Assembly: GCA_964537895.1 (NCBI GenBank) | Contig: CAZIDK010000001.1 | Coordinates: forward strand, 51,229 to 115,228 | DNA length: 64,000 nt | Direction: 5' to 3' | Origin: an uncultured Gammaproteobacteria bacterium | Lineage (GTDB): Bacteria > Patescibacteriota > Microgenomatia > Levybacterales > UBA12049 | Shown: positions 1-64,000 of the stretch, piece by piece | How the letters are laid out: every line of letters starts with the position of its first letter | How positions within the stretch are numbered: the first letter of the stretch is position 1 | Made by a program: the position numbers and the translations under genes | The notes under the pieces: model-generated | The model's input: the letters and a program-made list of their open reading frames with translations, nothing else | What the model was told of the DNA's origin: nothing | The model's database searches: none

Positions 1-171
1 GATAAATGGGGATTTATTAACTGCATAAACAGTTCTTTTTGTAGGTAGCGGGATAGGACCAACAACCTTAGCTCCGGTTCTAATGGCCGTATCTAAAATT
101 TGCTGACACGTAGAGTCAATGACTCTTGCGTCGTAACTTTTTAAACGTACTCTTATTCTTCCTTTTGGCAT
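1..171 (-). CDS. rpsJ: 30S ribosomal protein S10, N-terminal part (3' end runs off the window)
   Basis: The reverse complement of 1-171 translates to MPKGRIRVRLKSYDARVIDSTCQQILDTAIRTGAKVVGPIPLPTKRTVYAVNKSPFI, the canonical S10 N-terminus. The ATG is at 169-171. Immediately downstream of tuf, as in the S10 operon. Absent from the ORF track because there is no stop inside the window. Confidence 0.8.
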   Translation of the reverse strand, partial: MPKGRIRVRLKSYDARVIDSTCQQILDTAIRTGAKVVGPIPLPTKRTVYAVNKSPFI

Positions 172-261
172 ATTTTAATGTCCTGCCCGTCTTAATGTGC
201 TCTTTAAAGCGTGAACGAATAGTTCTGAAAAGCTTTAAAGCAAGCCTTGGCGGGTCTATTA

Positions 262-285
262 TAAAAAAATGACCTCTCGGTCATT
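262..285 (-). terminator. Intrinsic terminator after tuf
   Basis: Minus-strand hairpin ATGACC-GAGA-GGTCAT followed by a run of 7 T (A-run on the plus strand at 263-269), directly downstream of the tuf stop. Confidence 0.6.
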
Positions 286-307
286 GATTTTAACACCTAT
301 TAAGGTT

Positions 308-1489
308 TTAAGCAATAATCTTTGAGATTACTCCGGCTCCAACCGTTTTTCCGCCTTCACGTACCGCGAATCTTACTCCTTCTTCCATGGCAACCGGTAC
401 AATAAGTTTAACTGTCATTTTGGTATTGTCTCCGGGCATAACCATTTCAACACCTGTAGGAAGCGCTACTTCCGCCGTTACGTCTGTTGTCCTAATAAAA
501 AATTGCGGTCTGTAGCCTGTAAAGAACGGCGTGTGCCGTCCTCCTTCTTCCTTGGCAAGAATATAAACTTCCGCTTCAAACTCTTTATGAGGCGTAATCG
601 AGCCGGGTTTGGCAATAACCTGTCCTCTTTCTACGTCTGCTTTTTCAACTCCGCGGAGTAAAAGTCCGACATTATCTCCTGCCTGACCGTCTTCAAGCTG
701 TTTTTTAAACATTTCGACGCCGGTTACAACGGATTGCTTTGTTGCCTTAATTCCGACTATTTCAACAGCATCGTTAATCTTAACCTTACCTCTTTCGATT
801 CTTCCTGTTACAACTGTTCCTCTTCCTTTAATTGAAAAAACATCTTCAACAGGCATTAAGAATGGTTTATCCAAATCTCTTACGGGTGTTGGAATAAAAG
901 TGTCAACCGCATCCATTAAGGCTAAGATTTGTTTTTCCGCTTCCGCGTCCCCTTCCAAAGCTTTGAGCGCTGAACCGCGAATAATTGGAACGTCTGCTCC
1001 GGGATATTGATATTTTGTTAATAATTCCCTTACTTCCATTTCAACCAAATCCAAAAGTTCTTCATCGGAAACCATATCGCATTTGTTAAGGAAAACAACA
1101 ATTGCGGGCACTCCGACTTGTCTGGCTAGTAAAATGTGTTCTCTTGTTTGTGGCATGGGGCCGTCGGGGGCTGAAACTACGAGGATTGCGCCGTCCATTT
1201 GAGCGGCTCCCGTAATCATGTTCTTAATATAATCTGCGTGACCCGGTGCGTCGATGTGTGCGTAGTGTCTCTTGTCTGTTTCGTATTCGATGTGGGAAAT
1301 GTTGATGGTGACTCCTCTTGCTTTTTCTTCCGGGGCGTTATCGATATCTTCGTACTTTTTGGCTGTTGCCTGTCCTTTTTTGGACAAAACAGTGGCAATA
1401 GCTGCTGTTAAGGTTGTCTTACCATGATCAACGTGACCAATGGTTCCAATATTTACATGTGGTTTTGTTCTTTTATATACGTCTGCCAT
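308..1489 (-). CDS. tuf: Elongation factor Tu
   Basis: [16 protein letters not shown] and NKCD GTPase motifs; full-length EF-Tu homology. Start moved to the ATG at 1489 ([20 protein letters not shown]...); the ORF-track N-terminal extension is not EF-Tu-like. Confidence 0.95.
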
Positions 1490-1574
1490 ATTATTACTTG
1501 TCCCGCTGGAATCAATCTTGAGGCGTGAACGAAAGTTTCGATAAAGCCGAAAGTTTGATTCCTTGTGGGAAATC

Positions 1575-1600
1575 AAAAAAATGACCCCCTTGGAAGGTCA
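1575..1600 (-). terminator. Intrinsic terminator upstream of tuf (minus-strand orientation)
   Basis: Minus-strand hairpin TGACC-ttccaaggg-GGTCA followed by TTTTTTT. Insulates tuf from upstream transcription. Confidence 0.5.
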
Positions 1601-1627
1601 AGTACAAATATACAGCATTTTCCCAAA

Positions 1628-1725
1628 TTCGTCAAGAGTCAAAATACCTTGACTCGAAGACCCGCCAAAATCGCTGCACGAAACGTATTCGAATCGAGTC
1701 TGACTCGACGAATAGAATTGACCTG
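1628..1725. repeat. REP/MITE-like palindromic intergenic repeat, copy A
   Basis: Shares modules (gtcaagagtca, gactcgaagac, cgtattcgaat...gaatagaattg) with copies at 10795-10905, 19262-19430, 22801-22895, 39151-39262 and 40836-41015. Internally palindromic (tcgaatcgagtctgactcgacga). Confidence 0.5.
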
Positions 1726-1796
1726 CCCGCAATGCTTCGCATAGCGAGGCGGGCGGGAAAGGCGAAAAGCAAATTATGTGGGGTCAATAGGGAAAA

Positions 1797-2432
1797 TTAG
1801 AGATTTTTTACTTCTTCACCGTTTACTTCTATCCCTTTTGTTTCTTTTACAAAAAAATCAATTCCGTCAGACTCCAGTTTTAAATATGCTAAATTAGAAA
1901 TCTCTATAAAATAAATGTCTCTATTTATTTTCCCAAGCCTGGTTAATAACACTCTCATTGGCCCTCCGTGTGTAACAACCAAAATATTTTTTCCAGGATT
2001 TGCGATGGCTAATTCTCTTAAGAATGTTATAAATCTACTCATTAGCTCTTTATCGCTTTCCATTGATGGGTGATGTTTATATGAAAATCTTGAACTTTCA
2101 TCAAGCTGTTTAAGTGTCGCTTCTATTTCTTTTAACGTTGTCCAGTGCCGGCCTTCAAATATCCCAAATTCCCGCTCTCTTAAGGCTTTTATAGTTTTAA
2201 CAACTAACTTATGCTCAAGGGCGATAATTTCGGCCGTTTGTTTTGCTCTTAAAAGATCCGAAGAAAATACTTTATCAAATTTTATGTGTTTTAATTCTTT
2301 TGCGAGCCCTAAAGCTTGAGCTTTACCTGTTGAATCAAGGATTCTATCTGTATGGCCCTGAATTTTACCTTTTTCATTCCAGTCTGTCCTCCCATGTCTA
2401 ACCAAATAAATCGTGCAGAAATTATTTTTCAT
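1797..2432 (-). CDS. Histidine phosphatase family protein (phosphoglycerate-mutase-like)
   Basis: N-terminal LVRHGRTDWN (RHG catalytic motif) and a later THGG motif typical of the histidine phosphatase superfamily. Confidence 0.7.
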   Translation of the reverse strand: MKNNFCTIYLVRHGRTDWNEKGKIQGHTDRILDSTGKAQALGLAKELKHIKFDKVFSSDLLRAKQTAEIIALEHKLVVKTIKALREREFGIFEGRHWTTLKEIEATLKQLDESSRFSYKHHPSMESDKELMSRFITFLRELAIANPGKNILVVTHGGPMRVLLTRLGKINRDIYFIEISNLAYLKLESDGIDFFVKETKGIEVNGEEVKNL

Positions 2433-2977
2433 TTTATATTTTTATACATTAATATTTCATCTTCAAAAGTATTGTTTCTAAATATTCCGTTTGGTAATTT
2501 GCCGTATTCTGTAAAACCAGATCTTTCATATATCCTTTTCGCAATTGAATTTTTCGAAAAAACTCCAAGTGTCACGATTTTTAAAGTTGACATTTCCTTT
2601 TCCGCCTCTTTTAAGGTCAATTCCATCAACAATTTTCCAATTCCTTCACCCCTATAATCTTTTAAAACAGAAATTGCCAATTTTCCAACATGTTTTTCTG
2701 TTTTATCCATCATATGGATATCCGAAGCTGCTATTAATTTATTGTCATAAAAAACAAGAAGATGTACTGCTTTTTTGTTTTTTATTGCTTCTAGTTTTGC
2801 ATTAAGATATTTTGTTTCGCTATCCAAAGTTTCCTGTTCACCTTGATATCTTATAAAAGTTTTCTCTTTAGATAATTCATTTATAAATTTTAACAATTCA
2901 ATTAAATCATTTTTCTGTGAATACCGAACGATAATTTCTTTTCCAGTTTTAGTTTTTCCTTGATAAACAATTTTCAT
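2429..2977 (-). CDS. GNAT family N-acetyltransferase
   Basis: Acetyl-CoA binding-like motif RGEGIGKLLM; length typical of GNAT; 4-nt overlap with the downstream gene. Confidence 0.65.
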   Translation of the reverse strand: MKIVYQGKTKTGKEIIVRYSQKNDLIELLKFINELSKEKTFIRYQGEQETLDSETKYLNAKLEAIKNKKAVHLLVFYDNKLIAASDIHMMDKTEKHVGKLAISVLKDYRGEGIGKLLMELTLKEAEKEMSTLKIVTLGVFSKNSIAKRIYERSGFTEYGKLPNGIFRNNTFEDEILMYKNIK

Positions 2978-3011
2978 GTTTTGATTATAGCACTTTTGAG
3001 GCTATAAACGA

Positions 3012-3365
3012 TTAAATCAATTTAATACCGATTGCATAAATTCCATTTTTCTTTATCGCTTCTTCGTATCCGGTAAAAGAATTATAGCTTTTTATTCCCG
3101 CCTCGATAGTCTTAGGTTCATTAGACAAAACGTTATCCACGCCTTCTGCTTCCAGCATCTCTTTAACATTAGAATAATGATGTAAAAAGTTTACCCGCAC
3201 TTTTAGTTCCTCTCCGAGTGAAGTAAAAAAGACTATGATATCGTCTTTTTGCAATTTATCCCATGGAACGTTTGCCCATTTTGTTAAAGCCCGTCCTTCA
3301 ACAGTTTTAATTCCCGCTTTAATTGCTGCAAATGGTCTATCGTTAAGATGAGCTTTATATAACAT
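3012..3365 (-). CDS. ASCH (PUA-like) domain protein
   Basis: About 117 aa with an N-terminal IKAGIKTVEGR pattern like the ASCH GxKTxExR motif. Confidence 0.45.
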   Translation of the reverse strand: MLYKAHLNDRPFAAIKAGIKTVEGRALTKWANVPWDKLQKDDIIVFFTSLGEELKVRVNFLHHYSNVKEMLEAEGVDNVLSNEPKTIEAGIKSYNSFTGYEEAIKKNGIYAIGIKLI

Positions 3366-3418
3366 GACTTGATTATATCAATTTTCTTATTTGAACTTAA
3401 TTTGCTAGAATATGATTT

Positions 3419-4066
3419 ATGAAGTCTCTAATGATTGCGCACCGCGGAGATACTGTAAATTTTCCGGAAAATACTATCGCAGCTTTTGAGTCTGCTTTTG
3501 AAAAAGGAGCCGACGGAATAGAATTGGATGTTCATTTAGACAAGAATGGAAATGTAATCGTTGTCCACGATTATTTATTTGACGAGAATAAAAAATATCC
3601 ATTTCTAGAAGACGTATTAAAACAATTCGGACAAAAAGGACGACTGGAAATAGAAATAAAATCTCTGGACCCAAAATGCGTTACCGAAGTTGGAAAGTTG
3701 ATTAAAAAATATAATCCAAAAGACTTTGAAATTACTTCCAGTGTTTTACCACTTTTCCACTACATTAAAAAAGAATTTCCAGATGAAAAAATAGGTTTGA
3801 TTTTTGATGAAAAACTTCTTTCCGAATGGATGACAAAAGAATTTATCGAAAAACTGTTTCTTTCCTATATGAAATTAACCGGCGCAAATGTTTTTCATAT
3901 TTCTTTGGATTATTGGTCAAAAAATCTTGTGAATCTTATGCACAAAAATGATTTTTTAACGCACGTTCATTTAAAAAATTGGGGAATTGATAAATATAGA
4001 GAAGCTGTAGATTTAGGAATTGATCAAATTACTACTGATGACATAAATCTAATTAAGAAAATTTGA
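3419..4066 (+). CDS. Glycerophosphodiester phosphodiesterase (GDPD family)
   Basis: IAHRGD...ENT...AF...GADGIELDVHLDKNGNVIVVHD matches the GDPD catalytic signature (HR(G)...E...D). Confidence 0.8.
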   Translation: MKSLMIAHRGDTVNFPENTIAAFESAFEKGADGIELDVHLDKNGNVIVVHDYLFDENKKYPFLEDVLKQFGQKGRLEIEIKSLDPKCVTEVGKLIKKYNPKDFEITSSVLPLFHYIKKEFPDEKIGLIFDEKLLSEWMTKEFIEKLFLSYMKLTGANVFHISLDYWSKNLVNLMHKNDFLTHVHLKNWGIDKYREAVDLGIDQITTDDINLIKKI

Positions 4067-4089
4067 CTTCTGAGTCTGTATCCTATAAT
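4063..4089 (+). promoter_or_regulatory. Sigma70-like promoter, TTGACT-N15-TATAAT, 10 nt upstream of the ATG at 4100
   Basis: TTGACT at 4063-4068 and TATAAT at 4084-4089. The predicted start site is within a few nt of the ATG, giving a leaderless or very short-leader mRNA. Confidence 0.5.
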
Positions 4090-4099
4090 ATACACTGCT

Positions 4100-4768
4100 A
4101 TGACAGAGGACGGCAGAAGATCATCATTTGATGAATTAAGAGCTATCGTTGGATCAAAGCCGGTACTAACCGGCGAATTTAGAGTAGCCCCTCGTATTAC
4201 AGACATTGAAGCCGTATTCCCTACTGCTAGAATGAATGAAGATACTGATGAAGCTTTGGCAGACCAAGCAAGAACAGCTTATGACGATCAACTTGAAAAA
4301 CACGTTAAGGAAAAAGGAAATACTGAACTTTTAGGAAAGCTTGCCAGGTTAAATTTTATAAGAGGATCTCTTGGGTATGGCGACCATAGACTAGCCAGAC
4401 ACCTAAGGATTACCACAACCGAGAAGGATCGGAAAGGCGACCATAGACTGGCTCAGTATCTAGGCATTACCACTAATCAAGTTCAAAGAGGCGACCTACG
4501 AGGACGCCGGAAAAAAGAGGTTGGTAGATTTGAAGAAAGGTTTAATGGTTTCTTTGCGCTTTCAAGTATCTTAGCGGAATCAGTAGAGGATGTTATAGAT
4601 AGACGAATCGCTCTTGAAACACCGAATGGTAAATTAAGTAGCGTAAGCGTTAGCGATGCTATAAAAGCAGGCTATATTAATATTGCAGTTGCCATTGCTC
4701 TTGAGGCGGTTAGACATAATGAGTCATCGGGGGATAATCAGCGAGTACCTGAACCACCTCTTGAATAA
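4100..4768 (+). CDS. Hypothetical protein with an internal imperfect direct repeat (GDHRLA-x-L-x-ITT twice)
   Basis: 669-nt ORF behind a near-consensus promoter. GC is visibly higher than in neighbouring genes. No recognisable domain. DNA repeat units at about 4379-4420 and 4436-4478. Confidence 0.45.
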   Translation: MTEDGRRSSFDELRAIVGSKPVLTGEFRVAPRITDIEAVFPTARMNEDTDEALADQARTAYDDQLEKHVKEKGNTELLGKLARLNFIRGSLGYGDHRLARHLRITTTEKDRKGDHRLAQYLGITTNQVQRGDLRGRRKKEVGRFEERFNGFFALSSILAESVEDVIDRRIALETPNGKLSSVSVSDAIKAGYINIAVAIALEAVRHNESSGDNQRVPEPPLE

Positions 4769-5151
4769 TTCTCTCCTGTATTCTTATTTCTACCAAGAAG
4801 ATAACCAAAGCCGATTGTAATAATTGGGTAAACTAAATATGCAATGCCGATTTCTTTTATGTACGAAGGAACGCTCATTTTAATCGGCCCCCAAATAAAC
4901 ATAAAATAATCAAAAGAAAGGCTAATTGCTAAAAAAAGAATGCCTAAAAAAATTCCTTCCTTAAGATTGCCTTCTGTTTTCTTAAAATAAAGAATGGAAA
5001 ATATTACAACAGTGGCAACGGAAATTACGGTCATTAAAGAGTCGAATAAAAAGGGTTCTGGTTTTTTAAACGGGAAAATAGCAATAGAAATAATAAAAGG
5101 AATAAGCCAAAGCAAAAACCCGTATATCAAAGCATTCTTTAAAGATTTCAT
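4738..5151 (-). CDS. Small integral membrane protein (about 4 TM helices)
   Basis: Hydrophobic segments throughout; AAGGAG Shine-Dalgarno upstream of the ATG at 5151; convergent 30-nt overlap with 4100-4768. Confidence 0.5.
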   Translation of the reverse strand: MKSLKNALIYGFLLWLIPFIISIAIFPFKKPEPFLFDSLMTVISVATVVIFSILYFKKTEGNLKEGIFLGILFLAISLSFDYFMFIWGPIKMSVPSYIKEIGIAYLVYPIITIGFGYLLGRNKNTGENYSRGGSGTR

Positions 5152-5355
5152 CTCCTTGTTCTACTCTGTGAGACTGGCTTTCCGTCTCTTGATAAAATTC
5201 TTAGAGCATCTCCCGATTCAAATCTCGTTTTTTCCGATGCGTATGGGCTACCAAGAATGGCCGTATGTCTTCTTATGGCTTCCTCTTTCTCCACTCTTCC
5301 CGATTCCATCTCGATCATAAACTTAATATAAATCTTGATAACAACAATGTCAAAC

Positions 5356-5387
5356 TACCCAACTCTTCCCGTGAATGTGGATTTGGA
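5356..5387 (-). repeat. 30-nt dispersed repeat, copy 1 (TCCAAATCCACATTCACGGGAAGAGTTGGGTA in minus sense)
   Basis: 32/32 identical to 7460-7491. Intergenic here, same orientation as the other two copies. Confidence 0.8.
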
Positions 5388-5412
5388 AAAATAATGATAC
5401 TATAATATCGCT

Positions 5413-6291
5413 ATGGAAGATCAGGAAAGATTAAAGCTTCCAAAAAAGGAAAAAACTATACCCTACGCCGTTCTTTTAGATGCTGACGGAGTAGTAACAA
5501 ACCCGTGGACAAGAGAGGTTAATCAAAAAGTAATAAATTCAGTGTTTTCTTTTCTGCAAAAAGAAATTCCTGTTTTCATAAATACGGGTAGGACTCTTGA
5601 ATGGTCAGAGCAAAATGTTCTCGTACCCTTAATGAATCTTGCTCAAAAAACAGGAACAAACAAATCAATATTTAAAAATTTTGTAATGATGGGAGAGATG
5701 GGAGTTTTCGCAGCAACTTTTGACGACCAAGGAAAAAGAACGGATTTACCTCAAGATACAAGCGTAACAGAAATACCGCCCGGTCTAAGAAAGAAAGTTT
5801 ATGACATTGTAGAAAATGGATATTCGGATACTATGTTTGAAGGTGATATGTATAAAACTATTCTTGCTCCACAAATGCAATACAACATGTCGGATGAGCA
5901 AATTCAAAAATACAAAAAAGACCAGCAAAGGCTAAAAAATGAATTGGAACCGTTTATTCCGGATAATTTTGATCTAAAATTTTCAGCGATTGCAGTTGAA
6001 ATAAAAGACAAAAAGCATGGGAAAGGAATCGGAGGAAAACGTGCTATCCAAATTTTAAGAGAAAGAAAAATCACTCCAAATCAAGTAATAACGGTAGGAG
6101 ACAGCCCGGCCGATATTAAAATGGCGGAAAAAATAAACGAGGAAGGAATAAAAGTTGAATTCGTTTTTGTCGGAGATCCGGCGAAAAGAGAAGAATTTGA
6201 TAACTTCCCTTTCCCCGTTGTGTTTACACAAAATTCTTATGACAAAGGTACAGAGGAATTTTTTGACAAATTTGCCGCTAAACTCAATTAA
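5413..6291 (+). CDS. HAD superfamily hydrolase
   Basis: Motif I LLDADGVV (DxDG) and motif IV GDSPADIKMA. TATAAT lies 6 nt upstream of the ATG, suggesting a leaderless transcript. Confidence 0.65.
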   Translation: MEDQERLKLPKKEKTIPYAVLLDADGVVTNPWTREVNQKVINSVFSFLQKEIPVFINTGRTLEWSEQNVLVPLMNLAQKTGTNKSIFKNFVMMGEMGVFAATFDDQGKRTDLPQDTSVTEIPPGLRKKVYDIVENGYSDTMFEGDMYKTILAPQMQYNMSDEQIQKYKKDQQRLKNELEPFIPDNFDLKFSAIAVEIKDKKHGKGIGGKRAIQILRERKITPNQVITVGDSPADIKMAEKINEEGIKVEFVFVGDPAKREEFDNFPFPVVFTQNSYDKGTEEFFDKFAAKLN

Positions 6292-6744
6292 CTACTCAAC
6301 TCTTCCGGTGAATGTGGATTTTGCAATAAATTCATCTACCTTTTTCTTAATTTTCCTGTATGTTTCTTCAGATTCTTTTGTTTTTTCCTCTTCGGTTTTT
6401 TGATTTCCTTCTATATCATTAATATCCCAAACTTCAAAATTTTTATTATTAAAACCTAAATTATCAACGCAAAAATCGTAAATATCTTTTTTTATAAAAA
6501 TAGTAAAATCTCCCTGATTAAGTAAGTCTTTTGTGGTTTTTTGCCAGTTGGGTTTTTCAAAAGGAACCAGATGCTCTTTTTGGATAATTCTTTGAGCACG
6601 CCAAGTTATCGGACCTCTCATATTATGGTCTGCCTCGATTCCGCTTGAAATAGCTTTAATATTTTTCAGTTTTTTTGAATTTAAATACGCCTCTGCCAAA
6701 CGGCTTCTATAGGAGTTTCCTGTGCAGATAAAGTGAATAATCAT
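6292..6744 (-). CDS. Low-molecular-weight protein tyrosine phosphatase / arsenate-reductase-like
   Basis: CTGNSYRS P-loop (Cx5R(S)) right after the start. Start moved to the ATG at 6744 (MIIHFICTGNSYRS...). The C-terminus is made of the 30-nt repeat. Confidence 0.65.
   Translation of the reverse strand: MIIHFICTGNSYRSRLAEAYLNSKKLKNIKAISSGIEADHNMRGPITWRAQRIIQKEHLVPFEKPNWQKTTKDLLNQGDFTIFIKKDIYDFCVDNLGFNNKNFEVWDINDIEGNQKTEEEKTKESEETYRKIKKKVDEFIAKSTFTGRVE
6293..6323 (-). repeat. 30-nt dispersed repeat, copy 2 (3 mismatches); encodes the last 9 codons (KSTFTGRVE*) of the LMW-PTP gene
   Basis: ctactcaactcttccggtgaatgtggattttg compared with the copies at 5356 and 7460. Confidence 0.75.
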
Positions 6745-6886
6745 TTTTATGTAAAATCTTCTGCTTTCTCTTGCGGGTTCCATCCAAATGGATTCGACAC
6801 ATCGTGGATTCTTCTTTCGTTATCTGAAACTGCGTACATCAGTACGAAGTTATTTGGAATATCTTGCGCCCCAATTATTTTTTTTA

Positions 6887-7438
6887 TTAAAGAAACGCAG
6901 TCGTTATGGGAAAGCCAGGCTGCTCTTTCTTCGAAGGGATATTTTCTGTTGAAGGTGGAGCATTACCCGGATTCACTCCTCCAAAGCGGACTGCAACAAC
7001 CTCCAGTCCCTTTGAGGCAAAATATCTTCCGAGAGATTCGATAAAAACTTTATCCGCCCCATACGGGCTATCGAGAGTTGGGATGTGATTAACTGAAATA
7101 TATGGAGGGGTTTGCCAACCATAAAAAGTATCTGCATGAATAGAACTTGCCATAATAACTCTTGGAACCTTAGCTTCTCTTGCTGCTTTATATACGTTAA
7201 AAGCCATTAAGAAGTTATCTGGGTCTATATTTTCATTTCTGAAGTTTTCCGTCTTGGAATTCCAGGCTAAGTGGATTATTGCAGAGTGGCTTTGAACAGC
7301 TTTTAGAAGTTGACTATAATCTCTAACGTCAACTTCCTGAAAGTCGATTGGGGTTATTTCGAAGTCTTTTGACAATCCTTCCTTGAGTACAGTTCCGATT
7401 GTCCCATTGGAACCAGTTATAGCTATTCTTTCTTTCAT
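6887..7438 (-). CDS. NAD(P)-dependent epimerase/dehydratase (SDR) family protein, possibly C-terminally truncated
   Basis: Rossmann motif ITGSNGTIGT and a YGADK (YxxxK) catalytic dyad, but only 183 aa. An adjacent frame downstream continues protein-like for about 40 codons, so a frameshift is possible. Confidence 0.5.
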   Translation of the reverse strand: MKERIAITGSNGTIGTVLKEGLSKDFEITPIDFQEVDVRDYSQLLKAVQSHSAIIHLAWNSKTENFRNENIDPDNFLMAFNVYKAAREAKVPRVIMASSIHADTFYGWQTPPYISVNHIPTLDSPYGADKVFIESLGRYFASKGLEVVAVRFGGVNPGNAPPSTENIPSKKEQPGFPITTAFL

Positions 7439-7458
7439 TAAGAGGAATTATACTACTT

Positions 7459-15747: not shown

Positions 15748-18700
15748 TGACTACCTCTTTTTGCGCTTCTTCTTCGCCTGTCTGACCAACGCTTATTTCC
15801 TGCGCTTTTTCAATGACTTCCCCTCCGCCCAACTCTTTTTGAAGTTCTTTAGCCTGCTTTTCTACTTTTTCCTCTGCCTTTTCTTCGGCCGCTGTCTCAA
15901 TTAAAGGCAGGTCTATAGGCTTATCCGAAATTGTTGCACCCATTGGAATAACGTTAAGTCCCAAGGCTTGTAATTCTTTAATTAAAACTTTGAAAGATTC
16001 TGGAACTTTGGGGGTTGGAATATCTGTTCCTTTAACAATTGCCTCAAATGCTTTGGCCCTGCCCACCACATCGTCCGATTTAATTGTTAGCATTTCCTGC
16101 AAAGTATATCTTGCTCTATGTGCTTCAAGTGCCCAAACTTCCATTTCTCCCAAGCGCTGTCCCCCCATTTGTGCTTTTCCGCCCAAGGGCTGCTGCGTAA
16201 CCAAAGAATAAGGCCCTGTTGAACGCGCATGTGTTTTATCTTCAACCATGTGGATTAACTTCATTACATACTCAACTCCGACAACTGCCGGATTATCATA
16301 AGCATCTCCTGTTCTTCCGTCGTAAAGAGTCGCTTTACCGTTTGCGGGAAGTCCGGCTTTTTTAAGTTCGTCGACGATTCTTTGTTCTTGTACTTCTTCA
16401 AAAACCGGAATTCCGACTTTTTTATTCAGCGTTAACTCCGCCCAACCTAAATGAGCTTCTAAAAGCTGACCCAAATTCATACGCGCCAGAACCGAAATTG
16501 GGGAAATAATAATATCAACCGCTGTTCCGTTGGCCAAATGCGGCATATCGACTTCCGGCAAAATTCTTGAAATAACACCTTTGTTTCCGTGTCTTCCTGC
16601 AAGCTTGTCTCCGATTACAACGTGCCTAAATTGAGCAACTTCAACAATAATCTTTCTTAAAGTCCCCGGCTCCAATTCATCGCCTTTTTTCCTGTCAAGA
16701 ATATGAACACTGATGACCGTTCCTCTTTCTCCATGAGGCATTCGAAGCGACGTGTCTCTTACTTCTCTTGCTTGTTCTCCGAATATTGCCCTCAAGAGTC
16801 TTTCCTCCGCAGTTAATTCCGTTTCTCCTTTTGGAGCGATTTTACCCACAATTATATCTCCTGGGCCGACTCCGCTTCCGACAACTACGATTCCGTCTTC
16901 GTCAAGGTTAGCCAAATCCTCTTCGGAAACATTCGGAATATCCCTGGTTGTCTCCTCCGGTCCTAATTTTGTTTCAACCACCGCCGCCTCATATTTTTCA
17001 ATATGAATTGACGACAAAACATCTTCTTTAACTAACCTGTCGGAAATAACAATTCCGTCTTCATATCCAAGGCCGTCTAAAGACGTATAAGCAATTAAAA
17101 GATTTTGTCCGAGAGCCAATTCTCCGTTATCCGAAGCAGGTCCATCAACGAGTAAATCGCCTTTCTTAACTTTTTGGAGCGTAACAACCATTGTTTTTTG
17201 GGTATAAGCGGTTGCCTGAGAAGTTCTTTTGAATGAATCGATATTATAACTTAATTCTTCTTTTTGGCCTTTGCCTTTTATTGTAACTTTGGAAGCGTCC
17301 GCATAGGTAATTTCTCCATCATACGGAGCAAGGATTACTCTTTCCATAACCGAGGATATGGATTTTTCCATACCCGTTCCGACAATTGGACTTTTTGGTA
17401 TTACTAAAGGAACCGCCTGACACTGCATATGGGTTCCCATTAAGGCTCTATTTGCTTCGTCATGGCTTACAAAAGGAATAAGGGACGCCGCGCTTCCGAC
17501 AACCTGTCTTGGAACAACGTCAACAAATTCAACATTTTCCCTTTCGGTTTCAATAAATTCTCCTTGGTATCTTGCCGGCACTCGGTCTTCCTCAATAATA
17601 TCTTTATCGGACAACACTTCCGCGTGGGTAATGTAATGCTCTCTTTCGTCGTCTGCTGTCATGTAAACTAACTCCTTTGTTGCTTTTGAAACAACATTTT
17701 TACCCCTGTTTTCATGAACAACTTTTCTGTAAGGAGATTCTAAAAATCCGTATTCGTTAATTCTTGTATATAAAGCCAAATAGGTTACCAAACCGATATT
17801 CGGACCCTCGGGGCTTCTGATAGGACAGACTCTTGAATACTGCGAGCTGTTTATATCGCGGATAGAAAAAGCCGCTCTTTCCCTGGAAATTCCGCCGGTT
17901 CCCATAACCGTTAAGCGGTTTAGGTTGTCTATTTCGGAAAGCGGGTTTGTTTGGTCTAGGATGGTGGAAAGCTGTGAGGTTCTAAAAAATTCATTGATTG
18001 AGGCCATAATTGGTCTTGCATTAATAAGTCCTGCAATGGAAACAGGAATGTCGGGCTGAATAAGGGTCATTCTTTCTTTTATGCTTCTTTCAAGCCTTAA
18101 AACACCAATTCTAAAAGCAGTGGTCGCAACCAGCTCGCCAACGCATCTAACGCGTCTGTTTGCCAAAGAGTCAATATCGTCAACTCCATTTTCTCCTTTA
18201 GCAAGACTAATAAGAAAACTGATTGCGCCGATAATATCATCTACGGTTAAAATGCGGACATCTTCGTTAGCAGGATTAAAACCTGTTGTTTCCTGTAATT
18301 TTTTATTTATTTTGTATCTTCCGACACCCCCAAGATCATATCTTCTGTTGTTAAAAAACATGCCGTTAAAATTTTCTCTTACTTTGTCTAAAACCACGGG
18401 CTCGCCCGGATGCATTTTTCTGAAAATTTCAATTAGAGCACCTGTTGCGTCTCCCGTTTCGTCTTTTTGCAATGTATTTTGGATGAATGAGGTTTTCCCG
18501 TCTGCCTCCAAGTTTTTGAATTTTTCTCTTATATCGTCATTTGAGGAGATTCCGAGGGCGCGAAGGAAAGTTGAAGCTAAAAACTTTCTTCTTCTGTCAA
18601 TCTTAACCATGATAGTTTCGTGTCTTGTGGTTGTAAATTCAAGCCAAGACCCGTGAACAGGTCTAATTTCCGCTGTGTATAAATTTTTTCCCGTAACATT

Positions 18701-19162
18701 ATCCTGTATAGCTGTAAAGAAAACACCGGGACTTCTAACCAGCTGGCTTACAACCGCTCTTTCTATTCCGTTAACGATAAACGTAGCCCTGTCTGTCATC
18801 TGGGGTATATCTCCTAAGAATACTTCCTGGTCGATTGTTGAGTTGGTTTTTTTATTAATGAGGGTTGCGTTAACATAAAGAGGAGCATCGTAGGTTAATC
18901 CTTTGCTTAAACAGACTGTCGGATCACTGCTGATTTTTCCAAGTCTATAATCTTTCAAAACCAGGTTCCAGTTTTTTTCCGTAAAATCGTCTATTGGGGA
19001 TATTTCCTGAAGAATCTGGGCAATTCCTTTTTCCAAAAACCATTGATAGGATTCTTTTTGAATTTTGAGTAAATCTAAATTAGGTAATAAGGAATGTTGT
19101 TTTCCCCAATTAGTTCTTATAATATGATCCTTGTTGTCTGTCTTATCGGATTTTTTTGCCAT
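15740..19162 (-). CDS. rpoB: DNA-directed RNA polymerase beta subunit
   Basis: Full-length beta homology (1140 aa), conserved regions throughout. Confidence 0.95.
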   Translation of the reverse strand: MAKKSDKTDNKDHIIRTNWGKQHSLLPNLDLLKIQKESYQWFLEKGIAQILQEISPIDDFTEKNWNLVLKDYRLGKISSDPTVCLSKGLTYDAPLYVNATLINKKTNSTIDQEVFLGDIPQMTDRATFIVNGIERAVVSQLVRSPGVFFTAIQDNVTGKNLYTAEIRPVHGSWLEFTTTRHETIMVKIDRRRKFLASTFLRALGISSNDDIREKFKNLEADGKTSFIQNTLQKDETGDATGALIEIFRKMHPGEPVVLDKVRENFNGMFFNNRRYDLGGVGRYKINKKLQETTGFNPANEDVRILTVDDIIGAISFLISLAKGENGVDDIDSLANRRVRCVGELVATTAFRIGVLRLERSIKERMTLIQPDIPVSIAGLINARPIMASINEFFRTSQLSTILDQTNPLSEIDNLNRLTVMGTGGISRERAAFSIRDINSSQYSRVCPIRSPEGPNIGLVTYLALYTRINEYGFLESPYRKVVHENRGKNVVSKATKELVYMTADDEREHYITHAEVLSDKDIIEEDRVPARYQGEFIETERENVEFVDVVPRQVVGSAASLIPFVSHDEANRALMGTHMQCQAVPLVIPKSPIVGTGMEKSISSVMERVILAPYDGEITYADASKVTIKGKGQKEELSYNIDSFKRTSQATAYTQKTMVVTLQKVKKGDLLVDGPASDNGELALGQNLLIAYTSLDGLGYEDGIVISDRLVKEDVLSSIHIEKYEAAVVETKLGPEETTRDIPNVSEEDLANLDEDGIVVVGSGVGPGDIIVGKIAPKGETELTAEERLLRAIFGEQAREVRDTSLRMPHGERGTVISVHILDRKKGDELEPGTLRKIIVEVAQFRHVVIGDKLAGRHGNKGVISRILPEVDMPHLANGTAVDIIISPISVLARMNLGQLLEAHLGWAELTLNKKVGIPVFEEVQEQRIVDELKKAGLPANGKATLYDGRTGDAYDNPAVVGVEYVMKLIHMVEDKTHARSTGPYSLVTQQPLGGKAQMGGQRLGEMEVWALEAHRARYTLQEMLTIKSDDVVGRAKAFEAIVKGTDIPTPKVPESFKVLIKELQALGLNVIPMGATISDKPIDLPLIETAAEEKAEEKVEKQAKELQKELGGGEVIEKAQEISVGQTGEEEAQKEVVNE

Positions 19163-19261
19163 CTGATAAATTAATCTTATTTATCTTATAGGATGGCTGG
19201 ATAATGCCAAAAAAATGGCAAAGGTATTTCACCCTTTCCATTTGCTTCCTATAGAGTGCTA

Positions 19262-19430
19262 AGTTTATACCATAGAAATTAAGCCTGTGTCAAGGAGTAA
19301 AATTTACTCCGAAGACCCTGAGTTAAATCGAACGGGTCAAGCCCCAAATTACAAGAGCGCTGACCCTGAGCGTTACAATCCTGAGCGTAGTCGAAGGAAC
19401 GTCGAAGAGGCAAGGAGTAAAATTTATATC
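19262..19430. repeat. REP/MITE-like repeat, copy C, flanked by a 16-bp direct repeat
   Basis: The 16-mer caaggagtaaaattta occurs at 19291-19306 and 19411-19426. The core shares tcgaacgggtcaag, gaccctgagcgttacaatc and gtcgaaggaa modules with copy F. Confidence 0.55.
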
Positions 19431-19843
19431 AACTTTTCGTAAATTACAAAATCAACGTGGCGGTAATGGTTTTTTAAGTCTCCGGTTTTTACAAAGCCCA
19501 AGGATTCGTAAAATTTTCCCACCTCCCAAGTTTTTCCGGTTATAAGATAGGCTTTATGCCCGCCTTTTTCTTTTGCAAATTCCTCTGCCTTTTTAACCAA
19601 CGCTTTACCGACTCCCGAATGTCTTTTACCTTTTGCAACAATCAAATCATCTATATACAAAACGCCCTCTTGATATTTGCCCGCGATTATTCCCACTGTC
19701 TTACCGTCTTCTCCTGCTTTAAAAACATAATCTTCGTCAATCCACCCCGCTGACTTGCCGTAATATTTAATATCCGCATCAACCCATTCCTTGTCTCTAA
19801 ATTCTTTAATTTCTTCATTGGTAGATTTACTAATCGTAATCAT
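19424..19843 (-). CDS. GNAT family N-acetyltransferase
   Basis: KRHSGVGKALVKKAEEF acetyl-CoA-binding-like motif; 139 aa. Confidence 0.65.
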   Translation of the reverse strand: MITISKSTNEEIKEFRDKEWVDADIKYYGKSAGWIDEDYVFKAGEDGKTVGIIAGKYQEGVLYIDDLIVAKGKRHSGVGKALVKKAEEFAKEKGGHKAYLITGKTWEVGKFYESLGFVKTGDLKNHYRHVDFVIYEKLI

Positions 19844-19849
19844 ACAAAA

Positions 19850-19864
19850 ATTATACCACGCGGG
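19850..19864 (-). promoter_or_regulatory. Conserved promoter module CCCGCG-TGGTATAAT, 7 nt upstream of the ATG (leaderless)
   Basis: Minus sense: taatttCCCGCGTGGTATAATttttgtATG. The same module precedes the genes at 20733, 21859 and 22769. Confidence 0.55.
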
Positions 19865-20037
19865 AAATTAAATCATACTTACGCAAACCTTGCAATCCAA
19901 CAAAGAACGTTAAGGTTTTGTGACTGAGTGCGTCAGGGGAATTCCTCAGCTTACTGAAAGTGAGATTGAGGAAGGGGTGAAATTACCCGACAAACGAAGG
20001 AACAAAAATAGTTCGGCTTGGCTTGCAAAAAGTTTTG

Positions 20038-20058
20038 CGCTACTTTCCAAAAAGTAGC
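20038..20058 (-). terminator. Candidate hairpin terminator downstream of the 20102-20407 gene
   Basis: GCTACTTT-ccaa-AAAGTAGC 8-bp stem, then a ttttt-containing tail in minus sense. Confidence 0.35.
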
Positions 20059-20101
20059 AGAGAAAATTAAATCAAATAAAACCAGCTGCTAAGAAATCAA
20101 A

Positions 20102-20407
20102 CTAAATAATTTTTACTCTGTGAGTAAGAATATTTCCCCACGTCATCATTTGCTCGGCCCACTCAATTTTTTCCTGTTGGGTTTTTATGTTTTTTTTTTC
20201 AAGCAATAAGTATTCTTCCAAGAATTTATCAAAGGTTTTTTGAAAAGGCTTGGAAAGAGAGGATTTATCAATGGAATCTATATACTCTTTTGTTTCTTCC
20301 AAAAAAATATCTATTCTTTTTTTCTTTTTTTCGTAATCATCAGCCGCCAGATTTCCTATTCTATTTAGGTTCATGGCAATATCTAATATTTTTGCTTTAT
20401 TACTCAT
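20102..20407 (-). CDS. Hypothetical small protein (101 aa)
   Basis: ORF only; 4-nt overlap with the upstream gene. Confidence 0.4.
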   Translation of the reverse strand: MSNKAKILDIAMNLNRIGNLAADDYEKKKKRIDIFLEETKEYIDSIDKSSLSKPFQKTFDKFLEEYLLLEKKNIKTQQEKIEWAEQMMTWGNILTHRVKII

Positions 20408-20733
20408 AAAATTAAACTTTTAACTATTCTGTCAAATTCTTTTCTTATTTCGGAAGACATTATATCTCTTGACGGATTGTCCTCACTTGGACGAAGATTT
20501 ATTATTGAATTGTAATCTATTTCTTTTGTTTCTAAATCTACTCCTCCGCCCCAAAGATTTTGCTGTTTTGAGCCCTCACCCAAAAGTTTCTGTTCTCCTT
20601 CAAAATGTCTTTTTCCTCCCCCTGCTAAAATCTCCTGGTCAATATCAACAACTACTTTTATATAACCGTCGAAATCCTCTGCCATTTTTTTTATTTCTTC
20701 TTTAGTTGCTTTTTTATTTATAGTAAGAAGCAT
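20404..20733 (-). CDS. Hypothetical small protein (110 aa); possibly DUF5674-like, a weak recollection
   Basis: Start moved to the ATG at 20733 (MLLTINKK...), which is 9 nt downstream of a conserved CCCCGCGTGGTATAAT module (20743-20758). The ORF-track extension to 20874 would overlap the nuclease gene. Confidence 0.5.
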   Translation of the reverse strand: MLLTINKKATKEEIKKMAEDFDGYIKVVVDIDQEILAGGGKRHFEGEQKLLGEGSKQQNLWGGGVDLETKEIDYNSIINLRPSEDNPSRDIMSSEIRKEFDRIVKSLIL

Positions 20734-20742
20734 CGTTTTTTG

Positions 20743-20758
20743 ATTATACCACGCGGGG
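20743..20758 (-). promoter_or_regulatory. Conserved promoter module CCCCGCG-TGGTATAAT (leaderless), copy 2
   Basis: Minus sense: ccccgcgTGGTATAATcaaaaaacgATG. Confidence 0.55.
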
Positions 20759-20761
20759 AAA

Positions 20762-21469
20762 TTAAGGAAGTGATTCGCAGGCAAGTCCGTCGCCATCGGA
20801 GTCAAGTCTATGCGGATCGCTACTAGGCCCGCCTTGAGATATAAAAAAAGCTTGAGCTTGCGTATGAGTTGCAAAATCAGAGCAATCTTTATCTTCTGCT
20901 ATATTTTGAACAGGAACGCTTTTTGTTGTTGTTGGTTTTACAGTAGTTGGATTATTTACAGGACACGTCCCCCACAAACCCAGATTATTTTCTCTTGCAT
21001 ATCTTTCAAAACTATTAAACTTCTCAAGCATTTTTGTCGGATATTGTTTATAAGAAAAAGCATATCCTTGCTTTATCATTTCTCCATTAATAAAAGTCGC
21101 CTTGCTATCGGGTAAATATACATATCTAAGCAGTCTCTTGTATTTATCTCTGTTTCCCTGCGTTGAATCATCAACCAGTTTTACATATTTTCCTAAGACA
21201 AAAGATTTCATTTTGTCCGACGCGGCCTTACCAAAACACTGAACAGGTTTTCTCGGGTCAACGGTTTCCGGTGTATCTATTCCCAAAAGCCTTACGCTCT
21301 CGTTTTTTCCTCGAATACTAACAGTTATGGTATCTCCGTCGACAACCTTAACAACTTTAAATAATTTTTTCTTATCCATTTCTGAATCCTTATAAGAAAA
21401 GACGGGGTTAGTGTTAAAAACAGAAAGAAGTAAAAAAAACAAGAAGGCAAAAACAAACATTCTCTTCAT
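20762..21469 (-). CDS. Secreted thermonuclease (SNase-like) with a C-terminal Excalibur calcium-binding domain
   Basis: N-terminal signal peptide. A central region resembles the staphylococcal nuclease fold. C-terminal DSDGDGLACE matches the Excalibur DxDxDGxxCE motif. Confidence 0.6.
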   Translation of the reverse strand: MKRMFVFAFLFFLLLSVFNTNPVFSYKDSEMDKKKLFKVVKVVDGDTITVSIRGKNESVRLLGIDTPETVDPRKPVQCFGKAASDKMKSFVLGKYVKLVDDSTQGNRDKYKRLLRYVYLPDSKATFINGEMIKQGYAFSYKQYPTKMLEKFNSFERYARENNLGLWGTCPVNNPTTVKPTTTKSVPVQNIAEDKDCSDFATHTQAQAFFISQGGPSSDPHRLDSDGDGLACESLP

Positions 21470-21476
21470 ACCGGCA

Positions 21477-21485
21477 TTATATCAC
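21477..21485 (-). promoter_or_regulatory. Extended -10 (TGATATAAT) 6 nt upstream of the nuclease ATG
   Basis: Minus sense: ttaggTGATATAATgccggtATG. Confidence 0.45.
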
Positions 21486-21508
21486 CTAAAGTCAGCCGAG
21501 AAAATGAG

Positions 21509-21859
21509 TCATTTCAACTGGCTGTCTGAAAGACCAAAATGATGACCAATTTCGTGGATTACGGTTTGTCTAACTTGAGCTCTTACTTGTTCTTCCGTCT
21601 GCGCCACTTTTTCTATTGCGTTTTTAAAAATTGTGATCTTATCAGGAAGTGTGCTGTAGTAAATTCCTCTTTTCGTCTGCGGAACTCCTTCGTAAAGCCC
21701 CAGAAGTAAAACCCCGAACGGTAGCTTTGATTTTCTAAGTTGGTAAAATGTCGGAAAGTCATCAACAACTACCGAAACATTATTTAGTTTTTCCGCAAAT
21801 TCTTTTGGCATAGAATCCAAGGCTTCTGCAACCAATTCCCTAAATCTTTTTTCATCCAT
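21509..21859 (-). CDS. Small zincin-like metallopeptidase (HExxH)
   Basis: TVIHEIGHHFGLSD contains an HExxH zinc-binding motif; 116 aa. Confidence 0.5.
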   Translation of the reverse strand: MDEKRFRELVAEALDSMPKEFAEKLNNVSVVVDDFPTFYQLRKSKLPFGVLLLGLYEGVPQTKRGIYYSTLPDKITIFKNAIEKVAQTEEQVRAQVRQTVIHEIGHHFGLSDSQLK

Positions 21860-21869
21860 AAGTTAACAA

Positions 21870-21883
21870 ATTATACCACGGGG
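21870..21883 (-). promoter_or_regulatory. Conserved promoter module CCCCG-TGGTATAAT (leaderless), copy 3
   Basis: Minus sense: ccccgTGGTATAATttgttaacttATG. Confidence 0.55.
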
Positions 21884-21918
21884 AGATTTTGACTAGGAAG
21901 TCAAATTAAAATATGGAA

Positions 21919-21944
21919 GTTTAGTTTCTATATCATATATTAAT
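21919..21944. promoter_or_regulatory. 26-bp perfect palindrome TATATCATATATTAATATATGATATA
   Basis: Self-complementary over all 26 nt. Lies between the promoter of 21509-21859 and the 3' end of 22041-22769, so it could be an operator or a cruciform. Confidence 0.5.
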
Positions 21945-22040
21945 ATATGATATAACGGACGCATTACCGGAGCTGGATACTAAGCTTAGTAAGCTTAAAA
22001 GTCAGCGGGAGAATTTAAATTGGGCTAAGAAGTCAAATTA

Positions 22041-22769
22041 TTATTTAAAATATTCTTTTAGTTTTGCAATTTCTTGTTTATAGACTTCTTGGACTAAATC
22101 ATATTCCCAAGGGCTATGATCTTGTCCTTTAAGAATCATAAAAGGCTGGCCTTTTTCTTTAACTATTTCGATAACTTTTTCTCTCAACGGTTTGCTAATA
22201 AATCTGTCTTTCTCTCCGAAAACAAGATGTATTCCCCCCATATAATCCTGCAAACATTTAAAGACATTCGCGTCGTGTGCTTCTTTCCAAAACCTCCCTT
22301 TATATTTTTGTCCCCCTTCTTCAAATACCTCATCATAACCTCCTTTAAAATCTCCGTCGTTTACGCCGGGAACCCAAAGAAAAATACAGGGAATTTTATT
22401 TTTTATTTCCGTTCTTGAAGTAGCAACCGTAATTGCGGCGGCGCCCATGCTTTGCCCCATTAAAGTAACTTTATATCCCAAATCTAAATATTTCTTAGTA
22501 AAATAAACAATTGTGTTAATCCATTCGTTATAAGAAACGTCCAAAAAATCTCCATCGGAATTGCCGTTATTTGGCAGGTCAAAACGCAAAACCGAAAAGC
22601 CTTCTTTATTTAAAAGTCTTTGAAAATCAACAAACTGTCTTGCAGGCCCTACCGAAGCTCCTCTAAATCCATGAACCATAATTACTATCTTTTTTTGAGA
22701 TGAGTCGGGTTCGGAGAAATAACAAAAGATTTTCTTTCCGCTAATTTCTTCAAAATATACTTTCTCCAT
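22041..22769 (-). CDS. Alpha/beta hydrolase
   Basis: GQSMGAA nucleophile elbow (GxSxG) and an HG oxyanion motif (MVHGFRG). Confidence 0.7.
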   Translation of the reverse strand: MEKVYFEEISGKKIFCYFSEPDSSQKKIVIMVHGFRGASVGPARQFVDFQRLLNKEGFSVLRFDLPNNGNSDGDFLDVSYNEWINTIVYFTKKYLDLGYKVTLMGQSMGAAAITVATSRTEIKNKIPCIFLWVPGVNDGDFKGGYDEVFEEGGQKYKGRFWKEAHDANVFKCLQDYMGGIHLVFGEKDRFISKPLREKVIEIVKEKGQPFMILKGQDHSPWEYDLVQEVYKQEIAKLKEYFK

Positions 22770-22775
22770 AATATG

Positions 22776-22790
22776 AGTATATCACGGGGG
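22776..22790 (-). promoter_or_regulatory. Conserved promoter module CCCCCG-TGATATACT (leaderless), copy 4
   Basis: Minus sense: cccccgTGATATACTcatattATG. Confidence 0.45.
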
Positions 22791-22800
22791 AAAATTCGTG

Positions 22801-22895
22801 GCTAATTATAATCTCTTCGAGCTCCTCGAGTCTGAGCCTCGGCGTCGAAGACCTGAGTCTCAGAGCCGAAGGCCTGAGTGAGTCGAAGGAGAAGT
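22801..22895. repeat. REP/MITE-like repeat, copy D (contains an exact 45-nt duplicate of 40884-40928)
   Basis: 22813-22857 (ctcttcgagctcctcgagtctgagcctcggcgtcgaagacctgag) equals 40884-40928. Followed by imperfect ~13-nt tandem units (ccgaaggcctgag-like). Confidence 0.7.
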
Positions 22896-22927
22896 CAAAT
22901 TAATTTTTCTTGCCTTATAATCAAATT

Positions 22928-23134
22928 CTATTTTGTATTTATTAAAAAATAGGGGAGGTTTTCCTGTGGAACTTTGAATAACGTGGGTTTTTTATATCCC
23001 TTTTGTAAAGCCTCTTTGTAGGCCTTTTCGGCGTTTTTATTTGAGCTAATAACTTTTTTTAGAGATTCATCTAGGGCTACCCACATTCCTTTATATTTAT
23101 TGAATATTTTAGTCAAATTTGTACTCATTTTCAT
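22928..23134 (-). CDS. Small antitoxin-like protein (DUF5678-like)
   Basis: 68 aa; the KGMWVAL...KKVISS...KPTLFKVP pattern recalls DUF5678. No partner toxin gene is adjacent. Confidence 0.4.
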   Translation of the reverse strand: MKMSTNLTKIFNKYKGMWVALDESLKKVISSNKNAEKAYKEALQKGYKKPTLFKVPQENLPYFLINTK

Positions 23135-23173
23135 GTTGTGTTAATTATAACATAATAATGGAAATTGAAAAAC

Positions 23174-23257
23174 CCGCGGGTTGAGCGGAGCGAAATACTC
23201 CTTACTATGAGTAGAGCGAAATGGTGAGTGCGATTGAACCACTAAGAAGTCAGATTA
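23174..23257. repeat. Direct repeat flanking the toxin-antitoxin cassette, copy 1
   Basis: cgggttgagcgRagcRaaat...ggtgagtg...gaaccactaagaagtcaRatta, shared with 24040-24099 in the same orientation. Confidence 0.7.
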
Positions 23258-23409
23258 TAGACTTTGCACGTTCTCTTCAATTTTTGTCAGACAAACTCTG
23301 GGACATTGACTTTTTGACCAAAAGTGAGTAAACTTCTACGAAGTAGATGTTTACTTCAATACAGGATTATTTAGCTTTGATATAAAAATATTATAAGATA
23401 TAATTTAAT

Positions 23410-23616
23410 ATGCCAGATATAATTGAAACAAAACCAAACATCCTAGGCGGAATGCCAGTTATAAAAGGAACTAGGATTCCTATCGCGCGTGTTGTGGCAT
23501 TATATGTTCAAGGCTATAAGATAAAAGATTTCAAGAGAGATTATCCTTATCTCACAATTACAAAAGAGGATATAGCAAACATATTCTCCCATTATTCTCA
23601 CCTTGCATCAAAATAA
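23410..23616 (+). CDS. DUF433 family antitoxin-like protein
   Basis: GGMPVIKGTRIPIARVV matches the DUF433 core. TATAAT is 5 nt upstream of the ATG. Confidence 0.6.
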   Translation: MPDIIETKPNILGGMPVIKGTRIPIARVVALYVQGYKIKDFKRDYPYLTITKEDIANIFSHYSHLASK

Positions 23617-23962
23617 GAATACAAACAAAAAGCGTAAGTTTAGATTATTATTAGATTCTGCATTTGCTAAACCTGATCAATTTCCCAAGCTAGCTAAAAA
23701 GGCAAAGTTATTACATGTAGTTCATGATTTGGGATTATCTAAACAGGCTGCGGATATAGATATCTACCAAAAGGCACTTGAAGAAAACTGCTTCGTATTA
23801 ACAATTAACTTTAGGCATTTTAGGAAGTTTGTTGTTAGTGGTAAACCGGGAGTAATTGGAATAGATTCGCAGCTGTCTAATGACGAAATTGACTCAATTG
23901 TTGTAAAGTTTATCTCTGGGAAAAATCCTGATGACTTTCTAGGAAAAGCTATTAAAATTTAA
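23603..23962 (+). CDS. DUF5615 (PIN-like / Mut7-C RNase-like) toxin-like protein
   Basis: LLLDSAF...VVHDLGL...ADIDIYQKALEENCFVLTINFRHF...GVIGI pattern of DUF5615. Overlaps the DUF433 gene by 14 nt, a typical toxin-antitoxin arrangement. Confidence 0.55.
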   Translation: MHQNKNTNKKRKFRLLLDSAFAKPDQFPKLAKKAKLLHVVHDLGLSKQAADIDIYQKALEENCFVLTINFRHFRKFVVSGKPGVIGIDSQLSNDEIDSIVVKFISGKNPDDFLGKAIKI

Positions 23963-24045
23963 CTGCTTTCTACAATTTTTATTTCTTCCGGAGTGAGGGC
24001 TGAAAGATTAGTCCAAAAAACCGCAGAGGCTAAGGTTTTCCCGCC
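23959..24045 (-). pseudogene. Remnant 3' end of a DNA methyltransferase-like gene (ends ...LSALTPEEIKIVESS*)
   Basis: The minus-strand frame encodes the TaqI_C-like C-terminal tail (LTxEEIxIVE) seen in N6-adenine methyltransferases / type IIG enzymes, but no long ORF precedes it. The 21-mer ttctacaatttttatttcttc recurs at 26050-26070. Confidence 0.4.
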
Positions 24046-24099
24046 GGGTTGAGCGAAGCAAAATGGTGAGTGAAATCGAACCACTAAGAAGTCAAATTA
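24040..24099. repeat. Direct repeat flanking the toxin-antitoxin cassette, copy 2
   Basis: Matches 23174-23257 and ends with the same gaaccactaagaagtcaaatta motif. Confidence 0.7.
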
Positions 24100-24118
24100 A
24101 TTTTTCGACTCTAAAGAT

Positions 24119-24781
24119 TTATAGTTGTTCCGTTAAGAATCTTTGCACTCCTTCAAGCATAGATTTGACATCCTCTGTCTTGTATTCACTAAATTTACCA
24201 TGGTCAGCACTGTCTCTTATTGCTTTCCAGGCTTGGATTTGTTTCTGAAGCAATCGATTGTAAATTTCTTTGTCTGCTAACTTTGCATTAAGCGATCCAA
24301 TATCATCGCCTGATTTGACATCTATTGTGTGTTTTTGTGCAATTTGTCTTAAACCGTTTTCTAAAACAGCACCTACAAGAGAAGCAGCGGAGTCTTTATA
24401 ATTATTGTCCAAAAGATGTTTGGCCATCTGGATAAAATCAGTAAAAATCTCTGCGCTTACTAAATCCCTAACTTTCGTTAAATATCCAAGTTCCAGATCT
24501 TCCTTCAGCGCTTTAAGAATGCCTACACCGTGATCAACATCTCCCGGGAAGGCTGACTTAACTTCCTCAACAAAATTTTTATAATAAGGGCTGTTTTCTC
24601 CGCAAACCAACAGGATGAAGTTTTGTGCATTATTTTTCCACTCGTGAAACGAAGCAGTATTAACTCTGTCAGGAGCCACAGCATAAGCCGAACTGTTGCT
24701 ATAACGCGTAGAAGCAACGCTTTGTGCTTTTGTCAGAAGCTGTGTAGCGCGTTCAATAAGTTTTTCTGTTGTTGAGTTCAT
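24119..24781 (-). CDS. HEPN-like protein (Rx4H motif near the C-terminus)
   Basis: All-helical 220-aa protein with AIRDSADHGKF (R-x4-H), the HEPN RNase signature. Sits 20 nt downstream of the DUF1508 gene and has its own GAGGA Shine-Dalgarno. Confidence 0.4.
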   Translation of the reverse strand: MNSTTEKLIERATQLLTKAQSVASTRYSNSSAYAVAPDRVNTASFHEWKNNAQNFILLVCGENSPYYKNFVEEVKSAFPGDVDHGVGILKALKEDLELGYLTKVRDLVSAEIFTDFIQMAKHLLDNNYKDSAASLVGAVLENGLRQIAQKHTIDVKSGDDIGSLNAKLADKEIYNRLLQKQIQAWKAIRDSADHGKFSEYKTEDVKSMLEGVQRFLTEQL

Positions 24782-24801
24782 ATTTTAATTTCCTCTAAAA
24801 A

Positions 24802-25005
24802 TTATGTTTCTACAGGATAAGTTCTGTAAATATTTGCAGCCGCTGCATTAGCTATGACTAGATTCGCTGCATGAACTGCATCAGCCTCGTTTTCATAGGA
24901 TTCACTCCAGCAGATATCGTTTCCATTGGATGAAACAAATACAAAATAAATTTGCCCATCCCTATTCTTTCTTAGTTCAAATTTAAATTCTCCCATTTTT
25001 ACCAC
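24802..25005 (-). CDS. DUF1508 (YegP-like) single-domain protein
   Basis: FELRKNRDGQIYFVFVSSNGNDICWSESYENEADAVHAANLV matches the YegP/UPF0339 repeat unit. Confidence 0.55.
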   Translation of the reverse strand: MVKMGEFKFELRKNRDGQIYFVFVSSNGNDICWSESYENEADAVHAANLVIANAAAANIYRTYPVET

Positions 25006-25020
25006 CTGCCTTTTTCCCTG

Positions 25021-25058
25021 TTGACAAATAAAATTTGTTGTAATATTATTACAACACT
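25021..25058 (+). promoter_or_regulatory. XRE gene promoter (TTGACA-N17-TATTAT) overlapped by a 10/11-bp inverted repeat operator
   Basis: TTGACA at 25021-25026 and TATTAT at 25044-25049, with the ATG 9 nt later. Inverted-repeat arms TTGTTGTAATA (25035-25045) and TATTACAACAC (25047-25057) span the -10 box, which suggests autoregulation. Confidence 0.5.
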
Positions 25059-25457
25059 ATGAATAAAAGTCAAGTACCATTTAATCAAACCTTCGGAGAA
25101 TTTTTCAGACAAAAAAGAATTTCCTTAGACTTTACATTAAGATCTTTTTGCGAAAGGTATAATTATGACCCTGGTAATATCAGTAGACTTGAAAGAGACA
25201 TTCTCTCCCCAAGTGTAGATCAGCAAAAACTTGAGGGATATGCTGCAGCTTTGAAAATACCACGTGATAGCGAGGAGTGGACAATGTTTTTTGATTTAGC
25301 TCATACTGCAAAAGGTAAAATTCCCGAAGATATTCTAAGTGACCCAAAAGTTCTTTCAATTCTACCAGCTTTCTATAGAACAGCTAGGGGAGAAAAATTG
25401 GATAAAAAGAAAATAGACCAGTTAATTAAACTTCTTAATGAGAATAATAAAAAATAA
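25059..25457 (+). CDS. XRE-family helix-turn-helix transcriptional regulator
   Basis: HTH region with LRSFCERYNYDPGNISRLERD; 132 aa; TAATG stop/start overlap with the next gene. Confidence 0.65.
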   Translation: MNKSQVPFNQTFGEFFRQKRISLDFTLRSFCERYNYDPGNISRLERDILSPSVDQQKLEGYAAALKIPRDSEEWTMFFDLAHTAKGKIPEDILSDPKVLSILPAFYRTARGEKLDKKKIDQLIKLLNENNKK

Positions 25458-26044
25458 TGAAAGAACCAAGCTTGACCTATCAAGACGTAGCTAATGCTGC
25501 AAATAACTTTTTAAAAACTTACCATTCTTCTCTTAAATTACCAATTCCCATAGAAGAAATAGTTGAGCTTAAAATGAATATTGCTATAGTTGCAGTACCG
25601 GGAATTAAGAAGCTCTTGGGGATAGATGCATTTATAAGTTCTGATTTTACTCAGATTACTGTGGATGAAAACTCCCTACTTAAATTTACTAAAAGAACTA
25701 GATTTTCCATAGCACATGAAATAGGTCATTTGATATTGCATAAAGATTGGTACGAGAAATATGGTCCTAAAGACTTTGAAGATTATTTGACGTTTTACGA
25801 TCGCATAGATAATAAAGTATATAAATATATGGAGATTCAAGCTCATACATTTGCTGGATTGGTTTTAGTTCCATCCAGTCTATTATTCAATGAGCTTAAA
25901 ATCAGAATTGGTAAAATCCCACATCTAGAAATACCTGAGATTCTTATTCCAGTAGCTCAGGATTTATTAGAGATATTTGAAGTATCAGGAGAAGTAATGT
26001 TTAGACGATTGCAAAAAGAAAAAATAATAAAATCCAATTCTTAA
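25457..26044 (+). CDS. ImmA/IrrE family metallo-endopeptidase (COG2856)
   Basis: Contains HEIGHLILH (HExxH). Translationally coupled to the XRE gene, the classic XRE-ImmA arrangement. Confidence 0.7.
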   Translation: MKEPSLTYQDVANAANNFLKTYHSSLKLPIPIEEIVELKMNIAIVAVPGIKKLLGIDAFISSDFTQITVDENSLLKFTKRTRFSIAHEIGHLILHKDWYEKYGPKDFEDYLTFYDRIDNKVYKYMEIQAHTFAGLVLVPSSLLFNELKIRIGKIPHLEIPEILIPVAQDLLEIFEVSGEVMFRRLQKEKIIKSNS

Positions 26045-26185
26045 GAATTTTCTACAATTTTTATTTCTTCGGGGGTTAGTCCGTAAAGTTTGTAAACTTC
26101 TTCATCGATTTTTTTATCTATCTTTTCAATTTCAGCTTTTATCGAATTCCATTGATTAGAATTTTCTGAAGTAGCCAATATTTTT
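26041..26185 (-). pseudogene. Remnant 3' end of a DNA methyltransferase-like gene (ends ...IDEEVYKLYGLTPEEIKIVENS*)
   Basis: The minus-strand frame reads SENSNQWNSIKAEIEKIDKKIDEEVYKLYGLTPEEIKIVENS*, a TaqI_C-like C-terminal tail. Only about 45 codons, preceded by a stop. Shares ttctacaatttttatttcttc with 23968-23988. Confidence 0.45.
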
Positions 26186-26220
26186 TTTATTTAAAATCAA
26201 AATTTGATTATTTAAATCCA

Positions 26221-26940
26221 TTAAATACTATTGCTGATAATACCACTTTCTTTAAAACTAAAATATTCATCTGAAGTAACTATCAGATGATCAATTATTG
26301 AAATACCTACTAATTTACCTGCTTCTACAAGTCTATTTGTTGTAGATATATCTTCCTCTGATGGTTTGGAATCTCCTGATGGATGATTGTGAGAAATAAT
26401 AATTTGTGCGATATTTTCTTTTATGGCCTTTTTAAAAACTTCTCTGGGATGCACTAAGCTTGCATTTAAGGTACCAATGCTAATTTCTTCGTTTATTAAT
26501 TTATTTCGTGTATCAAAATACAAAATTGTAAAATGTTCTTCTTTTTTACTTCCTATTTTTGTTTGAAGATAGTCAGCAACTAATTTAGAAGAATTTAATA
26601 AAATTTTAGATGATATTTTTTCTTTGGAATATCGCTCAGAAATCGCTTTAAATAAAATTAACCCCAAAGCATTTGAACGACCAATTCCCTTAATTGCAAT
26701 TAATTCTATTATATCTGCATCCAATACTCCTTTGAGATTTTTGAACTTTTTAATAGCCTCTTTGGCTATTTGTTTGCAATCTTTACGCGGAGTACCCAAT
26801 GTCAACAATAATTCAACTATCTCGTAATCCAAAAATCCATTTAAACCAGAATCAATAAATTTTTCTCGGAGTCTTTTTCTATGCCCTTCGGAGTGATTTA
26901 TTTTTTTAATATTTGAATCAGAAATGCTTTTATTTTTCAT
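26221..26940 (-). CDS. RadC-like JAB/JAMM domain protein
   Basis: C-terminal HNHPSGDSKPSEEDISTTNRL matches the RadC JAMM metal-binding motif (HxHP...SxxD). N-terminal RPRERL-like GHRKRLREKF. Start placed at the ATG at 26940, overlapping the upstream gene stop by about 11 nt. Confidence 0.75.
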   Translation of the reverse strand: MKNKSISDSNIKKINHSEGHRKRLREKFIDSGLNGFLDYEIVELLLTLGTPRKDCKQIAKEAIKKFKNLKGVLDADIIELIAIKGIGRSNALGLILFKAISERYSKEKISSKILLNSSKLVADYLQTKIGSKKEEHFTILYFDTRNKLINEEISIGTLNASLVHPREVFKKAIKENIAQIIISHNHPSGDSKPSEEDISTTNRLVEAGKLVGISIIDHLIVTSDEYFSFKESGIISNSI

Positions 26941-28855
26941 TAGTCTCTTTATCGATATTAAATGAAGCTCCATTGGAATCATTATCGTATAAAGTAGAAC
27001 TTATTCTTTGATTACTTAAATGTTTTTCAAAATAACCTTGAGTTTCTGGATCAACTGAGTAAATATAACAACCTTTCATTCCTCTAGTCATGAGTGTTCG
27101 ATATGTGTTTTTAATAATCATATCTGCCATTCTTTTTGACTCTTCTGGATTTTCTTTAAGCCTTTTCTTTATTCCCTTGAATGACTGATCAGAAGATGCT
27201 CGTTTTGTTGCATCAGTAATAATCTTGCCATTTCGAACAACCATATCTGGACCAATTATTACTCCTACATAGTCCAACTCCAGCCCTTGAGAAGTATGTA
27301 TGCAGCCCACCTCACTTACAGAATCAGGATGAATTAACCACGATTGACCATGTAAATATAAATTCCAAGTCGCCTTATAATCATCAATCACGATATCCTT
27401 TAATTTAGCATTTTTCTTGCTTATCCATTTCCAACAATAACCTGCTAACAATCTTGATTTATTATTTTCTTGATTTAGGTCAATTATTTTTTTATGAAGA
27501 ATCGAAGGATTATCCATAACTTTAAAATCATAATTAATATCTTCTAATGATTCATTTGCTGTTTCTCTTATCTGTAATAAATTATCAATCCAGGCTAAGT
27601 AACCATCTGATCCATTACATCTAAACTGCGAAGCTAACTCTAGAGATGTGACTTTTGCTCCCAAGCTTTCTGCCCATTTTATAATTTCTGACTTTTTACC
27701 TATATCTTTCAATGTAACTCTTTGGTTCTCATCGATAAAAAAAACACAAAGCTTGGACACATTTATTAACTCTTTTATTTGATTTTCTCCTAAATGACTA
27801 AACAGTCCTGACTTGGCATTAAGTCTATGCGCCTCATCAACAATAAGTGAATCAAAAGTATTAGCTTCAATATCATAAAATGAACCAGACGAGCTAAATA
27901 AATTTGAGATACGAGTTTTTGTAAATTTACCACTGAGTTTCACTTGGTATACTTCACGAGGTGCTGAATTTTTTGTGACGTATTGCGTAACATTCCCTCT
28001 TTTCGTAAGCTCTGTTAATAAGTTTATTGCAACAATTGATTTACCAGTACCAGGACCTCCTTCGACTATCAGCACATTTTTATTACGCTCAGATGATTCT
28101 TCTGCTAGTTTAAGCGCAGTTTCATATACGATTTTTTGATCATCGATTAGTATGAATTCCTTGTTACCCTCAAGCATTGAAGCAAGACTATCAACTAATG
28201 CCTTTGATGGCCTAATTTTTCCATTTTCAATACTATACAAGATATTTGTTTTATCACCATATTTTACAAATCTTTTTATAAATTCTTGTAATTTTAAGGC
28301 ATCGGTTTTTAGAAAAGCAGGGGCCTTGTCTGTGTATTCCTTATAAAAAACATTGGTAATAATATCGTCTGCCTCGTAATTATGAAGATATGCGCAGGGA
28401 ACTAGAGATATGTTATCTGTTTGAACAGCACTATTAAAATCTTCTAATAATGTTGCATACGACCAGACTTGATATGATGGGTGGGGAACTTCTCCATAAA
28501 AATTTGTATTAAGAACCCCATCTTTTTCAGTCAAACTAACACCTTCACTCCATTGTTTCAACTCGACAATTACGGCTACTTTTCTGTTCTCATTATTTGT
28601 ACCGGTAATTATAAAATCTATACGTTTAGACGTTTGAGGAATTTTATATTCAATTGCAATACCAGCATCATCAGGAATACTCGAATCGTTAATAACATTA
28701 CTCATATAAGGCATGGACTTACGCCATGAGTTAATCTCGCTTTTACCTGTGGCGTGTCCCATCTCGCGTACAAATGAAGTAAGAATTTGTTGTTCTACCT
28801 GTCCAGACAAAACATCACTTAAAAACCCCTTTTTATTAGATGAATAAACGATCAT
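26930..28855 (-). CDS. Fusion protein: N-terminal PD-(D/E)xK nuclease-like domain plus DUF2075-type SF1-helicase-like P-loop ATPase
   Basis: N-terminus RIDFIITG...VAVIVELKQW (D...ELK). Walker A VEGGPGTGKS and Walker B LIVDEAHRL. The C-terminal CIHTSQGLELDYVGVII resembles the helicase 2B motif. 641 aa. Confidence 0.65.
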   Translation of the reverse strand: MIVYSSNKKGFLSDVLSGQVEQQILTSFVREMGHATGKSEINSWRKSMPYMSNVINDSSIPDDAGIAIEYKIPQTSKRIDFIITGTNNENRKVAVIVELKQWSEGVSLTEKDGVLNTNFYGEVPHPSYQVWSYATLLEDFNSAVQTDNISLVPCAYLHNYEADDIITNVFYKEYTDKAPAFLKTDALKLQEFIKRFVKYGDKTNILYSIENGKIRPSKALVDSLASMLEGNKEFILIDDQKIVYETALKLAEESSERNKNVLIVEGGPGTGKSIVAINLLTELTKRGNVTQYVTKNSAPREVYQVKLSGKFTKTRISNLFSSSGSFYDIEANTFDSLIVDEAHRLNAKSGLFSHLGENQIKELINVSKLCVFFIDENQRVTLKDIGKKSEIIKWAESLGAKVTSLELASQFRCNGSDGYLAWIDNLLQIRETANESLEDINYDFKVMDNPSILHKKIIDLNQENNKSRLLAGYCWKWISKKNAKLKDIVIDDYKATWNLYLHGQSWLIHPDSVSEVGCIHTSQGLELDYVGVIIGPDMVVRNGKIITDATKRASSDQSFKGIKKRLKENPEESKRMADMIIKNTYRTLMTRGMKGCYIYSVDPETQGYFEKHLSNQRISSTLYDNDSNGASFNIDKETNEK

Positions 28856-28857
28856 AA

Positions 28858-29205
28858 TTATAATTTGTTATATTTAGTGTGCTTTCCTTTTGCTTTTTTA
28901 ACAGGGTATTTCTTCTTATTTTCCTTCATTTTTTTATCGAAAGCTTTTAGTAAGTCTATGTTTAAATCGTGGCTCATTAACAAAGTCCAATACAAGACAT
29001 CGGAAAGTTCATCAGCAATTTCATTCTTATGTTTTTTAACATATTCATCCATTTCTTCTTTACTTTGCCAAAGAAAATGCTGTAAAACTTCAGAAGCCTC
29101 TAGGGAAAGCGCAATAGAAGAATCTTTTGGATTATGAAACTGCTTCCAATCTCTTGCGTTGCGATATTTAATTATAATATCTATTAAATTTTTGATATCC
29201 GACAT
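28858..29205 (-). CDS. MazG-like all-alpha nucleotide pyrophosphohydrolase
   Basis: RNARDWKQFHNPKD...ALSLEASEVLQHF...EIADELSDVLYW matches the MazG/YpjD NTP-PPase helix pattern. 115 aa; 2-nt gap to the downstream gene. A TAAAAT -10 lies 6 nt upstream of the ATG. Confidence 0.6.
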   Translation of the reverse strand: MSDIKNLIDIIIKYRNARDWKQFHNPKDSSIALSLEASEVLQHFLWQSKEEMDEYVKKHKNEIADELSDVLYWTLLMSHDLNIDLLKAFDKKMKENKKKYPVKKAKGKHTKYNKL

Positions 29206-29366
29206 GCTTGGATTTTAACACTTTTGATAATTTTTAGAAAGGATGGGCAATTGGTCTCCATCTTTACTTCCAGATAGACGTTTTTGGAATACCCGTAAAC
29301 CCTAGAACATTTTTAGGAGAAACAAACTCGAATTAGACTCAGGAGATCTTGATCTTAAATTGAGAG

Positions 29367-30722
29367 CTAATCGTTTTCAGGAAGCATTATTGATCCCGCA
29401 TAAGTCAGCGATTTAATTTTCCCGCTTTTATCAAATATATAGCGAACTAATTCTCCTTCCGAATAAAATCCGTTTGTGGCACCTATTTTGAGAGTATTTC
29501 CATCAATGAATTTTAACTGCTCGATGCCTTCAAAGGGACTAAAGACATCCGGATACACGGAAACTAGATGATTTCCCATGGAAACCACATCCACTACGCC
29601 AAAAATATTCTTAAATAGCCCTCCAAACTTGTCTAAGTCTTCTTTGGAATCCAATGAATAATGTTTTTCAAAATAATCGAACACTGATAATATTCCTCTT
29701 GTAATGTATAAGGAATTACCGTCAATACAATTAGTCAGAACTGTAATAACCAGTTTGTTTTTAGGATCGCATATTGTAGTCGTGTTCTGCCCGGGAAAGC
29801 CGCCCGTGTGACCGAAAACTTCACGTTTACCCATGTTTGAGATTATAAATCCTAATCCGTATTTTTTCTCGATAGAGCCCTTTGGAATTTTTACAACACT
29901 TGATTGCATTATTTTTTTTGAATCATCAGTAAGGAGTTTTCCCGAACCTATTAGATGTGCTTCAAAATATTTGCATAAATCTTCCGAAGTTGAATAAAAA
30001 CCGGTTGCTGCGGACATTATTTTTGTGTCGATTTCTAAAGGAAAGGGCTTTCTTTTTTTACCGTCTTTTCTTGAGTATCCCGTTACGAGTTTTTCTTTTA
30101 CACCGGAAAAATATTCGGGCCCTGTATTTTGTAATCCCAGAGGTTTTATTATATTTTCAACAACATAATCATTGTAGGAACTCCCTGAAACTTTTTCTAT
30201 GATAAGCCCAAGCAAAGTAAATCCGAAATTTGAATATTTCATTTTTTTACCGCTTCTTAGAACCAGATCCGCTTTCAGAACTTCTTTTTTAAATTCATCA
30301 CTGTCGGGAAAGGATTTTGTAAGAAGCCAAAAATTTGAGTCAAGGCCGTCTCGGATTACCCCCGCGCTATGGGAAAGAAGTTGCTTTATTGTTATTTTTT
30401 GAATAAGTTTATCTTCGTGTTCCCTCAACCACGGCAAATACATAACAGCCGGATCGTCTAGCTTAATTTTCTTTTTCTCAACAAGCTGCATAATTGCAGT
30501 TGCGGTAAAGGTTTTTGAATGGGACGCAATGCGAAAAATATGGTTAGGCGTAAGCTTTTCTTTTTTTTCAATATTGGCATATCCGTATGATTTATTAAAC
30601 AGGATTTTGCCTTCATAAGAAACAGCTACGGTAAACCCCGACCAGTATTCGCTTACTCTATAACGGTAATCTAGCCAGGAACTGATAAATTTTATTGCTT
30701 TCAAAAGCTTTTTACTATTCAC
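29367..30722 (-). CDS. Beta-lactamase-family serine hydrolase (PBP/esterase-like) with a C-terminal extension
   Basis: FRIASHSKTFTATA contains the SxxK active-site motif. 451 aa. GTG start, preceded by TATAAT 7 nt upstream. Confidence 0.65.
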   Translation of the reverse strand: MNSKKLLKAIKFISSWLDYRYRVSEYWSGFTVAVSYEGKILFNKSYGYANIEKKEKLTPNHIFRIASHSKTFTATAIMQLVEKKKIKLDDPAVMYLPWLREHEDKLIQKITIKQLLSHSAGVIRDGLDSNFWLLTKSFPDSDEFKKEVLKADLVLRSGKKMKYSNFGFTLLGLIIEKVSGSSYNDYVVENIIKPLGLQNTGPEYFSGVKEKLVTGYSRKDGKKRKPFPLEIDTKIMSAATGFYSTSEDLCKYFEAHLIGSGKLLTDDSKKIMQSSVVKIPKGSIEKKYGLGFIISNMGKREVFGHTGGFPGQNTTTICDPKNKLVITVLTNCIDGNSLYITRGILSVFDYFEKHYSLDSKEDLDKFGGLFKNIFGVVDVVSMGNHLVSVYPDVFSPFEGIEQLKFIDGNTLKIGATNGFYSEGELVRYIFDKSGKIKSLTYAGSIMLPEND

Positions 30723-31002
30723 GAGATGGATTATAGCAGAATATAATTATTTAAAAAGTCTGTAGTAAAATTTAGCTTCCGCGTCGCAAATGATTTGATT
30801 TAGGACGTAAAATTGAGACTAACAGCATTACTCGAGATTATAAGATTAATTGAAATTTTATAAATATTTTTTGATGTTTTCAGGGAAAGGTCTGCAGGCA
30901 CAGTTTTTCGAATGCTCTTTATGCCACTTAACCCTATCAACAAGCTTAGGGTTCTTAATCATTCTGTTTTTCTTATGCCACCCTGCATTTATTTTCATAA
31001 TT

Positions 31003-32694
31003 TTACCAGCTTCCGCCGCCGCCTCCGCCTCCTCCACCGCCGGATGATCCTCCGCCACCTGCTCCGCTTGATGAAGATGGAGCTGCGGTTGTAAGGCTCC
31101 CACTGGTTGCCAAATAAAAAGCAGAATAACCTAAGTAAAAACTACCCCTATATCCAGAATACCAACTCGGATTATAATCCGGTTTTATAATTTTAAGCTG
31201 TTCCATAAATTTATCTATGTACCCTAATGCCATTGCATAAGGAATCATTTGTTCAACCGTATAGAATTTTTCCGCCTGCCATTTATAATTCCTGTCCATT
31301 GATTTTAAGAATAGTTTAAGCCCGTCTATTTTAAAATCCGCTTCATCCCCCAAAGCAGTCCTTCCATTAAGTTTTTTAGATAGGACAAACAAAACAATTG
31401 CTAAAATCATATTGCCTGTAAAAAAAGCGACAAATCCAAGAAAAATCAAACCTGCTTTTTGAGTTTTTGGATTTTTGGTGTAGTATTTTTTTTCTACCAA
31501 TATTCTAAAAACATCTTTTTCCATTTCGGAAAATGTTTTATAGAAATCTATTTTTAAATCCGATACATTTACGCTGTCGCCTGTTTCAAAAAGTCTGTCG
31601 TATAGTTCCTTTTCGTAAGAGTTTAAGTTTGCGTCTCCCGCCTGCAACGCTTGACGCGTAGCATCTGCGGGCAGGGCTTTTTTAAGCTTGATTATTGTTT
31701 GTGTTGTTGAATCGGGAAGAAGACTCTTTACAGTTTTAGTTTGTTCAAGTTTTATGTATTTTCTTATTGCCAAATCAAAAATAGTTGCCACAACGTCATC
31801 TTTTTCCAATTTTGCAGTATCTATTGTTCCCGCTAACGCCGGACGCAAAATATTGCCTTTCTCGTCTTTGGGAATATCAAAATTAACAGCCGGAGGACCA
31901 AACCTTTTTTTATTTTTATGTTTTTGGTACCAATAAATTAAATATCCTACCAAAACAAAATTCAAAAAAATAAAAATAAAATGATAATTATTAAAAATAG
32001 AGTCCATAAACGCTTGAGTAAAAGTTTGAGGAGGAGTTTTGGAAAGAAAACTTTTTGGAAAAGTATTTACCGGATAAACTGCAACTGCTGTTAATCCTTG
32101 ACCTACCTGTAAGTTATCTGCAGAAACGATATTTCCATTTATTTGACAATTTTTCTCTGTAGAGCCGAAACTTCCCGTAAAACAGATAAGATTATTTAAC
32201 TTTGCATTAAAATCGGTATCTATTTTAAAACTTACTTTTTCTATTGCTACCAACCAATCATTTCCCGTACCGTTCCAATAAATTTCATCATGATCTTGGT
32301 AATTACTTCCGATTCCGTTTCCAACCGTGTAATTTATTTTATAAATATGTGCTCCTGTTATTGTTTTATCCGCATTACCTATTTTTAAATAAACCTGCTC
32401 GTTATTCTTAGAAATTGTAAAATTTTCATTCAAGCCGTCTCTTTCTACTTTTATATCTTTAATGTTCAAGATGCGATATAAATCACCGACTTTTGAATAA
32501 ATAGGAATATATCTATAAATTCCGTGCTTTGCCAAATCTTCGAAATCATAATTAATTGTTTCCGTTACGTCCATTAATCCGCTTTTATGCGCGGTAATAT
32601 TTACGTCATATGAATGGATTACTTCCGCAAAAGAAATTTGAGGCTTAATAAGGAAAAATAAAAGAAAAAATAAAAAAATAAATAACTTCTTCAC
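31003..32694 (-). CDS. Membrane protein (DUF2207-like architecture) with a Gly-rich C-terminal tail
   Basis: Signal peptide, large N-terminal extracytoplasmic region, central TM helices, and a C-terminal ...SSSSGAGGGGSSGGGGGGGGGGSW encoded by a (GGN)n repeat at about 31020-31080. GTG start behind TATAAT. Confidence 0.5.
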   Translation of the reverse strand: MKKLFIFLFFLLFFLIKPQISFAEVIHSYDVNITAHKSGLMDVTETINYDFEDLAKHGIYRYIPIYSKVGDLYRILNIKDIKVERDGLNENFTISKNNEQVYLKIGNADKTITGAHIYKINYTVGNGIGSNYQDHDEIYWNGTGNDWLVAIEKVSFKIDTDFNAKLNNLICFTGSFGSTEKNCQINGNIVSADNLQVGQGLTAVAVYPVNTFPKSFLSKTPPQTFTQAFMDSIFNNYHFIFIFLNFVLVGYLIYWYQKHKNKKRFGPPAVNFDIPKDEKGNILRPALAGTIDTAKLEKDDVVATIFDLAIRKYIKLEQTKTVKSLLPDSTTQTIIKLKKALPADATRQALQAGDANLNSYEKELYDRLFETGDSVNVSDLKIDFYKTFSEMEKDVFRILVEKKYYTKNPKTQKAGLIFLGFVAFFTGNMILAIVLFVLSKKLNGRTALGDEADFKIDGLKLFLKSMDRNYKWQAEKFYTVEQMIPYAMALGYIDKFMEQLKIIKPDYNPSWYSGYRGSFYLGYSAFYLATSGSLTTAAPSSSSGAGGGGSSGGGGGGGGGGSW

Positions 32695-32787
32695 TTAGTC
32701 TAATTATACAGCTTTTCTGCTCCTCCTTCGCACCAGGCTTCAGCGGACAGGTATAATTTATGGTTTTAGCCTGCTATAATAAATATA

Positions 32788-34671
32788 ATGTTGACTGCTA
32801 AAGAAATTATTGACATCTACATTAGTTTTTTTGAAAAGCGGGGACATAAGAGGATTGCTAATTCCCCTCTTGTTCCGGAAAATGACCCAACAACTCTTTT
32901 TACTTCTAGTGGGATGCAGCCTTTAATCCAATATTTATTGGGAGAACAACATCCTCAAGGAACACGTCTTGTAAACGTCCAGAATAGCTTTAGAGCGCAG
33001 GATATAGAGGAAGTCGGAGATAACCGCCACACAACTTTTTTTCGGATGCTTGGCAACTGGAGTTTAGGCGATTACTTCAAGAGTGAGGAAATCCCCTGGC
33101 TTTGGGAATTTTTAACTGTTGAACTCGGACTGCCAAAAGAAAAATTATTTATTACGGTTTTCAAGGGAGACGGGAATGTGGGATTTGATAATGAAAGTGA
33201 AGAGATTTGGAAAGAAGTGTTACTAAAATCCTTCGGCGTTGCTCAGGATCATAGAATTTTTAAAGGAGACGTTTCTATGAATTGGTGGTCTAGAAGCGGA
33301 GTGCCGGATAATATGCCAGTTGGTGAACCCGGTGGGCCGGATAGCGAAGTATATTTTAGATTTGATGATGTAGAACACGCAAAAGAATGCAAAGATAATC
33401 CTGTTGAGTGTGAATGCGGAAAGTTTTTGGAAATTGCCAATGCCGTTTTTATGCAATACATAAAAACGGAAAAGGGATTTGAAGAGCTTCCAAAAAAAAA
33501 TGTAGATTTTGGCGGAGGTTTGGAAAGATTATTGGCCGCTGTTGAAAATAAAAGCGATATGTTCGAGACTTCCCTTTTTACGCCAATTATAAAAGCTATT
33601 GAGCAAGAGTCGGGCAAAAAATATCAAGAACATAAAAAAGAGATGCAAATTATAAGCGACCACTTTGCAGGAAGTTTATTTATTGCCGCAAATGGAATTA
33701 CTCCTTCAAAAACCGAACAGGGATATATTTTAAGAAGACTTTTAAGACGCGCCTTTGACAATTTTAAAAAGCTCGGAGGAACCCATTCGGCAGGCTCAGG
33801 GCAAGCAAACATAGAAAAAGTTTTAGAAAAAATAGTTGAGCAGTATTCTGTAACTGATGAAATTCTAAAAGACAAATATGAAGAAATAAAATTTGTAATT
33901 TTAGAAGAGAAACAAGGATACGAAAAAACAGTTACAAGAGCGATAAGAATTGTAGATGAAATTCATGTTTCCGAGGGTTCAAACGTAGGAATGGAAATAA
34001 AAAATATTTCGGCGGATGATGCTTTTAAAATGTATACAACTCACGGACTTTCCCCAACCCAAATAAAAAGTTTAGGATATAGTTTTGATGAGCAGGAATT
34101 TGCAAATAAAATGGAGGGACATCAAAAGCTATCAAGAGCAGGTGCTTCTCAGAAATTCAAAGGCGGATTGGCAGACACAAGTGAACAAACAATCATGGGG
34201 CATACCGCTACCCATTTACTGCACCAGGCACTAAGAGATGTTTTGGGAAATAAGCTTCACCAAACAGGCAGTAATATTACAACGCAGCGTGTAAGATTTG
34301 ATTTTAATTATGATAAGTCTTTGACCAAAGAGGAATTGAAAAAAGTCGAAGATATTGTTAATAAGAAGATTGAGGAGAATTTGTCTGTGCATTTTGAAAT
34401 AATGCCTTTGCAAAAAGCAAAAGACTTGGGTGCAGTCGGACTTTTTGATGAAAAGTATGCCAAAGATGTAAAAGTGTATTTTATAGGAAGCCCTTCGACG
34501 GGTGGTTCGATTGATCACTCACCACGCGTTCATATGCAAGCATATTCACGCGAATTCTGCGGGGGACCGCATGTTGATTTTACAGGTAAGCTTAAAAGGT
34601 TTAAAATAATAAAGCAGGACAATGTCGGACATGGACAAAGACGGATTTACGCCGTAGTTAATAATAAATAA
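32788..34671 (+). CDS. alaS: Alanine--tRNA ligase, short form lacking the C-terminal C-Ala domain
   Basis: N-terminal catalytic-domain homology (FFRMLGNWSLGDYFK). Editing-domain zinc motifs HTATHLLH and CGGPHV. 627 aa, against about 875 aa in typical bacteria. TATAAT is 6 nt upstream of the ATG. Confidence 0.9.
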   Translation: MLTAKEIIDIYISFFEKRGHKRIANSPLVPENDPTTLFTSSGMQPLIQYLLGEQHPQGTRLVNVQNSFRAQDIEEVGDNRHTTFFRMLGNWSLGDYFKSEEIPWLWEFLTVELGLPKEKLFITVFKGDGNVGFDNESEEIWKEVLLKSFGVAQDHRIFKGDVSMNWWSRSGVPDNMPVGEPGGPDSEVYFRFDDVEHAKECKDNPVECECGKFLEIANAVFMQYIKTEKGFEELPKKNVDFGGGLERLLAAVENKSDMFETSLFTPIIKAIEQESGKKYQEHKKEMQIISDHFAGSLFIAANGITPSKTEQGYILRRLLRRAFDNFKKLGGTHSAGSGQANIEKVLEKIVEQYSVTDEILKDKYEEIKFVILEEKQGYEKTVTRAIRIVDEIHVSEGSNVGMEIKNISADDAFKMYTTHGLSPTQIKSLGYSFDEQEFANKMEGHQKLSRAGASQKFKGGLADTSEQTIMGHTATHLLHQALRDVLGNKLHQTGSNITTQRVRFDFNYDKSLTKEELKKVEDIVNKKIEENLSVHFEIMPLQKAKDLGAVGLFDEKYAKDVKVYFIGSPSTGGSIDHSPRVHMQAYSREFCGGPHVDFTGKLKRFKIIKQDNVGHGQRRIYAVVNNK

Positions 34672-34672
34672 T

Positions 34673-37012
34673 ATGAATTTACCCACGCTGCCATTTTTAG
34701 AAAAAAAAGAAAAACCCGAATATTTTCTGGCACTAATCCTCCGAAACGAGAAAGCAAATGCCGTAATCCTTGAACAAATTGCCGGAAAACTGCGGATTGT
34801 CGCAAAACACGAAGAACTTTTTGAAGATTCGGTTGAAATGGCTACAACGGAGGACTTTTTAAACGTTTTGGATAAAGCAATTTCGGGGGTAGAAGAAGCT
34901 TTGCCTGCAAATGTTGAAACGGAGAAAACAATTTTCGGACTAAAAGAGGCCTGGATACAGGATAATAAAATAAAACAGCAGTATCTTGACAAACTTAAAC
35001 ACGCCTGCAAAGAATTAGCTCTTACTCCAATCGGATTTTTAGTTCTTAACGAGGCAATTATCAGCCTTATACAAAAAGACGAAGGCGCGCCTATTACCGC
35101 ACTTTTAGCCGAAATAGGAAAAAAGCACATTACGGTTTCTTTTGTTAAGGCCGGAAAGATTTTGGAAAGCAAAAGCTCGGAAATCCACCAATCGGCTTCT
35201 TACACCGTTGATACTCTTTTAAAACACTTTGAATCTCCGGAAATTTTACCATCCCGGCTTATCGTTTTTGACGCAGAAGATTCTCTTGTGCAGGAATTTA
35301 TAAGCCACCAATGGAGTAAAAGTCTGCCGTTTTTGCATTTACCCCAAATTGTCAGTCTTAATTTAAACTTTGATGCAAACGCCATGCTTTTTGGAGCCGC
35401 TTCGCAAATGGGACTTGGAGTTATTCAGGGATTTAGCAATAAAAAAACACTTGGAGAAGAGATTCCCGAATTTGGACCCAAAGAATTTTCTGCCGAAACA
35501 ATTGAGAAAGTAATACCGAAAGAAGATATAGTTACGGAACAAATAACCGAAGCGGCTCCTAAAACGGATAACGATATCGAACAATTGGATGACGCTGTTG
35601 CTTCGGAATTCTTTGGCTTTGTAACTAACGAAGACATTGCCAAAATACCTATTCCTCCAAAAGAAGAAATCAAAAAAGAAAGTATTGAGATTCCGGAAGT
35701 TGCAGAGGAAATTGAACAAATTCCGGAAAATATAATGCTTACGCAGGAAGAACAATTGGTTCCTGTAAAGACAATGATGGTTTGGCCGAAATTAAAATCC
35801 GTTTTGGAAAAAATTCTAAATATCGGAAAAAAGGGTCTCTTAAAAAAGACGCTTTCTTTACCCTTGATAAATGTTAGAGGGAAAAAGGCTATTTTTGTTC
35901 CGATTGCAATTGCTACATTACTCATTATCGGTTTTTTTCAGTTTTTCTTCGATTCCAGCGCAACCGTTACCCTGAATGTTAAGCCCGATATTTCGGAAAA
36001 AAACCAAAGCGTAACATTTTCTACATCTTCCCCAACCGACATTAAAAATAATGTTATTGCGGCTGAGTTTGTTACGGTTGACGAGGAGGGTACCAGCCAA
36101 ACAGCGGCAACGGGAGAAAAAGCAATTGGAGACAAAGCAAAAGGAACCGTGACAATATTTAGCCAGCTTTCCGATTCGCAAAATTTAGCCAAAGGAACTG
36201 TTATAAAATCCCCCAGCGGATTAAGTTTTACTCTTGATAGTACGGTTACGATAAATTCGGTCGGCTCGCGTTCCGCAGACCAACCGGTTACTCCAAGCAC
36301 CGTTAATGTAAACGTAACGGCTGCTGATATCGGGAAAGAATCCAATCTTCCTTCCGGAACAAAGTTTGGCATAGCAGGTTTTTCTACGGCTGACTTAGTA
36401 GCCAAAAACGACAATCCTTTTTCAGGAGGAACAAAAAAAGAAATAACCGTTGTTTCCGAAGATGATGTCGCCAAGCTTTTGGCCGATCTGCCTAAAAAAC
36501 TTGCAGACAAAGCCAAAGCCGATTTGACGGGAAAACTTTCACAAGATAAAGCTTTGCTTCCTAATTTTGTTTCCGAGAATGTTGATAAACAAGACTTTGA
36601 TAAAAACGTGGGAGACCAGGCAAGCAAAGTAACGCTAACCGGAACCGTTACTTATCAAGGTGTTTCTTACAATAAAAACGACATTGTCGACTTAGCTCTT
36701 AATCTTTTTAATTCGAAAGATATAACCATAAATAAAGACAATTTAAATGTAAACTTTAAAGACATTAAAGCAAAAGACAAAGAAGTTAATGCAAATCTTA
36801 ATATACAAGCGCTTCTTCTGCCAAAAGTCGATGACGGCACGCTGACCCGGCAAATCGCCGGACAATCTGTTGCCAAAGCGCAGAATGTCCTTTCGGACCT
36901 TTCTAATGTTTCCAGCGTTAACATCTCTATTTTTCCAAGCTTACCGCTTGTATCAAAAAATCTGCCTAAGAATTCAAAGAATATAAAAATCGTGATAAAA
37001 CTTAATGGGTAA
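34673..37012 (+). CDS. Large membrane protein; possible N-terminal FtsA/PilM-like actin fold
   Basis: 779 aa; starts 2 nt after alaS. A single TM segment around aa 410-430, then a Ser/Thr-rich extracytoplasmic region. The N-terminal resemblance to PilM/FtsA is weak and unverified. Confidence 0.45.
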   Translation: MNLPTLPFLEKKEKPEYFLALILRNEKANAVILEQIAGKLRIVAKHEELFEDSVEMATTEDFLNVLDKAISGVEEALPANVETEKTIFGLKEAWIQDNKIKQQYLDKLKHACKELALTPIGFLVLNEAIISLIQKDEGAPITALLAEIGKKHITVSFVKAGKILESKSSEIHQSASYTVDTLLKHFESPEILPSRLIVFDAEDSLVQEFISHQWSKSLPFLHLPQIVSLNLNFDANAMLFGAASQMGLGVIQGFSNKKTLGEEIPEFGPKEFSAETIEKVIPKEDIVTEQITEAAPKTDNDIEQLDDAVASEFFGFVTNEDIAKIPIPPKEEIKKESIEIPEVAEEIEQIPENIMLTQEEQLVPVKTMMVWPKLKSVLEKILNIGKKGLLKKTLSLPLINVRGKKAIFVPIAIATLLIIGFFQFFFDSSATVTLNVKPDISEKNQSVTFSTSSPTDIKNNVIAAEFVTVDEEGTSQTAATGEKAIGDKAKGTVTIFSQLSDSQNLAKGTVIKSPSGLSFTLDSTVTINSVGSRSADQPVTPSTVNVNVTAADIGKESNLPSGTKFGIAGFSTADLVAKNDNPFSGGTKKEITVVSEDDVAKLLADLPKKLADKAKADLTGKLSQDKALLPNFVSENVDKQDFDKNVGDQASKVTLTGTVTYQGVSYNKNDIVDLALNLFNSKDITINKDNLNVNFKDIKAKDKEVNANLNIQALLLPKVDDGTLTRQIAGQSVAKAQNVLSDLSNVSSVNISIFPSLPLVSKNLPKNSKNIKIVIKLNG

Positions 37013-37730
37013 ATATTACTACAAAAAGGCCGGGGGAAAAATTAAAAAAACTGCCCGCTTATTAAGCCTCCTAATAGTAATTTTAGGAATCAGTATCGGC
37101 GGGTATATTTTTTTTCCGCTTTTGTCCTGGCAAATTTATTTCGCTCCGGCTCTTGCATCGCAAGATATTGCGGTTCCAATCCCACAAACAAATCTTGTAA
37201 ATAGCGCTACCATAGGAAGTCTTATTTCGGAAGCCGGCAACAGCTTAACGGGTGTTGACTATACCAACGCAAACAATTGGTTTCCAAATTTTAAATTTCA
37301 AAAAGTAAAACCGAAAATAGATACTTACACGATGTCTATTCCAAAACTTAATATAAAAGATGCCGTAGTTTCGGCAACCAGTAATGATCTTGCTAAGCAC
37401 TTGGTTAATTTTGGCGGTACCGCACTGCCTCCGGACAAAGGCAATGCCGTAGTTTTCGGGCACTCTACCCTTCCGCAGCTGTTTGACCCAAAAAATTATA
37501 AAACTATATTTGCCACAGCTTACAGACTTAAAGTTGGAGACGAGTTATTTACTAATGTTTCCGGAGTAACTTACAAATACAGAATTTATAATATTACCGT
37601 CGTAAACCCTGATGATACATCTGTTTTAGAACAGGACTACTCCGACAGTTTCTTAACTCTTGTAACCTGCACTCCTCCGGGAACAACCTGGAAAAGACTG
37701 ATTATAAAATCAAGATTGGAAGCAATATAG
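37005..37730 (+). CDS. Sortase family transpeptidase
   Basis: N-terminal TM anchor; conserved LVTCTP (TLxTC catalytic cysteine motif) and a catalytic His context (VFGHST). 8-nt overlap with the upstream gene. Confidence 0.7.
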   Translation: MGKYYYKKAGGKIKKTARLLSLLIVILGISIGGYIFFPLLSWQIYFAPALASQDIAVPIPQTNLVNSATIGSLISEAGNSLTGVDYTNANNWFPNFKFQKVKPKIDTYTMSIPKLNIKDAVVSATSNDLAKHLVNFGGTALPPDKGNAVVFGHSTLPQLFDPKNYKTIFATAYRLKVGDELFTNVSGVTYKYRIYNITVVNPDDTSVLEQDYSDSFLTLVTCTPPGTTWKRLIIKSRLEAI

Positions 37731-37878
37731 CTTATGGAAAAAAACAGAGTTAAAATATTTCTTATTCAGATTTGGCCGGCTGTTTATAAAATTATAAATC
37801 GCATATTTTACTTTTTAATTACTTTAATAAAAAGCACCGTTTCTCTGGCAATTAAACAGATACGAGACCTCTAAAATT

Positions 37879-39150
37879 ATGGACGAAAAAAATCTTGCGG
37901 TAAACGCGATAAGGAAAAAATTAATTGGAAAAAGATTAAACTACAAAGAAATTTACGCAATAATGGATCAGATTTCCAAGGAGAAATTTGGAGACGTTTT
38001 AACCACCTATTTTGCCGCATCGGGTTATTCCAAAGGATTTACAAACGAAGAGCTTTTTTTCTTAACCCGCGCCATGGTAAAAACAGGTGAACAGCTTCAT
38101 TTTAAAGGAATTGTTGCGGATAAACATTCTATTGGCGGGGTCCCCGGCACTCGCACTACTCCGATTGTAGTTTCCATTGTTGCCGCCGCAGGATTTAAAA
38201 TTCCCAAAAGTTCATCTCGGGCGATAACAACCCCCGACGGTACGGCGGACGACATGGAAATTTTAGCACCCGTTGATTTAACCAAGGAACAAATTTATAA
38301 AGTCGTTGAGAAAACCAACGGATGTATTGTCTGGGGAGGAAGTTTTAATATCGCTCCGGCAGACGACATATTAATTCAAGTCGAAAGGCCATTGCTTTTT
38401 GAAAGCTACGATAAAATTTTGGTTTCGATTATGGCCAAAAAAGTGGCTTTCGGATCAAACCATGTAGTTATTGATTTACCATATGGTGCAATGGTAAAAG
38501 TACATAGTTTAAAAGACGCGGAAATTTTAAAAGATAAATTTATATTCCTGGCAAAAAAATTCAAAATGAAAATTAAAGTTTTGATACATAAAACCGACGA
38601 GCCTGCGGGAAGAGGAATCGGACCGGTTTTGGAAATGCGGGAATCGCTAAGGGTCCTCCAGCAAAAAAGCGACCGCCCTCTTGATCTTGAAGTAAGAAGT
38701 ATTAACTTGGCCGGAACTCTTTTGGATTTATGCATTAAAGATTCATCTGAAAAATTTAAAACAGACGTAAAGAAAAATTACGGGAACGCCTTTGGCTTTG
38801 CAACGGCACTTTTACAAAGCGGTCAGGCTTTTGAAAAATTTAAAGACATAGTAATAGCCCAAGGCGGAAACTCAAACATAGACAGTGAGAAGTTAAAAAC
38901 CGGTAAATATTCTTATGCTGTAAAAGCCGAAAAAAACGGAGAGATTAAAGGCCTTAACAGTAAAAATATTACTGCTATTGCAAGAATACTCGGAGCTCCA
39001 ATGCAAAAAGGCGCGGGAATATATTTAAATAAAAAACTTCATGATAAAACAAAGAAAAATGAGACTCTATGTACAATTTACAGCGAAAATGTGTATAATC
39101 TAAAGGAAGGTAGGGACTCCTTGGTAAACTTTCCTATCTTTAATTATTAG
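37879..39150 (+). CDS. Thymidine phosphorylase family protein (pyrimidine-nucleoside / AMP phosphorylase-like)
   Basis: DKHSIGGVPGTRTT matches the KHSTGGVGD phosphate-binding signature. 423 aa. Confidence 0.75.
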   Translation: MDEKNLAVNAIRKKLIGKRLNYKEIYAIMDQISKEKFGDVLTTYFAASGYSKGFTNEELFFLTRAMVKTGEQLHFKGIVADKHSIGGVPGTRTTPIVVSIVAAAGFKIPKSSSRAITTPDGTADDMEILAPVDLTKEQIYKVVEKTNGCIVWGGSFNIAPADDILIQVERPLLFESYDKILVSIMAKKVAFGSNHVVIDLPYGAMVKVHSLKDAEILKDKFIFLAKKFKMKIKVLIHKTDEPAGRGIGPVLEMRESLRVLQQKSDRPLDLEVRSINLAGTLLDLCIKDSSEKFKTDVKKNYGNAFGFATALLQSGQAFEKFKDIVIAQGGNSNIDSEKLKTGKYSYAVKAEKNGEIKGLNSKNITAIARILGAPMQKGAGIYLNKKLHDKTKKNETLCTIYSENVYNLKEGRDSLVNFPIFNY

Positions 39151-39262
39151 TATGACCCATTCGGGGCTTCGACTGAGCTCAGCCGAATGTCCAAACTCAG
39201 GCCTTCGGCTCTGAGGCTCAGGCTCGAAGAGATTCTGAGTAAATCGAAGAATGAGGAAATCG
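39151..39262. repeat. REP/MITE-like repeat, copy E (inverted orientation of the ccgaaggcctgag units)
   Basis: Contains ctcaggccttcggctctgag, the reverse complement of the unit in copies D and F, plus the local palindrome gactgagctcagcc. Confidence 0.55.
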
Positions 39263-39267
39263 AATCT

Positions 39268-40215
39268 ATGAGAAAATTAATTATTGTAGTTGGAATATTA
39301 CTGATTGGAGCCGCCGTAACGACGTTTTGGTGGAGAAACGGACTTTTGCCCGCAACTCCGGACAAAACCCCGACAATATTTGTAGTTAGACAAGGCGAAG
39401 GAGTAAGGGAAATTGCCAATCGTTTAAAATCGCAAGGCCTTATCCGCGACCAGATTGTGTTTTTTCTATTTACCAGATTTCAGGGCTTAGATAAGCAAAT
39501 TCAAGCCGGGGACTTCCGCATAAATCCGTCCATGACAACTCCGGAAATAGCCAATAATTTAACTCATGGAACTTTGGATATTTGGGTAACAATTCCCGAA
39601 GGACAAAGAGCCGAAGAAATTGCAGATACTCTGAAAGAAAAAATGCCCGGTTTCAAAGAATCTTGGAGACAGGCGCTGGTTGAAAATGAAGGCTATCTTT
39701 TTCCCGATACTTATCTTATTCCAAGAGATGCCGATATAAATTTTATAATCTCTCTTTTAAAAAATAACTTTACAAACAAATATTCAACGCTTGGCACTTC
39801 GCAAAACGGATTAACTCAAAATCAAGTTGTAATTGTCGCTTCGATGGTAGAAAGAGAAGCAAAAAATGAACAGGATAGACCGTTAGTTGCCGGTGTTATA
39901 TTAAATAGATTCGATATTGGCATGAAACTTGATATTGATGCAACCATCCAGTATGCAAAGGGGAAAACAGACGGTATATGGTGGTCGATTGTTACGCCTT
40001 CCGACATAAAAGAGATAGATTCTCCTTATAACACCTATAAAAACGCCGGTTTACCTCCAACTCCAATTTCCAATCCCGGATTGGCAAGTTTGAATGCTGT
40101 AATAAACCCCGCAAAAACCAACTATCTTTTCTATATAACCGATAGTAAGGGAATAAATCATTACGCGGAAACCATAGATCAGCACAACGAGAATATCAGA
40201 AAATTCGGATTATAA
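39268..40215 (+). CDS. mltG: Endolytic murein transglycosylase MltG (YceG-like)
   Basis: N-terminal TM helix; EGYLFPDTY, ASMVEREA and LPPTPISNPG motifs. Start moved to 39268, with GAGGA 9 nt upstream. The ORF-track extension covers repeat copy E. Confidence 0.8.
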   Translation: MRKLIIVVGILLIGAAVTTFWWRNGLLPATPDKTPTIFVVRQGEGVREIANRLKSQGLIRDQIVFFLFTRFQGLDKQIQAGDFRINPSMTTPEIANNLTHGTLDIWVTIPEGQRAEEIADTLKEKMPGFKESWRQALVENEGYLFPDTYLIPRDADINFIISLLKNNFTNKYSTLGTSQNGLTQNQVVIVASMVEREAKNEQDRPLVAGVILNRFDIGMKLDIDATIQYAKGKTDGIWWSIVTPSDIKEIDSPYNTYKNAGLPPTPISNPGLASLNAVINPAKTNYLFYITDSKGINHYAETIDQHNENIRKFGL

Positions 40216-40220
40216 ATTTC

Positions 40221-40526
40221 TTATCCTGAAGATTTTTTGAAAAATCTTTTTTTAGAGGCTACTTTTACTTCTTCAGGCACTTCTTCTTTTAACTCTCCAT
40301 TTGTCGGTTTGTGATTGGCAGAAGCTTCTTGTGCTTTTTCCAAAGGCTCATCTTCGTATTCACCTAAATCAACTTCTTCCAAAATTTCCGTTAACCCTTC
40401 CAAGCCTTGTTCGGAAAACTTTTTAAGAAGCGCTTTACCCGTTTTTGTTCCGAACAAAAAAACAGCACCTCCGCCTATTATTAAGCCTAAGATAAATCCG
40501 TTGGAAAATCTGCTGTTGTTATTCAT
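40221..40526 (-). CDS. YtxH-like small membrane protein
   Basis: N-terminal TM helix (GFILGLIIGGGAVFLF) followed by a charged helical region. Confidence 0.45.
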   Translation of the reverse strand: MNNNSRFSNGFILGLIIGGGAVFLFGTKTGKALLKKFSEQGLEGLTEILEEVDLGEYEDEPLEKAQEASANHKPTNGELKEEVPEEVKVASKKRFFKKSSG

Positions 40527-40534
40527 AATTTAAT

Positions 40535-40804
40535 TTATTGTTTTGAAGACTTTTTCTTTTTTAAATTTAAAATACCTGCCAGGGTTGCGCCGGTTTTTAA
40601 TCCCATTGCCAATGTTGATAAAGTTGCTATTGGCCCGGAAACACTTTCGGTTATGACTCCCGTATCGTCTAAAACTTTGTTTGCTTTTGCAACTGTTTGC
40701 CTTAACTCTCTGAGGATAAAAAATACCTGAATTCCAAGCACCAGAAGTAAAATAGTTAGAATTATAATTACCAAAAAAAGTACTGTTTGGGCAGGGTCTA
40801 TCAT
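40535..40804 (-). CDS. DUF948-like small membrane protein
   Basis: N-terminal TM helix then a helical region; a common partner of YtxH-like genes. Confidence 0.4.
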   Translation of the reverse strand: MIDPAQTVLFLVIIILTILLLVLGIQVFFILRELRQTVAKANKVLDDTGVITESVSGPIATLSTLAMGLKTGATLAGILNLKKKKSSKQ

Positions 40805-40835
40805 AGTATAGATACGTTAACTCAATTGTTAATTT

Positions 40836-41015
40836 ATGTCAAGCCCCGATTATAATCTGGGCGCAGACCCTGAGTGTTACAATCTCTTCGAGCTCCTCGA
40901 GTCTGAGCCTCGGCGTCGAAGACCTGAGCGGTTCGACTGAGCTCACCGTCGAAGTCCTCAGAGCCGATGGCCTGAGCGAAGTCGAAGGAAAATCGAACGG
41001 GTCAAGAGTCAGATT
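40836..41015. repeat. REP/MITE-like repeat, copy F (longest; bounded by gtcaag motifs)
   Basis: Contains all family modules, including the exact 45-nt match to copy D (40884-40928). Both ends share gggtcaag. Confidence 0.7.
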
Positions 41016-41643
41016 TAATTTCCAGGTTTCTTTTTAAGATTGTTTCCTTACCAAATCTATTTACTACTCTAATTATAATTGTTGTTTTCCCCGGAAAAAC
41101 ATTAATAACTTTTGTAAAAGCTCCGTTGCTATCTACGGAAACGGAAAATTTATCAACAAAAACGGTGGCGTTGGGGTCTGTTTTTCCAATAACGGTAACA
41201 GCATTTGAAGAAATAACTGCATTTTCTGCGGGGGCTGATATATAAACCGAGGGGTTAACTAAAGCTCCCCTATATTGAAACAAAATATACCCTATTAGAG
41301 TTAAGCAAACTAAAAAAACTAAAAATAAAGTTTGTTTTGACTTAAATCTTGATAACGAAAGGTCTTTTGTTTTGGTAAAACCAAGAGGTAAAACTTTTAT
41401 TGCTTTTTCTTGGTCAAATTCTCTTCTGAAAAGCGCCAGGGTTTCCTTCTCGGGCAGATTAAGAAATCTTGCGTAATTCCGAACAAACCCTTGGGCATAA
41501 GTTACAGACGGAAGTTTTTCGTATTCTCCTTTTTCTATTGCCTCAAGAAAAGTAACTTTTATTTTTGTACTTTGGGAAACATTTTCCAAGGTTAAATTTT
41601 TTTGCAAACGTGCTTCCTGAAATTTTTGTCCAACCTTTATCAT
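41002..41643 (-). CDS. RodZ-like cytoskeleton protein (HTH + TM + C-terminal domain)
   Basis: N-terminal XRE-type HTH (LTLENVSQSTKIKVTFLEAIEKGEY), a central TM helix and a C-terminal beta-rich domain. Confidence 0.55.
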   Translation of the reverse strand: MIKVGQKFQEARLQKNLTLENVSQSTKIKVTFLEAIEKGEYEKLPSVTYAQGFVRNYARFLNLPEKETLALFRREFDQEKAIKVLPLGFTKTKDLSLSRFKSKQTLFLVFLVCLTLIGYILFQYRGALVNPSVYISAPAENAVISSNAVTVIGKTDPNATVFVDKFSVSVDSNGAFTKVINVFPGKTTIIIRVVNRFGKETILKRNLEIKSDS

Positions 41644-41670
41644 AAATAAATGAGGCTTTTGGATAATTTA

Positions 41671-43812
41671 TTACGAGCTTTGATTTAAATTATTGATAAA
41701 TTCTTCCGGGTTTCTTACCAAAACATCTCTTGGCTTAGAACCTTCTGCGCGGCCGACAACTTGAGCCTCTTCAAGCTGATCTAAAACACGCGCCGCTCTT
41801 GAATAACCGATTGATAATCTTCTTTGTAAAAGCGATGCGGAAGCCCTATCGTACTGGCAGACTATTCTTATTGCCTCAAGAAATAAGGCATCTCTTCCAT
41901 CCGAACCAACATATGGAATATTGCCTTTTTTTAACACTAAAGGAACCGAGGTAACTTCATCCGTATATTGGATTTCCGGAACTTTAGACTTTAAATAATC
42001 AACAAGTTTTTTAACTTCCTTGTCCGATATATATGCTCCTTGAATACGGGTTGGCTTTGCCTGTTCGGGCGGAATATAAAGCATGTCTCCACGTCCTAAA
42101 AGCTTTTCTGCTCCGGGACTGTCTATAATTACACGGGAATCAATCATCGAGGAAACATTAAAGGCGATTCTGCAGGGGATATTCGCTTTAATAAGGCCTG
42201 TTATAACGTCAACCGAGGGCCTTTGGGTTGAAACAACAAGATGAATTCCGGTTGCTCTTGCCATCTGCGCCAAGCGGGCGATAGCATCTTCTACCTCAAC
42301 CGGAGCAAATGCCATTAAATCGGCAAGTTCATCAACAAATATAATTATATAAGGAAATGTCTGAAATCCGGCAAGTTCATTATAGGAATCGATATTTCTT
42401 ACTCCTCTTTCCGCAAAAGTTTTATACCTTCTGTCCATTTCATCCATCGCCCACTTTAAAGAAGCCAGAATTTTTTCTACTTCTACAATAACAGGAGTCA
42501 TCAAATGAGGTATCCCGTTATAGCCTGTTAATTCAACTCTCTTTGGATCAATTAAAATAAGCTTAACTTCATCCGGTGAAGCTCTGAAAAGGAGCGAGGA
42601 AATAAACGAATTTATAAGAACCGATTTTCCCGAACCGGTTGTTCCTGCAATTAAAACATGGGGCATTTTCCCGATATCGGCAACAACCGGATTGCCCGAA
42701 ACATCAAGACCCAATGAAACGGTAAGTCTTGATTTGCTTTTTCTCATTATATCCGAACTTAACATTGTTTTAAGAGTAACAACTTCCAGAGACCTATTTG
42801 GGATTTCTATTCCGACAAGGTTTCTGCCCGGAATCGGAGCTTCAATTCTAATTTGTCCGGTAGGAGCTTCTGTTGCCAAGGCAAGATCATTGGAAAGAGC
42901 TGTTATTTTGGAAATTTTTGTTCCCTGGGCAATTTCCAAAGCATACTGCGTAACTGCGGGGCCTAAATTTACTTCTACAACTTTTGCTCCTACTCCGAAA
43001 CTTTGCAAAGTTTTCTCAATCGTATTCGCTGTTTTCTTAATATCTCCTCTGTCTGCTTTTTGATTGGATGCATCCGAAAGAAGAGTAAGAGGAGGATTTT
43101 CCCAAATACCGCTACCGCCAACCGTATTCATAACCAGTTTATCGGCAATAAGAGGCTCTTTTTTAAGAGGGGGCGGGCTATTAATAGATATCTCTTTTGC
43201 GGAAATATTGCCGCGAAAATCCTTTTCCATTCCTTTTATTGTCATTTGTTTATTGCTAAAATCCGGAGATTTCTTGGTTTTGAAAAACGAAATAAGTTTA
43301 CGCGGCACAAATCTTCTTACGGTATCTCTTATTGCGCTTAACATTGCAAACATTTCATCAACGGAAGTATCAAAGAAAACGATAAGACCGATTAAAATTC
43401 CGGCCGCATAAACAAGGATTGCGCCGGTTCCGCTTAAAATATCCGCCAAAATTTGGTAGATATAGCTTCCAAAACTGCCGCCTTTAAAAAGACCGATTAT
43501 GCATACAAAGAAAAGCAAAAAGCCAACTGCGGCGTTTGGCCTGGAAAGAAACATCTTAAGTCTTAAGAAGAAAAATCCAAGTAAAATTAACGCAATAGGG
43601 AAAAGAATGGAAAACAAACCGAAATATTTGTTAAGTAAATCATTTACGGCAATAAAAGAGGCGCCGCTTTTTGTAAAAGAAAGAAGGAGCAAAAGACCCC
43701 CGAGAATAAGACCAAAAGCAAAAATAGAATAAACGGTATTTTTTTTAAGTTTCAGCTTAAATTTATGCTTTCTATAATGCTTTCTTCTAGCCATATTAAA
43801 TATTATAGCCAC
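41671..43812 (-). CDS. ftsK: DNA translocase FtsK/SpoIIIE
   Basis: N-terminal TM helices; motor-domain Walker A LIAGTTGSGKS and full FtsK alpha/beta homology; C-terminal gamma winged-helix. Confidence 0.9.
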   Translation of the reverse strand: MAIIFNMARRKHYRKHKFKLKLKKNTVYSIFAFGLILGGLLLLLSFTKSGASFIAVNDLLNKYFGLFSILFPIALILLGFFFLRLKMFLSRPNAAVGFLLFFVCIIGLFKGGSFGSYIYQILADILSGTGAILVYAAGILIGLIVFFDTSVDEMFAMLSAIRDTVRRFVPRKLISFFKTKKSPDFSNKQMTIKGMEKDFRGNISAKEISINSPPPLKKEPLIADKLVMNTVGGSGIWENPPLTLLSDASNQKADRGDIKKTANTIEKTLQSFGVGAKVVEVNLGPAVTQYALEIAQGTKISKITALSNDLALATEAPTGQIRIEAPIPGRNLVGIEIPNRSLEVVTLKTMLSSDIMRKSKSRLTVSLGLDVSGNPVVADIGKMPHVLIAGTTGSGKSVLINSFISSLLFRASPDEVKLILIDPKRVELTGYNGIPHLMTPVIVEVEKILASLKWAMDEMDRRYKTFAERGVRNIDSYNELAGFQTFPYIIIFVDELADLMAFAPVEVEDAIARLAQMARATGIHLVVSTQRPSVDVITGLIKANIPCRIAFNVSSMIDSRVIIDSPGAEKLLGRGDMLYIPPEQAKPTRIQGAYISDKEVKKLVDYLKSKVPEIQYTDEVTSVPLVLKKGNIPYVGSDGRDALFLEAIRIVCQYDRASASLLQRRLSIGYSRAARVLDQLEEAQVVGRAEGSKPRDVLVRNPEEFINNLNQSS

Positions 43813-43863
43813 TTTTCACAAGCTCCACAAGCTACCTATCCTAACATTACGCGGAAAAGGCCT

Positions 43864-44310
43864 CTAATCGCTGTCGGGAGAAAATTTAATAGCCAGAAGT
43901 CTTACAACTATCAGAGTTAAAATTATTATTGCCAAAGAAACCGCTCCCTGAAGCGTTACGCCTTTAAACCATAAAGAAATTACTTCGTTTAACATAACTA
44001 TTAAAACAGTGTCCACGATATATGTAACTCTTACCCGCCCGTCTGTTAAGTAACTTAGGGTTGTCTTGATTACTTCGACTACTGCCAAAAGAGTTATTAC
44101 GTTAAGAAGAAGCTGTCTTAAGGAAACTTCAACGCCTGTATAAAAAAGCAGTCTTAAATCATAAAGAGTCTTTATTATTCCTCCAAAAAATCCTAGCAGG
44201 ATAACAAAAATTAATAAGCGGAGAAGAATTGGAATACTTTTTGACAAAAAAGATTTGGACAAAGTAAATGAAGTTTTTGTTAATTTAGGAACCTTATGTC
44301 TTCTTGCCAT
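43864..44310 (-). CDS. Small membrane protein (PsiE-like?)
   Basis: 4 TM helices; about 148 aa. The PsiE resemblance is weak. Confidence 0.4.
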   Translation of the reverse strand: MARRHKVPKLTKTSFTLSKSFLSKSIPILLRLLIFVILLGFFGGIIKTLYDLRLLFYTGVEVSLRQLLLNVITLLAVVEVIKTTLSYLTDGRVRVTYIVDTVLIVMLNEVISLWFKGVTLQGAVSLAIIILTLIVVRLLAIKFSPDSD

Positions 44311-44460
44311 TATTATAGGCAGTTTGACCTAATATTACTATCTTAACTTCCCGAATGCAATAAAGCAAAATGGGCGGGGAATAGATAAAGCAAACGTGTG
44401 AAGCTACAACACCCGGAGGGTGTGAAACTATTGAAGTTGGATATTCTTGATATATTTGAT

Positions 44461-44520
44461 CTTGAATCTTTGAAATCTAGAATTCTTGAAATCTAGAATT
44501 CAAATTCAAGAAAATCTCAC
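44461..44520. repeat. AT-rich short tandem repeats (cttgaaatctagaatt twice, plus related units)
   Basis: ctttgaaatctagaatt at 44468-44484 and cttgaaatctagaatt at 44485-44500, with flanking cttgaatct / attcaaattcaag variants. Confidence 0.6.
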
Positions 44521-44675
44521 CTCTAACTTCAAAAGTTCTAATTTAGAATTTCAAGGTCCAACTTCTCCCGACGAATTTCATTCGTGCGGGTTCACCCTGA
44601 AACGGTTCACCGTGAACGGGATCCCGACTGAAAACTATCAGCGGGACAGTTTCTACCGTCCAGTATTCAATACTG

Positions 44676-46334
44676 CTATACCTCGATAACAACGGGTAAG
44701 ACGAGGGGGCGTTTGCGAAGGGCTTTAAAAATATTTTTCTCCGCAATTTCGGAAATTAATTTCCTAACATAAATCCAGTCATTCATTCTTTCGGGTTTGG
44801 CAAAAAATGTATTTTTAAGCTGGGCGCCTAAATTCTTAATTAATAAGGCACTTTCTTGGGACGATAGGCCGCGGGCAATAATTGAGGGCAAATCTACCAT
44901 TTTTCCCGTTCCCGAATCTACTTCCGCCATAACAATTACAATTCCGTCTTTAGCTATTTTTTGTCTGTCTATTAAAACAAAATGTTCTACTTCTTCTCCG
45001 GAAACTTGATCCAGATAAACATTTTTTAGCGGAACTTTTTTCCCATAAGAAGAACTGTCTTTTGTAAAAATAATTTCCTGTCCATCTTCTACTAAAAGAA
45101 TATCGCGGTCTTCAAAACCCTGTCTTTTGGCAAGTCCTTTGTAAGCCACCATTTGCCTATATGTTCCGCCAATAGGCAGCACTTTTTTGGGATTTACCAA
45201 AGACATCAATAGCATCAAGTCGTTTGACGCGGCGTGTCCGGACACATGAAAATCACTTGAAACTTCCGAATAGACAACTCTTGCGCCTTTTTTGGAAATT
45301 GAATCTATTACATTGTTGACTGATATTTCGTTGCCAGGTATCGGGTCCGAGGAAAAAATTATAACATCATTTGGATTTATTTTAATTTCTTTGTTGTCGC
45401 CGTTAGCAATTCTGGAAAGAGCGGAGTTTTCCTGTCCTTGGCTTCCTGCAACAATTAAAACGACTTGGCTGTCTTTATAATTCCCAAGCTGTTCTATGGA
45501 AATTTCCGAACCTTTATCTATTTTCATATAACCTAAATCAATAGCTACGTCTCTTACTTTGTAAAAAGAACGGCCGACAAAACAAATTTTTCGGCCAAAC
45601 TTTTCTGCGGCTTTTATAGCCTGATTAAGCCGGGAAATATTTGAAGAATAAGTGGTAATGATAACTTTACCTTGAGCTTTGGCAATTTCTCTTTCAAAAT
45701 TTTCCCCTAAGGTCAATTCTGACGGCGTATAACCTTCTTTTTCCGAACGAAGACAGTCTGACATTAAAGATAAGACTCCTTCTTTTCCAACCGCTATTAT
45801 TTTGTCGAATTCATTCTTCTTATTATCCGCAGGAGTTAAATCAAATTTAAAATCACTGCCGTGATAAAAATTTCCAACCGGAGTTCTAATAAAAATATGA
45901 GATGTGTCGGGAACCGAATGTGTAACCCTTATAAAAGATAAAGAAAAACTGCCTAAGGTTAACGGTCCCCCGCCAAACTCAACCGGTTTTACTCTGCTAC
46001 CAACTTCTAATTCTTTTAATTTTTCATTGGCCAGTGCCGCCGTTAAAGGAGTCCCGAAAACCGGAAATTGGGGGAGCTGCGGCAGTACAAAAGGCAAAGC
46101 GCCGATATGGTCTTCGTGTCCGTGAGTTAAAACTAAACCGACAATTTTCTTTTTATTTTGCAAAAGATATGTTATGTCAGGAAGCAAAAGATCAACGCCT
46201 AACATTGTTTCGTCGGCAAAACCAATTCCGCAATCGACAATTAAAACCTCATCTTTATACTCGTAAAGATACATATTTTTGGTGACGTTTGAAACGCCGC
46301 CTAAGGGAATAAAAGAAAGTTGATCGTTATTCAT
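44676..46334 (-). CDS. rnj: Ribonuclease J
   Basis: Metallo-beta-lactamase motif LTHGHEDHIG, beta-CASP, and a C-terminal domain. 552 aa. Confidence 0.9.
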   Translation of the reverse strand: MNNDQLSFIPLGGVSNVTKNMYLYEYKDEVLIVDCGIGFADETMLGVDLLLPDITYLLQNKKKIVGLVLTHGHEDHIGALPFVLPQLPQFPVFGTPLTAALANEKLKELEVGSRVKPVEFGGGPLTLGSFSLSFIRVTHSVPDTSHIFIRTPVGNFYHGSDFKFDLTPADNKKNEFDKIIAVGKEGVLSLMSDCLRSEKEGYTPSELTLGENFEREIAKAQGKVIITTYSSNISRLNQAIKAAEKFGRKICFVGRSFYKVRDVAIDLGYMKIDKGSEISIEQLGNYKDSQVVLIVAGSQGQENSALSRIANGDNKEIKINPNDVIIFSSDPIPGNEISVNNVIDSISKKGARVVYSEVSSDFHVSGHAASNDLMLLMSLVNPKKVLPIGGTYRQMVAYKGLAKRQGFEDRDILLVEDGQEIIFTKDSSSYGKKVPLKNVYLDQVSGEEVEHFVLIDRQKIAKDGIVIVMAEVDSGTGKMVDLPSIIARGLSSQESALLIKNLGAQLKNTFFAKPERMNDWIYVRKLISEIAEKNIFKALRKRPLVLPVVIEV

Positions 46335-46337
46335 AAT

Positions 46338-47402
46338 TTATAAAGGCAAGAACTGTTTTATATTTTCTACTGTTATATGCATACTGCCGTTTTGAGCCAG
46401 TTTTCCTTCCACAATAAGTCTGGCAACTCTCCTACACATTGTTTCAATTGTTCTCTCAAGACTTCTAATCCCCGAATCAAATCCTAAAGGCCTGATAATA
46501 TTGGGCCATAAGCTATCATCTATTATCAACTGCCCGTCTGTTAACCCCGATGCTTTTCTTATTTTTGGGAATAAATATTCTTTTGCTATAATCTTTTTTT
46601 CTTCATCGGTATACGAAGGCATTTGAATAATCTCCAGTCTATCTAAAACAGATGTTGAAATATTGGTTGTATTGTTTGCGGTTGCTATAAAAAGAACGTG
46701 GGATAAGTTAAACGGATAATCGATGTAATGATCCGTGAAGGCCATATTTTGTTCCGGATCCAAAAGCTCCACCAAAACGCCCATAATATCCGCTCTTGCC
46801 TGCTCACTAACTCTATCCAGCTCATCCAAAAGTATTACGCAATTCCTGCTCTGCGCGTGAGCCAATTTTTTTATTACGAGGCCAGGCTCGGCGTCGGAAA
46901 ATGCTCTCGATTGCCCTCTTAAAGCAAGAGAATCGCCCATTCCGCCAAAAGGAATTCTTTCGAATTTTCTCCCCATTGCCTCTGCAATTGAATAAGCAAA
47001 AGTAGTTTTTCCCGTTCCCACTAAACCAACCAGGCAAAGTATAGGGGCCCTTACAGCATCCTGTGAATTATTCTGAAAATTTAAAATTAACGAAGAAAGG
47101 TATTCCAAAACGTCGTTTTTTACATTTTCCAAACCGTAATGATTTTTGTCTAAAGCCTTTTTTACCGTGTTTAAATCTAAAATATCTGTTGTTTCTCTAT
47201 TAAAAGGCAGGGACGAAACCCAATTTATGTAATTTGATATGTTCCCATAGTTAATAAAAGTACCCGTACCTGTTTTTAAACTTACACTTAAAATAGTAAG
47301 CATCGAATTGATTTTCTCCATTAAATCGGCAGGAAGTCCGGAGGAATTAATTTTTTCTTCTAATTTTTGTATTTGTGCCTCCAATGAAACAGTGGAATCC
47401 AT
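46338..47402 (-). CDS. Lon-like AAA+ ATPase lacking the Lon N-terminal substrate domain and the protease domain
   Basis: Strong similarity to the Lon AAA+ module (ILCLVGLVGTGKTT..., ILLDELDR, LLDPEQN, DYPFNLS, sensor-2 region), but it ends after the AAA+ alpha-helical subdomain. 354 aa. Confidence 0.7.
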   Translation of the reverse strand: MDSTVSLEAQIQKLEEKINSSGLPADLMEKINSMLTILSVSLKTGTGTFINYGNISNYINWVSSLPFNRETTDILDLNTVKKALDKNHYGLENVKNDVLEYLSSLILNFQNNSQDAVRAPILCLVGLVGTGKTTFAYSIAEAMGRKFERIPFGGMGDSLALRGQSRAFSDAEPGLVIKKLAHAQSRNCVILLDELDRVSEQARADIMGVLVELLDPEQNMAFTDHYIDYPFNLSHVLFIATANNTTNISTSVLDRLEIIQMPSYTDEEKKIIAKEYLFPKIRKASGLTDGQLIIDDSLWPNIIRPLGFDSGIRSLERTIETMCRRVARLIVEGKLAQNGSMHITVENIKQFLPL

Positions 47403-47419
47403 ACTTTTATAATAGCAGT

Positions 47420-47475
47420 TATTAGATACTAGTTACTAGTAACTGATTAACTAATTTTACTAGTTACTAGTTTAG
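47420..47475. promoter_or_regulatory. Palindromic ACTAGTTACTAGT elements between pnp and the Lon-like gene
   Basis: AGTTACTAGTAACT is a 14-bp perfect palindrome (47431-47444). A second ACTAGTTACTAGT lies at 47459-47471, abutting the pnp stop. Confidence 0.45.
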
Positions 47476-49739
47476 TAGCGTGGTTTTCTGTCTCTATTGA
47501 ATGCCGGTCTTTGACCAGGTCTTTTTGATCTCCAGTCCGAACTGCCTCTTTCTCTTCTTAGCTGCATTGATAATGGATGCTCTGACGGAACCTGTTCATG
47601 AACAGTTTTTTCATTTCCAGGTTCCGGTTTTTGGGCAACTTCGCCAAAGAGCATCGATAAGTTTGTTCTGCCTTGATCATCTATTTCAGCCACTCTTACC
47701 TTTACTTTTTGTCCAATTGCCACCACATCGCTTGGATTTTTTACAAATTCCGTAGACATTTTTGAAACGTGTACCATTCCCTCTTTACCGGGCAAAAATT
47801 CTACAAATGCTCCGAATGGAAGAATCCTTTTTACTTCCGCTTCTTCAAAAACTTCTCCGACCGTTACTTCTCTTACGAGTCCCTTAATCCAATCAACCGC
47901 TTTTTGCACAGACTCTTCGGAAACGCCTGATATAGCAACAGAACCGTCATCTTCAACTTCAACCGAGGCTCCTGTTGTAGCAATAATATTTTTAATTACT
48001 TTTCCTCCCGGACCTATTAATTCACCAATTCTATCCACCGGAATTTTAATTACTTCAATTTTCGGAGCATATTGGGATAAAGCTTCTCTAGGCTTAGGCA
48101 AAATTTTAAGCATAGTTTCTAAAATTTGAAGTCGGGCTGTCTTTGCTCTTTCTAAAATAACTTTTATTTGCTCAACAGTAAGCCCTGGAATTTTAACATC
48201 TAACTGAATTGCAGTAATTCCTGCATCTGTCCCTGCAACTTTAAAATCCATATCTCCTGAAAAATCTTCCAGACCGATAATATCTGTTAAAAGTTCATAA
48301 TTATCTCCATCGGACATCATTCCAATTGAAATACCGGCAACAGGTTTGCTAATTGGAACTCCGGCATCCATAAGAGCTAGCGTTGAACCGCAAGTTGATG
48401 CCATTGAACTTGAGCCATTTTGCGACAGAACTTCCGAAACCACCCTAATTGTATATGGGAATTCATCTTGTTTTGGTATTACCGCAAGAAGAGCTCTTTC
48501 AGCTAAGGCTCCGTGTCCTTTTTCACGCCTGGAAGGACTGCCAACGCGTCCTGTTTGACCAAAAGAATATGGAAGTCCTGAATAATGATGAATATATCTT
48601 TTTGTTTCTTCACCCTCCGCTGATTCAATTAACTGTTCCATACGAGGTGATCCAAGTGTAACAACCGATAGGGCTTGTGTAATTCCTCGCTGAAATAGAG
48701 CGCTGCCATGAGTTCTTGGAAGAAGTCCAACTTCTGTAACTATTTCTCTGATTTCATCCATTTTCCTTCCATCAACTCTTTTTTTCTTTCCAATTACATC
48801 TGCTTTTATCATTTTAAACATAACGTATTCAACTGCTTTTGCAATTATTTTTTTATCAAGCTGCGTATCGGGATTTGCCATTTTTGCATCTTCGTAAATT
48901 TTTGAAATCAAATCTTCTGTTTCTGCGCCGCTTCCTTCTTTATTTACGCGGGATTCAATAAGCGCGCCGACTTCGGCTTTATAGGATTTTTCAATAAGAC
49001 TTATTGCTTCATTAAGAGAATTTTCTACAGGAACTTCTAATTTTTTAACTCCAACTTTTTTAACCAAATCTTCAATTAAATCTATAATTTTGCTTGTTTC
49101 TTTGTGTGCTAATTCAACTGCTTCAACTAAAATATCTTCTGAAACTTGAAAAGCTCCAGCTTCAATCATATTTGTTTTATCTTTTGATTGAGAAACAACT
49201 AAATCAAGCTCTGAATATTGCTGTTCTGATCCTGGGTTAATTATACAGGCTGACCCTCCGTTACCTGATTCTTTAACACAGCCAACCCTTACCGCTCCTA
49301 TTGGTCCGTTCCATGGAATTCTTGATATTGCTAAAGCTGCTGAAACAGCATTCAAAGCAAGAACGTCTGCTTCATTTTCACCATCAACTGACAAAACAGT
49401 TACAATAACTTGAACATCATTTTTAAAGCTTTTTGGAAAAAGAGGGCGGATTGATCTATCTATTAAACGTCCTGCAAGAACTGCTTCGTCAGATGGCTGA
49501 CCTTCACGCTTTACCCAGCGGCTTCCTTTAATTTTTCCGCCTGCGTAAAGTCTTTCTCCGTATTCAACTGATAATGGAAAATAATCTAAATCTGATTTTC
49601 CCCCTTCGACAACGGTAACCAAAACTACCGTGTCTCCAAGACGGCCTAAAACAGAAGCTGTTGCTTGAATCGCTAACTCGCCTGTTTCCAATATTAGCTT
49701 TTTACCTGCTAATTCTAAAGTAACTGAGGTTTTTTTCAT
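47472..49739 (-). CDS. pnp: Polyribonucleotide nucleotidyltransferase (PNPase)
   Basis: Two RNase PH domains, KH and S1 domains, and an Arg-rich C-terminal tail. 755 aa. Confidence 0.95.
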   Translation of the reverse strand: MKKTSVTLELAGKKLILETGELAIQATASVLGRLGDTVVLVTVVEGGKSDLDYFPLSVEYGERLYAGGKIKGSRWVKREGQPSDEAVLAGRLIDRSIRPLFPKSFKNDVQVIVTVLSVDGENEADVLALNAVSAALAISRIPWNGPIGAVRVGCVKESGNGGSACIINPGSEQQYSELDLVVSQSKDKTNMIEAGAFQVSEDILVEAVELAHKETSKIIDLIEDLVKKVGVKKLEVPVENSLNEAISLIEKSYKAEVGALIESRVNKEGSGAETEDLISKIYEDAKMANPDTQLDKKIIAKAVEYVMFKMIKADVIGKKKRVDGRKMDEIREIVTEVGLLPRTHGSALFQRGITQALSVVTLGSPRMEQLIESAEGEETKRYIHHYSGLPYSFGQTGRVGSPSRREKGHGALAERALLAVIPKQDEFPYTIRVVSEVLSQNGSSSMASTCGSTLALMDAGVPISKPVAGISIGMMSDGDNYELLTDIIGLEDFSGDMDFKVAGTDAGITAIQLDVKIPGLTVEQIKVILERAKTARLQILETMLKILPKPREALSQYAPKIEVIKIPVDRIGELIGPGGKVIKNIIATTGASVEVEDDGSVAISGVSEESVQKAVDWIKGLVREVTVGEVFEEAEVKRILPFGAFVEFLPGKEGMVHVSKMSTEFVKNPSDVVAIGQKVKVRVAEIDDQGRTNLSMLFGEVAQKPEPGNEKTVHEQVPSEHPLSMQLRRERGSSDWRSKRPGQRPAFNRDRKPRY

Positions 49740-49751
49740 AATATCTAACTT

Positions 49752-49800
49752 GCCCGCCGACTAAGCGCTCCCCGATTCAATCGGGGTAAGCTTTGGCGGG
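49752..49800 (-). promoter_or_regulatory. Structured hairpin between rpsO and pnp (pnp leader / rpsO 3' stem-loop)
   Basis: Nested stems: inner CCCCGAT-tca-ATCGGGG (49770-49786) and outer CCCGCC...GGCGGG. Same position as the RNase III-processed pnp leader hairpin known from E. coli. Confidence 0.5.
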
Positions 49801-50070
49801 TTAGTCTTTAAGTCCAACTTTTTTCGCAATTACGGAGGAACGTGCCTTATCCACTTTTGCCAAAAAATTCATCAGTCTTCTTCTTTTTGCAATCATGGAT
49901 AAAAGTCCGCGGCGGCTATGTGTGTCATGAGCATGCAGTTTAAGATGCTCTGTTAAACGGGTAATTCTGGTAGTTAAAAGCGCAATTTGCACCTCGGGAC
50001 TACCGGTATCACCTTTAACAGTTTGAAATTCTTTTATAATGTCTTGTTTCTGCGAAGTACTAAGCGGCAT
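49801..50070 (-). CDS. rpsO: 30S ribosomal protein S15
   Basis: 89 aa; GDTGSPEVQIALLT...HDTHSRRGLL...RRRL matches S15. Confidence 0.95.
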   Translation of the reverse strand: MPLSTSQKQDIIKEFQTVKGDTGSPEVQIALLTTRITRLTEHLKLHAHDTHSRRGLLSMIAKRRRLMNFLAKVDKARSSVIAKKVGLKD

Positions 50071-50158
50071 ATCTAATTAATTTATAATTTAAAATTCAAA
50101 ATTTATAATTTACTTTGAGTATTATATCAACTATCTTTATGTTTATCAATGCTCTGAT

Positions 50159-51097
50159 TTAGAAGTTTGTGGAACCTTTGTAGATTTTCGGGGCAAGCCA
50201 ATCTTCGGGCGGGTTCTCGTTTGTGATTTCTTTTTCCGGTTCCTGTTGCTTAGCTGCTGGTTTTGAAGCAAATTGATTTACCGGTGAGTCTTGATTCCTG
50301 CTTACAGGTTTTGGGAAAAATTGTTCCGTGTTTACCGGCTCTGACTGTTTTATATTATTACTAATTCTTATTGCTCCGTTTTTCATAAGAAGCGCGGCCA
50401 TTTCAAATGCTAAAGCGCTTGTTTTTACGTCTTGAAAATTATTTGTTGCATCAGCTATCCCATACATTAAGTTTTGCGCAGTATCAATGTCTATTTTTAA
50501 ATTAAGCGATAAAATTAGATTTGCAACCTGTTCGGAAACTGAAGACAGCATAGGATAAACCATAATTATATCTCCAAAACCCTGATTTTCGGCTTTATTA
50601 TCAATATTAATAATCATTGTGTCTTTTAAACCGGCGATATCAAAAAGCTTCCCTAAATCCGAGAGTCTTGGAACACCAATTGTAAAAAGAAGATTTGGCA
50701 TACCTTGGCTTCTTGCAAACGATACTTCTTTTTCCTCAAAAGAAAGACCTTTTTCTCCGGCTTTTACAACAATATTTAATAATCCGTTTTCAAGAGTATA
50801 GGAAACTTTTTCTATTTCTCCCTCTTGATACGGAAAAGAAACCGTTAGGTCTCCTGATTCACCGCTAAGAGCAGTTCTAACTTTGTCTATACCGACTAAG
50901 GAAGAAACTTCAACCAGAGGATTTTCCGGAGTTGCAATCGTCACTGATTTTCCAACCAGGGTTAACGATAAATAAAGCGCTAAAGCGGCCCCCATCTCAT
51001 CGAGTGACGGATTTTTGGCCGTAACTATTCCGATAGTTTTATTCTTTTGAATGGCTTCAGTAATTTGCTTAAAGGTTTGGCTGTCCATAACTTCCAA
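50159..51097 (-). CDS. NrnA/DHH-family homolog with substituted catalytic motifs (likely inactive)
   Basis: Clear collinear similarity to NrnA, but DHH is replaced by DNK (IINIDNK), motif I DxD by LDE, and GDTGRF by ADATNNF. C-terminal low-complexity tail. Confidence 0.5.
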   Translation of the reverse strand: MEVMDSQTFKQITEAIQKNKTIGIVTAKNPSLDEMGAALALYLSLTLVGKSVTIATPENPLVEVSSLVGIDKVRTALSGESGDLTVSFPYQEGEIEKVSYTLENGLLNIVVKAGEKGLSFEEKEVSFARSQGMPNLLFTIGVPRLSDLGKLFDIAGLKDTMIINIDNKAENQGFGDIIMVYPMLSSVSEQVANLILSLNLKIDIDTAQNLMYGIADATNNFQDVKTSALAFEMAALLMKNGAIRISNNIKQSEPVNTEQFFPKPVSRNQDSPVNQFASKPAAKQQEPEKEITNENPPEDWLAPKIYKGSTNF

Positions 51098-52606
51098 TTA
51101 TCGATGGGATATTAACACATCTCCTATAGTAAAGTCAAGAAAAGGAGATAGTATTATTCCCGCTTCCTGACCTTTTTCTACTTTGGAGACCGTTTCCTTA
51201 CCTTGCCTTACGGAAGAAATATTAGCTTCACCAATTGCCTCATCTTTTCGCATAACCCTTACTTTGTCGCCCCTGGCGATTCTTCCGTCTAAAACCGTAA
51301 TGCCCAAAACTTCTGTTTTTTCAAAAGGAAAACGCGCCAAAACTTTTGCCGTACCAAAAACTTCTTCCTGTAAAGATAAAATTTTCCCATCCAAAAGATC
51401 TTGTATTTCATCCATCATTTCGTAGATAAGCAAGTAATTTTTTAAAAGAACTTTTTCCGTTGCGGCCAGTTTAACAACCTCGGGTTTAATTTTTATGTTA
51501 AAACCTAAAATAATTGCCCCGACGGATTTTGCAAATAAGACGTCGGACGTCTCTATGTCTCCTGTTTTTGTCATTGCAACCTTTATTCTTTCGGGAATTT
51601 TATTAACTATTGCCTCTAAAGATCCTTGGGAATCCGCACAAATAATAACCGACAAGACGTTTAGATCTACGTCTATATTTGGACCCAATTCCTTTATTTC
51701 CTCTATCTCTGTTTCTATTCCTTGCCCTTCCGTAGCTTTAGCGGAGGAGGGTTCGACAACTTTTTCGCTCTTTTTAAAAACGACCTCTCCAACTTTTGGA
51801 ACTTCTTCAAATCCTAAAATTTCAACCGCGTCGCCAACGGTTGCTTTTTCCAGCCTTTCCCCTAAATCGTTTATTATTGTTCTAACACGGCCGGAAACAC
51901 TGTCGCAGACTATTTCATCACGTAATAAAATAGTTCCATTTTTAACAATAACTGTTGCTCTGGGGCCGGATTTTTGATCAAGTTTTGATTCAATAACTAC
52001 TGCCGAAAAAGGATTATCTTTTGAAAACTTATAAAATCCCGAGTGTTTTTTCATATCAAAAACAAGCAGGATAAGTTCTAAGAGTTCTTTTATATTTATA
52101 TTTGTTTTCGCGGAAACTTCAATTACGGGAATATCTCCGCCGTAATTTTCCAAAAGAACTTCTTCTTTTAAAAGCTGCTGTTTTGCTTTTTCCGGATTTT
52201 TATTTGGATCGTCCGATTTTGATAAAACTACAATAAAGGGAATTTTTGAATCTTGCAAAAGCTTTATACTTTCTTTAGTTTGCGGCTTGACTCCGTCGGC
52301 GGATGAAACAACCAAGAGGCCAATATCCGCAGCCTGAACTCCCCTTCCGCGCATTAAAGAAAAAGCTTCGTGTCCGGGAGTATCGATAAAAGTTATATTT
52401 CTTTTCTTTCCTTCGTGAGTTATTTCTACGGTTGATGCTCCAATTTTTTGCGTTATTCCACCGTGTTCACGAAGGGCAATCGTTGTTTTTCTTATTGTGT
52501 CTAAAAGAGTGGTTTTCCCGTGATCAACGTGGCCTAAAACCGCCACAACAGGAGGATAATTTATCTCAGTTGAACTTTGAGCGTTATTTTGTTTATTTTT
52601 TGCCAT
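51098..52606 (-). CDS. infB: Translation initiation factor IF-2, short form (G domain onward)
   Basis: [22 protein letters not shown] and SKSD motifs, then domains II/C1/C2. Only 502 aa; N-terminal domains absent. Confidence 0.9.
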   Translation of the reverse strand: MAKNKQNNAQSSTEINYPPVVAVLGHVDHGKTTLLDTIRKTTIALREHGGITQKIGASTVEITHEGKKRNITFIDTPGHEAFSLMRGRGVQAADIGLLVVSSADGVKPQTKESIKLLQDSKIPFIVVLSKSDDPNKNPEKAKQQLLKEEVLLENYGGDIPVIEVSAKTNINIKELLELILLVFDMKKHSGFYKFSKDNPFSAVVIESKLDQKSGPRATVIVKNGTILLRDEIVCDSVSGRVRTIINDLGERLEKATVGDAVEILGFEEVPKVGEVVFKKSEKVVEPSSAKATEGQGIETEIEEIKELGPNIDVDLNVLSVIICADSQGSLEAIVNKIPERIKVAMTKTGDIETSDVLFAKSVGAIILGFNIKIKPEVVKLAATEKVLLKNYLLIYEMMDEIQDLLDGKILSLQEEVFGTAKVLARFPFEKTEVLGITVLDGRIARGDKVRVMRKDEAIGEANISSVRQGKETVSKVEKGQEAGIILSPFLDFTIGDVLISHR

Positions 52607-52662
52607 AAATTTAATAAATTATGCGACAAGTATAAATTTTTTGAAAAAATATTATTCATATT

Positions 52663-53907
52663 TTAGCCTGCTTCACTTGTCTTATCTTCTTTAGTTTCTT
52701 TTACTTCTTTTCCGCCAGAGGCGGATTTCGGCTTACCCGCGTTTGACGCGGCTACGCTCAACTTTGCGGCTTTTTTAGGCTTTGTTGGTTTTGTTGCGGC
52801 TTTTTTTATTTTTTTAGGTTTTTTGACTTCTTCAACCGCTTCCTTCACGCCAGAGGCGGATTTCACTTTCGCCGAGTCTGACTCGGCTTCGTTCAACTTT
52901 TTCTCTTGTTCTTCGAGAGCAGATTCTCCTTCTATTTCAATCCTGTAGCCTGTTAACTTCGAGGCTAAGCGCACATTTTGTCCGTCTTTTCCTATTGCCA
53001 AGGAAAGTTCATCCGAAGGAACCGTAACTCGGGCTACTTTTTCTTTTTCATCAACTTCCAATTTAATATTTTTTGCGGGAGAAAGAGCTTGAACGATATA
53101 ATTTTTAGAATTTTCCTGCCATTGGATAATATCGATTTTTTCTAAACCCCCAAATTCCTGAATTATCGCCTGGATTCTTACCCCCCTTTGTCCAACACAA
53201 CTGCCAACGGGGTCAATCCCTGATTGATTTGAATAAACCGCTACCTTACTTCTATTTCCCGGCTCTCTGACAATCTGCTTTATCTCAACTGCGCCTTGGG
53301 AAACTTCGGGAACTTCTCTTTTGAATAATCCTTCCAAAAGACCGCTATGCGCTCTTGAAACAATTACTTCTTCGCCTTTTAATCCTTCCTTAATCTCTGC
53401 TAAGTAAACAGCCAATCTCTGATTTAAATGGTATTTTTCGTTTGGAATTTGTTCACTTGAAGGCATTACCGCTTCTGCTTTGCCAATATCTACAATAATA
53501 TTTGGTCCTGCAAACCGCAAAACCATACCGTTTACAATAGTTCCAATTCTAAGCTTGTAATCTGAAATAATTGCTTCTTTTTCTTTTTCTCTTATTTTTT
53601 GCAAAATTACCTGTTTTGCAGTTTGAGCGGCGATTCTTCCAAATCCCGGAGGCGTAACGTCTTTATTTTTATTGAAAATTTTTGCCTCACCCGTATTTGC
53701 GTCTAAAGTGGCTGAATATTCTTCCAGCTCCATTCCCGGGTGATCTTTTCTGTAAGCTGCCAAAATGGCGTTTTTTACCGTATCTAAAACAATAGCGGGA
53801 TCAAGGCCTCTTTCGTTTGAGACCTGATTTAGCGCTAATGCGAATTCACTTCTTTGTATTGCCGGCATAAGTCTGCTAAGTATACCATTTTCGAGGCTTT
53901 GCTTCAA
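52663..53907 (-). CDS. nusA: Transcription termination/antitermination factor NusA
   Basis: N-terminal domain, S1 and two KH domains, plus a Lys-rich C-terminal tail. 414 aa. Confidence 0.9.
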   Translation of the reverse strand: MKQSLENGILSRLMPAIQRSEFALALNQVSNERGLDPAIVLDTVKNAILAAYRKDHPGMELEEYSATLDANTGEAKIFNKNKDVTPPGFGRIAAQTAKQVILQKIREKEKEAIISDYKLRIGTIVNGMVLRFAGPNIIVDIGKAEAVMPSSEQIPNEKYHLNQRLAVYLAEIKEGLKGEEVIVSRAHSGLLEGLFKREVPEVSQGAVEIKQIVREPGNRSKVAVYSNQSGIDPVGSCVGQRGVRIQAIIQEFGGLEKIDIIQWQENSKNYIVQALSPAKNIKLEVDEKEKVARVTVPSDELSLAIGKDGQNVRLASKLTGYRIEIEGESALEEQEKKLNEAESDSAKVKSASGVKEAVEEVKKPKKIKKAATKPTKPKKAAKLSVAASNAGKPKSASGGKEVKETKEDKTSEAG

Positions 53908-53925
53908 TAAGTTAACTGGAGGGTA

Positions 53926-54444
53926 TTATTGCGGTTCTTGAGTTTCAACAATTGGATTAGATAACATACTGTCAACTTCTATTTCTGCTAGCTTTACTGC
54001 TTCAAGACCAAATATCAATCTTGATGACGAACGCAAGCCTATTTTATCTCCAGACTCATGTGAGATAACCGATATAAAGGGACGTGGGCAATATATGTGT
54101 GCATCTTTTGGATCATGAATAATTATTCTATCTTCTTTTGTTGTTATTGCCAATAACCAAGCGCCGGGAGTATCTTCAGAATGGCTATATTCTAAATGAG
54201 ATCCGTTTGGAAGAATTGTATCTATTTCCTCCTGTATATTTATACCAAGTGCGTCCAAAACCTTTGCTTTAAGTCTGGTTAGTGCATCTTCTATTTGTTT
54301 TTTTTTAGACCAATATTCTTCTGTAGCATTAGAATGAAACTCTTCATAAAGCCTGTCATATGCTAACCTTGTTTCTTCCGATGAATTAGGTCTTTCTGCT
54401 TTTGGCATGATGGAGATTATATTATTAAAATATTGTCTTGTCAA
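53926..54444 (-). CDS. Hypothetical protein in the position usually held by rimP
   Basis: 172 aa, no RimP-like sequence features. Immediately upstream of nusA. Confidence 0.4.
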   Translation of the reverse strand: MTRQYFNNIISIMPKAERPNSSEETRLAYDRLYEEFHSNATEEYWSKKKQIEDALTRLKAKVLDALGINIQEEIDTILPNGSHLEYSHSEDTPGAWLLAITTKEDRIIIHDPKDAHIYCPRPFISVISHESGDKIGLRSSSRLIFGLEAVKLAEIEVDSMLSNPIVETQEPQ

Positions 54445-54461
54445 TAATATAGGACTATTGA

Positions 54462-56825
54462 CTACTTATTTACTATTATCGTTCCTGAAGCATTAACGGT
54501 TACGGAAAGGTTGTCGCCTCTTTTTATCTCGTCTTTGAGCATTTTTTGGGCTATTAAGTCCTCAATATTGTCTTGAATAAATCTTTTAAGAGGCCTTGCG
54601 CCGAATTCCTTATCAAATCCTTCTTTTGCAATTTTTGTAATTATATTATCGTCAAAAACTATTTCTATGTCTTTATCTTTCAAATTATTTTGAAATTGAA
54701 CAAGCATTAATTTTGTAATCGCCAGGACTTCTTTTTCTGCCAAAGGCTTAAAAGTGACAATTTCGTCAAACCTGTTTAGAAGTTCGGGTTTAAAAATTCC
54801 CTGCTTCTGAAGATAATCCAAGAGATTGGTTTTGAAACTTTTATCGATTATTGAACCTTTTTGAATTTCTTCCCTGATAAATTCACTGCCCGCGTTTGAA
54901 GTTGCGATGATAATTGCGTTGGCAAAAGAAATTGTTTTCCCTTTGTTATCCGTAAGCCTGCCGTCGTCTAAGACCTGCAGGAATAAATCTAAGATTTTAG
55001 GGTCGGCTTTTTCAAATTCGTCTAACAGAACCAAAGAAAACGGATTATCATAAACTTTTTCTATCTCTCCTTTTTCACTTCCTTCTCCGGGCGTAGCGCC
55101 TAATAATCGTTTTATTCCTTCTTCTCCCTTGTATTCACTCATATCAAACCTTAACATTGCGTCTTCGGATTTAAAATATATTGCCGAGAGGGCTTTTGCG
55201 GTTTCTGTTTTTCCAACTCCGGTTGGCCCTAGAAAAAGAAATGAAATTGGTTTTTTCGATGTGTTTAGTCCCGTTCTTACTCTTCTTAACGCCTCCGAAA
55301 CCGCGGAAACCGCCTCTTCCTGATCAACAATTCTTTTATGAATTTCACTTTCTAAATTAAGCAACAATTCTTTTTCTGCCGCTTTCGGCTGACCAACGGG
55401 GATATTGGTTTTTCTTTCAACTTGAGTTAAAATATCCTGCTCTTTTACAATTTTTTTGCCAGAAAGTTTAACGTTATTGGCGGTATCTGTTAAAAGATCA
55501 ACGGCAGAACCCGGCAAAACTTTTTCCTTGCTATATTTTGATGAAAATTCAAAAGCCGCAACAATTGCCCTGTAAGTTAAAGACACATTAAATTCTTTTT
55601 CCAGCCAAAAAGCTTTTTTAAAAAGCATAAGTAGACTTGTATCTTTATCCGGCTCGTCAAATTTTACAATCTCAAAAACATCTAAAAGTGTATTTCTCGG
55701 TTCAACAAATTTTTTATAAACTTCGGGCGTTACCGTTCCGACAACCCTTAATACTCCTTTTTCAAGATATGGAATAAGAGCGCCGGAAAGGTCTATTGCA
55801 AAAGTAGAACCGCCTAAAATAGCTTCAAAATTGGGGATATGAATTATCACATTACCGGCATGGGAAATTTCCGCAATTAGTAAGTCCAAACGCTCTTGTA
55901 AGTCTCCCTGATTGGTTGTTCCGGCCAAAAACGCGTCGACCATAAGCTGAAAAAATTTCTGGTGATAAAGATTTCCCTTTAAATTTCCGGCAAAACTTTC
56001 ATAAGCTAAATCTTCAATAACGGATTCTTTACCGCTTCCGGTCTCTCCTACCAAAATAATGCTCGTTCCTTTATATAACGCTTCTACTGTTTGGTTATAT
56101 TCGTCTTCTCTTCCTAAAGACATCGGTTTACGGCTTAAAACTGCGGGGGTTAAGTCAATCATGTATTTTTTTGTTTCTATGGTCCACCCAAACACCCATT
56201 CTTCGGCAAGTCCTTCTCCTGCAAAATTTACGCTTAAAGATTTTGGATTTTCTTCCGTCTCAAATCCTGTTCTTGTCCAATATAAAATATGTATCATTTC
56301 TTCTTTTTTAAGTTTTTTATTAAATAAAAGCTTTGTTTTATCCTCCGTTAAAAGAAGATAAGCCGCAAAAATATCCATTGTTGTAACATATTTTCCCTTT
56401 AAGGTTTTTGAGAGCTCAAGAGCATAATTTGCCAAATCCTGTTTTTCAATCTCAATAAATTGAATTTCTTTTATCAAAACGTCTGCTTTTTCCAGCATAA
56501 AAGCAACGGACGGCTTATGCATAAGGCTTTTTATAACATCAGCTGTCTTATCTTTACTGCCAAAAATACTTAAAGCTTCCAAGGTAAATGCGTCTAATGC
56601 GACTTTTGTTTCTAAAACTATGGATCTTGGACTTTGTTTTGAGATTTTAAATTTGAAAAAAACTTCAAACATTAAAAACACGGAGAAAGCGAAAACAAAT
56701 AGCTTTAAATTAATCCCGTTTTGATATGAAAACAAAATAAGTAAAGTTAAGACCAAAAATATGCCCAGTCTTAAAATTTTTATTAAAAACATGTTGTAAA
56801 AATAATAAAGTTTAGCGTTTGTCAT
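54462..56825 (-). CDS. Membrane-anchored Clp/Hsp100-family ATPase with a degenerate first nucleotide-binding domain
   Basis: Two N-terminal TM helices. The D1 Walker A is GETGSGKES (Ser/Thr replaced by Glu) and the Walker B region is IIHIPNFE (DE lost). D2 is canonical ([19 protein letters not shown], sensor and arginine-finger motifs). Confidence 0.7.
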   Translation of the reverse strand: MTNAKLYYFYNMFLIKILRLGIFLVLTLLILFSYQNGINLKLFVFAFSVFLMFEVFFKFKISKQSPRSIVLETKVALDAFTLEALSIFGSKDKTADVIKSLMHKPSVAFMLEKADVLIKEIQFIEIEKQDLANYALELSKTLKGKYVTTMDIFAAYLLLTEDKTKLLFNKKLKKEEMIHILYWTRTGFETEENPKSLSVNFAGEGLAEEWVFGWTIETKKYMIDLTPAVLSRKPMSLGREDEYNQTVEALYKGTSIILVGETGSGKESVIEDLAYESFAGNLKGNLYHQKFFQLMVDAFLAGTTNQGDLQERLDLLIAEISHAGNVIIHIPNFEAILGGSTFAIDLSGALIPYLEKGVLRVVGTVTPEVYKKFVEPRNTLLDVFEIVKFDEPDKDTSLLMLFKKAFWLEKEFNVSLTYRAIVAAFEFSSKYSKEKVLPGSAVDLLTDTANNVKLSGKKIVKEQDILTQVERKTNIPVGQPKAAEKELLLNLESEIHKRIVDQEEAVSAVSEALRRVRTGLNTSKKPISFLFLGPTGVGKTETAKALSAIYFKSEDAMLRFDMSEYKGEEGIKRLLGATPGEGSEKGEIEKVYDNPFSLVLLDEFEKADPKILDLFLQVLDDGRLTDNKGKTISFANAIIIATSNAGSEFIREEIQKGSIIDKSFKTNLLDYLQKQGIFKPELLNRFDEIVTFKPLAEKEVLAITKLMLVQFQNNLKDKDIEIVFDDNIITKIAKEGFDKEFGARPLKRFIQDNIEDLIAQKMLKDEIKRGDNLSVTVNASGTIIVNK

Positions 56826-57155
56826 TTAAATAAATAGCAAATAAATTGTGGCAAAAGGCCAAAAAATAAACATAAGAAAAAAAGCCAATTCGATAATTAA
56901 AAGACATAAAAACAAAAGTAGATCGGCAAGAATTACAAAAGTTTTAATAAATATTCCCATCGCAATAGAAAAACCAACCAAACCTTGCCTATATTCATTT
57001 TTCCAAGGTTTAAAGTATGTTTTTACAAGAAGAGGGAGAGAAAAAAGCTGAAGAAATGCCTTATTTAAAGAAAGAGAAAAAGAGAGTATTGAAACCGGAG
57101 CTTCAAAAAACCAAAATCTTAAAAAAATAACGGGCAGTAAAAATAAACCGGTCAT
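56826..57155 (-). CDS. Small membrane protein
   Basis: Highly hydrophobic 109-aa ORF directly upstream of, and abutting, the Clp-like gene. Confidence 0.35.
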   Translation of the reverse strand: MTGLFLLPVIFLRFWFFEAPVSILSFSLSLNKAFLQLFSLPLLVKTYFKPWKNEYRQGLVGFSIAMGIFIKTFVILADLLLFLCLLIIELAFFLMFIFWPFATIYLLFI

Positions 57156-57307
57156 AAGGTTTACCCTTCCGAAGCTTTCTTGTCCTTCGAAGTTTTAACG
57201 AAGGAGGAATGCGTAGGAGGGCAGTTTACCCTGTACCCAAAGTGGTTCAGGGTTAATTTAAGTTTAAGTAATTAAAGACGAAATTGCAAAGATTAGATTT
57301 GGCGGGA

Positions 57308-57380
57308 TTTACCCCGTCAAATAATTTTAAATTACTATTTAAAATTAAGATTTGTTCAAATCTTATTTGACGGGGTAAAT
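57308..57380. repeat. Long inverted repeat: 17-bp perfect arms TTTACCCCGTCAAATAA / TTATTTGACGGGGTAAA with a structured loop
   Basis: Arms at 57308-57324 and 57364-57380. The loop holds a second inverted repeat, AAGATTTG-ttc-AAATCTT. Located just downstream of the 57381-59168 gene. Confidence 0.6.
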
Positions 57381-59168
57381 TTAATTGGGGGTACATTTAA
57401 GAACGCACATTTGAATTGAGTTTTTTCCAGAGTTACAGCTGGCTGGATCAAAAACGCAGTTATAGGTTGGCGCAGAGCTTGGGGTTGGGGATGGCGACGC
57501 GGCAGGCGTTGGAGTTGCCGACGCGCTTGGGATAGGCGTTGGCGTTGAGGAAGGGTTTGTGCCTGTTATAGTAATTATGGCCGGGTTAGCAGAAGACAAA
57601 ACATTTTGATTAAAATAATCTGTCGAGGCTGTAGAAAGAGCTTGAGATTGTTGGAGATTTACGCTAACCTGTGTTGTTCCGGGATTGGTTGGGGCGATTG
57701 CCTGAAAGGTTACTGTTGCTATCTTTGCCGAAGTCCGAATTACACTTTGCAGACTTCCCCCGACAGAAAGAGTAACCGAAATTGTTCCGGAACTATAAAT
57801 CGGCCCTTGTAAAACAAGCGGAAAAGCAAGTACGTTTGGACAAAACGCATCTGTAGGTTTTGCAGGGCAAATTGCCGGGCCGGCGGGCAATACCGAAAGC
57901 TTAGTCGGATCATAATTTATGACTAATTTTGTAAAAGAAACCTCATTTGTTCCCGGATTAAGCATGATATCTAAATTTACAGTGTCATTAACAATAACCG
58001 TTTGAGGAGTAGGGTTAAAGTTAATGCTCGTGGATGGGCTAACGTTAACAGCAGCTCCTATTGGACAGGGTTTATAATTAGGCAGAATGTTGTTTGTTAT
58101 CCAAGCCTGTTCAGTCTGATCAAATTGATTGGGAGCGCAACCGATAGCGCTCATTATCGTGTCTGAAGTCCCGCCGCTTATAATATTCTTATTATTTACT
58201 GCCTGGCAAGTAAGCGGAAAGGGTGCATATTGTCCCTGATTTGAACATCCTTGGAAAACACCGGCTGAACCTGCACCGGTCCAAAAAGGTTCTCCTTCCG
58301 GATTTGTCGAACAGTTACTCAACGGCTCTCCCGGCGCTATCAGCGCATAGTTTGGGTCGCTGCTCACATACCTATCCCAAAGATAGCCTACCGCATGTCC
58401 CCCCAGCTCATGAGACGCTGCAGCAAAGGGTTTTCCGCTGGTTGGTCCTGGACCGGAATAAACATAATTTGTGTAAATTATTACGTCTCCGCCAATACCG
58501 TTCACAAGCCCGGCAACTCCTCCATCTACAGTTAAGGCATTAGGATTATCAACCAAGACAATAAATTTTTGCGCATTGGGGAAATATCTTAAACCCGCAT
58601 TTTTAATGATTCCTGACAAATTGTTTATACACGAAGCAATACCCGAGCTGGCGCAGCCAAAATCTTGCCGAGTGTCAACTTCCTTAAAATCAAAAATACT
58701 GGGGTTTGTATTATAAGGAGGTGTTGTATTGTATAGATTCTTAAGATATGACACATCATTCTTGAACTGATATGTGTTTGCATAATTATCATTTATAAAA
58801 ACCGTGGTAATGGGTCCGCAGGAAACACTTTGCCCTTGCGCCTGCGCACTTTCGATAAAACCCACAGCAGCAGATTTTGGAAGATTTAGCTGTAAAACAG
58901 CATTATTGTTTTTTAATATGGTCATTTTCGATGCGTCTTTTTGATAGGGAACAAAAATAACGCTTTTAATATCGGTTGGCAGAAACAAGGGACTGTCCGG
59001 AGCGCTCAGAAAAAGAGAATACAGTATTTTCTCGGTAATATGTACTTTTTCCGCAAAAATAACATTTCCATTTTTACCCAAAACCTCTAACTTATAAGGC
59101 GAGTACAAAGCGTTTCTTTTATCGGGAACGGTTTTCCTGTTTATAACCGTTAATTTTTCAAGAGACAA
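57381..59168 (-). CDS. Secreted protein with an HExxH metalloprotease-like motif and a Pro/Thr/Ser-rich C-terminal linker
   Basis: HELGGHAVGY (HExxH); C-terminal TPTPIPSASATPTPAASPSPTPSSAP followed by a Cys-containing tail. 595 aa. Confidence 0.5.
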   Translation of the reverse strand: MSLEKLTVINRKTVPDKRNALYSPYKLEVLGKNGNVIFAEKVHITEKILYSLFLSAPDSPLFLPTDIKSVIFVPYQKDASKMTILKNNNAVLQLNLPKSAAVGFIESAQAQGQSVSCGPITTVFINDNYANTYQFKNDVSYLKNLYNTTPPYNTNPSIFDFKEVDTRQDFGCASSGIASCINNLSGIIKNAGLRYFPNAQKFIVLVDNPNALTVDGGVAGLVNGIGGDVIIYTNYVYSGPGPTSGKPFAAASHELGGHAVGYLWDRYVSSDPNYALIAPGEPLSNCSTNPEGEPFWTGAGSAGVFQGCSNQGQYAPFPLTCQAVNNKNIISGGTSDTIMSAIGCAPNQFDQTEQAWITNNILPNYKPCPIGAAVNVSPSTSINFNPTPQTVIVNDTVNLDIMLNPGTNEVSFTKLVINYDPTKLSVLPAGPAICPAKPTDAFCPNVLAFPLVLQGPIYSSGTISVTLSVGGSLQSVIRTSAKIATVTFQAIAPTNPGTTQVSVNLQQSQALSTASTDYFNQNVLSSANPAIITITGTNPSSTPTPIPSASATPTPAASPSPTPSSAPTYNCVFDPASCNSGKNSIQMCVLKCTPN

Positions 59169-59352
59169 TTTCTTTGCATCGTTATTGTAAATTAATTCTA
59201 TCTGCCAAGTTTTATCAAGCTCCTGCGGGACTTTACTGCTTTTAATTATAAAAAAAATGCTGATGAAAAAAGAGCAATAATTAATAACCCTGCTAAGAGA
59301 AAAGTCTTTTTTCTGAAAAGATTTGCAAGTTTTAATTTTATCCCCCGAAGGT

Positions 59353-61959
59353 TCATATCAACGTGCCGGAACCCGATGCATTAGGCTGCATTTGCGTTGC
59401 TTGTCCGCCGTCCGTAGCTTGGCCAATATCTTGATTTTGAGTAGGATTTTGTCCTATTACAGGATTTATTCCGTTTAAAGAATTATCTAAGTTTTGGCCG
59501 TTGGAAACATTATTTTGAGAATTTTGCGCCGCTTGGCTAAGCGGAGCTTTTGCAAAAGTAAATTCGTCTTTTTTCGTATCGTAGCCAACGATAATTTTAT
59601 CTCCTTTTACAAAGGTTTTATTGATGATTAAAACGGCAATTGGATTTTCAATTCCGGTTTGAATAAGTCTTCGTAAAGGCCTTGCTCCGTACTGGGGATC
59701 GTAGCCTTCTTTTGCAAGCTCGGCTAAACCTTCCTCTGTAATCTCCAAACCAATTTCCTGAGCAAGGAGTAACTTTTTGGTTGCCCCGATTCCCAATTTT
59801 GCAACCGCCATCATATCTTTTTGCGCAAGAGGTTCAAAAATTATAACTCCGTCAAAGCGGTTTAAAAGTTCCGGCTTAAAGAACCTTCTTAACTCGCCGA
59901 CGAGAATTTTTGAAAGTTCGTCAAATTTTTTCTTTTCCAACTCTTCGTTTTGTGTGCCTGTTTTCTGTTCATCAGCCAGGTTTTGGGAAAGCTGTTGCTG
60001 GATTAATGTGCTTCCGATATTTGAAGTCGCTATTACAATAGTATTTTTAAACGAAATTGTATTTCCTTTGTTATCCGTAAGCCTTCCGTCTTCAAGAAGC
60101 TGAAGTAAAATATTAAAAACGTCAGGATGCGCTTTTTCTATCTCATCCAAAAGAACGATTGAGTATGGCTTTATTCTGACTGCCTCTGTTAACTGTCCGC
60201 CTTCTTCATATCCGACATAACCCGGAGGCGCCCCGATTAATTTTGCAACTTCATGTTTTTCCATATATTCACTCATATCGAGCCTGATCATTGCTTCTTC
60301 TTTACCAAAAAGTATAGAGGCGAGAGTTTTTGCAAGTTCGGTTTTTCCAACACCCGTAGGGCCTAAAAAAATAAACGAGGCAATGGGCCTGTTGGCATTA
60401 GACAAACCTATTCGTCCGCGTCTTACAGCTTGCGCAACGGTTGAAACCGCAGCTTCCTGACCAATAAGTCTTTTGTGAATAAAGTCTTCCAAATGTAAAA
60501 GTTTTTCGCTTTCGTTTTCGGTTAATTTGGTTATTGGAATTCCGGTCCAGCTTGAAACAATTTTTTGTATATCCTCTTCTTTTACAGAAGCTTCTTGTCT
60601 TTTACCCTCGTTTTGCTCCAAACGAACCTCTGCCCCGGCTTCATCTAATAAATCTACCGCTTTATCCGGCAAGTATCTTTCCCCAATATAGCGTTTAGAT
60701 AATTTTACCGCAGACTCGATAGCTTCGGGTGTTATAACTACTTTGTGGAAATTTTCATACCTTAGCTTAAGCACGTTAAGCATCCCTATTGCCGCCTCTT
60801 CACTAGGCTCTTCAACAATAACAGGCTGGAATCTTCTTTCAAAAGCTTTATCTTTTTCAAAATGCTTTCTATATTCCATTGTGGTTGTTGTACCTATTAG
60901 CTGAAGCTTTCCCCTTGCCAAAAACGGTTTAATAATATTTGATGCGTCCAGCGCCCCTTGGGTGTCTCCTGCTCCTATTAATGTGTGAATCTCATCGATA
61001 AAAAGTATTATGTTGCCGGCAACCTGGGTTTCCTTGATTACGCTTCTTAATCTTTCTTCAAATTCACCTCTGTGCGAAGCTCCCGCAACCATAGAAGATA
61101 AATCAAGCTGAATAATTTTCTTACTTTGCAAATCCTTAGGCGCTTTCCCCAAAGCTATAGCTTGCGCCAAGCCTTCTACAATCGCAGTCTTGCCAACTCC
61201 TGCTTCGCCGATTATAACCGGGTTGTTTTTTGTTCTTCGCAAAAGGATGTGAACTACCCTTTCAACCTCTCTATCTCGTCCAAAAATAGGATCAAGCTCA
61301 CCTTTTTTTGCTTGTTCCGTTAAATCAATTCCATACTCTTCGAGCGCTGATTTTTTACCGTATGTAAAACTTGAAGATTTGGAAAGCTCCGCCTCAATTT
61401 TTTCTTTTTCCAAACCTTGAGATTTTAAAAGAGCAGAAACCGCAACATTTTGTTCAAAAATAGCAATCAGTAGGTCTTCCGGGCTTATAAACTCAACGCC
61501 CCTTTCTTTAACCATTGAATATGCTTTTTCAAGAATATGTTTTGACGAATCGCTTAAAGCGGGATTTCCCTCAAATGTACCCATTGTTTCTTTTGCCGTA
61601 AGCTCGCGTGATAAACCGGCAACGTCAACCGAAAACTTTGACAAGAGCGCAAAAATATCTCCGTCAAAAGTAAGACCGATAAGAAGCTGTTCCGGTTCTA
61701 TTAATTCTTGTTTTATTCTTTTTGTTTCTTTTTCCGCTTGGCTAACTACCTGTACGGCTCTTGTGTCAAGATGCGACAGGATAGATAAATCCTGCCTAAC
61801 AACAGGCTTCATGGAAGAACCAATAATTTCGTCCGTAGCCTGCGGCTGAAAAACATTTTGATCGGGAGAAGGAAAAACCACAGGAGTTTGATTGGCAGCC
61901 GGTGCCTGGTTATTTGAATTTTCGGAGTATTTTTTTGATGTAAATAAATTTCCTAACAT
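59353..61959 (-). CDS. clpC: ATP-dependent Clp protease ATP-binding subunit (ClpC/ClpB family)
   Basis: Two canonical AAA+ modules (GEAGVGKTA / FIDEIH; [10 protein letters not shown] / LLDEIEKAH) and N-terminal Clp repeats. An N-terminal and a Q/N-rich C-terminal low-complexity extension. 868 aa. Confidence 0.85.
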
Positions 61960-61960
61960 A

Positions 61961-64000: not shown

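What the first reader, a model, noticed from the sequence alone, without database searches (positions are those of the whole stretch)
1628..1725. Mosaic palindromic intergenic repeat family (REP/MITE-like) with at least six copies, including an exact 45-nt duplicate 18 kb apart
Copies sit at 1628-1725, 10795-10905, 19262-19430, 22801-22895, 39151-39262 and 40836-41015. They are built from shared modules (tcgaacgggtcaag, gaccctgagYgttacaatc, (c)cgaagRcctgag units in both orientations, gtcgaaggaa), are internally palindromic, always intergenic, and sometimes flanked by short direct repeats (16 bp around copy C; gtcaag at both ends of copy F). Positions 22813-22857 and 40884-40928 are identical over 45 nt. 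I do not recognise the family.
Basis: seen in the sequence. Interest (0 to 1): 0.55.

Follow-up and report, generated by a model that had tools for sequence, protein, structure and literature searches.

The report
Mobile hairpin repeats in a Levybacterium
The six sites are real copies of small hairpin-forming repeat elements in an uncultured Levybacteria (candidate phyla radiation) genome. They belong to an apparently undescribed family that sits beside promoters and at the ends of essential genes, so this is a moderately novel kind of mobile or regulatory DNA and not an artefact.

Summary
C, D, E and F share GC-rich CTGAG/TCGAAG mini-hairpin modules; D and F are identical over 48 nt. A and B match only each other by BLAST. 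A, C (twice) and F share a frame: GTCAAG, a variable hairpin (P0), CGAAG or CGCA, then GACCC…GGGTC, then AAG. This occurs 4 times against 0.15 expected.

The frame holds two interiors. Type I (B; A is a degenerate copy) is a ~70-nt hairpin with an invariant apex. It is found in at least 120 metagenome stretches, has strong covariation and has no Rfam match. Three more copies in the window were missed (180-259, 1495-1572, 49748-49805). Type II (C-F) is restricted to this lineage but is built around a 19-mer found across contigs of 24-72% GC.

The "gtcaag" ends at A, B and C are the -35 boxes of minus-strand promoters. Copies carry flanking duplications of 6 nt, 16 nt and, at gene ends, 12-39 nt. 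At gene ends such as S7 at copy B, the working terminal codons and a displaced second copy differ almost only synonymously.

Best reading: non-autonomous mobile hairpin elements, REP/BIME/MITE-like, with an unknown mobilising enzyme. I rate it a new variant of a known kind.

The parts
1631..1757 (+). Copy A. GTCAAG at 1631-1636 is the rc of the -35 box of the tuf promoter. The P0 hairpin is at 1637-1654, followed by CGAAG. A degenerate type-I hairpin spans 1654-1749, with a nested 13-nt hairpin insert at 1695-1707. Its 3' half is replaced by a GC hairpin at 1722-1757.
   Evidence: Frame match. R1 scores only 10.4 bits, E=0.65. nhmmer matches model positions 13-71, E=6e-5. Promoter TTGACG-17-TATATT at 1635->1607 on the minus strand. 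Coordinates.
1495..1572 (+). Previously unreported divergent type-I hairpin. It lies inside the tuf 5' UTR, antisense to tuf, whose true start is at 1489.
   Evidence: R1 18.6 bits, E about 1e-3. The EF-Tu N-terminus [13 protein letters not shown] places the start at 1489.
180..259 (+). Previously unreported type-I hairpin with compensatory changes in the apex. It lies between the tuf terminator (263-284) and the start of the next minus-strand gene, which looks like S10.
   Evidence: R1 52.3 bits, E=2e-15. Sequence. The S10 assignment is by eye from the N-terminal translation MPKGRIRVR and was not tested.
10826..10905 (-). Copy B core: a full type-I hairpin, with P1 arms GTCCCTC (10894-10900) and GTGGGAC (10830-10836).
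   Evidence: R1 90.9 bits. It aligns with L093, L141 and L076.
10906..10941 (-). Copy B c1. The last ten S7 codons plus the stop (10912-10941, NRAFSHFRF*) are followed by the 6-nt 'guide' AGCTCT (10906-10911). The guide pairs with AGAGCT (10933-10938) to form stem P0 around the stop codon.
10799..10828 (-). Copy B c2: a displaced second copy of the same ten S7 codons plus stop. It differs from c1 at 9 of 30 nt, and every difference is synonymous.
10762..10790 (-). Promoter TTGACA-17-TACAAT. Its -35 box is the 'gtcaag' at the left end of copy B.
19289..19426 (+). Copy C.
- GTCAAG (19289-19294) is the rc of the conserved rpoB -35 box.
- The 16-nt direct repeat is at 19291-19306 and 19411-19426.
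- P0 is at 19294-19310.
- Unit 1 is a mini frame, GAAGACCC...GGGTCAAG, at 19311-19341.
- Unit 2 (19336-19410) is a second frame holding a type-II interior. That interior contains CCTGAGCGTAGTCGAAGGA at 19380-19398.
22806..22895 (+). Copy D: a type-II interior without the frame. It is colinear with F, and 22810-22857 is identical to 40881-40928. It holds the mini-hairpin module CTCAGAGCCGAAGGCCTGAG at 22859-22878.
   Evidence: A short-read contig of the same strain ends at 22839.
39151..39262 (+). Copy E: type-II modules, mostly in inverted orientation. There is a hairpin at 39158-39189 and a 20-nt module at 39196-39215 on the minus strand. E starts right after the stop codon of gene 37879-39150.
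   Evidence: An E-like module occurs in metagenome locus L221.
40838..41006 (+). Copy F: a complete frame holding a type-II interior.
- GTCAAG is at 40838-40843 and P0 at 40844-40861, followed by CGCA.
- GACCC is at 40866-40870 and GGGTC at 40999-41003.
- The closing GTCAAG at 41001-41006 contains the stop codon of gene 41002-41643.
   Evidence: A short-read contig ends at about 40900.
49748..49805 (+). Previously unreported 'mini' type-I hairpin. The basal stems are kept and the 29-nt apex is replaced by 7 nt. It lies in the rpsO-pnp intergenic region.
   Evidence: R1 27.8 bits, E=6e-7. Pfam hits to S15 and PNPase.

Best explanation
The sites are copies of a superfamily of small, non-coding, hairpin-forming mobile elements in a Candidatus Levyibacteriota (Patescibacteria/CPR) genome.

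Shown:
- Shared frame: GTCAAG, a variable hairpin P0, CGAAG/CGCA, then GACCC…interior…GGGTC, then AAG. It carries either a ~70-nt hairpin with an invariant apex (type I) or a mosaic of 14-23-nt CTGAG/TCGAAG mini-hairpins (type II).
- Distribution: the elements are sporadic among related genomes.
- Location: they lie directly upstream of TTGAC -35 boxes, or at the 3' ends of conserved genes. These genes are S7, S9, L7/L12, GyrB, EF-Tu and SecA.
- Duplications: they carry flanking duplications. At gene ends, the functional terminal codons (c1) and the displaced copy (c2) differ almost only at synonymous sites.

Inferred:
- Copies are mobilised in trans by an enzyme encoded elsewhere. A single-strand hairpin-recognising HUH-type or tyrosine recombinase is the leading guess. 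The guess rests on the conserved apex and the flanking (G/C)AAG and GAAC tetranucleotides.
- Insertion at GTCAAG regenerates the -35 box, so the promoter survives.
- At gene ends, the element arrives by recombination from a related lineage together with that lineage's version of the last codons, and the resident end is pushed downstream.
- Once resident, the hairpins probably also act as RNA or DNA structures at operon junctions.
For: Repeats are real:
- D and F are identical over 48 nt.
- D and E share an inverted 28-nt module at 96%.
- The frame occurs 4 times in the window against 0.15 expected. It recurs around type-I hairpins, and around one type-II-like interior (L208), in other contigs.

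Type I is a structured family:
- There are at least 120 metagenome stretches and 110 covariance-model hits.
- 97.8% of cells are paired against 79.1% in shuffles. 13 of 14 pairs show compensatory changes, with 0 of 500 shuffles as high, and the signal collapses when partners are slid.

Mobility:
- Only 4 hits occur in 1.5 Mb of 80 orthologous Levybacteria loci, against 5 copies in this 64-kb window.
- The rpoB promoter and leader are conserved in 7 relatives, but conservation stops exactly at the -35 box, where the C insert begins. The insert is flanked by an exact 16-nt repeat.
- The window's S7-end hairpin is 94% identical to that of L170, while the adjacent S7 coding sequence is about 65% identical.
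- GTCAAG is enriched at both junctions: 9 and 11 of 68, against about 1 expected within 70 nt upstream.
- Tandem and inverted pairs occur.

Gene-end duplications:
- In 12 loci there are 55 synonymous against 4 nonsynonymous codon differences, and 54 of 70 differences are at third positions.
- Some c2 copies are frameshifted, which marks them as relics.

P0 stem: a stem of at least 6 bp is present in 54% of copies, against 10% in shuffles.

Context: Patescibacteria are reported to be naturally competent, and ribosomal-protein genes and tuf dominate their horizontally acquired translation genes (PMC12455944).
Against: - No transposase, integrase or HUH gene was found among about 55 window ORFs. 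None was found within 2.5 kb of 67 elements, or between paired copies.
- The duplications range from 6 to 39 nt, which fits no single known transposition chemistry.
- Import of c1 explains synonymous-only divergence. It does not explain why both copies share lineage-specific residues, RF in the window against KW in L170 and L093.
- The invariant apex across divergent hosts would fit a host-selected RNA function equally well.
- Genome-wide copy number is unknown.
- No truly empty orthologous site at base-pair resolution was recovered for D, E or F.
Confidence: 0.6

Rival explanations
1. The type-I hairpin is primarily a host cis-acting RNA. It would be a processing, stability or termination element at junctions of translation-gene operons, comparable to RNase III hairpins such as the E. 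coli rpsO-pnp one. It would be maintained by selection and would not be mobile. The type-II clusters would be unrelated GC-rich terminator-like hairpins.
For: - Covariation is strong and the apex is invariant.
- Copies sit after S7, S9, L7/L12 and EF-Tu, before S10, and between rpsO and pnp.
- The P0 stem encloses the stop codon.
- G:T pairs outnumber A:C pairs 21 to 11 on the modelled strand.
Against: - Orientation relative to the flanking genes is mixed: 11 sense/sense against 18 antisense/antisense.
- The element is absent from the same junctions in most relatives, with 4 hits in 80 loci.
- It is flanked by duplications, and it occurs as tandem and inverted pairs.
- The hairpin is far more conserved than the neighbouring ribosomal-protein gene.
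- No Rfam family matches.
Confidence: 0.2
2. The gene-end copies, B among them, are scars of integrase-type integrative elements. These elements target the 3' ends of conserved genes and carry a replacement end, giving attL and attR. The hairpin would be what remains of the element or of its attP.
For: - The architecture is a functional foreign-looking end, then an insert, then the displaced native end.
- In five of 56 Levybacteria loci with a detectable S7 end, that end is duplicated around an insert. Three of these hold 0.5-1-kb gene cassettes: an AbiEii toxin module in L117, a Trp-repressor-like gene in L077, and an uncharacterised insert in L084. The other two hold the type-I hairpin.
- c2 keeps native-like C-ending codons: GC3 is 0.56-1.0 for c2, 0.22-0.44 for c1, and averages 0.55 in native ends.
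Against: - No integrase lies in or near any cassette or hairpin.
- The same hairpin occurs at many different genes and at non-coding GTCAAG sites, which one att specificity cannot explain.
- No identical core sequence is shared by c1 and c2.
Confidence: 0.12
3. The similarities are chance or compositional: GC-rich low-complexity patches in an AT-rich genome.
For: - The modules are short.
- Folding z-scores of whole copies are only -1.5 to -2.5.
- BLAST of copy F against plasmids gives only chance-level hits.
Against: - There is a 48-nt exact identity.
- The frame is enriched more than 25-fold.
- The cross-phylum 19-mer gives 71 hits against 3 for the reversed control.
- Covariation statistics are strong.
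- Short-read contigs break inside D and F.
Confidence: 0.02

Closest known systems
REP / BIME elements and REPINs of proteobacteria, mobilised by RAYT transposases
   Same: They are non-coding, GC-rich, hairpin-forming and multi-copy, and lie at gene ends and operon junctions. They form mosaics with modules in both orientations, including inverted pairs such as the one in L247. The presumed mobilisation in trans by a single-copy enzyme is also the same.
   Different: - The type-I hairpin is about 70 nt, with a sequence-invariant apex shared across divergent hosts. REPs are 20-40 nt and species-specific.
- There is no consistent GTAG or CGTC tag.
- These elements have flanking duplications of 6-39 nt. 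As I recall, REPINs make none.
- No RAYT was found.
- Copy number is unknown.
Correia/NEMIS elements of Neisseria and enterobacterial ERIC/RU MITEs
   Same: They are small non-autonomous repeats that fold into long hairpins and sit next to or inside transcription units. As I recall, they can contribute or abut promoter hexamers and serve as RNase III substrates. They also have target duplications.
   Different: Correia elements have defined terminal inverted repeats and a fixed TA duplication. Here the boundary is GTCAAG, the duplication length is variable, and the interior is modular and replaceable.
Mobile ORFs in fungal mitochondrial and phage genomes that insert at the 3' end of a conserved gene, bring a foreign copy of the terminal codons and leave the resident end as a downstream pseudogene (for example Allomyces atp6). 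This comparison is from my own knowledge.
   Same: The architecture matches: a functional imported end, then an insert, then the displaced native end. The two ends diverge almost only synonymously.
   Different: Those inserts encode a homing endonuclease. Here the insert is a 70-nt non-coding hairpin or a small cassette with no nuclease, and the host is a CPR bacterium.
Integron attC sites and IS200/IS605 end hairpins, which are single-strand recombination substrates
   Same: A conserved structure with covarying stems lies directly after gene ends. Short conserved flanking nucleotides and a 'guide'-like stretch 5' of the hairpin foot pair with upstream sequence.
   Different: There is no GTTRRRY/RYYYAAC core and no integrase or TnpA nearby. 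IS200/IS605 elements make no target duplication. The P0 pairing here is 6-13 bp rather than 4 nt.

Membership tests
REP/BIME (RAYT-associated) | Short (20-40 nt) imperfect palindromes | tested here: inconclusive
   Type-II modules are 14-23-nt mini-hairpins (family D3). The type-I hairpin is about 70 nt.
REP/BIME (RAYT-associated) | Conserved GTAG or CGTC tetranucleotide at one end of each palindrome (PMC3733652) | tested here: inconclusive
   CGTCGAAG occurs in some type-II modules (22843, 40914, 19400 by eye), but GCCGAAG and GTCGAAG occur in others. Type I is flanked by (C/G)AAG instead. No string match was found in the paper.
REP/BIME (RAYT-associated) | A cognate RAYT (Y1 HUH transposase) gene in the genome | not testable with these tools
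   None was found among about 55 window ORFs or near 67 elements. The rest of the source genome was not available.
REP/BIME (RAYT-associated) | High copy number (tens to hundreds per genome) | not testable with these tools
   There are nine copies in 64 kb. Short-read contigs break inside D, E and F, but the E break may be caused by its palindrome.
MITE | Terminal inverted repeats | tested here: inconclusive
   Only GACCC/GGGTC (5 bp) plus the internal hairpin were found. No IS-like terminal inverted repeats are present.
MITE | Fixed-length target-site duplication | tested here: not met
   Duplications are 6 nt (GTCAAG at F), 16 nt (C) and 12-39 nt at gene ends.
MITE | A related autonomous IS with a transposase | tested here: not met
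   No transposase was found in the window, beside elements or between paired copies.
Any curated RNA family (Rfam 15) | A covariance-model match | tested here: not met
   No match at gathering score over the whole window. Only chance-level hits at E<=10 around B, F and L242.
Structured cis-regulatory RNA | Covariation supporting a conserved secondary structure | tested here: met
   13 of 14 pairs are compensatory, and the covariation score is 0.529 against 0.171 in shuffles, with 0 of 500 as high. The alignment was fitted to the model, which favours the structure somewhat. An independent MAFFT/alifold run gives 9 of 14.
Structured cis-regulatory RNA | Consistent strand and position relative to the regulated genes | tested here: not met
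   The element occurs in both orientations relative to flanking genes: (+,+) 11 and (-,-) 18.
Integrase-type integrative element (attL/attR at a gene 3' end) | A displaced native 3' end downstream of an element-borne replacement | tested here: met
   c1/c2 pairs at S7, S9, L7/L12, GyrB and others.
Integrase-type integrative element (attL/attR at a gene 3' end) | An integrase gene and an identical core shared by the two att sites | tested here: not met
   No integrase was found. c1 and c2 share no conserved identical core.

The most novel reading that the evidence does not exclude
The type-I hairpin, with its P0 'guide', is the cis-acting part of a previously unknown homing system in CPR bacteria. 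In this reading a non-coding hairpin element is targeted to the last codons of essential genes or to -35 boxes, possibly through guide-target pairing. It carries its own synonymously recoded replacement for the displaced codons, so it can spread between species through conserved genes without harming the host. The displaced native end would be retained as the downstream homology arm.
Probability: 0.15. Interest if true: 0.85.

Novelty: new variant of a known kind. Interest (0 to 1): 0.6.

Why it matters
Small palindromic repeats are well studied in proteobacteria, but I found no description of them in the candidate phyla radiation. Those genomes are tiny and are thought to carry little repetitive DNA.

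Here a hairpin with a sequence-invariant apex is shared by many uncultured genomes. It sits at the ends of S7, S9, L7/L12, EF-Tu and GyrB, and beside the tuf and rpoB promoters. It is accompanied by recoded duplicates of the gene ends.

If the element is mobile, it marks a route by which foreign DNA enters the most conserved operons of these organisms. That would fit reports that ribosomal-protein genes and tuf are frequently exchanged in Patescibacteria (PMC12455944).

If it is instead a host RNA, it is a new, widespread structured motif at operon junctions.

Either way, it can truncate or extend predicted ORFs and breaks short-read assemblies of these genomes. The unexplained 19-mer shared by contigs of 24-72% GC deserves its own study.

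Tried and rejected
- **Rfam.** I ran it at gathering score on the whole window and at E<=10 around B, F and a consensus-like copy. Nothing was found beyond one tRNA.
- **BLAST against plasmids.** Copy F gave only chance-level hits in high-GC coding DNA.
- **Literature string searches.** I searched for the DNA motifs and for the peptides they would encode, and found nothing relevant. The REP survey papers do not list these sequences.
- **Exact-protein look-ups.** These returned only short-read contigs of the same strain, identical to the window. They gave no presence/absence polymorphism.
- **Search for a partner gene.** ORFs within 2.5 kb of 67 elements cluster only into housekeeping families. 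ORFs between paired copies and inside S7-end cassettes are a methyltransferase, a CBS protein, an AbiEii toxin and a Trp-repressor-like protein.
- **Simple target duplication followed by neutral decay of c2.** I rejected this because of the 55:4 synonymous-to-nonsynonymous ratio.
- **Hammerhead or group II domain V resemblance of the apex.** I considered this by eye and dropped it because there is no Rfam support.
- **Strand assignment from wobble pairs.** My first count (72 G:T against 18 A:C) was biased by the stem-finding rule. An unbiased count gives only 21 against 11, so the folding strand is not settled.
- **The contig break inside E as evidence for further copies.** I weakened this reading because the break coincides with the end of a palindrome.

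Full report
**Source and setting**

The window is AT-rich, about 37% GC. It carries the rpoB-rpoC-rpsL-rpsG-fusA…tuf region on the minus strand. rpoB is at most 81% identical to the best of 80 genomes retrieved, which are mostly labelled Candidatus Levyibacteriota or Patescibacteria. Short-read contigs from runs SRR13723393, SRR13723396 and SRR13723397 are identical to the window.

**Checking the observation**

All six sites look as described.
- D and F match over 52 nt with one mismatch, and exactly over 48 nt.
- D and E share a 28-nt module in inverted orientation at 96%.
- C and F share three blocks of 17-27 nt.
- The 16-nt repeat around C is exact.
- Clusters of at least five CTGAG/CTCAG/TCGAAG/CTTCGA words per 100 nt occur only at C, D, E and F. 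There are none in 1.5 Mb of related Levybacteria DNA, and only two in 475 kb of other CPR-like contigs. One of those resembles E closely.

A and B match only each other by BLAST, over 39-42 nt at 81-82% in inverted orientation.

Short-read contigs of the same strain end inside D, E and F. That is expected at repeats. The break in E coincides with the end of a palindrome, so it need not mean that further copies exist.

**What ties the copies together**

Reading the junctions shows a shared frame: GTCAAG, a variable hairpin (P0), CGAAG or CGCA, then GACCC … GGGTC, then AAG. The pattern GTCAAG-N14-30-GACCC occurs four times in the window, at A, twice in C, and at F. All four are on the plus strand, against 0.15 expected. 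The same frame surrounds elements in other contigs.

After GACCC, copy A continues with the sequence it shares with B. C and F continue with TGAG(Y)GTTACAATC and the CTGAG/TCGAAG modules. So one frame carries two interiors. D is colinear with the interior of F but lacks the frame. E is made of the same modules, mostly inverted. B itself does not carry the GTCAAG-…-GACCC frame. It is tied to the family through A and through its type-I hairpin.

**Type I (B and A)**

The core of B aligns with elements in relatives. L093 and L141 have it at the same place, after rpsG. L076 has it upstream of rpoB, inverted.

The sequences show an invariant apex, GAGCCGTRTTCGAATAGAAYTGAAAAGGCGA, inside stems that vary and covary.

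On 100 distinct sequences aligned to covariance model R1:
- 97.8% of cells are paired, against 79.1% in shuffles.
- 13 of 14 pairs have compensatory changes.
- The score collapses when partners are slid. This alignment was fitted to the model. An independent MAFFT/alifold run gives 9 of 14 pairs.

No Rfam family matches.

In the window, R1 scores B at 90.9 bits and A at only 10.4 bits. A is degenerate: it has a nested 13-nt hairpin insert, and its 3' half is replaced by a GC hairpin.
- 180-259 (52.3 bits), between the tuf terminator and the next gene.
- 1495-1572 (18.6 bits), inside the tuf 5' UTR.
- 49748-49805 (27.8 bits), a 'mini' copy between rpsO and pnp.

**Evidence for mobility**

- R1 finds only four hits in the 1.5 Mb around rpoB of 80 Levybacteria, against five in this 64-kb window.
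- The rpoB promoter and leader are conserved in seven relatives (cTTGACA, spacer, TATAAA, then a hairpin with a T-run). Conservation stops exactly at the -35 box, where the insert at C begins.
- The S7-end hairpins of the window and L170 are 94% identical, while the adjacent S7 coding sequences are about 65% identical.
- Some contigs hold tandem or inverted pairs.
- Orientation relative to flanking genes is mixed.
- No transposase or integrase was found in the window, near 67 elements or between paired copies.

**The 'gtcaag' ends**

At A, B and C this hexamer is the reverse complement of a -35 box:
- TTGACG-17-TATATT for tuf.
- TTGACA-17-TACAAT for the gene starting at 10771.
- The conserved TTGACA of rpoB.

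Across 68 type-I copies, GTCAAG lies within 75 nt upstream in 9 and at the 3' junction in 11, against about 1 expected within 70 nt upstream. I infer that GTCAAG is the preferred insertion site. Its duplication would leave one intact -35 box next to the -10 box, so the promoter survives.

**Gene-end copies**

At B the S7 reading frame ends with NRAFSHFRF* (c1, 10912-10941). Six nucleotides after the stop pair with the first nucleotides of c1, forming stem P0. The hairpin follows, and then a second NRAFSHFRF* (c2, 10799-10828). The two copies differ at 9 of 30 nt, all synonymous.

The same architecture recurs at S7 (L093, L141, L166, L170), S9, L7/L12, GyrB and two other genes. Over 12 loci:
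- Codon differences are 55 synonymous against 4 nonsynonymous.
- 54 of 70 nucleotide differences are at third positions.
- One c2 is frameshifted, so c2 can decay.

A stem P0 of at least 6 bp is present in 54% of copies, against 10% in shuffles.

Simple duplication followed by neutral decay of c2 cannot produce this pattern. The most economical reading is that c1 came in with the element from a related lineage, and that c2 is the resident end. Three observations support this:
- c2 keeps C-ending codons typical of native S7 ends, and c1 does not.
- c1 of the window and c1 of L170 share their first 21 nt despite divergent S7 bodies.
- The S7 end is a general insertion hot spot. Three other genomes carry 0.5-1-kb inserts there between two synonymous copies of the S7 end. 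One encodes an AbiEii toxin module and one a Trp-repressor-like gene.

It remains unexplained why both copies share lineage-specific residues, RF against KW.

**Type II and the cross-phylum motif**

C, D and F each contain CCTGAG-YG(N)-AGTCGAAGGA. This pattern occurs in 71 stretches of a viral-contig collection whose GC ranges from 24 to 72%. It usually appears as (gt)catCCTGAGCGNAGTCGAAGGAt, and sometimes has an inverted partner. The reversed control pattern gives 3 hits. Single copies occur in Levybacteria, including one directly after an S7 stop codon. I could find no description of this motif. From memory, it corresponds to repeats that yield spurious peptides of the LSEVEG/PELVEG/FDKLR type in many phyla. 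That recollection is a lead, not a test.

**Verdict**

The finding is real. It is best described as a family of non-autonomous hairpin elements resembling REP/BIME and MITEs. It fails or cannot be tested on their defining features. It also has unusual properties:
- A replaceable interior inside a fixed frame.
- A structured core conserved across hosts.
- Insertion at -35 boxes.
- Recoded duplicates of the ends of essential genes.

The mobilising enzyme and any host function are unknown. The HUH-type guess rests only on the hairpin and the flanking (G/C)AAG and GAAC tetranucleotides.

Noticed in passing
window 9806-9907 (-): A tRNA with anticodon CAU carries a hairpin of about 30 nt in the variable region. 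Rfam tRNA scores it at 51.3 bits and ARAGORN finds nothing. It overlaps the 3' end of a 292-aa ORF (9893-10771) that has no Pfam match.
   Followed up: partly
window 23175-23257 and 24040-24099: Direct repeats of about 60-80 nt (84% over 50 nt) flank a DUF433-like/DUF5615 (PIN-like) gene pair, which looks like a small mobile toxin-antitoxin cassette. The repeats end in 'ccactaagaagtcaRatta'. The same 'aagaagtcaaatta' tail follows copy D (22890) and occurs at 22028 and 21897.
   Followed up: no
L077:10014-10697, L084:18110-18626, L117:18195-19171: The 3' end of rpsG (S7) is an insertion hot spot in Levybacteria. Inserts of 0.5-1 kb sit between two synonymous copies of the last ten S7 codons. 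L077 holds a Trp-repressor-like gene flanked by a 25-nt inverted repeat, and L117 holds an AbiEii toxin module. No integrase is present.
   Followed up: partly
window 19180-19260 (-), and L075-L086 just upstream of rpoB: The rpoB leader contains a hairpin followed by a T-run (AAATGGAAARGGTGAAA.ACCTTTGCCATTTTTTT) that is conserved in eight Levybacteria. It looks like a transcription attenuator upstream of rpoB.
   Followed up: no
window 1582-1600 (-): A terminator-like hairpin with a T-run lies immediately after the predicted tuf transcription start, inside the 5' UTR. That UTR also holds an antisense type-I hairpin.
   Followed up: no
L004-L074 (viral contigs), e.g. L014:2447-2465, L044:2180-2198: The 19-mer CCTGAGCGNAGTCGAAGGA is identical in contigs of 24-72% GC. 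In some it lies in frame inside what looks like a signal peptide (…ALSFVILSGVEGQAQG…). In high-GC contigs it forms long hairpins closed by CCGTTCG/CGAACGG.
   Followed up: partly
window 1722-1757 and L281 (element found): A nested GC-rich hairpin, CCTGCCCGC…GCGGGCGGG, interrupts the type-I hairpin both in copy A and in an unrelated metagenome copy. This suggests a second small insert type that targets these hairpins.
   Followed up: no
window 19890-20060: This non-coding stretch between a GNAT gene and a small ORF has unknown content. Three independent short-read contigs of the strain end inside it, at 20033.
   Followed up: no
window 26930-29205 (-): A Schlafen-group-3-like helicase (641 aa) lies next to a MazG-like pyrophosphohydrolase and a RadC-like protein. 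This may be a defence-related cluster.
   Followed up: no

What the first reader, a model, noticed from the sequence alone, without database searches (positions are those of the whole stretch)
19163..31000. Accessory/defence-like island of about 12 kb inserted immediately upstream of rpoB
In most bacteria rplKAJL lies directly upstream of rpoBC. Here rpoB is preceded by repeat-rich DNA and a run of small, individually promoted genes: GNAT, hypothetical proteins, a secreted Excalibur nuclease, a mini metallopeptidase, an alpha/beta hydrolase, DUF5678, DUF433/DUF5615, DUF1508/HEPN, XRE/ImmA, the MazG-DUF2075-RadC trio, a beta-lactamase-like protein and a DUF2207 protein. Gene content and repeat density mark this as a variable island rather than core genome.
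Basis: inference. Interest (0 to 1): 0.6.

Follow-up and report, generated by a model that had tools for sequence, protein, structure and literature searches.

The report
Variable gene-cassette island upstream of rpoB
The 13.6 kb between rpoB and alaS in this ultra-small (Levyibacteriota, CPR) bacterium is a real, strain-variable stretch of accessory, toxin-antitoxin and defence-like gene cassettes at a spot that gains and loses genes across the whole lineage; this is an ordinary kind of genomic island, but it carries one unusually well-conserved, horizontally spreading three-gene module.

Summary
Three independent per-run assemblies tile the region at 100% identity.

The island is the whole rpoB-alaS spacer, 19163-32787 (13,625 bp), not 19163-31000. 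The organism is a Candidatus Levyibacteriota.

- **Ancestral neighbour.** In this phylum rplKAJL is never upstream of rpoB. The neighbour is the divergent alaS-hyp779-sortase-PYNP-YceG block.
- **Variable spacer.** In 60 related loci the spacer ranges from 152 to 8,531 bp (median 1,066).
- **Closest relative.** It has 93% RpoB identity, is collinear on both flanks, and lacks 11.4 kb of the window's island.

The half nearest rpoB holds single-gene cassettes (GNAT, DUF5674 pair, secreted nuclease, Zincin_1, DUF5678, DUF433/DUF5615). These recur at the same locus in relatives, in shuffled order, and share promoter-like motifs.

The far half holds a CapH/CapP-like regulator pair, an orphan HEPN gene, and a MazG-like/Nhi-like DUF2075/RadC operon. 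That helicase is 88% identical to a Daviesbacteria copy, where RpoB is only 63% identical. DUF2207 there is a relocated resident gene.

I found no integrase, tRNA or att repeats.

Verdict: a flexible hotspot island, a new member of a known kind. The mechanism of gene flux is inferred, not shown.

The parts
19163..32787 (.). Whole flexible spacer (the island) between the divergent start codons of rpoB and alaS; 13,625 bp
   Evidence: Both flanks are collinear with relatives. The spacer is 152-8,531 bp in 60 related loci. Window 21430-32791 is absent from the closest relative L082. GC is 0.342 against 0.381 for the rest of the window.
15740..19162 (-). rpoB, the conserved left flank
   Evidence: ORF and translation. 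66-93% aa identity to 160 Levyibacteriota loci.
32788..34671 (+). alaS, the conserved right flank and first gene of the alaS-hyp779-sortase-PYNP-YceG block
   Evidence: Pfam tRNA-synt_2c. The block lies next to rpoB in 60 loci in divergent orientation and in 17 loci inverted.
19163..19423 (-). rpoB promoter and leader region. It carries small insertions absent from L082, including a ~46-bp insert that splits and duplicates the TTGAC -35 box, and two copies of AAATTTTACTCCTTG.
   Evidence: Side-by-side sequence with L082.
19424..19843 (-). GNAT acetyltransferase cassette, next to rpoB
   Evidence: Pfam Acetyltransf_10, 2.9e-14. Also adjacent to rpoB in L082, L083, L084 and L124 at 68-78% identity.
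20102..20733 (-). Two-gene cassette: DUF5674 (20404-20733) followed by a 101-aa protein (20102-20407), with a 4-nt overlap
   Evidence: Pfam DUF5674, 1.3e-25. The same pair sits between alaS and rpoB in L137 and L148. DUF5674 is internally deleted in L082. DUF5674 plus a ~90-aa ORF also occurs in L164.
20762..21469 (-). Secreted staphylococcal-nuclease plus Excalibur cassette
   Evidence: Pfam SNase 2.6e-24 and Excalibur 1.2e-5. N-terminal hydrophobic signal sequence. 90% identical copy at the same locus in L082; also in L102, L118 and L127.
21509..21859 (-). Zincin_1 mini metallopeptidase cassette (HEIGH motif)
   Evidence: Pfam Zincin_1, 8.3e-29. The commonest cassette: found upstream of rpoB in about 25 related loci.
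22041..22769 (-). alpha/beta hydrolase cassette
   Evidence: Pfam Abhydrolase_1, 2.8e-9. No close counterpart in relatives.
22928..23134 (-). DUF5678 small protein, solitary
   Evidence: Pfam DUF5678, 2.3e-8. 83-86% identical copies upstream of rpoB in L105, L122 and L127. Paired with an aspartic-protease gene next to rpoB in Daviesbacteria L163.
23410..23962 (+). DUF433 (23410-23616) and DUF5615 PIN-like (23603-23962) overlapping pair; a putative type II toxin-antitoxin module
   Evidence: Pfam DUF433, 6.4e-15. DUF5615 1.3e-4, 22.2 bits against a cut-off of 23.8. The same pair is present near rpoB in L100, L102 and L163.
23963..24010 (-). Gene-tail scar reading ...LSALTPEEIKIVESS*
   Evidence: Repeat D6 and sequence. 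The same tail abuts DUF5615 in L100.
24119..25005 (-). DUF1508 (24802-25005) and a 220-aa HEPN protein (24119-24781, RDSADH motif)
   Evidence: Pfam HEPN 2.1e-5, DUF1508 3.2e-10. Homologues are 77-87% identical in Woese- and Amesbacteria. There they lie in HTH_17-HEPN220-Mod-Res operons, so the window copy is an orphan.
25059..26044 (+). HTH (XRE-like, 25059-25457) and ImmA/IrrE M78 peptidase (25457-26044, HEIGH): a CapH/CapP-like regulator pair, divergent from DUF1508-HEPN across a 53-bp spacer
   Evidence: Pfam Peptidase_M78, 1e-7. PADLOC capP 1.8e-14 and capH 2.9e-3. Face-to-face promoter-like sites at 25021-25049(+) and 25073-25045(-).
26045..26180 (-). Gene-tail scar reading ...EEVYKLYGLTPEEIKIVENS*, directly downstream of RadC
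   Evidence: Sequence. A similar tail follows RadC in L163, L162, L166-168 and L170.
26221..29205 (-). Three-gene operon: MazG-like (28858-29205), PD-(D/E)xK-like + DUF2075 SF1 helicase (26930-28855), RadC/JAB (26221-26982)
   Evidence: Pfam. PADLOC PDC-S41 3.7e-22, AbiO 1.5e-16, Nhi 2.4e-15. The same trio occurs in 8 of 8 contexts with unrelated flanks. 80-87% DNA identity begins at the MazG ATG and ends at the RadC stop. Against Daviesbacteria L163: DUF2075 88% but RpoB 63%.
29367..30722 (-). beta-lactamase-family serine hydrolase
   Evidence: Pfam Beta-lactamase, 4.6e-60. No counterpart in any fetched locus.
30858..30998 (-). 46-aa ORF MKINAGWHKK...CACRPFPENIKKYL, 5 nt after DUF2207
   Evidence: tblastn 58% identity over 43 aa in the rpoB-upstream gaps of L003 and L115. 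No Pfam family.
31003..32694 (-). DUF2207 membrane protein with a Gly-rich tail; a resident Levyibacteriota gene sitting here next to alaS
   Evidence: Pfam DUF2207 and DUF2207_C. Homologues run 84% down to 58% within Levybacteria. They are on the rpoB contigs of L006 and L009 but more than 10 kb from rpoB.
21894..24099 (-). Span holding copies of the 16-nt motif TAATTTGACTTCTTAG at cassette junctions: 21894-21908, 22026-22040, 22888-22902, 23243-23257, 24085-24099. A degenerate copy lies outside this span at 20090-20104.
   Evidence: The same motif, in the same orientation relative to rpoB, occurs in the gaps of L002, L003, L005 and L010. There it is often followed 17 nt later by TAnnnT and then by ATG.
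19850..22789 (-). Span holding the four copies of the extended -10 motif CCSCGTGGTATAAT (19850-19863, 20743-20756, 21870-21883, 22776-22789), each 8-12 nt before the start codons of GNAT, DUF5674, Zincin_1 and the hydrolase
   Evidence: 4 found against 0.31 expected, all in the island. Conserved in L082 upstream of the DUF5674 remnant.

Best explanation
The rpoB-alaS spacer of this Levyibacteriota genome is a chromosomal gene-flux hotspot: a flexible, additive genomic island that has no mobility genes of its own.

Two very conserved, divergently transcribed blocks, rpoBC-rpsLG and alaS-to-YceG, frame a spacer. Self-contained cassettes are added to that spacer, shuffled and deleted. In this genome the spacer has grown to 13.6 kb.

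**Half nearest rpoB (about 19.2-24.0 kb).** This is a lineage-wide pool of one- and two-gene cassettes, each with its own promoter-like element:
- GNAT
- DUF5674 plus a partner ORF
- a secreted nuclease
- Zincin_1
- a hydrolase
- DUF5678
- the DUF433/DUF5615 toxin-antitoxin-like pair

**Far half (about 24.0-32.8 kb).** This holds later arrivals:
- an orphan HEPN RNase-like gene with DUF1508
- a CapH/CapP-like HTH plus metallopeptidase switch that probably derepresses its neighbour on DNA damage or infection
- a MazG-like / nuclease-helicase (Nhi-like DUF2075) / RadC operon that moves horizontally among CPR phyla as a unit
- a serine hydrolase
- a relocated resident DUF2207 gene

**Shown:** variability, boundaries, cassette sharing and shuffling, the HGT signature of the trio, and deletion scars.

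**Inferred:**
- Exchange occurs by homologous recombination in the conserved flanks, or by illegitimate or short-repeat recombination after DNA uptake.
- The defence-like modules actually defend.
For: - **Synteny.** The flanks are collinear in about 160 loci. The spacer is 152-8,531 bp (median 1,066) in 60 loci and more than 10 kb in at least some of 19 others.
- **Closest relative.** L082 (RpoB 93%) aligns at 80-87% DNA identity on both sides but has only SNase, a hyp101-like ORF and GNAT in a 1.84-kb spacer.
- **Diverse content.** 232 ORFs from the relatives' spacers form almost no shared clusters; the largest cluster has 5 members. They include restriction enzymes, methyltransferases, PD-(D/E)XK, GIY-YIG, Fic, GNAT, NUDIX and cupins.
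- **Cassette-level homology.** Cassette-sized homology blocks end at gene boundaries, and cassette order differs between relatives.
- **The trio.** It is identical in architecture in 8 of 8 contexts. Homology is limited to the three ORFs. It is far more conserved than RpoB between phyla. It sits at the same rpoB-upstream spot in a Daviesbacteria genome, together with DUF433/DUF5615 and DUF5678.
- **Decay scars.** Truncated DUF5674 in L082; gene tails at 23963-24010 and 26045-26180.
- **Composition.** Lower GC.
- **Defence resemblance.** PADLOC hits to capP/capH, PDC-S41, AbiO and Nhi.
- **Not an assembly artefact.**
Against: - No recombination event or mechanism is observed directly.
- Codon usage does not differ from core genes.
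- Several cassettes (GNAT, SNase, Zincin_1) are semi-conserved at this locus. DUF2207 looks vertically inherited. So part of the 'island' is long-resident or rearranged rather than imported.
- Only a minority of genes match known defence families, and none was tested for function.
- In the 19 loci without alaS within 10 kb I cannot separate 'very long spacer' from 'rearranged'. Some of them clearly have other core genes upstream, such as GroEL/ES, SecDF and MurJ.
Confidence: 0.8

Rival explanations
1. The segment is one decayed integrative mobile element (a prophage, ICE/IME or satellite remnant) that inserted upstream of rpoB as a single event.
For: - 11.4 kb is missing as one block from the closest relative.
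- An XRE/ImmA pair and RadC are common on mobile elements.
- In other genomes the trio neighbours Bro-N, KilA-N, a reverse transcriptase and an rve transposase.
Against: - No integrase, recombinase, transposase, relaxase or structural phage gene lies in 19163-32787.
- No tRNA lies in or beside it.
- No direct repeats are seen at the L082-defined junctions.
- DUF2075, HEPN and ImmA have no relatives in IMG/VR.
- The block is a mosaic whose parts occur separately in different relatives.
- DUF2207 looks like a resident gene.
Confidence: 0.07
2. The region is mostly resident genes brought together by chromosomal rearrangement (inversion or translocation with a breakpoint at the rpoB-alaS spacer), not by horizontal acquisition.
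For: - DUF2207 homologues show a vertical-like gradient. They are on the same contigs as rpoB in L006 and L009, but far from it.
- The alaS block itself is inverted in a distant clade.
- More distant relatives have other core genes upstream of rpoB.
- Codon usage is native.
Against: - The trio and HEPN-220 are 75-92% identical to copies in other CPR phyla whose core proteins are 48-63% identical. Rearrangement cannot explain this.
- Cassette content differs among near relatives.
Confidence: 0.08
3. It is an integron-like cassette array in which the repeated 16-nt motif, or nearby hairpins, serve as recombination sites for a recombinase encoded elsewhere.
For: - Co-oriented single-gene cassettes.
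- The motif lies at six junctions in one orientation, and in the same locus of four relatives.
- Cassette order is shuffled between relatives.
- Logan contigs break at repeat-bearing spacers.
Against: - In relatives the motif reads as a TTGACT -35 box, followed at 17 nt by TAnnnT and then ATG. That makes it a promoter.
- The cassettes carry their own promoters, unlike integron cassettes.
- No intI-like gene is in the window.
- No shared attC-like fold appears in the spacers, and there is no Rfam hit.
- The motif is absent from the far half of the island.
Confidence: 0.04
4. It is an assembly or binning chimera, or a conserved lineage-specific core block.
For: The window comes from a metagenome-type assembly. 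The repeats could in principle mis-join contigs.
Against: - Three independent per-run Logan contigs, each seen in 3-4 samples, tile 14560-39189 at 100% identity and overlap at their ends.
- A core block is excluded by the synteny comparison.
Confidence: 0.01

Closest known systems
Core defence hotspots, i.e. chromosomal HGT hotspots framed by core genes (for example cDHS1/2 of Pseudomonas aeruginosa, PMC10250203)
   Same: A fixed position between conserved core genes. Content differs from strain to strain. It mixes defence, toxin-antitoxin and miscellaneous genes. Often there is no integrase.
   Different: - Here the frame is rpoB and alaS in a roughly 1-Mb CPR genome.
- The cargo is mostly very small single-gene cassettes with a shared promoter motif.
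- Only a few genes match known defence families.
- The hotspot is shared across at least two CPR phyla.
Genomic islands and Patescibacteria-to-Patescibacteria HGT described in groundwater CPR genomes (PMC12455944)
   Same: An island in a streamlined CPR genome. The donors appear to be other CPR. The horizontally transferred fraction is enriched for defence functions.
   Different: That study predicted islands by composition (IslandViewer) and does not mention rpoB or hotspots. Here the island is defined by synteny against about 160 loci, and it is compositionally almost native.
Nhi (Staphylococcus epidermidis SERP2475; bioRxiv 10.1101/776245) and 'Nhi-like' (bioRxiv 10.1101/2022.05.11.491447)
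   Same: An N-terminal PD-(D/E)xK-type motif (E69, D80, E98-x-K100 invariant) followed by a DUF2075 SF1 helicase. The PADLOC Nhi, AbiO and PDC-S41 models all hit.
   Different: - Nhi is a single-gene system. Here the gene is always the middle of a MazG-like / DUF2075 / RadC operon (8 of 8 contexts).
- The Nhi model matches only the helicase part.
- The nuclease fold could not be confirmed.
- No functional test was done.
CapH/CapP DNA-damage-responsive regulators of immune operons (bioRxiv 10.1101/2022.04.27.489752)
   Same: A small HTH protein followed by an IrrE/ImmA-type HExxH metallopeptidase in one operon, divergent from a putative effector operon. PADLOC capP scores 1.8e-14.
   Different: - The capH match is weak (2.9e-3).
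- The neighbouring 'effector' is only DUF1508 plus an orphan HEPN protein.
- HEPN-220 elsewhere has an HTH_17 partner, not this pair.
Integron cassette arrays and additive flexible genomic islands
   Same: A co-oriented array of small cassettes with a repeated junction sequence. Order and content vary between relatives.
   Different: The cassettes have their own promoters. There is no integrase and no attC-like structure, and the repeat looks like a promoter.

Membership tests
Flexible genomic island / HGT hotspot framed by core genes | Flanking genes conserved and collinear in relatives | tested here: met
   rpoBC-rpsLG-fusA and alaS-hyp779-sortase-PYNP-YceG flank the spacer in 77 loci. DNA collinearity with L082 holds on both sides.
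Flexible genomic island / HGT hotspot framed by core genes | Presence/absence and content variation between close relatives | tested here: met
   The spacer is 152 bp to more than 8.5 kb. Window 21430-32791 is absent from L082. 232 spacer ORFs form almost no shared clusters.
Flexible genomic island / HGT hotspot framed by core genes | Evidence of horizontal origin for the cargo | tested here: met
   - Met for the trio and HEPN-220: DUF2075 is 88% identical where RpoB is 63% (L163), and 87% where RpoB is 72% (L164/L032).
- Not met for DUF2207.
- GC is lower (p = 1.8e-5) but codon usage is native.
Defence island | Clustering of several recognised defence systems | tested here: inconclusive
   PADLOC hits only ImmA/XRE (capP/capH), DUF2075 (PDC-S41, AbiO, Nhi) and SNase (a domain-level hit). 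The other 14 proteins have no hit. No complete known system was recognised.
Integrative mobile element (prophage / ICE / IME) | Integrase or recombinase gene | tested here: not met
   None among the island ORFs of 60 aa or more.
Integrative mobile element (prophage / ICE / IME) | att direct repeats, or a tRNA/tmRNA target, at the borders | tested here: not met
   No tRNA by ARAGORN or Rfam in 19000-33000. The junctions defined against L082 share no repeat.
Integron / CALIN | attC sites (imperfect hairpins with R'' and R' boxes) after each cassette | tested here: not met
   Spacer folds show no shared hairpin. The repeated motif behaves as a -35 box. A dedicated attC model (HattCI or IntegronFinder) was not available.
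Integron / CALIN | Promoterless cassettes read from a common Pc promoter | tested here: not met
   Extended -10 boxes lie 8-12 nt before four start codons, and there are further gene-proximal promoter-like sites.
Nhi / Nhi-like nuclease-helicase | DUF2075 SF1 helicase domain with Walker A and B motifs | tested here: met
   Pfam SLFN-g3_helicase, 3.1e-106. GGPGTGKS and DEAHR are invariant.
Nhi / Nhi-like nuclease-helicase | N-terminal PD-(D/E)XK nuclease domain | tested here: inconclusive
   E69, D80 and E98-x-K100 are invariant in 31 homologues. However there is no Pfam nuclease hit, no PDB sequence hit, the AF2 model is poor, and Foldseek found nothing significant.
Nhi / Nhi-like nuclease-helicase | Acts as a stand-alone gene; confers phage resistance | not testable with these tools
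   Here the gene is always flanked by MazG-like and RadC. Function is untested.
CapH/CapP regulator pair | IrrE/ImmA-type HExxH metallopeptidase directly after a small HTH protein | tested here: met
   Peptidase_M78 1e-7. The HEIGH motif is visible in the sequence. capP 1.8e-14. HTH_3 is weak and capH is 2.9e-3. The ORFs abut at 25457.
CapH/CapP regulator pair | Controls an adjacent immune operon; cleavage triggered by ssDNA | not testable with these tools
   Only the divergent arrangement with DUF1508-HEPN across 53 bp is seen.
Type II toxin-antitoxin (DUF433 antitoxin / PIN-like DUF5615 toxin) | Two small overlapping genes with the two domains, kept together in other genomes | tested here: met
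   A 14-nt overlap. DUF433 scores 6.4e-15. DUF5615 scores 22.2 bits, just under its cut-off of 23.8. The pair is adjacent in L100, L102 and L163. Toxicity is untested.
HEPN RNase | HEPN fold with an Rx4-6H motif | tested here: met
   Pfam HEPN scores 25.1 bits against a cut-off of 22. RDSADH lies near the C-terminus and is conserved in the Woesebacteria copy.

The most novel reading that the evidence does not exclude
The rpoB-upstream spacer is a cassette-exchange site shared across CPR phyla. Small promoter-bearing cassettes are captured, reordered and lost through recombination at a conserved junction sequence (TAATTTGACTTCTTAG), using a recombinase encoded elsewhere or no dedicated recombinase at all. 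In effect this would be an integron-like system without an integron. The MazG-like / Nhi-like / RadC operon would be one of its cargoes, currently sweeping through CPR.
Probability: 0.07. Interest if true: 0.75.

Novelty: new member of a known kind. Interest (0 to 1): 0.4.

Why it matters
CPR bacteria have tiny genomes and are often described as poor in defence systems and in mobile elements. This locus shows that, even so, they keep a dedicated high-turnover site right beside the RNA polymerase operon. That site is easy to find, because rpoB and alaS are universal markers.

**A practical probe.** The site could be used to harvest accessory and defence genes from CPR metagenomes.

**A candidate defence system.** The most concrete lead is the MazG-like / DUF2075 nuclease-helicase / RadC operon:
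- It is invariant in architecture.
- It is 68-92% identical across at least eight CPR lineages.
- It is more conserved between phyla than RpoB.
- I found no paper describing it.

If it is an immune system, it would be a multi-gene relative of Nhi, and a rare defence module that is both highly mobile and highly conserved.

Otherwise the finding is an ordinary flexible genomic island.

Tried and rejected
1. **tRNA-fragment idea.** The repeat at 23208-23257 and 24050-24099 contains a stretch that can be drawn as a T-arm plus acceptor strand, which would suggest an old tRNA att site. Rfam at E <= 10 found no tRNA signal. The window's only tRNA (9806-9907) is unrelated. Dropped.
2. **attC / integron reading.** No shared hairpin in the spacers and no integrase. 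In relatives the motif behaves as a -35 box.
3. **Generic sigma-70 and terminator scan.** Not above the shuffled expectation. Uninformative in 34% GC DNA.
4. **Pfam on the 'LYGLTPEEIKIVE' tail.** No hit. My recollection that this is the C-terminus of type IIG / TaqI_C-type methyltransferases remains untested. The Eco57I/TaqI_C protein in L171 ends with a loosely similar ...FGLTTDEKQYIKNS.
5. **AlphaFold2 of the DUF2075 protein with 31 homologues.** Mean pLDDT 52.6. Foldseek-PDB best E-value was 0.14. No conclusion about the nuclease fold.
6. **PDB sequence search.** No hit.
7. **IMG/VR scans for DUF2075, HEPN-220 and ImmA.** Nothing.
8. **Source look-up through the 100% identical HEPN protein P0121.** Not on record. 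The DUF2207 search points to a 294,612-bp NCBI contig.
9. **Codon-adaptation comparison.** No difference between island and core genes.
10. **Literature on the trio.** None found.

Full report
**What is there.** The window has rpoC at 12007-15747 and rpoB at 15740-19162, both on the minus strand, and alaS at 32788-34671 on the plus strand. Between the two divergent start codons lie 13,625 bp (19163-32787).

- GNAT
- a 101-aa ORF plus DUF5674
- a signal-peptide SNase+Excalibur nuclease
- Zincin_1
- an alpha/beta hydrolase
- DUF5678
- overlapping DUF433 and DUF5615, the latter just under its cut-off
- DUF1508 plus a 220-aa HEPN protein
- a weak-HTH protein plus an M78 (ImmA/IrrE) peptidase
- MazG-like, DUF2075 (SLFN-g3 helicase) and RadC
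- a beta-lactamase-family protein
- a 46-aa ORF
- DUF2207

The rest of the window is housekeeping: tuf, fusA, rpsG, rpsL, FtsK, RNase J, PNPase, IF-2, NusA and ClpB. It contains no rplK, rplA, rplJ or rplL.

**Is it real?** Three contigs assembled independently from single sequencing runs are 100% identical to the window and overlap end to end:
- L001 = window 14560-20033
- L173 = window 20007-22839
- L172 = window 22828-39189

Their break points fall in the two spacers that carry the GC-rich repeats. The structure is therefore not a binning or assembly chimera. The two short overlaps themselves are spanned only by the window's own assembly.

**Whose genome, and what is normally upstream of rpoB.** A scan of species-representative genomes with RpoB returned 80 loci. 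Nearly all are Candidatus Levyibacteriota, at 65-82% identity. A metagenome scan with the RpoB N-terminus added 80 more, including L082 on an 863-kb contig, with RpoB 93% identical.

I ran tblastn of every window protein against these loci. The result:
- The window's flanks are the conserved order of the lineage: FtsK-HTH, then YceG-PYNP-sortase-hyp779-alaS reading away from rpoB, then rpoB-rpoC-rpsL-rpsG-fusA.
- In 60 loci alaS is divergent from rpoB. The spacer there is 152 to 8,531 bp, with a median of 1,066 bp. Fourteen loci have less than 250 bp.
- In 17 loci of a distant clade the alaS block is inverted, so YceG abuts rpoB at 150-529 bp.
- In 19 loci with at least 9.5 kb of upstream sequence the alaS block is not seen.

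No ribosomal-protein family appears among the leading families listed by Pfam (25 per set) for upstream ORFs. The conclusion, that this is a variable island, still stands.

**The closest relative.** L082 aligns with the window at 80-87% DNA identity through the alaS block and through rpoBC. Its spacer is only 1.84 kb and holds:
- SNase (90% aa identity)
- fifteen codons of DUF5674 fused to a hyp101-like ORF
- GNAT (78%)

Window 21430-32791 (11,362 bp) has no counterpart; L082 has 128 bp there. The DUF5674 remnant shows a deletion in L082 rather than an insertion here.

The window also has small extra pieces in the rpoB promoter region. One is a ~46-bp insert that splits and duplicates the TTGAC box.

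**Content of the spacer in relatives.** 232 ORFs from the spacers of the nearer relatives form almost no clusters; the largest has five members.

Pfam families found there include Tsp45I and Mrr restriction enzymes, methyltransferases, PD-(D/E)XK, GIY-YIG, Fic, GNAT, NUDIX, cupins, an ECF-type sigma factor and an AcrB pump. The position is therefore a general accessory hotspot with a defence and toxin-antitoxin flavour, not a pure defence island.

**Two halves.**

*Half nearest rpoB.* Genes of this half recur at the same locus in relatives, in different combinations and orders:
- Zincin_1 in about 25 loci, often directly before rpoB
- GNAT in 10
- DUF5674, with its partner ORF in some, in 8
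- SNase in 4
- DUF5678 in 5
- DUF433/DUF5615 in 4

Examples of the order: L122 and L127 have Zincin_1-DUF5678-rpoB. L102 has SNase-Zincin_1. The window has DUF5678-hydrolase-Zincin_1-SNase-DUF5674-hyp101-GNAT-rpoB. DNA homology blocks end at gene boundaries.

This half also carries two island-specific motifs:
- CCSCGTGGTATAAT is an extended -10 box. All four window copies are in the island, 8-12 nt before start codons; 0.31 are expected by chance.
- TAATTTGACTTCTTAG occurs in six copies, all in one orientation. It occurs in the same orientation in the spacers of the four nearest genome-set relatives and nowhere else in 1.5 Mb of loci. In those relatives it is typically followed 17 nt later by TAnnnT and soon after by ATG. 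I therefore read it as the -35/UP part of a shared cassette promoter. Several window copies lack a -10 box and may be orphaned.

*Far half.* HEPN, DUF1508, XRE, ImmA, RadC, DUF2075, beta-lactamase-like and DUF2207 have no counterpart near rpoB in any of the 160 Levyibacteriota rpoB loci.

**The trio.** MazG-like, DUF2075 and RadC occur together, in the same order and abutting, in all eight other contexts examined. The neighbours are unrelated: Fic, PD-(D/E)XK, a reverse transcriptase, HicA, KilA-N, Bro-N, DUF3800 and a type I R-M system.

DNA identity of 80-87% starts at the MazG ATG and stops at the RadC stop codon.

Homologues of the helicase are 68-92% identical across Levy-, Davies-, Woese-, Gottesman-, Roizman-, Pacei-, Moran- and Andersenbacteria.

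Against the Daviesbacteria locus L163 the identities are:

| Protein | Identity to window |
|---|---|
| DUF2075 | 88% |
| RadC | 75% |
| MazG-like | 62% |
| RpoB | 63% |
| RpoC | 57% |
| AlaS | 48% |

That is a clear signature of transfer between phyla. In L163 the trio also lies between the YceG block and rpoB, with a DUF5615/DUF433 pair and a DUF5678 gene. So the rpoB-upstream hotspot is shared by at least two CPR phyla.

PADLOC places the helicase nearest PDC-S41, AbiO and Nhi. E69, D80 and E98-x-K100, plus Walker A and B, are invariant in 31 homologues. That matches the nuclease-helicase layout described for Nhi (bioRxiv 10.1101/776245) and Nhi-like (bioRxiv 10.1101/2022.05.11.491447).

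The nuclease fold could not be confirmed, because the model was poor and gave no significant structural match.

My working model is inference only. The helicase-nuclease is the effector against invading DNA. The MazG-like pyrophosphohydrolase acts on nucleotide pools or signals. RadC acts as a JAB-type accessory.

**Other modules.**
- *ImmA-like and HTH pair.* The ImmA-like peptidase matches capP (1.8e-14). The HTH protein matches capH weakly (2.9e-3). The pair is divergent from DUF1508-HEPN across 53 bp that hold face-to-face promoter-like sites. This is the layout of CapH/CapP switches (bioRxiv 10.1101/2022.04.27.489752).
- *HEPN-220.* It carries an RDSADH motif. It is 77-87% identical to Woese- and Amesbacteria proteins. 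There it is always the second gene of HTH_17-HEPN220-Mod-Res operons. The window copy therefore looks like an orphan.
- *Gene-tail scars.* Two short scars (...LTPEEIKIVE..*) lie after DUF5615 and after RadC. They are found in the same positions in other genomes, so cassettes carry debris of earlier neighbours.
- *DUF2207.* It behaves differently. Its homologues fall off smoothly from 84% to 58% within Levybacteria. They lie on the rpoB contigs of L006 and L009, but more than 10 kb away. It is a resident gene that has ended up here.

**Composition.** GC is 0.342 in the island and 0.381 elsewhere (gene-level Mann-Whitney p = 1.8e-5; GC3 p = 0.04). Adaptation to the codon usage of the core genes is the same, 0.712 against 0.715. 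This is as expected if the donors are other CPR.

**Mobility.** I found no integrase, transposase or relaxase. There is no tRNA in or beside the island. There is no repeat at the junctions defined by L082, no attC-like fold, and no relatives in viral contigs.

The most economical mechanism is turnover at a permissive site between two divergent, highly conserved operons. Homologous recombination in the flanks would bring in segments, and short-repeat or illegitimate recombination would add, reorder and delete cassettes. This mechanism is inferred, not shown.

**Comparison and verdict.** The locus behaves like the core-gene-framed hotspots known from other bacteria (for example PMC10250203). It also fits the reported prevalence of islands and intra-CPR gene transfer in Patescibacteria (PMC12455944). 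I file it as a new member of a known kind.

The parts that go beyond the ordinary are:
- the cross-phylum conservation of the hotspot
- the shared promoter motif of the cassettes
- the undescribed, very conserved and mobile MazG-like / Nhi-like / RadC operon

Noticed in passing
window 9806-9907 (-): Rfam finds a tRNA (51.3 bits) that ARAGORN misses. It has a CAT anticodon loop (ctCATta) and about 30 extra nucleotides after the anticodon stem, either an intron or an unusually long variable region. It lies in the rpsG-fusA gap.
   Followed up: partly
window 9559-10911: The rpsG-fusA spacer is 1.35 kb here (the tRNA plus a 292-aa ORF with no family). It is only 42 bp in the closest relative L082 and 0.2-2.9 kb in others. 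This is a second small variable spot inside the str-operon region.
   Followed up: partly
window 1577-7458: The fusA-tuf interval holds eight accessory genes: a histidine phosphatase, GNAT, GDPD, two unknowns, HAD, LMW phosphatase and an epimerase fragment. GC is 0.346, like the island. It contains the only extra-island copy of the TAATTTGACTTC motif (4059-4073), placed 15 nt before a TATAAT box and the next ATG. The interval length varies in relatives.
   Followed up: partly
window 26045-26180 (-) and 23963-24010 (-); also L163:10665-10763, L100:151-222, L162:13739-13846: A conserved gene-tail fragment (..YKLYGLTPEEIKIVENS*) travels with two different cassettes, after RadC and after DUF5615, in several genomes. 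It has no Pfam hit. It resembles methyltransferase or type IIG C-termini only by my recollection.
   Followed up: partly
window 30858-30998 (-): A 46-aa ORF (MKINAGWHKKNRMIKNPKLVDRVKWHKEHSKNCACRPFPENIKKYL) lies 5 nt after DUF2207. It is 58% identical to ORFs in the rpoB-upstream spacers of L003 and L115. No known family.
   Followed up: no
window 21929-21954: A perfect 26-nt palindrome, TATATCATATATTAATATATGATATA, lies between the hydrolase stop and the Zincin_1 promoter. The surrounding spacer folds far better than shuffles (z = -3.8). It may be an operator or a terminator.
   Followed up: no
loci L062-L081 (distant Levyibacteriota clade): The whole alaS-to-YceG block is inverted relative to rpoB, so alaS reads towards rpoB and YceG abuts it at about 160 bp. 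This clade has almost no insertions at the rpoB junction. It shows 1.7-2.1 kb insertions between PYNP and YceG in L073 and L080.
   Followed up: partly
window 19295-19433 and 22800-22890: GC-rich degenerate repeats of the type CTGAGYnnRGTCGAAGG occur in the spacers, with further copies at 39166-39189 and 40972-40988 outside the island. They are absent from the corresponding L082 positions, so they look like small inserted repeat elements. Independent contigs break there.
   Followed up: partly
L164 (same contig as L032, 418,546 bp) and L162: In other Levybacteria the trio sits in separate defence-type clusters far from rpoB. L164 has Fic, a Cas4-like PD-(D/E)XK, RE_endonuc, NERD and an rve transposase, and also a DUF5674 plus 90-aa pair. 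L162 has DUF3800, Bro-N, an HTH/Gp49 pair, PLD and a type I HsdR. The same cassettes therefore circulate between several hotspots.
   Followed up: no

What the first reader, a model, noticed from the sequence alone, without database searches (positions are those of the whole stretch)
19850..22790. Consecutive island genes each carry the same promoter module CCCGYG-TGGTATAAT placed 6-10 nt from the start codon (leaderless cassettes)
Upstream of the ATGs at 19843, 20733, 21859 and 22769 (all minus strand), the sense sequence reads ...CCCGCGTGGTATAAT-N7-10-ATG. The 21469 gene has the variant TGATATAAT-N6-ATG. Several copies are followed by a recurring GAAGTCAAATTA motif at the cassette 3' boundary (21890-21901, 22029-22040, 22884-22895, 23243-23254, 24088-24099). 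An extended -10 (TGnTATAAT) that close to the start codon implies leaderless mRNAs with no Shine-Dalgarno. The conserved GC-rich CCCGCG block next to the -10 box and the shared boundary motif suggest the genes were acquired as modular promoter-plus-gene cassettes, or share one regulator.
Basis: seen in the sequence. Interest (0 to 1): 0.6.

Follow-up and report, generated by a model that had tools for sequence, protein, structure and literature searches.

The report
Leaderless gene promoters in CPR bacterium
The repeated TGGTATAAT boxes right next to start codons are real promoters for messages with no leader. This is the normal way genes start in this group of tiny uncultured bacteria (Levyibacteriota), so only a small local variant of the promoter is unusual.

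Summary
The window comes from a Candidatus Levyibacteriota (CPR/Patescibacteria) genome. The flagged stretch lies in a 13.6-kb variable region between rpoB and alaS.

CCCGCGTGGTATAAT is exact at two sites, a third reads TCCCCGTGGTATAAT and a fourth CCCCCGTGATATACT. All four lie 6-10 nt from an ATG.

The leaderless reading is well supported but is not specific to the island:
- In 80 related genomes, 54% of all TGNTATAAT sites lie 6-10 nt upstream of a long ORF.
- The start codon there is ATG in 106 of 111 cases.
- SD-like motifs are rare.

This matches the known "group C" leaderless architecture.

GAAGTCAAATTA is not a 3' cassette mark. It is the reverse complement of TAATTTGACTTC, the lineage's extended -35 box, which abuts the previous stop codon because intergenic regions are minimal. 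The island copies are promoter halves, either split by a GC-rich repeat or orphaned by gene loss.

The C-rich block is real and non-random, at about 2.5% of lineage promoters. It is gene-linked and older than this genome: hydrolase orthologs elsewhere carry it. It is dispensable, since the GNAT ortholog lacks it. It most likely reflects propagation and turnover within one promoter family. A regulator site is not excluded. No integrase or attC-like site is present.

The parts
19850..19872 (-). GNAT promoter TTTAATTTCCCGCGTGGTATAAT. The -10 hexamer is 19850-19855 and the TG is 19857-19858, 6 nt before ATG 19843.
   Evidence: family D2. The ortholog in L086 reads aaattttttCGTGGTATAATttttgtATG, so the CCCG block is absent there.
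19424..19843 (-). GNAT acetyltransferase gene (139 aa)
   Evidence: Pfam Acetyltransf_10/1/7.
20743..20765 (-). DUF5674-operon promoter TTAATTTCCCCGCGTGGTATAAT, 9 nt before ATG 20733. It overlaps the stop codon of the SNase gene.
   Evidence: The 28 nt are identical in L086, where the flanking SNase gene is only 82% identical. The same 20-mer sits upstream of DUF5674 in L084 behind a different upstream gene.
20102..20733 (-). Two-gene unit: DUF5674 (20404-20733, 109 aa) and a 101-aa partner (20102-20407). The ATGA overlap suggests translational coupling.
   Evidence: Pfam DUF5674 covers residues 5-106 of 109. The unit is 90% identical over 661 nt in L084.
21476..21484 (-). SNase promoter TGATATAAT, 6 nt before ATG 21469. 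It is preceded by CTCGGCTGACTTTAGG, a decayed C-block plus a -35-like box.
   Evidence: The L086 ortholog uses a different promoter, ccTTGACTTCTTAAcctcaaaagagTATCTT, with a 20-nt leader.
20762..21469 (-). Secreted staphylococcal-nuclease homolog with an Excalibur domain (235 aa)
   Evidence: Pfam SNase and Excalibur.
21870..21908 (-). Composite Zincin_1 promoter TAATTTGACTTCCTAGTCAAAATCTCCCCGTGGTATAAT. TTGACT lies 23 nt from TATAAT, and the -10 lies 10 nt before ATG 21859.
   Evidence: The L097 ortholog has TAATTTGACTTCTTAGCCGCGTGGTATAAT. Other orthologs have a plain TGnTATAAT.
21509..21859 (-). Zincin_1 metallopeptidase-like gene (116 aa)
   Evidence: Pfam Zincin_1.
21909..22040 (-). Orphan promoter remnant. 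It begins TAATTTGACTTCTTAGCCCAATTTAAATTCTCCCGCTGACTTTTAAG straight after the hydrolase stop codon, and no ORF follows.
   Evidence: In L095 the same position downstream of the hydrolase holds TTTGACTTCTTAGCCACtaaagagTATAAAaagttaATG, which drives a 92-aa gene.
22776..22804 (-). Hydrolase promoter TAGCCAcgAATTTTCCCCCGTGATATACT. It has a -35-like TAGCCA, a 17-nt spacer that contains the C-block, and an extended -10 that lies 6 nt before ATG 22769.
   Evidence: It is orthologous to L095 TTAGCCACAAAATTTCCCCAGTGGTATACTtggattATG and L093 AATTTTCCCCAGTGATATAATtagattATG.
22805..22890 (-). GC-rich palindromic repeat element inserted between TTGACTTC and TTAGCCAC of the hydrolase promoter
   Evidence: 48 nt are 100% identical to 40881-40928. 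Further matches lie at 39195-39222 and 40957-40989. The fold is -41.8 kcal/mol, z = -3.0. L095 has the uninterrupted promoter.
22891..22902 (-). TAATTTGACTTC: the -35 half of the hydrolase promoter, separated from its -10 by the repeat insertion
22041..22769 (-). Alpha/beta hydrolase gene (242 aa), widespread in Levyibacteriota
   Evidence: Pfam. 391 homologs at E<=1e-10, 60-83% identical among those listed. The neighbours differ in all 9 orthologous contexts examined.
23144..23152 (-). DUF5678 promoter TGTTATAAT, 9 nt before ATG 23134
23208..23257 (-). Copy of a 50-nt repeat that starts with TAATCTGACTTCTTAG and has no -10 at promoter spacing
   Evidence: family D1, 84% identical to 24050-24099.
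24050..24099 (-). Second copy of the 50-nt repeat, starting TAATTTGACTTCTTAG. It lies between convergent genes and is followed by a relic ORF end (...LTPEEIKIVESS*).
   Evidence: The same 22 nt recur at 26049-26070.
20088..20104 (-). Degenerate copy TAGTTTGATTTCTTAGC that overlaps the stop codon of the 101-aa gene
   Evidence: family D7. L086 has TAATAAGACTTCTAAGC at the same place.

Best explanation
The stretch is part of a 13.6-kb variable region between rpoB and alaS in a Candidatus Levyibacteriota (CPR) genome.

Each small gene or two-gene unit is transcribed from its own sigma-70-type extended -10 promoter (TGnTATAAT). The promoter ends 6-10 nt before the ATG. Transcription should therefore start at or within about 4 nt of the start codon, and the mRNA is translated without a Shine-Dalgarno sequence (inferred).

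This is the lineage's standard gene-start design, not an island feature. Intergenic regions are minimal. As a result, the -35 region of the next promoter (TAATTTGACTTC, usually followed by TTAG) abuts or even includes the previous gene's TAA stop codon. That is why it looked like a 3' boundary motif.

In the island these compact promoters have been stretched, split or orphaned by two processes: insertion of a GC-rich palindromic repeat, and gene loss. The -35 half stays next to the previous stop codon. The TG-extended -10, which should not need a -35 (inferred from established promoter biology), stays next to the start codon.

The C-rich block (AAWTYTCCCC(N0-2)G) lies in the spacer just upstream of the TG. 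It marks one promoter family that stands in front of unrelated genes. The family spreads and changes through promoter propagation, short conversion tracts and indels, while single genes relocate together with their promoters.
For: Shown here.

1. Lineage. The 80 best RpoB matches are Levyibacteriota/Patescibacteria MAGs or records with unspecific titles.

2. Leaderless design is window-wide and lineage-wide.
- 9 of 13 TGNTATAAT sites in the window lie 6-10 nt from a start codon, including sites outside the island.
- In relatives the figure is 89 of 164.
- 366 of 1687 first-ATG ORF starts have a -10-like hexamer 5-11 nt upstream. Their PWM shows TG at -15/-14 and TTG at a 17-nt spacing, which identifies the motif as a promoter and not a ribosome-binding site. 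The PWM shows no C enrichment.
- SD-like motifs occur at only 11.5% of starts, and hardly any are visible in the window.
- The start codon after these boxes is ATG 106 times and GTG 5 times.

3. TAATTTGACTTC is a -35 box. In L002, L003, L005, L010, L095, L097 and window 4059 it sits 15-18 nt from a -10 hexamer that is followed by ATG, often directly after a TAA stop.

4. Split promoter. L095 has TTAATTTGACTTCTTAGCCACAAAATTTCCCCAGTGGTATACT-N6-ATG before the hydrolase. The window has the same two halves separated by a repeat, 48 nt of which are 100% identical to 40881-40928.

5. Variable region. L086 (80-87% nt identity) has only GNAT, one small gene and SNase between rpoB and alaS. In several relatives alaS is directly next to rpoB.

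6. The C-block is gene-linked and old. It is present before hydrolase orthologs in L093, L095 and L100, and before DUF5674 in L084 and L086.

7. The C-block is dispensable and changeable. The GNAT ortholog in L086 has TTTT in place of CCCG. Zincin_1 orthologs in L002, L007, L011 and L016 lack it. L097 has CCGCGTGGTATAAT.

Published background. A Pribnow box 6-8 nt from gene starts is the signature of leaderless 'group C' genomes (PMC6028130).
Against: - No transcription start sites were mapped, so 'leaderless' rests on geometry and statistics.
- For the 9- and 10-nt spacings a 2-4 nt leader is expected rather than none.
- The C-block spacer is conserved in hydrolase promoters of three genomes whose proteins are only about 80% identical. 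The 28-nt DUF5674 module is identical between the window and L086, whose flanks are 82% identical (0.82^28 is about 0.004, my calculation). That points to selection on the block, which neutral propagation does not explain.
- TAATTTGACTTCTTAG is conserved over 16 nt, more than a -35 hexamer needs.
- The same motif also occurs where no co-directional gene follows (24099, and L099).
Confidence: 0.7

Rival explanations
1. The C-rich block (AATTTCCCC..G) is an operator for a transcription factor. It lies in the promoter spacer, so the GNAT, DUF5674, Zincin_1 and hydrolase genes form a small co-regulated set.
For: - The block is rare in the lineage (9 of 358 promoters) yet present in 4 of 5 consecutive promoters here.
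- It is conserved in the spacer of hydrolase promoters in the window, L093 and L095, while the 6 nt before the ATG vary.
- It is 28/28 identical in L086 against 82% flanks.
- In L003 and L005 related sequences form GGGGA...TCCCC inverted repeats in promoter regions.
Against: - The window copies show no dyad symmetry.
- The distance from the block to the -10 varies: 0-2 nt here, 10 nt in L100, and upstream of a -35 box at 22014 and in L003.
- The GNAT ortholog (L086) and four Zincin_1 orthologs function without the block.
- The exact 20-mer occurs only once in the 863-kb contig of L086.
- No candidate regulator was identified.
Confidence: 0.15
2. The genes are cassettes of a site-specific or repeat-mediated shuffling system, like an integron. 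TAATTTGACTTCTTAG and/or the C-block module would be the recombination site.
For: - Single genes flanked on both sides by TAATTTGACTTCTTAG(CCAC) occur in L095 and the window.
- Hydrolase orthologs sit in nine different neighbourhoods.
- Zincin_1 and the hydrolase are adjacent in both L097 and the window, but in opposite order.
- The homology between L084 and the window starts exactly at the 5' edge of the module.
- The motif is present where no downstream gene follows (24099, L099).
Against: - No integrase, recombinase or transposase is encoded in the 13.6-kb region.
- There is no attC-like folded site. Folding of the promoter regions gives z-scores of -1.4 to +1.1.
- Every unit has its own promoter, unlike integron cassettes.
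- Most copies of the motif in relatives are ordinary -35 boxes at 17-nt spacing.
- The orphan copies sit next to gene relics, so gene decay explains them.
Confidence: 0.05
3. The TATAAT-like box near the ATG is not a promoter. It would be an A/T-rich non-SD translation signal on leadered transcripts that start further upstream, as in 'group B' genomes.
For: - SD motifs are almost absent from all genes.
- The genes are co-directional and closely spaced, with only one terminator-like site on their strand, so read-through transcripts are likely.
Against: - The box carries the RNA-polymerase-specific TG at -15/-14 and a TTG signal exactly 17 nt upstream.
- It is found before first genes and divergent genes such as alaS, not before overlapping internal genes such as 20407.
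- The spacing peak at 6-7 nt matches the -10-to-start distance of bacterial RNA polymerase (established knowledge; PMC6028130).
Confidence: 0.05

Closest known systems
Leaderless-transcription gene starts of 'group C' bacteria (GeneMarkS-2 classification; Mycobacterium tuberculosis, Deinococcus deserti)
   Same: A Pribnow box lies about 6-8 nt upstream of the start codon, no SD is present, ATG starts dominate, and roughly a quarter to a half of transcription units are affected (PMC6028130).
   Different: - Here the genome is AT-rich (37% GC) and belongs to the CPR.
- The TG extension is strongly conserved.
- SD-like motifs are rare even at the remaining genes.
- I found no paper in the searchable library that describes this for CPR/Patescibacteria.
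Extended -10 (TGn) sigma-70 promoters, including the Gram-positive '-16 region' TRTG (own knowledge)
   Same: The TGnTATAAT consensus is present. CGTGGTATAAT fits RTGn. The -35 box is variable or absent when the TG is present. An exact 17-nt TTGACT is seen when the -10 is weak and lacks TG.
   Different: Independence from the -35 box was not tested here. The conserved C-rich spacer next to the TG has no described counterpart that I know of.
Promoter propagation / putative mobile promoters (Matus-Garcia, Nijveen and van Passel 2012; own knowledge, not read here)
   Same: Near-identical 20-40-nt promoter sequences stand upstream of non-homologous genes (GNAT, DUF5674, Zincin_1, hydrolase). Non-orthologous promoter replacement is seen when orthologs are compared.
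   Different: No association with IS elements was seen in the window. The copies are clustered within 3 kb. The mechanism (conversion, or recombination at short repeats) is only inferred.
Integron gene-cassette arrays
   Same: There is a row of unrelated small genes in one orientation with a recurring short motif at gene boundaries, inside a variable region.
   Different: No IntI, no attC structure and no common Pc promoter are present. Each gene has its own promoter.
REP/BIME- or MITE-like intergenic repeats
   Same: The GC-rich element at 22805-22890 is dispersed (39.2 kb, 40.9 kb, 19.3 kb), palindromic and strictly intergenic.
   Different: Its family membership was not tested. It appears to insert next to TTGAC (-35) boxes, with CTTGAC direct repeats flanking copies at 19.3 kb and 40.9 kb.

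Membership tests
Leaderless ('group C') gene-start architecture | -10 (Pribnow) box localized about 6-10 nt upstream of the start codon, genome-wide | tested here: met
   9 of 13 sites in the window and 89 of 164 in relatives lie at 6-10 nt, with the peak at 6-7. 366 of 1687 ORF starts qualify.
Leaderless ('group C') gene-start architecture | No Shine-Dalgarno sequence between promoter and start codon | tested here: met
   Only 6-10 nt are available, and no GGAG-type motif is visible. SD-like motifs occur at 11.5% of all starts.
Leaderless ('group C') gene-start architecture | Strong preference for AUG start codons | tested here: met
   106 ATG against 5 GTG and 0 TTG after TGNTATAAT-N6-10.
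Leaderless ('group C') gene-start architecture | Transcription start mapped at or within a few nt of the start codon | not testable with these tools
   This needs dRNA-seq, Cappable-seq or 5' RACE. The organism is uncultured.
Extended -10 sigma-70 promoter | TG dinucleotide one base upstream of a TATAAT-like hexamer | tested here: met
   TGG/TGA/TGT + TATAAT or TATACT at 19850, 20743, 21476, 21870, 22776 and 23144. The PWM gives T 0.60 and G 0.52.
Extended -10 sigma-70 promoter | Activity independent of a -35 hexamer | not testable with these tools
   Only indirect evidence exists: the TTGACT-to--10 distance is 12-30 nt when TG is present and 15-18 nt when it is absent.
Integron gene cassettes | Tyrosine recombinase IntI adjacent to the array | tested here: not met
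   Pfam scans of all 19 ORFs I selected (>=67 aa) between rpoB and alaS show no integrase or recombinase.
Integron gene cassettes | attC site (imperfect inverted repeats that fold into a hairpin) at each cassette's 3' end | tested here: not met
   The promoter and boundary regions fold no better than shuffled sequence (z from -1.4 to +1.1). Only the unrelated GC-rich repeat folds well.
Integron gene cassettes | Cassettes generally lack promoters and are expressed from Pc | tested here: not met
   Every unit has its own extended -10 box next to the ATG.
Propagated / mobile promoter family | Homologous promoter sequence upstream of non-homologous genes | tested here: met
   23-nt family D2. A 40-nt composite is shared by window Zincin_1 and the L095 hydrolase. 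CCGCGTGGTATAAT is shared by L097 Zincin_1 and window GNAT/DUF5674.
Propagated / mobile promoter family | Orthologous genes in relatives carry a different promoter (evidence of replacement) | tested here: met
   Zincin_1 in L002, L007, L011 and L016; hydrolase in L091, L094, L097 and L098; GNAT and SNase in L086.
Regulon with a shared operator | Motif conserved at a fixed position in orthologous promoters, with a cognate DNA-binding protein | tested here: inconclusive
   The motif is conserved for the hydrolase (3-4 of 9 orthologs) and for DUF5674 (3 of 3 close ones). It is lost for GNAT and Zincin_1 orthologs, and its position varies. No regulator was identified.

The most novel reading that the evidence does not exclude
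The conserved 16-21-nt TAATTTGACTTCTTAG(CCAC) box and the AATTTCCCC-GTGGTATAAT module may be more than promoter elements. They could act as short portable junctions at which single leaderless genes are excised, swapped and reinserted among Levyibacteriota genomes. That would be a recombinase-free, or unknown-recombinase, cassette system in which the promoter itself is the recombination site. Alternatively, the C-block could be the operator of an undescribed CPR regulator.
Probability: 0.12. Interest if true: 0.6.

Novelty: new member of a known kind. Interest (0 to 1): 0.3.

Why it matters
The result gives a concrete, testable rule for gene starts in an uncultured CPR phylum: about a quarter of genes appear to be leaderless, driven by TGnTATAAT boxes, and Shine-Dalgarno use is rare. 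That matters for three reasons:
- It affects start-codon annotation of thousands of CPR MAGs.
- It bears on how the reduced CPR ribosome initiates translation.
- It helps the design of expression tools for these organisms.

The result also shows how compact promoters are split, orphaned and copied in a variable region. The flagged motifs are otherwise ordinary promoter parts, not a new genetic system.

Tried and rejected
- **Rfam.** The whole window at gathering threshold, and 19-26.3 kb at E<=1, gave nothing relevant.
- **RNA folding.** All promoter and boundary regions were folded and no conserved structure appeared.
- **Generic promoter scan.** The sigma-70 (-35 plus -10) scan found 18 sites against 17.9 expected. 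It is uninformative because it requires a -35 box.
- **Recombinases.** Pfam scans of all 19 ORFs I selected (>=67 aa) in the variable region found no integrase or recombinase.
- **Strict motif in relatives.** CCCG[CT]GTGGTATAAT is absent from 1.5 Mb of related rpoB loci. This first suggested a genome-private motif. Looser searches and hydrolase orthologs later showed the block is older.
- **Metagenome scan.** ATTTCCC(N)GCGTGGTATAAT gave 9 hits. Only L084 and L086 are relevant; the others come from GC-rich unrelated genomes and look like chance.
- **A|m|B, A|m|C, D|m|B junction pattern.** It looked like a recombination site. On inspection, L086's 'different' downstream gene is a divergent allele of the same operon, with most of DUF5674 deleted: MIITKS... 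is fused to MKNKQILG....
- **Loose C-block pattern.** It mostly hits coding DNA and is uninformative.
- **First promoter PWM.** The version without start filtering was pure noise.
- **Literature.** Searches for leaderless plus CPR, Patescibacteria or Saccharibacteria returned only incidental mentions.

Full report
**What is in the sequence**

Read on the minus strand, 19.0-24.8 kb holds a row of small genes upstream of rpoB (15740-19162) and rpoC. Pfam assigns them as follows:

| Coordinates | Strand | Product |
|---|---|---|
| 19424-19843 | - | GNAT acetyltransferase |
| 20404-20733 | - | DUF5674 protein |
| 20102-20407 | - | overlapping 101-aa partner of DUF5674 |
| 20762-21469 | - | staphylococcal-nuclease/Excalibur protein |
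| 21509-21859 | - | Zincin_1 protein |
| 22041-22769 | - | alpha/beta hydrolase |
| 22928-23134 | - | DUF5678 protein |
| 23410-23962 | + | DUF433/DUF5615 pair |
| 24119-24781 | - | HEPN protein |

The claimed motif is partly as described.
- CCCGCGTGGTATAAT is exact at 19850-19864 and 20743-20757.
- 21870-21884 reads TCCCCGTGGTATAAT. Together these are 3 hits against 0.08 expected.
- The copy before ATG 22769 is CCCCCGTGATATACT.
- The -10-to-ATG gaps are 6, 9, 10 and 6 nt, and TGATATAAT-N6-ATG at 21469 is correct.
A variant lies at 23246-23257.

**Whose genome, and is this an island?**

The 80 best RpoB matches among 185,579 species genomes are mostly MAGs labelled Candidatus Levyibacteriota or Patescibacteria; the rest carry unspecific or evidently wrong titles. 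The best is 81% identical, so the genome itself is not in that collection.

In 51 of these loci alaS lies within 10 kb upstream of rpoB on the opposite strand. In several it is directly adjacent. In the window alaS starts at 32788, so 13.6 kb separate it from rpoB.

A much closer relative turned up in the metagenome motif scan. L086 is an 863-kb contig with 80-87% nucleotide identity to the window. It has only GNAT, one small gene and the nuclease between rpoB and alaS.

The window's extra genes include Zincin_1, the hydrolase, toxin-antitoxin-like pairs, HEPN, an HTH/ImmA-like pair, RadC, a Schlafen-type helicase, MazG-like, a beta-lactamase-fold protein and DUF2207. None is an integrase or transposase. 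'Island' is therefore a fair description.

**Leaderless starts are the rule in this lineage**

TGNTATAAT occurs 13 times in the window against 3.0 expected. Nine of the 13 lie 6-10 nt upstream of an ORF of at least 50 aa. These include alaS (32772) and genes at 2977, 3365 and 30722, which are outside the island. The upstream 60 nt of all long ORFs show almost no Shine-Dalgarno motif.

Across the related loci (about 1.5 Mb):
- 89 of 164 TGNTATAAT sites lie 6-10 nt upstream of a long ORF, with the peak at 6-7 nt.
- 366 of 1687 first-ATG ORF starts have a -10-like hexamer 5-11 nt upstream.
- Aligned on that hexamer, these promoters show T/G enrichment at -15/-14 (0.60/0.52) and a TTG signal exactly 17 nt upstream. 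The box is therefore an RNA-polymerase promoter and not a ribosome-binding signal.
- SD-like motifs occur at 11.5% of starts.
- The start codon after these boxes is ATG 106 times and GTG 5 times, as expected if the 5'-terminal AUG itself recruits the ribosome.

This is the architecture that the GeneMarkS-2 paper calls group C: a Pribnow box 6-8 nt from gene starts and 25-50% leaderless transcripts (PMC6028130). I found no paper in the searchable library that reports it for CPR bacteria.

It is a lineage property, not a cassette property.

**What GAAGTCAAATTA really is**

In relatives, TAATTTGACTTC usually sits 15-18 nt upstream of a -10 hexamer that is followed 6-10 nt later by ATG. Examples:
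- L010: TAATTTGACTTCttagtcatcggagagTATTTTcatagtATG
- L003: ...TATTCTctgattatcaATG
- L005: ...TATAAAggggttgATG
- L095: TAATTTGACTTCTTAGCCACtaaagagTATAAAaagttaATG
- window 4059

The motif is the -35 box (TTGACT) with conserved flanks. Its leading TAA is frequently the stop codon of the preceding gene, because intergenic regions are only about 45 nt long. That is why it looks like a 3' boundary.

When the -10 is weak and lacks TG, the spacing is exactly 17 nt. When the -10 is TG-extended, the distance to TTGACT varies:

| Distance (nt) | Promoter |
|---|---|
| 12 | L005 |
| 14 | L097 Zincin_1 |
| 23 | window Zincin_1 |
| 26 | L095 hydrolase |
| about 30 | L100 |

This is consistent with established knowledge that extended -10 promoters do not need a -35 box.

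The island copies that lack a nearby -10 are explained case by case.
- **22902.** This is the -35 half of the hydrolase promoter. L095 has the intact TTAATTTGACTTC-TTAGCCACAAAATTTCCCCAGTGGTATACT-N6-ATG. The window has the same two halves separated by an 86-nt GC-rich palindromic repeat. 48 nt of that repeat are 100% identical to 40881-40928, and further copies lie at 39.2 and 19.3 kb. It folds at z = -3.0.
- **22040.** This copy corresponds to the promoter of a 92-aa gene that follows the hydrolase in L095 and is missing here.
- **24099 and 23257.** These are two copies of a 50-nt repeat. The first is followed by a relic ORF end...PEEIKIVESS*. Its 22-nt core recurs at 26049-26070. These copies therefore look like leftovers of decayed genes.

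**The C-rich block**

The C-rich block is the only feature special to this stretch. A CCC run in the 10 nt upstream of the TG occurs in 9 of 358 comparable promoters of relatives (2.5%), and the lineage PWM shows no C enrichment there. Four such promoters among five consecutive ones is not chance.

It is not private to this genome.
- Hydrolase orthologs in other metagenomes carry AATTTTCCCCAGTGATATAAT (L093), AAATTTCCCCAGTGGTATACT (L095) and a more distant TTTTCCC (L100).
- Four others (L091, L094, L097, L098) have plain extended -10 boxes, and one (L099) overlaps its upstream gene.
- The DUF5674 module is 28/28 identical in L086, where the flanking nuclease gene is 82% identical. It also precedes DUF5674 in L084 behind a different upstream gene (VapC-like, next to an rve transposase fragment).

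It is dispensable.
- The GNAT promoter of L086 is aaattttttCGTGGTATAATttttgtATG. Four adjacent differences replace CCCG.
- Zincin_1 orthologs in L002, L007, L011 and L016 lack the block.
- L097's Zincin_1 promoter reads TAATTTGACTTCTTAGCCGCGTGGTATAAT. It shares CCGCGTGGTATAAT with the window's GNAT and DUF5674 promoters.

Its position varies.
- In the hydrolase promoter the block lies inside a 17-nt spacer between a -35-like TAGCCA and the -10.
- Elsewhere it lies directly upstream of a second -35-like box (22014, L003 7720).
- In L003 and L005 the same 10-mer forms one arm of terminator-type hairpins.

**Most likely mechanism and history**

These are ordinary extended -10 promoters producing leaderless or near-leaderless mRNAs. 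The four C-block promoters belong to one promoter family, TAATTTGACTTCYTAG...AAWTYTCCCC(N0-2)GTGRTATAMT. This family has come to stand in front of unrelated genes. It changes by indels, short conversion-like tracts and repeat insertions.

Single genes relocate together with their promoters:
- Hydrolase orthologs have different neighbours in all nine contexts examined.
- Zincin_1 and the hydrolase are adjacent in both L097 and the window, but in opposite order.

The local conservation of the block could mean it also has a function, such as a regulator site or a promoter-strength element. That remains the main rival.

**Integron-like systems and other rejected readings**

An integron-like system is not supported. 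There is no integrase, no attC-like fold, and each unit has its own promoter.

A three-way junction pattern (same module, different partners) initially looked like a recombination site. It dissolved on inspection. L086's 'different' downstream gene is a divergent allele of the same operon, with most of DUF5674 deleted. MIITKSAPFTKEEIR is fused to MKNKQILG..., which matches the N-termini of DUF5674 and its partner in L010 and L022.

**Verdict**

The finding is real but mostly ordinary for its lineage. It is a new member (CPR/Levyibacteriota) of the known leaderless, extended -10 gene-start architecture. In addition there is a small propagated promoter variant whose C-rich spacer is unexplained.

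Noticed in passing
window 22805-22890, 40850-41006, 39160-39235, 19290-19420: A dispersed GC-rich, palindromic intergenic repeat family built from CTCAGG and TTCGAC words, in a 37% GC genome. One 48-nt stretch is 100% identical between 22810-22857 and 40881-40928. Copies lie next to TTGAC (-35) boxes.
   Followed up: partly
window 19290-19341 vs L086 1320-1345: Compared with L086, the rpoB promoter of the window carries a 47-nt insertion (CCGTTCGATTTAACTCAGGGTCTTCGGAGTAAATTTTACTCCTTGAC) flanked by CTTGAC direct repeats. The duplication restores a TTGACA-N17-TATAAA promoter. The copy at 40.85-41.0 kb is also flanked by CTTGAC.
   Followed up: partly
window 19938-20059: A 122-nt segment in the GNAT-upstream intergenic region is absent from L086. 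Its origin is unknown.
   Followed up: no
window 23963-24000 and 26045-26070 (minus strand): Two relic ORF ends encode ...PEEIKIVE(S/N)S* and share 22 identical nt. From memory, the motif resembles the C-terminal tail of some restriction-modification methyltransferases. They look like gene fragments left in intergenic space.
   Followed up: no
window 23208-23257 and 24050-24099: A 50-nt repeat (84% identical) begins with the -35-type box TAATYTGACTTCTTAG. It is followed by GCTC(C)GCTCAACCCG(G)CGGG and has no -10 at promoter spacing. Its function is unknown: possibly a decayed promoter plus 5' gene fragment, or a small element.
   Followed up: partly
window 9806-9907 (minus strand): Rfam calls a 102-nt tRNA (51 bits), but ARAGORN finds no tRNA anywhere in the window. 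It may be a tRNA with an intron or another insertion.
   Followed up: no
window 24.1-29.2 kb: A cluster of defence-type genes: HEPN, a DUF433/DUF5615 pair, DUF1508, an HTH plus ImmA/IrrE (M78) pair, RadC, a Schlafen-group-3-type helicase (641 aa) and a MazG-like protein. It lies between rpoB and alaS and is absent from L086.
   Followed up: no
L086 1909-2223 (minus strand): The 104-aa ORF behind the conserved promoter module looks like an in-frame fusion. The first ~15 codons come from a DUF5674 gene (MIITKSAPFTKEEIR) and the rest is its downstream partner (MKNKQILGALALD...), so most of DUF5674 has been deleted.
   Followed up: partly
TAATTTGACTTCTTAG, e.g. window 22025-22040, 24084-24099: The conserved 16-mer contains a stop codon in each of the three reading frames (TAA, TGA, TAG). 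This may be incidental. It would nonetheless end any read-through translation at every gene boundary.
   Followed up: no
L097 556-1659 vs window 21509-22769: Zincin_1 and the hydrolase are neighbours in both genomes but in opposite order (Zincin_1 then hydrolase in L097; hydrolase then Zincin_1 in the window). This fits duplication and loss, or shuffling, of single-gene units.
   Followed up: no

What the first reader, a model, noticed from the sequence alone, without database searches (positions are those of the whole stretch)
23174..24099. DUF433/DUF5615 toxin-antitoxin pair bracketed by 60-85-bp direct repeats (cassette-like)
Repeats at 23174-23257 and 24040-24099 share cgggttgagcgRagcRaaat...ggtgagtg...gaaccactaagaagtcaRatta in the same orientation and enclose only the two overlapping toxin-antitoxin genes. 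Copy 1 has a small internal duplication, and it also carries the promoter region of the neighbouring DUF5678 gene. The arrangement suggests insertion or excision of the toxin-antitoxin pair by recombination between repeats.
Basis: seen in the sequence. Interest (0 to 1): 0.5.

Follow-up and report, generated by a model that had tools for sequence, protein, structure and literature searches.

The report
Toxin-antitoxin module between shared gene-junction repeats
The two repeats around this toxin-antitoxin pair are real, but their constant 16-base end is a junction motif found at many accessory-gene boundaries in this Levybacteria-like genome and its relatives, so the pair is one horizontally mobile module in a tiled array and has no private attachment sites.

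Summary
The repeats exist as described: 23174-23257 and 24040-24099, direct, 84-90% identical, with a 26-nt insertion in copy 1. Independent assemblies reproduce them.

Each repeat has two parts. One is a GC-rich tail found only in these two copies. The other is a 16-nt end, CTAAGAAGTCAAATTA, which reads TAATTTGACTTCTTAG on the strand of most genes. That 16-mer also lies at four more gene junctions between 20 and 24 kb, all in the same orientation, and once more at 4059. It recurs in several Levybacteria/Patescibacteria genomes next to defence-type genes.

The motif has stop codons in all three frames and a TTGACT box.

The toxin-antitoxin (TA) pair is a horizontally mobile module. It occurs in at least five other genomic contexts, and the toxin is 96% identical where a neighbouring gene is 43% identical. 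In the four closest relatives it keeps a copy of the motif 25-36 nt upstream.

The homology breakpoints, and one duplication or circle junction, fall inside the motif core.

No recombinase and no empty site were found.

The motif fits neither integron attC sites nor Xer dif sites.

The recombining unit is probably the short motif rather than the 60-85-bp repeats. Interest is moderate.

The parts
23174..23257 (-). Repeat copy 1. It consists of the junction motif (23242-23257, CTAAGAAGTCAGATTA on the + strand) plus a 68-nt GC-rich tail with a 26-nt internal insertion. The tail ends in a terminator-like hairpin and T run (23189-23173, then the T run).
   Evidence: No significant single-strand fold (z -0.2 and -0.7).
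24040..24099 (-). Repeat copy 2. It consists of the junction motif (24084-24099, exact CTAAGAAGTCAAATTA) plus a 44-nt GC-rich tail. It begins 20 nt downstream of the HEPN stop codon (24119).
   Evidence: No significant fold (z +0.4 and +0.1).
23248..23969 (+). The mobile TA module as delimited by cross-genome homology. From left to right: motif core AGTCAGATTA; a variable 25-36 nt; promoter P1 (23306-23334); an inverted repeat that is a likely operator (23327-23355); promoter P2 (23377-23404); DUF433 antitoxin (23410-23616); DUF5615 PIN-like toxin (23603-23962).
   Evidence: L003 and L042 share homology from AGTCAAATTA to the toxin stop at 92.7%.
23959..24009 (-). Relic of the C-terminal coding end of a restriction-modification gene ('..LTPEEIKIVESS*'). 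Its stop codon overlaps the toxin stop codon within TTAA.
   Evidence: The related relic at 26041-26178 matches the 3' end of a 908-aa gene in L012 and the gene end upstream of HEPN in L031.
22887..22902 (-). Junction motif copy 26 nt after the DUF5678 stop codon. It is the outer end of a 98-nt GC-rich imperfect palindrome (22805-22902).
   Evidence: z -2.6. 22806-22857 is 98% identical to 40877-40928.
22025..22040 (-). Junction motif copy that abuts the stop codon of the alpha/beta-hydrolase gene (22041).
21893..21908 (-). Junction motif copy (CTAGGAAGTCAAATTA) upstream of the zincin promoter. With the copy at 22025 it brackets a gene-less 116-nt segment.
20089..20104 (-). Degenerate junction motif (CTAAGAAATCAAACTA) that overlaps the stop codon of the 101-aa gene.
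4059..4074 (+). Junction motif copy in the opposite orientation (AAATTTGACTTCTGAG). It supplies the TGA stop codon of the + strand GDPD gene. It sits 15-17 nt upstream of a TATAAT/TAATAT box for the next gene.
23144..23171 (-). DUF5678 promoter (extended -10). It is adjacent to repeat copy 1 but not inside it.

Best explanation
The two repeats are local sister copies of a short non-coding gene-end unit. The constant part of that unit is a 16-nt junction motif. On the strand of most genes it reads TAATTTGACTTCTTAG, and in relatives it often continues CCACAAAAGAGT.

In this Levybacteria-like lineage of the candidate phyla radiation (CPR), the motif punctuates accessory and defence gene modules in one fixed orientation. 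It supplies stop codons in all three frames: TAA, TGA and TAG. It also carries an outward-facing TTGACT box that can pair with a downstream -10 box to form a promoter.

The DUF433/DUF5615 pair is one such module. It runs from AGTCAAATTA through its own promoters to the toxin stop codon, and it has moved horizontally between diverged genomes. The motif in copy 1 is the module's own end. The motif in copy 2 belongs to the neighbouring HEPN side. The TA pair therefore looks bracketed because modules that each end in the same motif are tiled next to one another.

Shown:
- the repeats themselves;
- the dispersal and co-orientation of the motif;
- the mobility of the module;
- the breakpoint positions.

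Inferred:
- modules are exchanged by recombination within the motif core (TCAAATTA), carried out by an enzyme encoded elsewhere or by short-homology recombination after DNA uptake;
- the GC-rich tails are secondary additions next to the motif.
For: 1. The motif is over-represented and co-oriented. There are 9 hits against 2.1 expected, and 6 of 6 copies between 20 and 24 kb are on one strand even though the TA genes are on the other. L003 has 6 co-oriented copies in 2.6 kb. L042 has 3, and L045, L019 and L049 have 2 each.
2. It lies at or over the stop codon of the upstream gene in the window and in L003, L007, L010, L012, L013, L015, L016 and L019. Seven of about 14 gene-adjacent copies use a stop codon inside the motif.
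3. The TA module is shared with L003 (89.6%), L042 (91.6%) and L045 (83.9%), each in a different neighbourhood. Each has a motif copy 25-36 nt upstream of the homology start. Homology between L003 and L042 starts inside the motif at AGTCAAATTA and ends at the toxin stop codon.
4. There is evidence of horizontal transfer. The toxin is 96% identical in amino acids between the window and L042, while the adjacent His_Phos_1 gene is 43% identical. Core genes are 74-77% identical in nucleotides to L019 and L049.
5. Contig L004 equals L003 up to ..AAACTCAAATTATTTTT. It then continues 112/112 identical to the start of the same 320-nt element. This is a tandem-duplication or circle junction, with the crossover inside the motif core.
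6. Genes next to the motif in other genomes are of the mobile or defence type: DpnII restriction-modification, SLATT, a reverse transcriptase, Z1+DEAD, Fic and further TA pairs.
7. TTGACT followed by TAnnnT at 16-18 nt occurs in 8 of 27 copies, against a 7% background.
8. The GC-rich tail has no third copy, so only the motif is the general feature.
Against: - No recombinase or transposase was found among the window genes scanned with Pfam. Not every gene was scanned.
- None was found among the genes scanned around the motif in other loci.
- No empty site or excision product for the TA pair was found.
- On the toxin side the module is next to a motif only in L003 (16 nt away). In L042 it is 49 nt away and in the window 126 nt. 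L045 has none.
- More distant TA homologues (L043, L049) have no motif nearby.
- The exact 18-mer occurs only once or twice per genome in the species-representative genomes where it was found, so the sample is small: about 30 copies.
- Evidence for a crossover at the motif rests on one short contig (L004) and one pairwise breakpoint.
- The motif could be conserved for expression alone.
Confidence: 0.5

Rival explanations
1. The TA pair, carried on a circular or incoming DNA with one copy of the 60-85-bp sequence, integrated by homologous (Campbell-type) recombination into a resident copy. It can be lost again by recombination between the two direct repeats.
For: The two copies are each other's only relatives over the GC-rich 44-68 nt. 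They are direct and 842 bp apart. Stretches of 10-17 identical bases exist.
Against: - In every other context the TA module lacks this tail; only the 12-16-nt motif is shared.
- The interval also holds a relic of a foreign gene end, so it is not a clean insert.
- Identity is only 84-90%, with a 26-nt indel, which makes a poor substrate for homologous recombination.
- No empty site was found.
Confidence: 0.15
2. The repeats are selfish miniature elements of the REP or MITE kind. They inserted independently next to two neighbouring junction motifs, or carry the motif as their own terminus. They have no role in moving the TA pair.
For: - Other GC-rich intergenic repeats in the window end in the same or a similar tail: 22805-22902, 40877-41017, 19336-19425 and 39164-39231.
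- They share the short GAGCGAAG-type sub-motif.
- Public assemblies break at these repeats.
- One of them is a significant imperfect palindrome.
Against: - The two units themselves have no terminal inverted repeats, no target duplication and no significant hairpin.
- Only two copies are known.
- This model does not explain why the bare motif, without any tail, is conserved across species and travels with the TA module.
Confidence: 0.2
3. The motif is purely an expression signal: a translation stop in all three frames, the -35 box of the next promoter, and in some copies a small terminator. It is kept by selection at gene boundaries. Modules move by ordinary horizontal transfer and illegitimate recombination, and the motif is not a recombination site.
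For: - The motif has stop codons in three frames and genes use them.
- There is a -10-like box at 16-18 nt in 8 of 27 copies against 7% background. Examples with leaderless-type spacing are L019, the PadR gene in L045, and window 4059.
- At the orthologous hydrolase stop codons, L055 has TTTGACA-16-TATAAT and L056 has TAATTTGAAT.
- Copy 1 has a terminator-like hairpin.
Against: - Most local promoters are of the extended -10 type, with the TTGACT box at unsuitable distances of 14, 23 or 26 nt.
- In two thirds of copies there is no -10 box.
- An exact 16-18-mer, including the spacer bases TCTTAG, is shared across genomes whose core genes are about 75% identical. That is more than a generic -35 box needs.
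- The motif is rare: 1-2 exact copies per genome where it was found, and clustered in variable regions.
- In the TA and Fic modules it keeps the array orientation, not the gene orientation.
Confidence: 0.25

Closest known systems
Integron gene cassettes with attC sites, including clusters of attC sites that lack an integrase
   Same: - Co-oriented array of short modules, each ending in a related site.
- The site often supplies the stop codon.
- TA modules with their own promoters sit in the array (PMC13108822).
- Gene-less segments occur between sites (PMC11014356).
- The same module is found in different neighbourhoods with breakpoints in the site.
   Different: - There is no integron integrase and no attI site in 64 kb.
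- The site is 16-28 nt and is not an imperfect palindrome. It has no paired RYYYAAC/GTTRRRY boxes, only ATTTGAC at one end.
- The units around the TA pair do not fold as single strands (z about 0).
- Most modules carry their own promoter.
Xer-dependent dif modules of Acinetobacter plasmids
   Same: Small discrete accessory modules, including TA pairs, are bounded by a conserved site of about 28 bp. They are found in many contexts without a module-encoded recombinase (PMC6449649, PMC13141974).
   Different: - dif sites are 11-6-11 with palindromic inner arms, and they flank modules in inverted orientation (PMC6449649).
- Here the motif has no dyad symmetry and all copies are direct.
- The setting is chromosomal, in a CPR bacterium.
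REP/BIME repeats and Correia-type miniature elements
   Same: These are GC-rich extragenic repeats at gene ends in an AT-rich genome. Some are palindromic, some carry promoter or terminator-like boxes at their ends, and they cause assembly breaks (general knowledge of these families).
   Different: - The two units of the finding are not palindromic.
- Only two copies are known.
- They have no terminal inverted repeats or target duplications.
- The conserved part is an AT-rich 16-mer shared across species and linked to a mobile gene module.
Outward-facing -35 boxes at insertion-sequence termini (hybrid promoters)
   Same: A TTGACT box sits at the very end of the transferred segment. The breakpoint falls right after GACT. 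The box pairs with whatever -10 box lies beyond it.
   Different: No transposase, inverted repeats or target duplications are present. The box is part of a longer conserved motif that also ends reading frames.

Membership tests
Integron cassette / attC | The site is an imperfect palindrome of 57-141 nt whose single strand folds into a hairpin (R''-L''...L'-R'). | tested here: not met
   ssDNA folds of 23174-23257 and 24040-24099 on both strands gave z scores from -0.7 to +0.4. The neighbouring 22805-22902 element does fold (z -2.6) but is a different repeat.
Integron cassette / attC | Core boxes RYYYAAC at the 5' end and GTTRRRY at the 3' end. | tested here: not met
   Read from the sequence. 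Only ATTTGAC (one mismatch to RYYYAAC) is present at one end. There is no matching GTTRRRY at the far end of either unit.
Integron cassette / attC | An adjacent intI tyrosine recombinase and an attI site. | tested here: not met
   Pfam scans of 40 window proteins found no integrase. Not every ORF in the window was scanned.
Integron cassette / attC | The same cassette occurs in different arrays, with boundaries in the site. | tested here: inconclusive
   The left boundary lies in the motif and there is one junction contig. The right boundary is next to a motif only in L003.
Xer dif module | A 28-bp site made of two 11-bp arms with palindromic inner parts and a 6-bp spacer. | tested here: not met
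   The consensus ACTCTTTTGTGGCTAAGAAGTCAAATTA has no dyad symmetry. Only the single copy at 21885-21908 (ATTTTGAC TAGGAA GTCAAATT) has one. The feature definition is from PMC6449649.
Xer dif module | Modules are flanked by sites in inverted orientation (C/D and D/C). | tested here: not met
   All flanking copies are direct.
REP / REPIN | A short extragenic palindrome present in many copies per genome. | tested here: not met
   There are two copies of this unit and no hairpin. The whole genome was not available, so the copy number is a lower bound.
REP / REPIN | An associated RAYT (Y1 transposase) gene in the genome. | not testable with these tools
   Only 64 kb of this genome is held. No such gene was seen in it.
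MITE | Terminal inverted repeats and a target-site duplication. | tested here: not met
   The unit ends are CCCGCCGGG... and ...AAATTA, which are not inverted. The flanks differ.
Genomic islet integrated at a tRNA 3' end | The direct repeats derive from a tRNA or tmRNA gene, and an integrase is next to the insert. | tested here: not met
   There was no tRNA or other Rfam hit in 19100-24200 at E up to 5. ARAGORN found none. The only link is a shared 10-mer with the tRNA at 9806-9907. No integrase is present.
Type II toxin-antitoxin pair (DUF433 antitoxin / DUF5615 PIN-like toxin) | Two small overlapping genes with the two family domains, their own promoter, and an operator-like inverted repeat. 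| tested here: met
   DUF433 matched at E 6e-15. DUF5615 scored 22.2 bits (cut-off 23.8), and homologues carry PF18480. The genes overlap by 14 nt. Promoters and an inverted repeat at 23327-23355 are present. Toxic activity was not tested.

The most novel reading that the evidence does not exclude
Levybacteria and related Patescibacteria have a previously undescribed cassette system. Small defence and accessory modules would be captured and shuffled by site-specific recombination at an asymmetric 16-28-nt site, TAATTTGACT|TCTTAGCCAC.., with the crossover in the TCAAATTA core. The same site would also act as three-frame stop punctuation and as an outward -35 box. The recombinase would be unlinked, possibly RNA- or host-factor-assisted. 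The result would be integron-like arrays without attC hairpins, located at hot spots such as the regions upstream of rpoB and alaS.
Probability: 0.2. Interest if true: 0.75.

Novelty: new variant of a known kind. Interest (0 to 1): 0.45.

Why it matters
CPR bacteria have tiny genomes. How they gain and turn over defence genes is poorly understood.

A short, oriented junction motif shared across species appears to delimit horizontally exchanged modules. The modules seen next to it include TA pairs, restriction-modification genes, Fic and SLATT. If this holds, the motif is a simple sequence handle for finding their variable gene pool in metagenomes. If recombination at the motif is confirmed, it would be a new cassette mechanism outside the integron and Xer paradigms.

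If instead the motif is only an expression signal, it is still a useful annotation rule for this lineage, marking a gene end plus the next promoter. It would also explain why assemblies fragment here.

Tried and rejected
- attC-like hairpin: rejected by single-strand folding.
- dif-like dyad: rejected by inspecting the consensus against the published definition.
- tRNA-derived attachment site: the T-arm-like GGTTCGATT and a shared 10-mer with the window's tRNA looked suggestive. However, they lie on opposite strands, and neither Rfam nor ARAGORN gave a hit.
- Known RNA family: none at the gathering threshold in the whole window apart from one tRNA, and none at E up to 5 in 19.1-24.2 kb.
- DNA-uptake-sequence idea: rejected. 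The exact 18-mer is rare (1-2 copies per genome where found), it is clustered, and it is strictly oriented.
- Small-RNA gene driven by the motif: rejected. There is no acceptable -10 box in the two units.
- Search for an empty site:
  - The metagenome scan with the HEPN protein gave 12 loci, all in different restriction-modification contexts.
  - Exact-protein look-ups for HEPN, DUF433, DUF5678 and the hydrolase returned only the same strain or unrelated contexts.
  - Hydrolase orthologues show no conserved gene order.
- My first idea that the relic at 23959-24009 is the end of the methyltransferase that follows HEPN in relatives was dropped. That gene ends differently. The relic matches the type of gene that precedes HEPN in L031.
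- Viral contig scans: 16 single hits, which looks like chance level (my rough estimate, not computed), and none for the longer variant.
- Phage and plasmid collections: no match.
- Literature: nothing on the motif or on such repeats in CPR.

Full report
**1. The observation**

The window is AT-rich (37% G+C). In the region of the finding, small genes are separated by short GC-rich stretches.

The repeat finder recovers two direct repeats: 23208-23257 / 24050-24099 (50 nt, 84%) and 23177-23196 / 24045-24064 (20 nt, 90%). The 5' 19-mer occurs only at these two places in 64 kb, against none expected. Copy 1 carries a 26-nt insertion that partly duplicates the preceding GAGCGGAGCGAAAT. Two independent public assemblies reproduce the region at 100% identity.

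Between the repeats lie the following features:
- a DUF433 gene (23410-23616);
- an overlapping PIN-like DUF5615 gene (23603-23962). Its own Pfam score is just below the cut-off, but its homologues carry the domain;
- two promoter-like sites and an inverted repeat upstream of the genes;
- on the other strand at 23959-24009, a relic of the coding end of a restriction-modification gene.

The DUF5678 promoter (23171-23144) lies next to copy 1, not inside it. Copy 1 ends there in a small terminator-like hairpin.

**2. The repeats have two parts with different histories**

The 3' 16 nt, CTAAGAAGTCAAATTA, also occurs at 20089, 21893, 22025 and 22887, always on the + strand, and once at 4059 on the - strand. 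That is 9 hits with up to 3 mismatches, against 2.1 expected by chance.

A profile built from the two full units finds no third member in the window or in the fetched loci searched. The GC-rich 44-68 nt is therefore private to this pair, and the 16-mer is the general feature.

Other GC-rich intergenic repeats end in the same or a similar tail: 22805-22902, 40877-41017, 19336-19425 and 39164-39231. Short-read assemblies break at them.

**3. What the 16-mer looks like on the strand of the genes**

Read on the minus strand, the motif is TAATTTGACTTCTTAG. It sits at or just after the stop codon of the upstream gene:
- the hydrolase gene at 22041;
- HEPN, 20 nt downstream of the stop;
- DUF5678, 26 nt downstream of the stop;
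- the 101-aa gene;
- in the opposite orientation, the + strand GDPD gene at 4059-4074.

The motif holds TAA, TGA and TAG in the three frames. About half of the gene-adjacent copies use one of these as the gene's stop codon.

It also contains TTGACT. In 8 of 27 copies a TAnnnT box follows at 16-18 nt, against a 7% background. These include cases with a start codon a few bases further on.

In most window copies the distance to the real promoter is wrong, or a GC-rich tail intervenes. The real promoters are of the extended -10 type..CCCCGTGGTATAAT.

**4. The motif in other genomes**

A scan of species-representative genomes with an 18-mer found it in four Levybacteria and three Patescibacteria contigs, one or two exact copies each, plus presumably chance hits elsewhere. 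In those contigs it again follows gene ends. It often continues as ..CCACAAAAGAGT.

Neighbouring genes are of the accessory or defence kind:
- a DpnII restriction-modification system;
- a SLATT effector;
- a reverse transcriptase;
- a Z1+DEAD pair;
- Fic;
- other TA pairs.

In L019 the motif-bearing genes lie just upstream of rpoB, as in the window. In L049 a variable stretch with the motif and a related TA pair lies upstream of alaS, which also borders the window's accessory stretch.

**5. The TA pair is a mobile module that carries the motif at one end**

The same segment (window 23292/4 to 23962/9) occurs at 89.6% identity in L003, 91.6% in L042 and 83.9% in L045. More distant versions are in L043 and L049. 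All are in unrelated neighbourhoods.

The toxin is 96% identical between the window and L042, whereas the adjacent His_Phos_1 proteins are 43% identical. Core genes of related genomes are only 74-77% identical in nucleotides. This indicates horizontal transfer.

In all four close versions, a motif copy in the same relative orientation lies 25-36 nt upstream of the homology start. Between L003 and L042 the homology begins inside the motif, at AGTCAAATTA, and ends at the toxin stop codon.

On the toxin side the picture is looser. The distance from the toxin stop codon to a motif is 16 nt in L003, 49 nt (after a GC hairpin) in L042, and 126 nt in the window. L045 has none.

The motif in copy 1 is therefore the module's own end. 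Copy 2 belongs to the HEPN side. The bracket arises because neighbouring modules end in the same motif.

**6. Evidence for recombination at the motif**

Contig L004 is identical to L003, with one mismatch in 1203 nt, up to ..AAACTCAAATTATTTTT. It then continues 112/112 identical to the start of the same 320-nt element, which follows the previous motif copy.

Only 13 nt are shared at the joint, and the contig name (k141_...) suggests an assembly word size of 141. I therefore infer that the joint is present in reads rather than created by the assembler. It represents a tandem duplication or a circle with the crossover inside the motif core. Together with the L003/L042 breakpoint, this places exchange within TCAAATTA. 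This is suggestive, not proof.

**7. What was not found**

- No recombinase or transposase was found among 40 window proteins or among ten proteins near the motif in other loci.
- No empty site was found. Relatives of HEPN (73-87% amino-acid identity) sit in restriction-modification operons with no shared flanks. The hydrolase has orthologues in many Levybacteria but no conserved neighbours.
- The units do not fold.
- Nothing matches Rfam, and nothing matches the phage or plasmid collections.

**8. Comparison with known systems**

The arrangement works most like an integron cassette array or like the dif modules of Acinetobacter. These share small modules, TA pairs included, a shared boundary site, many contexts and no module-borne enzyme (PMC13108822, PMC11014356, PMC6449649, PMC13141974).

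It fails the defining tests of both:
- there is no hairpin-forming attC, no core boxes and no integrase;
- there is no 11-6-11 dyad and the sites are in direct rather than inverted orientation.

The GC-rich tails resemble REP or miniature-element repeats. The two units of the finding, however, are neither palindromic nor (so far) multicopy. The TTGACT box at the very end of the transferred segment recalls the outward -35 boxes of insertion sequences.

**9. Verdict**

The repeats are real. The cassette-like idea is partly right.

My best reading, at a confidence of about 0.5, is a tiled array of horizontally exchanged modules punctuated by a lineage-wide junction motif. Exchange most likely occurs at the motif. 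The extended 60-85-bp similarity would be a local duplication or a secondary addition.

Three alternatives remain open:
- a purely regulatory role for the motif;
- independent insertion of selfish repeats;
- classical recombination between the two long repeats.

Read-level data and a genome census would separate them.

Noticed in passing
window 19877-20092; L003 880-1185; L015 5569-5724 (- strand): A conserved non-coding element of about 150-300 nt lies between two motif copies in both the window and L003. Its core reads ..CAGGRGRATTCCTCA..TTGAGGARGRGGTGAAATYACCCG... Among only three sequences it shows 3-4 compensatory base-pair changes. It has no Rfam match. It may be a structured RNA, or a gene-less module.
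   Followed up: partly
L004 1186-1310 compared with L003 1186-1300: In one metagenome, the 320-nt element between two motif copies is joined end to start (112/112 identical after the joint). This is a tandem duplication or circular form, with the crossover within TCAAATTATTTTT.
   Followed up: partly
window 26041-26178 (-) and 23959-24009 (-): There are two relics of the C-terminal coding end of a large restriction-modification gene ('..YGLTPEEIKIVE..'). Each abuts the 3' end of a + strand operon (HTH-M78 and the TA pair), with the stop codons overlapping within TTAA. The longer relic matches the end of a 908-aa gene in L012 at 85%.
   Followed up: partly
window 24119-24781 (-); L028-L034: The HEPN gene beside the repeats has relatives at 81-87% amino-acid identity. 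They sit inside restriction-modification operons (small HTH gene, HEPN, DNA methylase) in unrelated contigs. In the window it is an orphan piece of such an operon.
   Followed up: partly
window 9806-9907 (-): Rfam reports a tRNA of 102 nt (51 bits), which suggests an intron or insertion. ARAGORN finds no tRNA anywhere in the window.
   Followed up: no
window 21862-21880, 22776-22804, 19850-19866; L042 1545-1560; L055; L015: Local promoters share an unusual extended form, TTTCCCC(N)GTGRTATAAT. The start codon follows only 7-11 nt after the -10 box, which suggests mostly leaderless transcripts in this lineage.
   Followed up: no
window 21929-21954: A perfect 26-nt AT-rich palindrome (TATATCATATATTAATATATGATATA) lies inside the gene-less 116-nt segment between the motif copies at 21893 and 22025.
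   Followed up: no
window 22806-22857 and 40877-40928; also 19336-19425 and 39164-39231 (-): A second family of GC-rich intergenic repeats is built from CCTGAGCGAAGTCGAAGG-like units. Two of its copies are 98% identical over 52 nt although they are 18 kb apart. Public short-read assemblies of the same strain break at these copies.
   Followed up: partly
window 19.2-31 kb; L019 1800-4200; L049 1-6300: The stretches upstream of rpoB and upstream of alaS hold different accessory and defence genes in each related genome. They look like conserved hot spots for gene turnover.
   Followed up: partly
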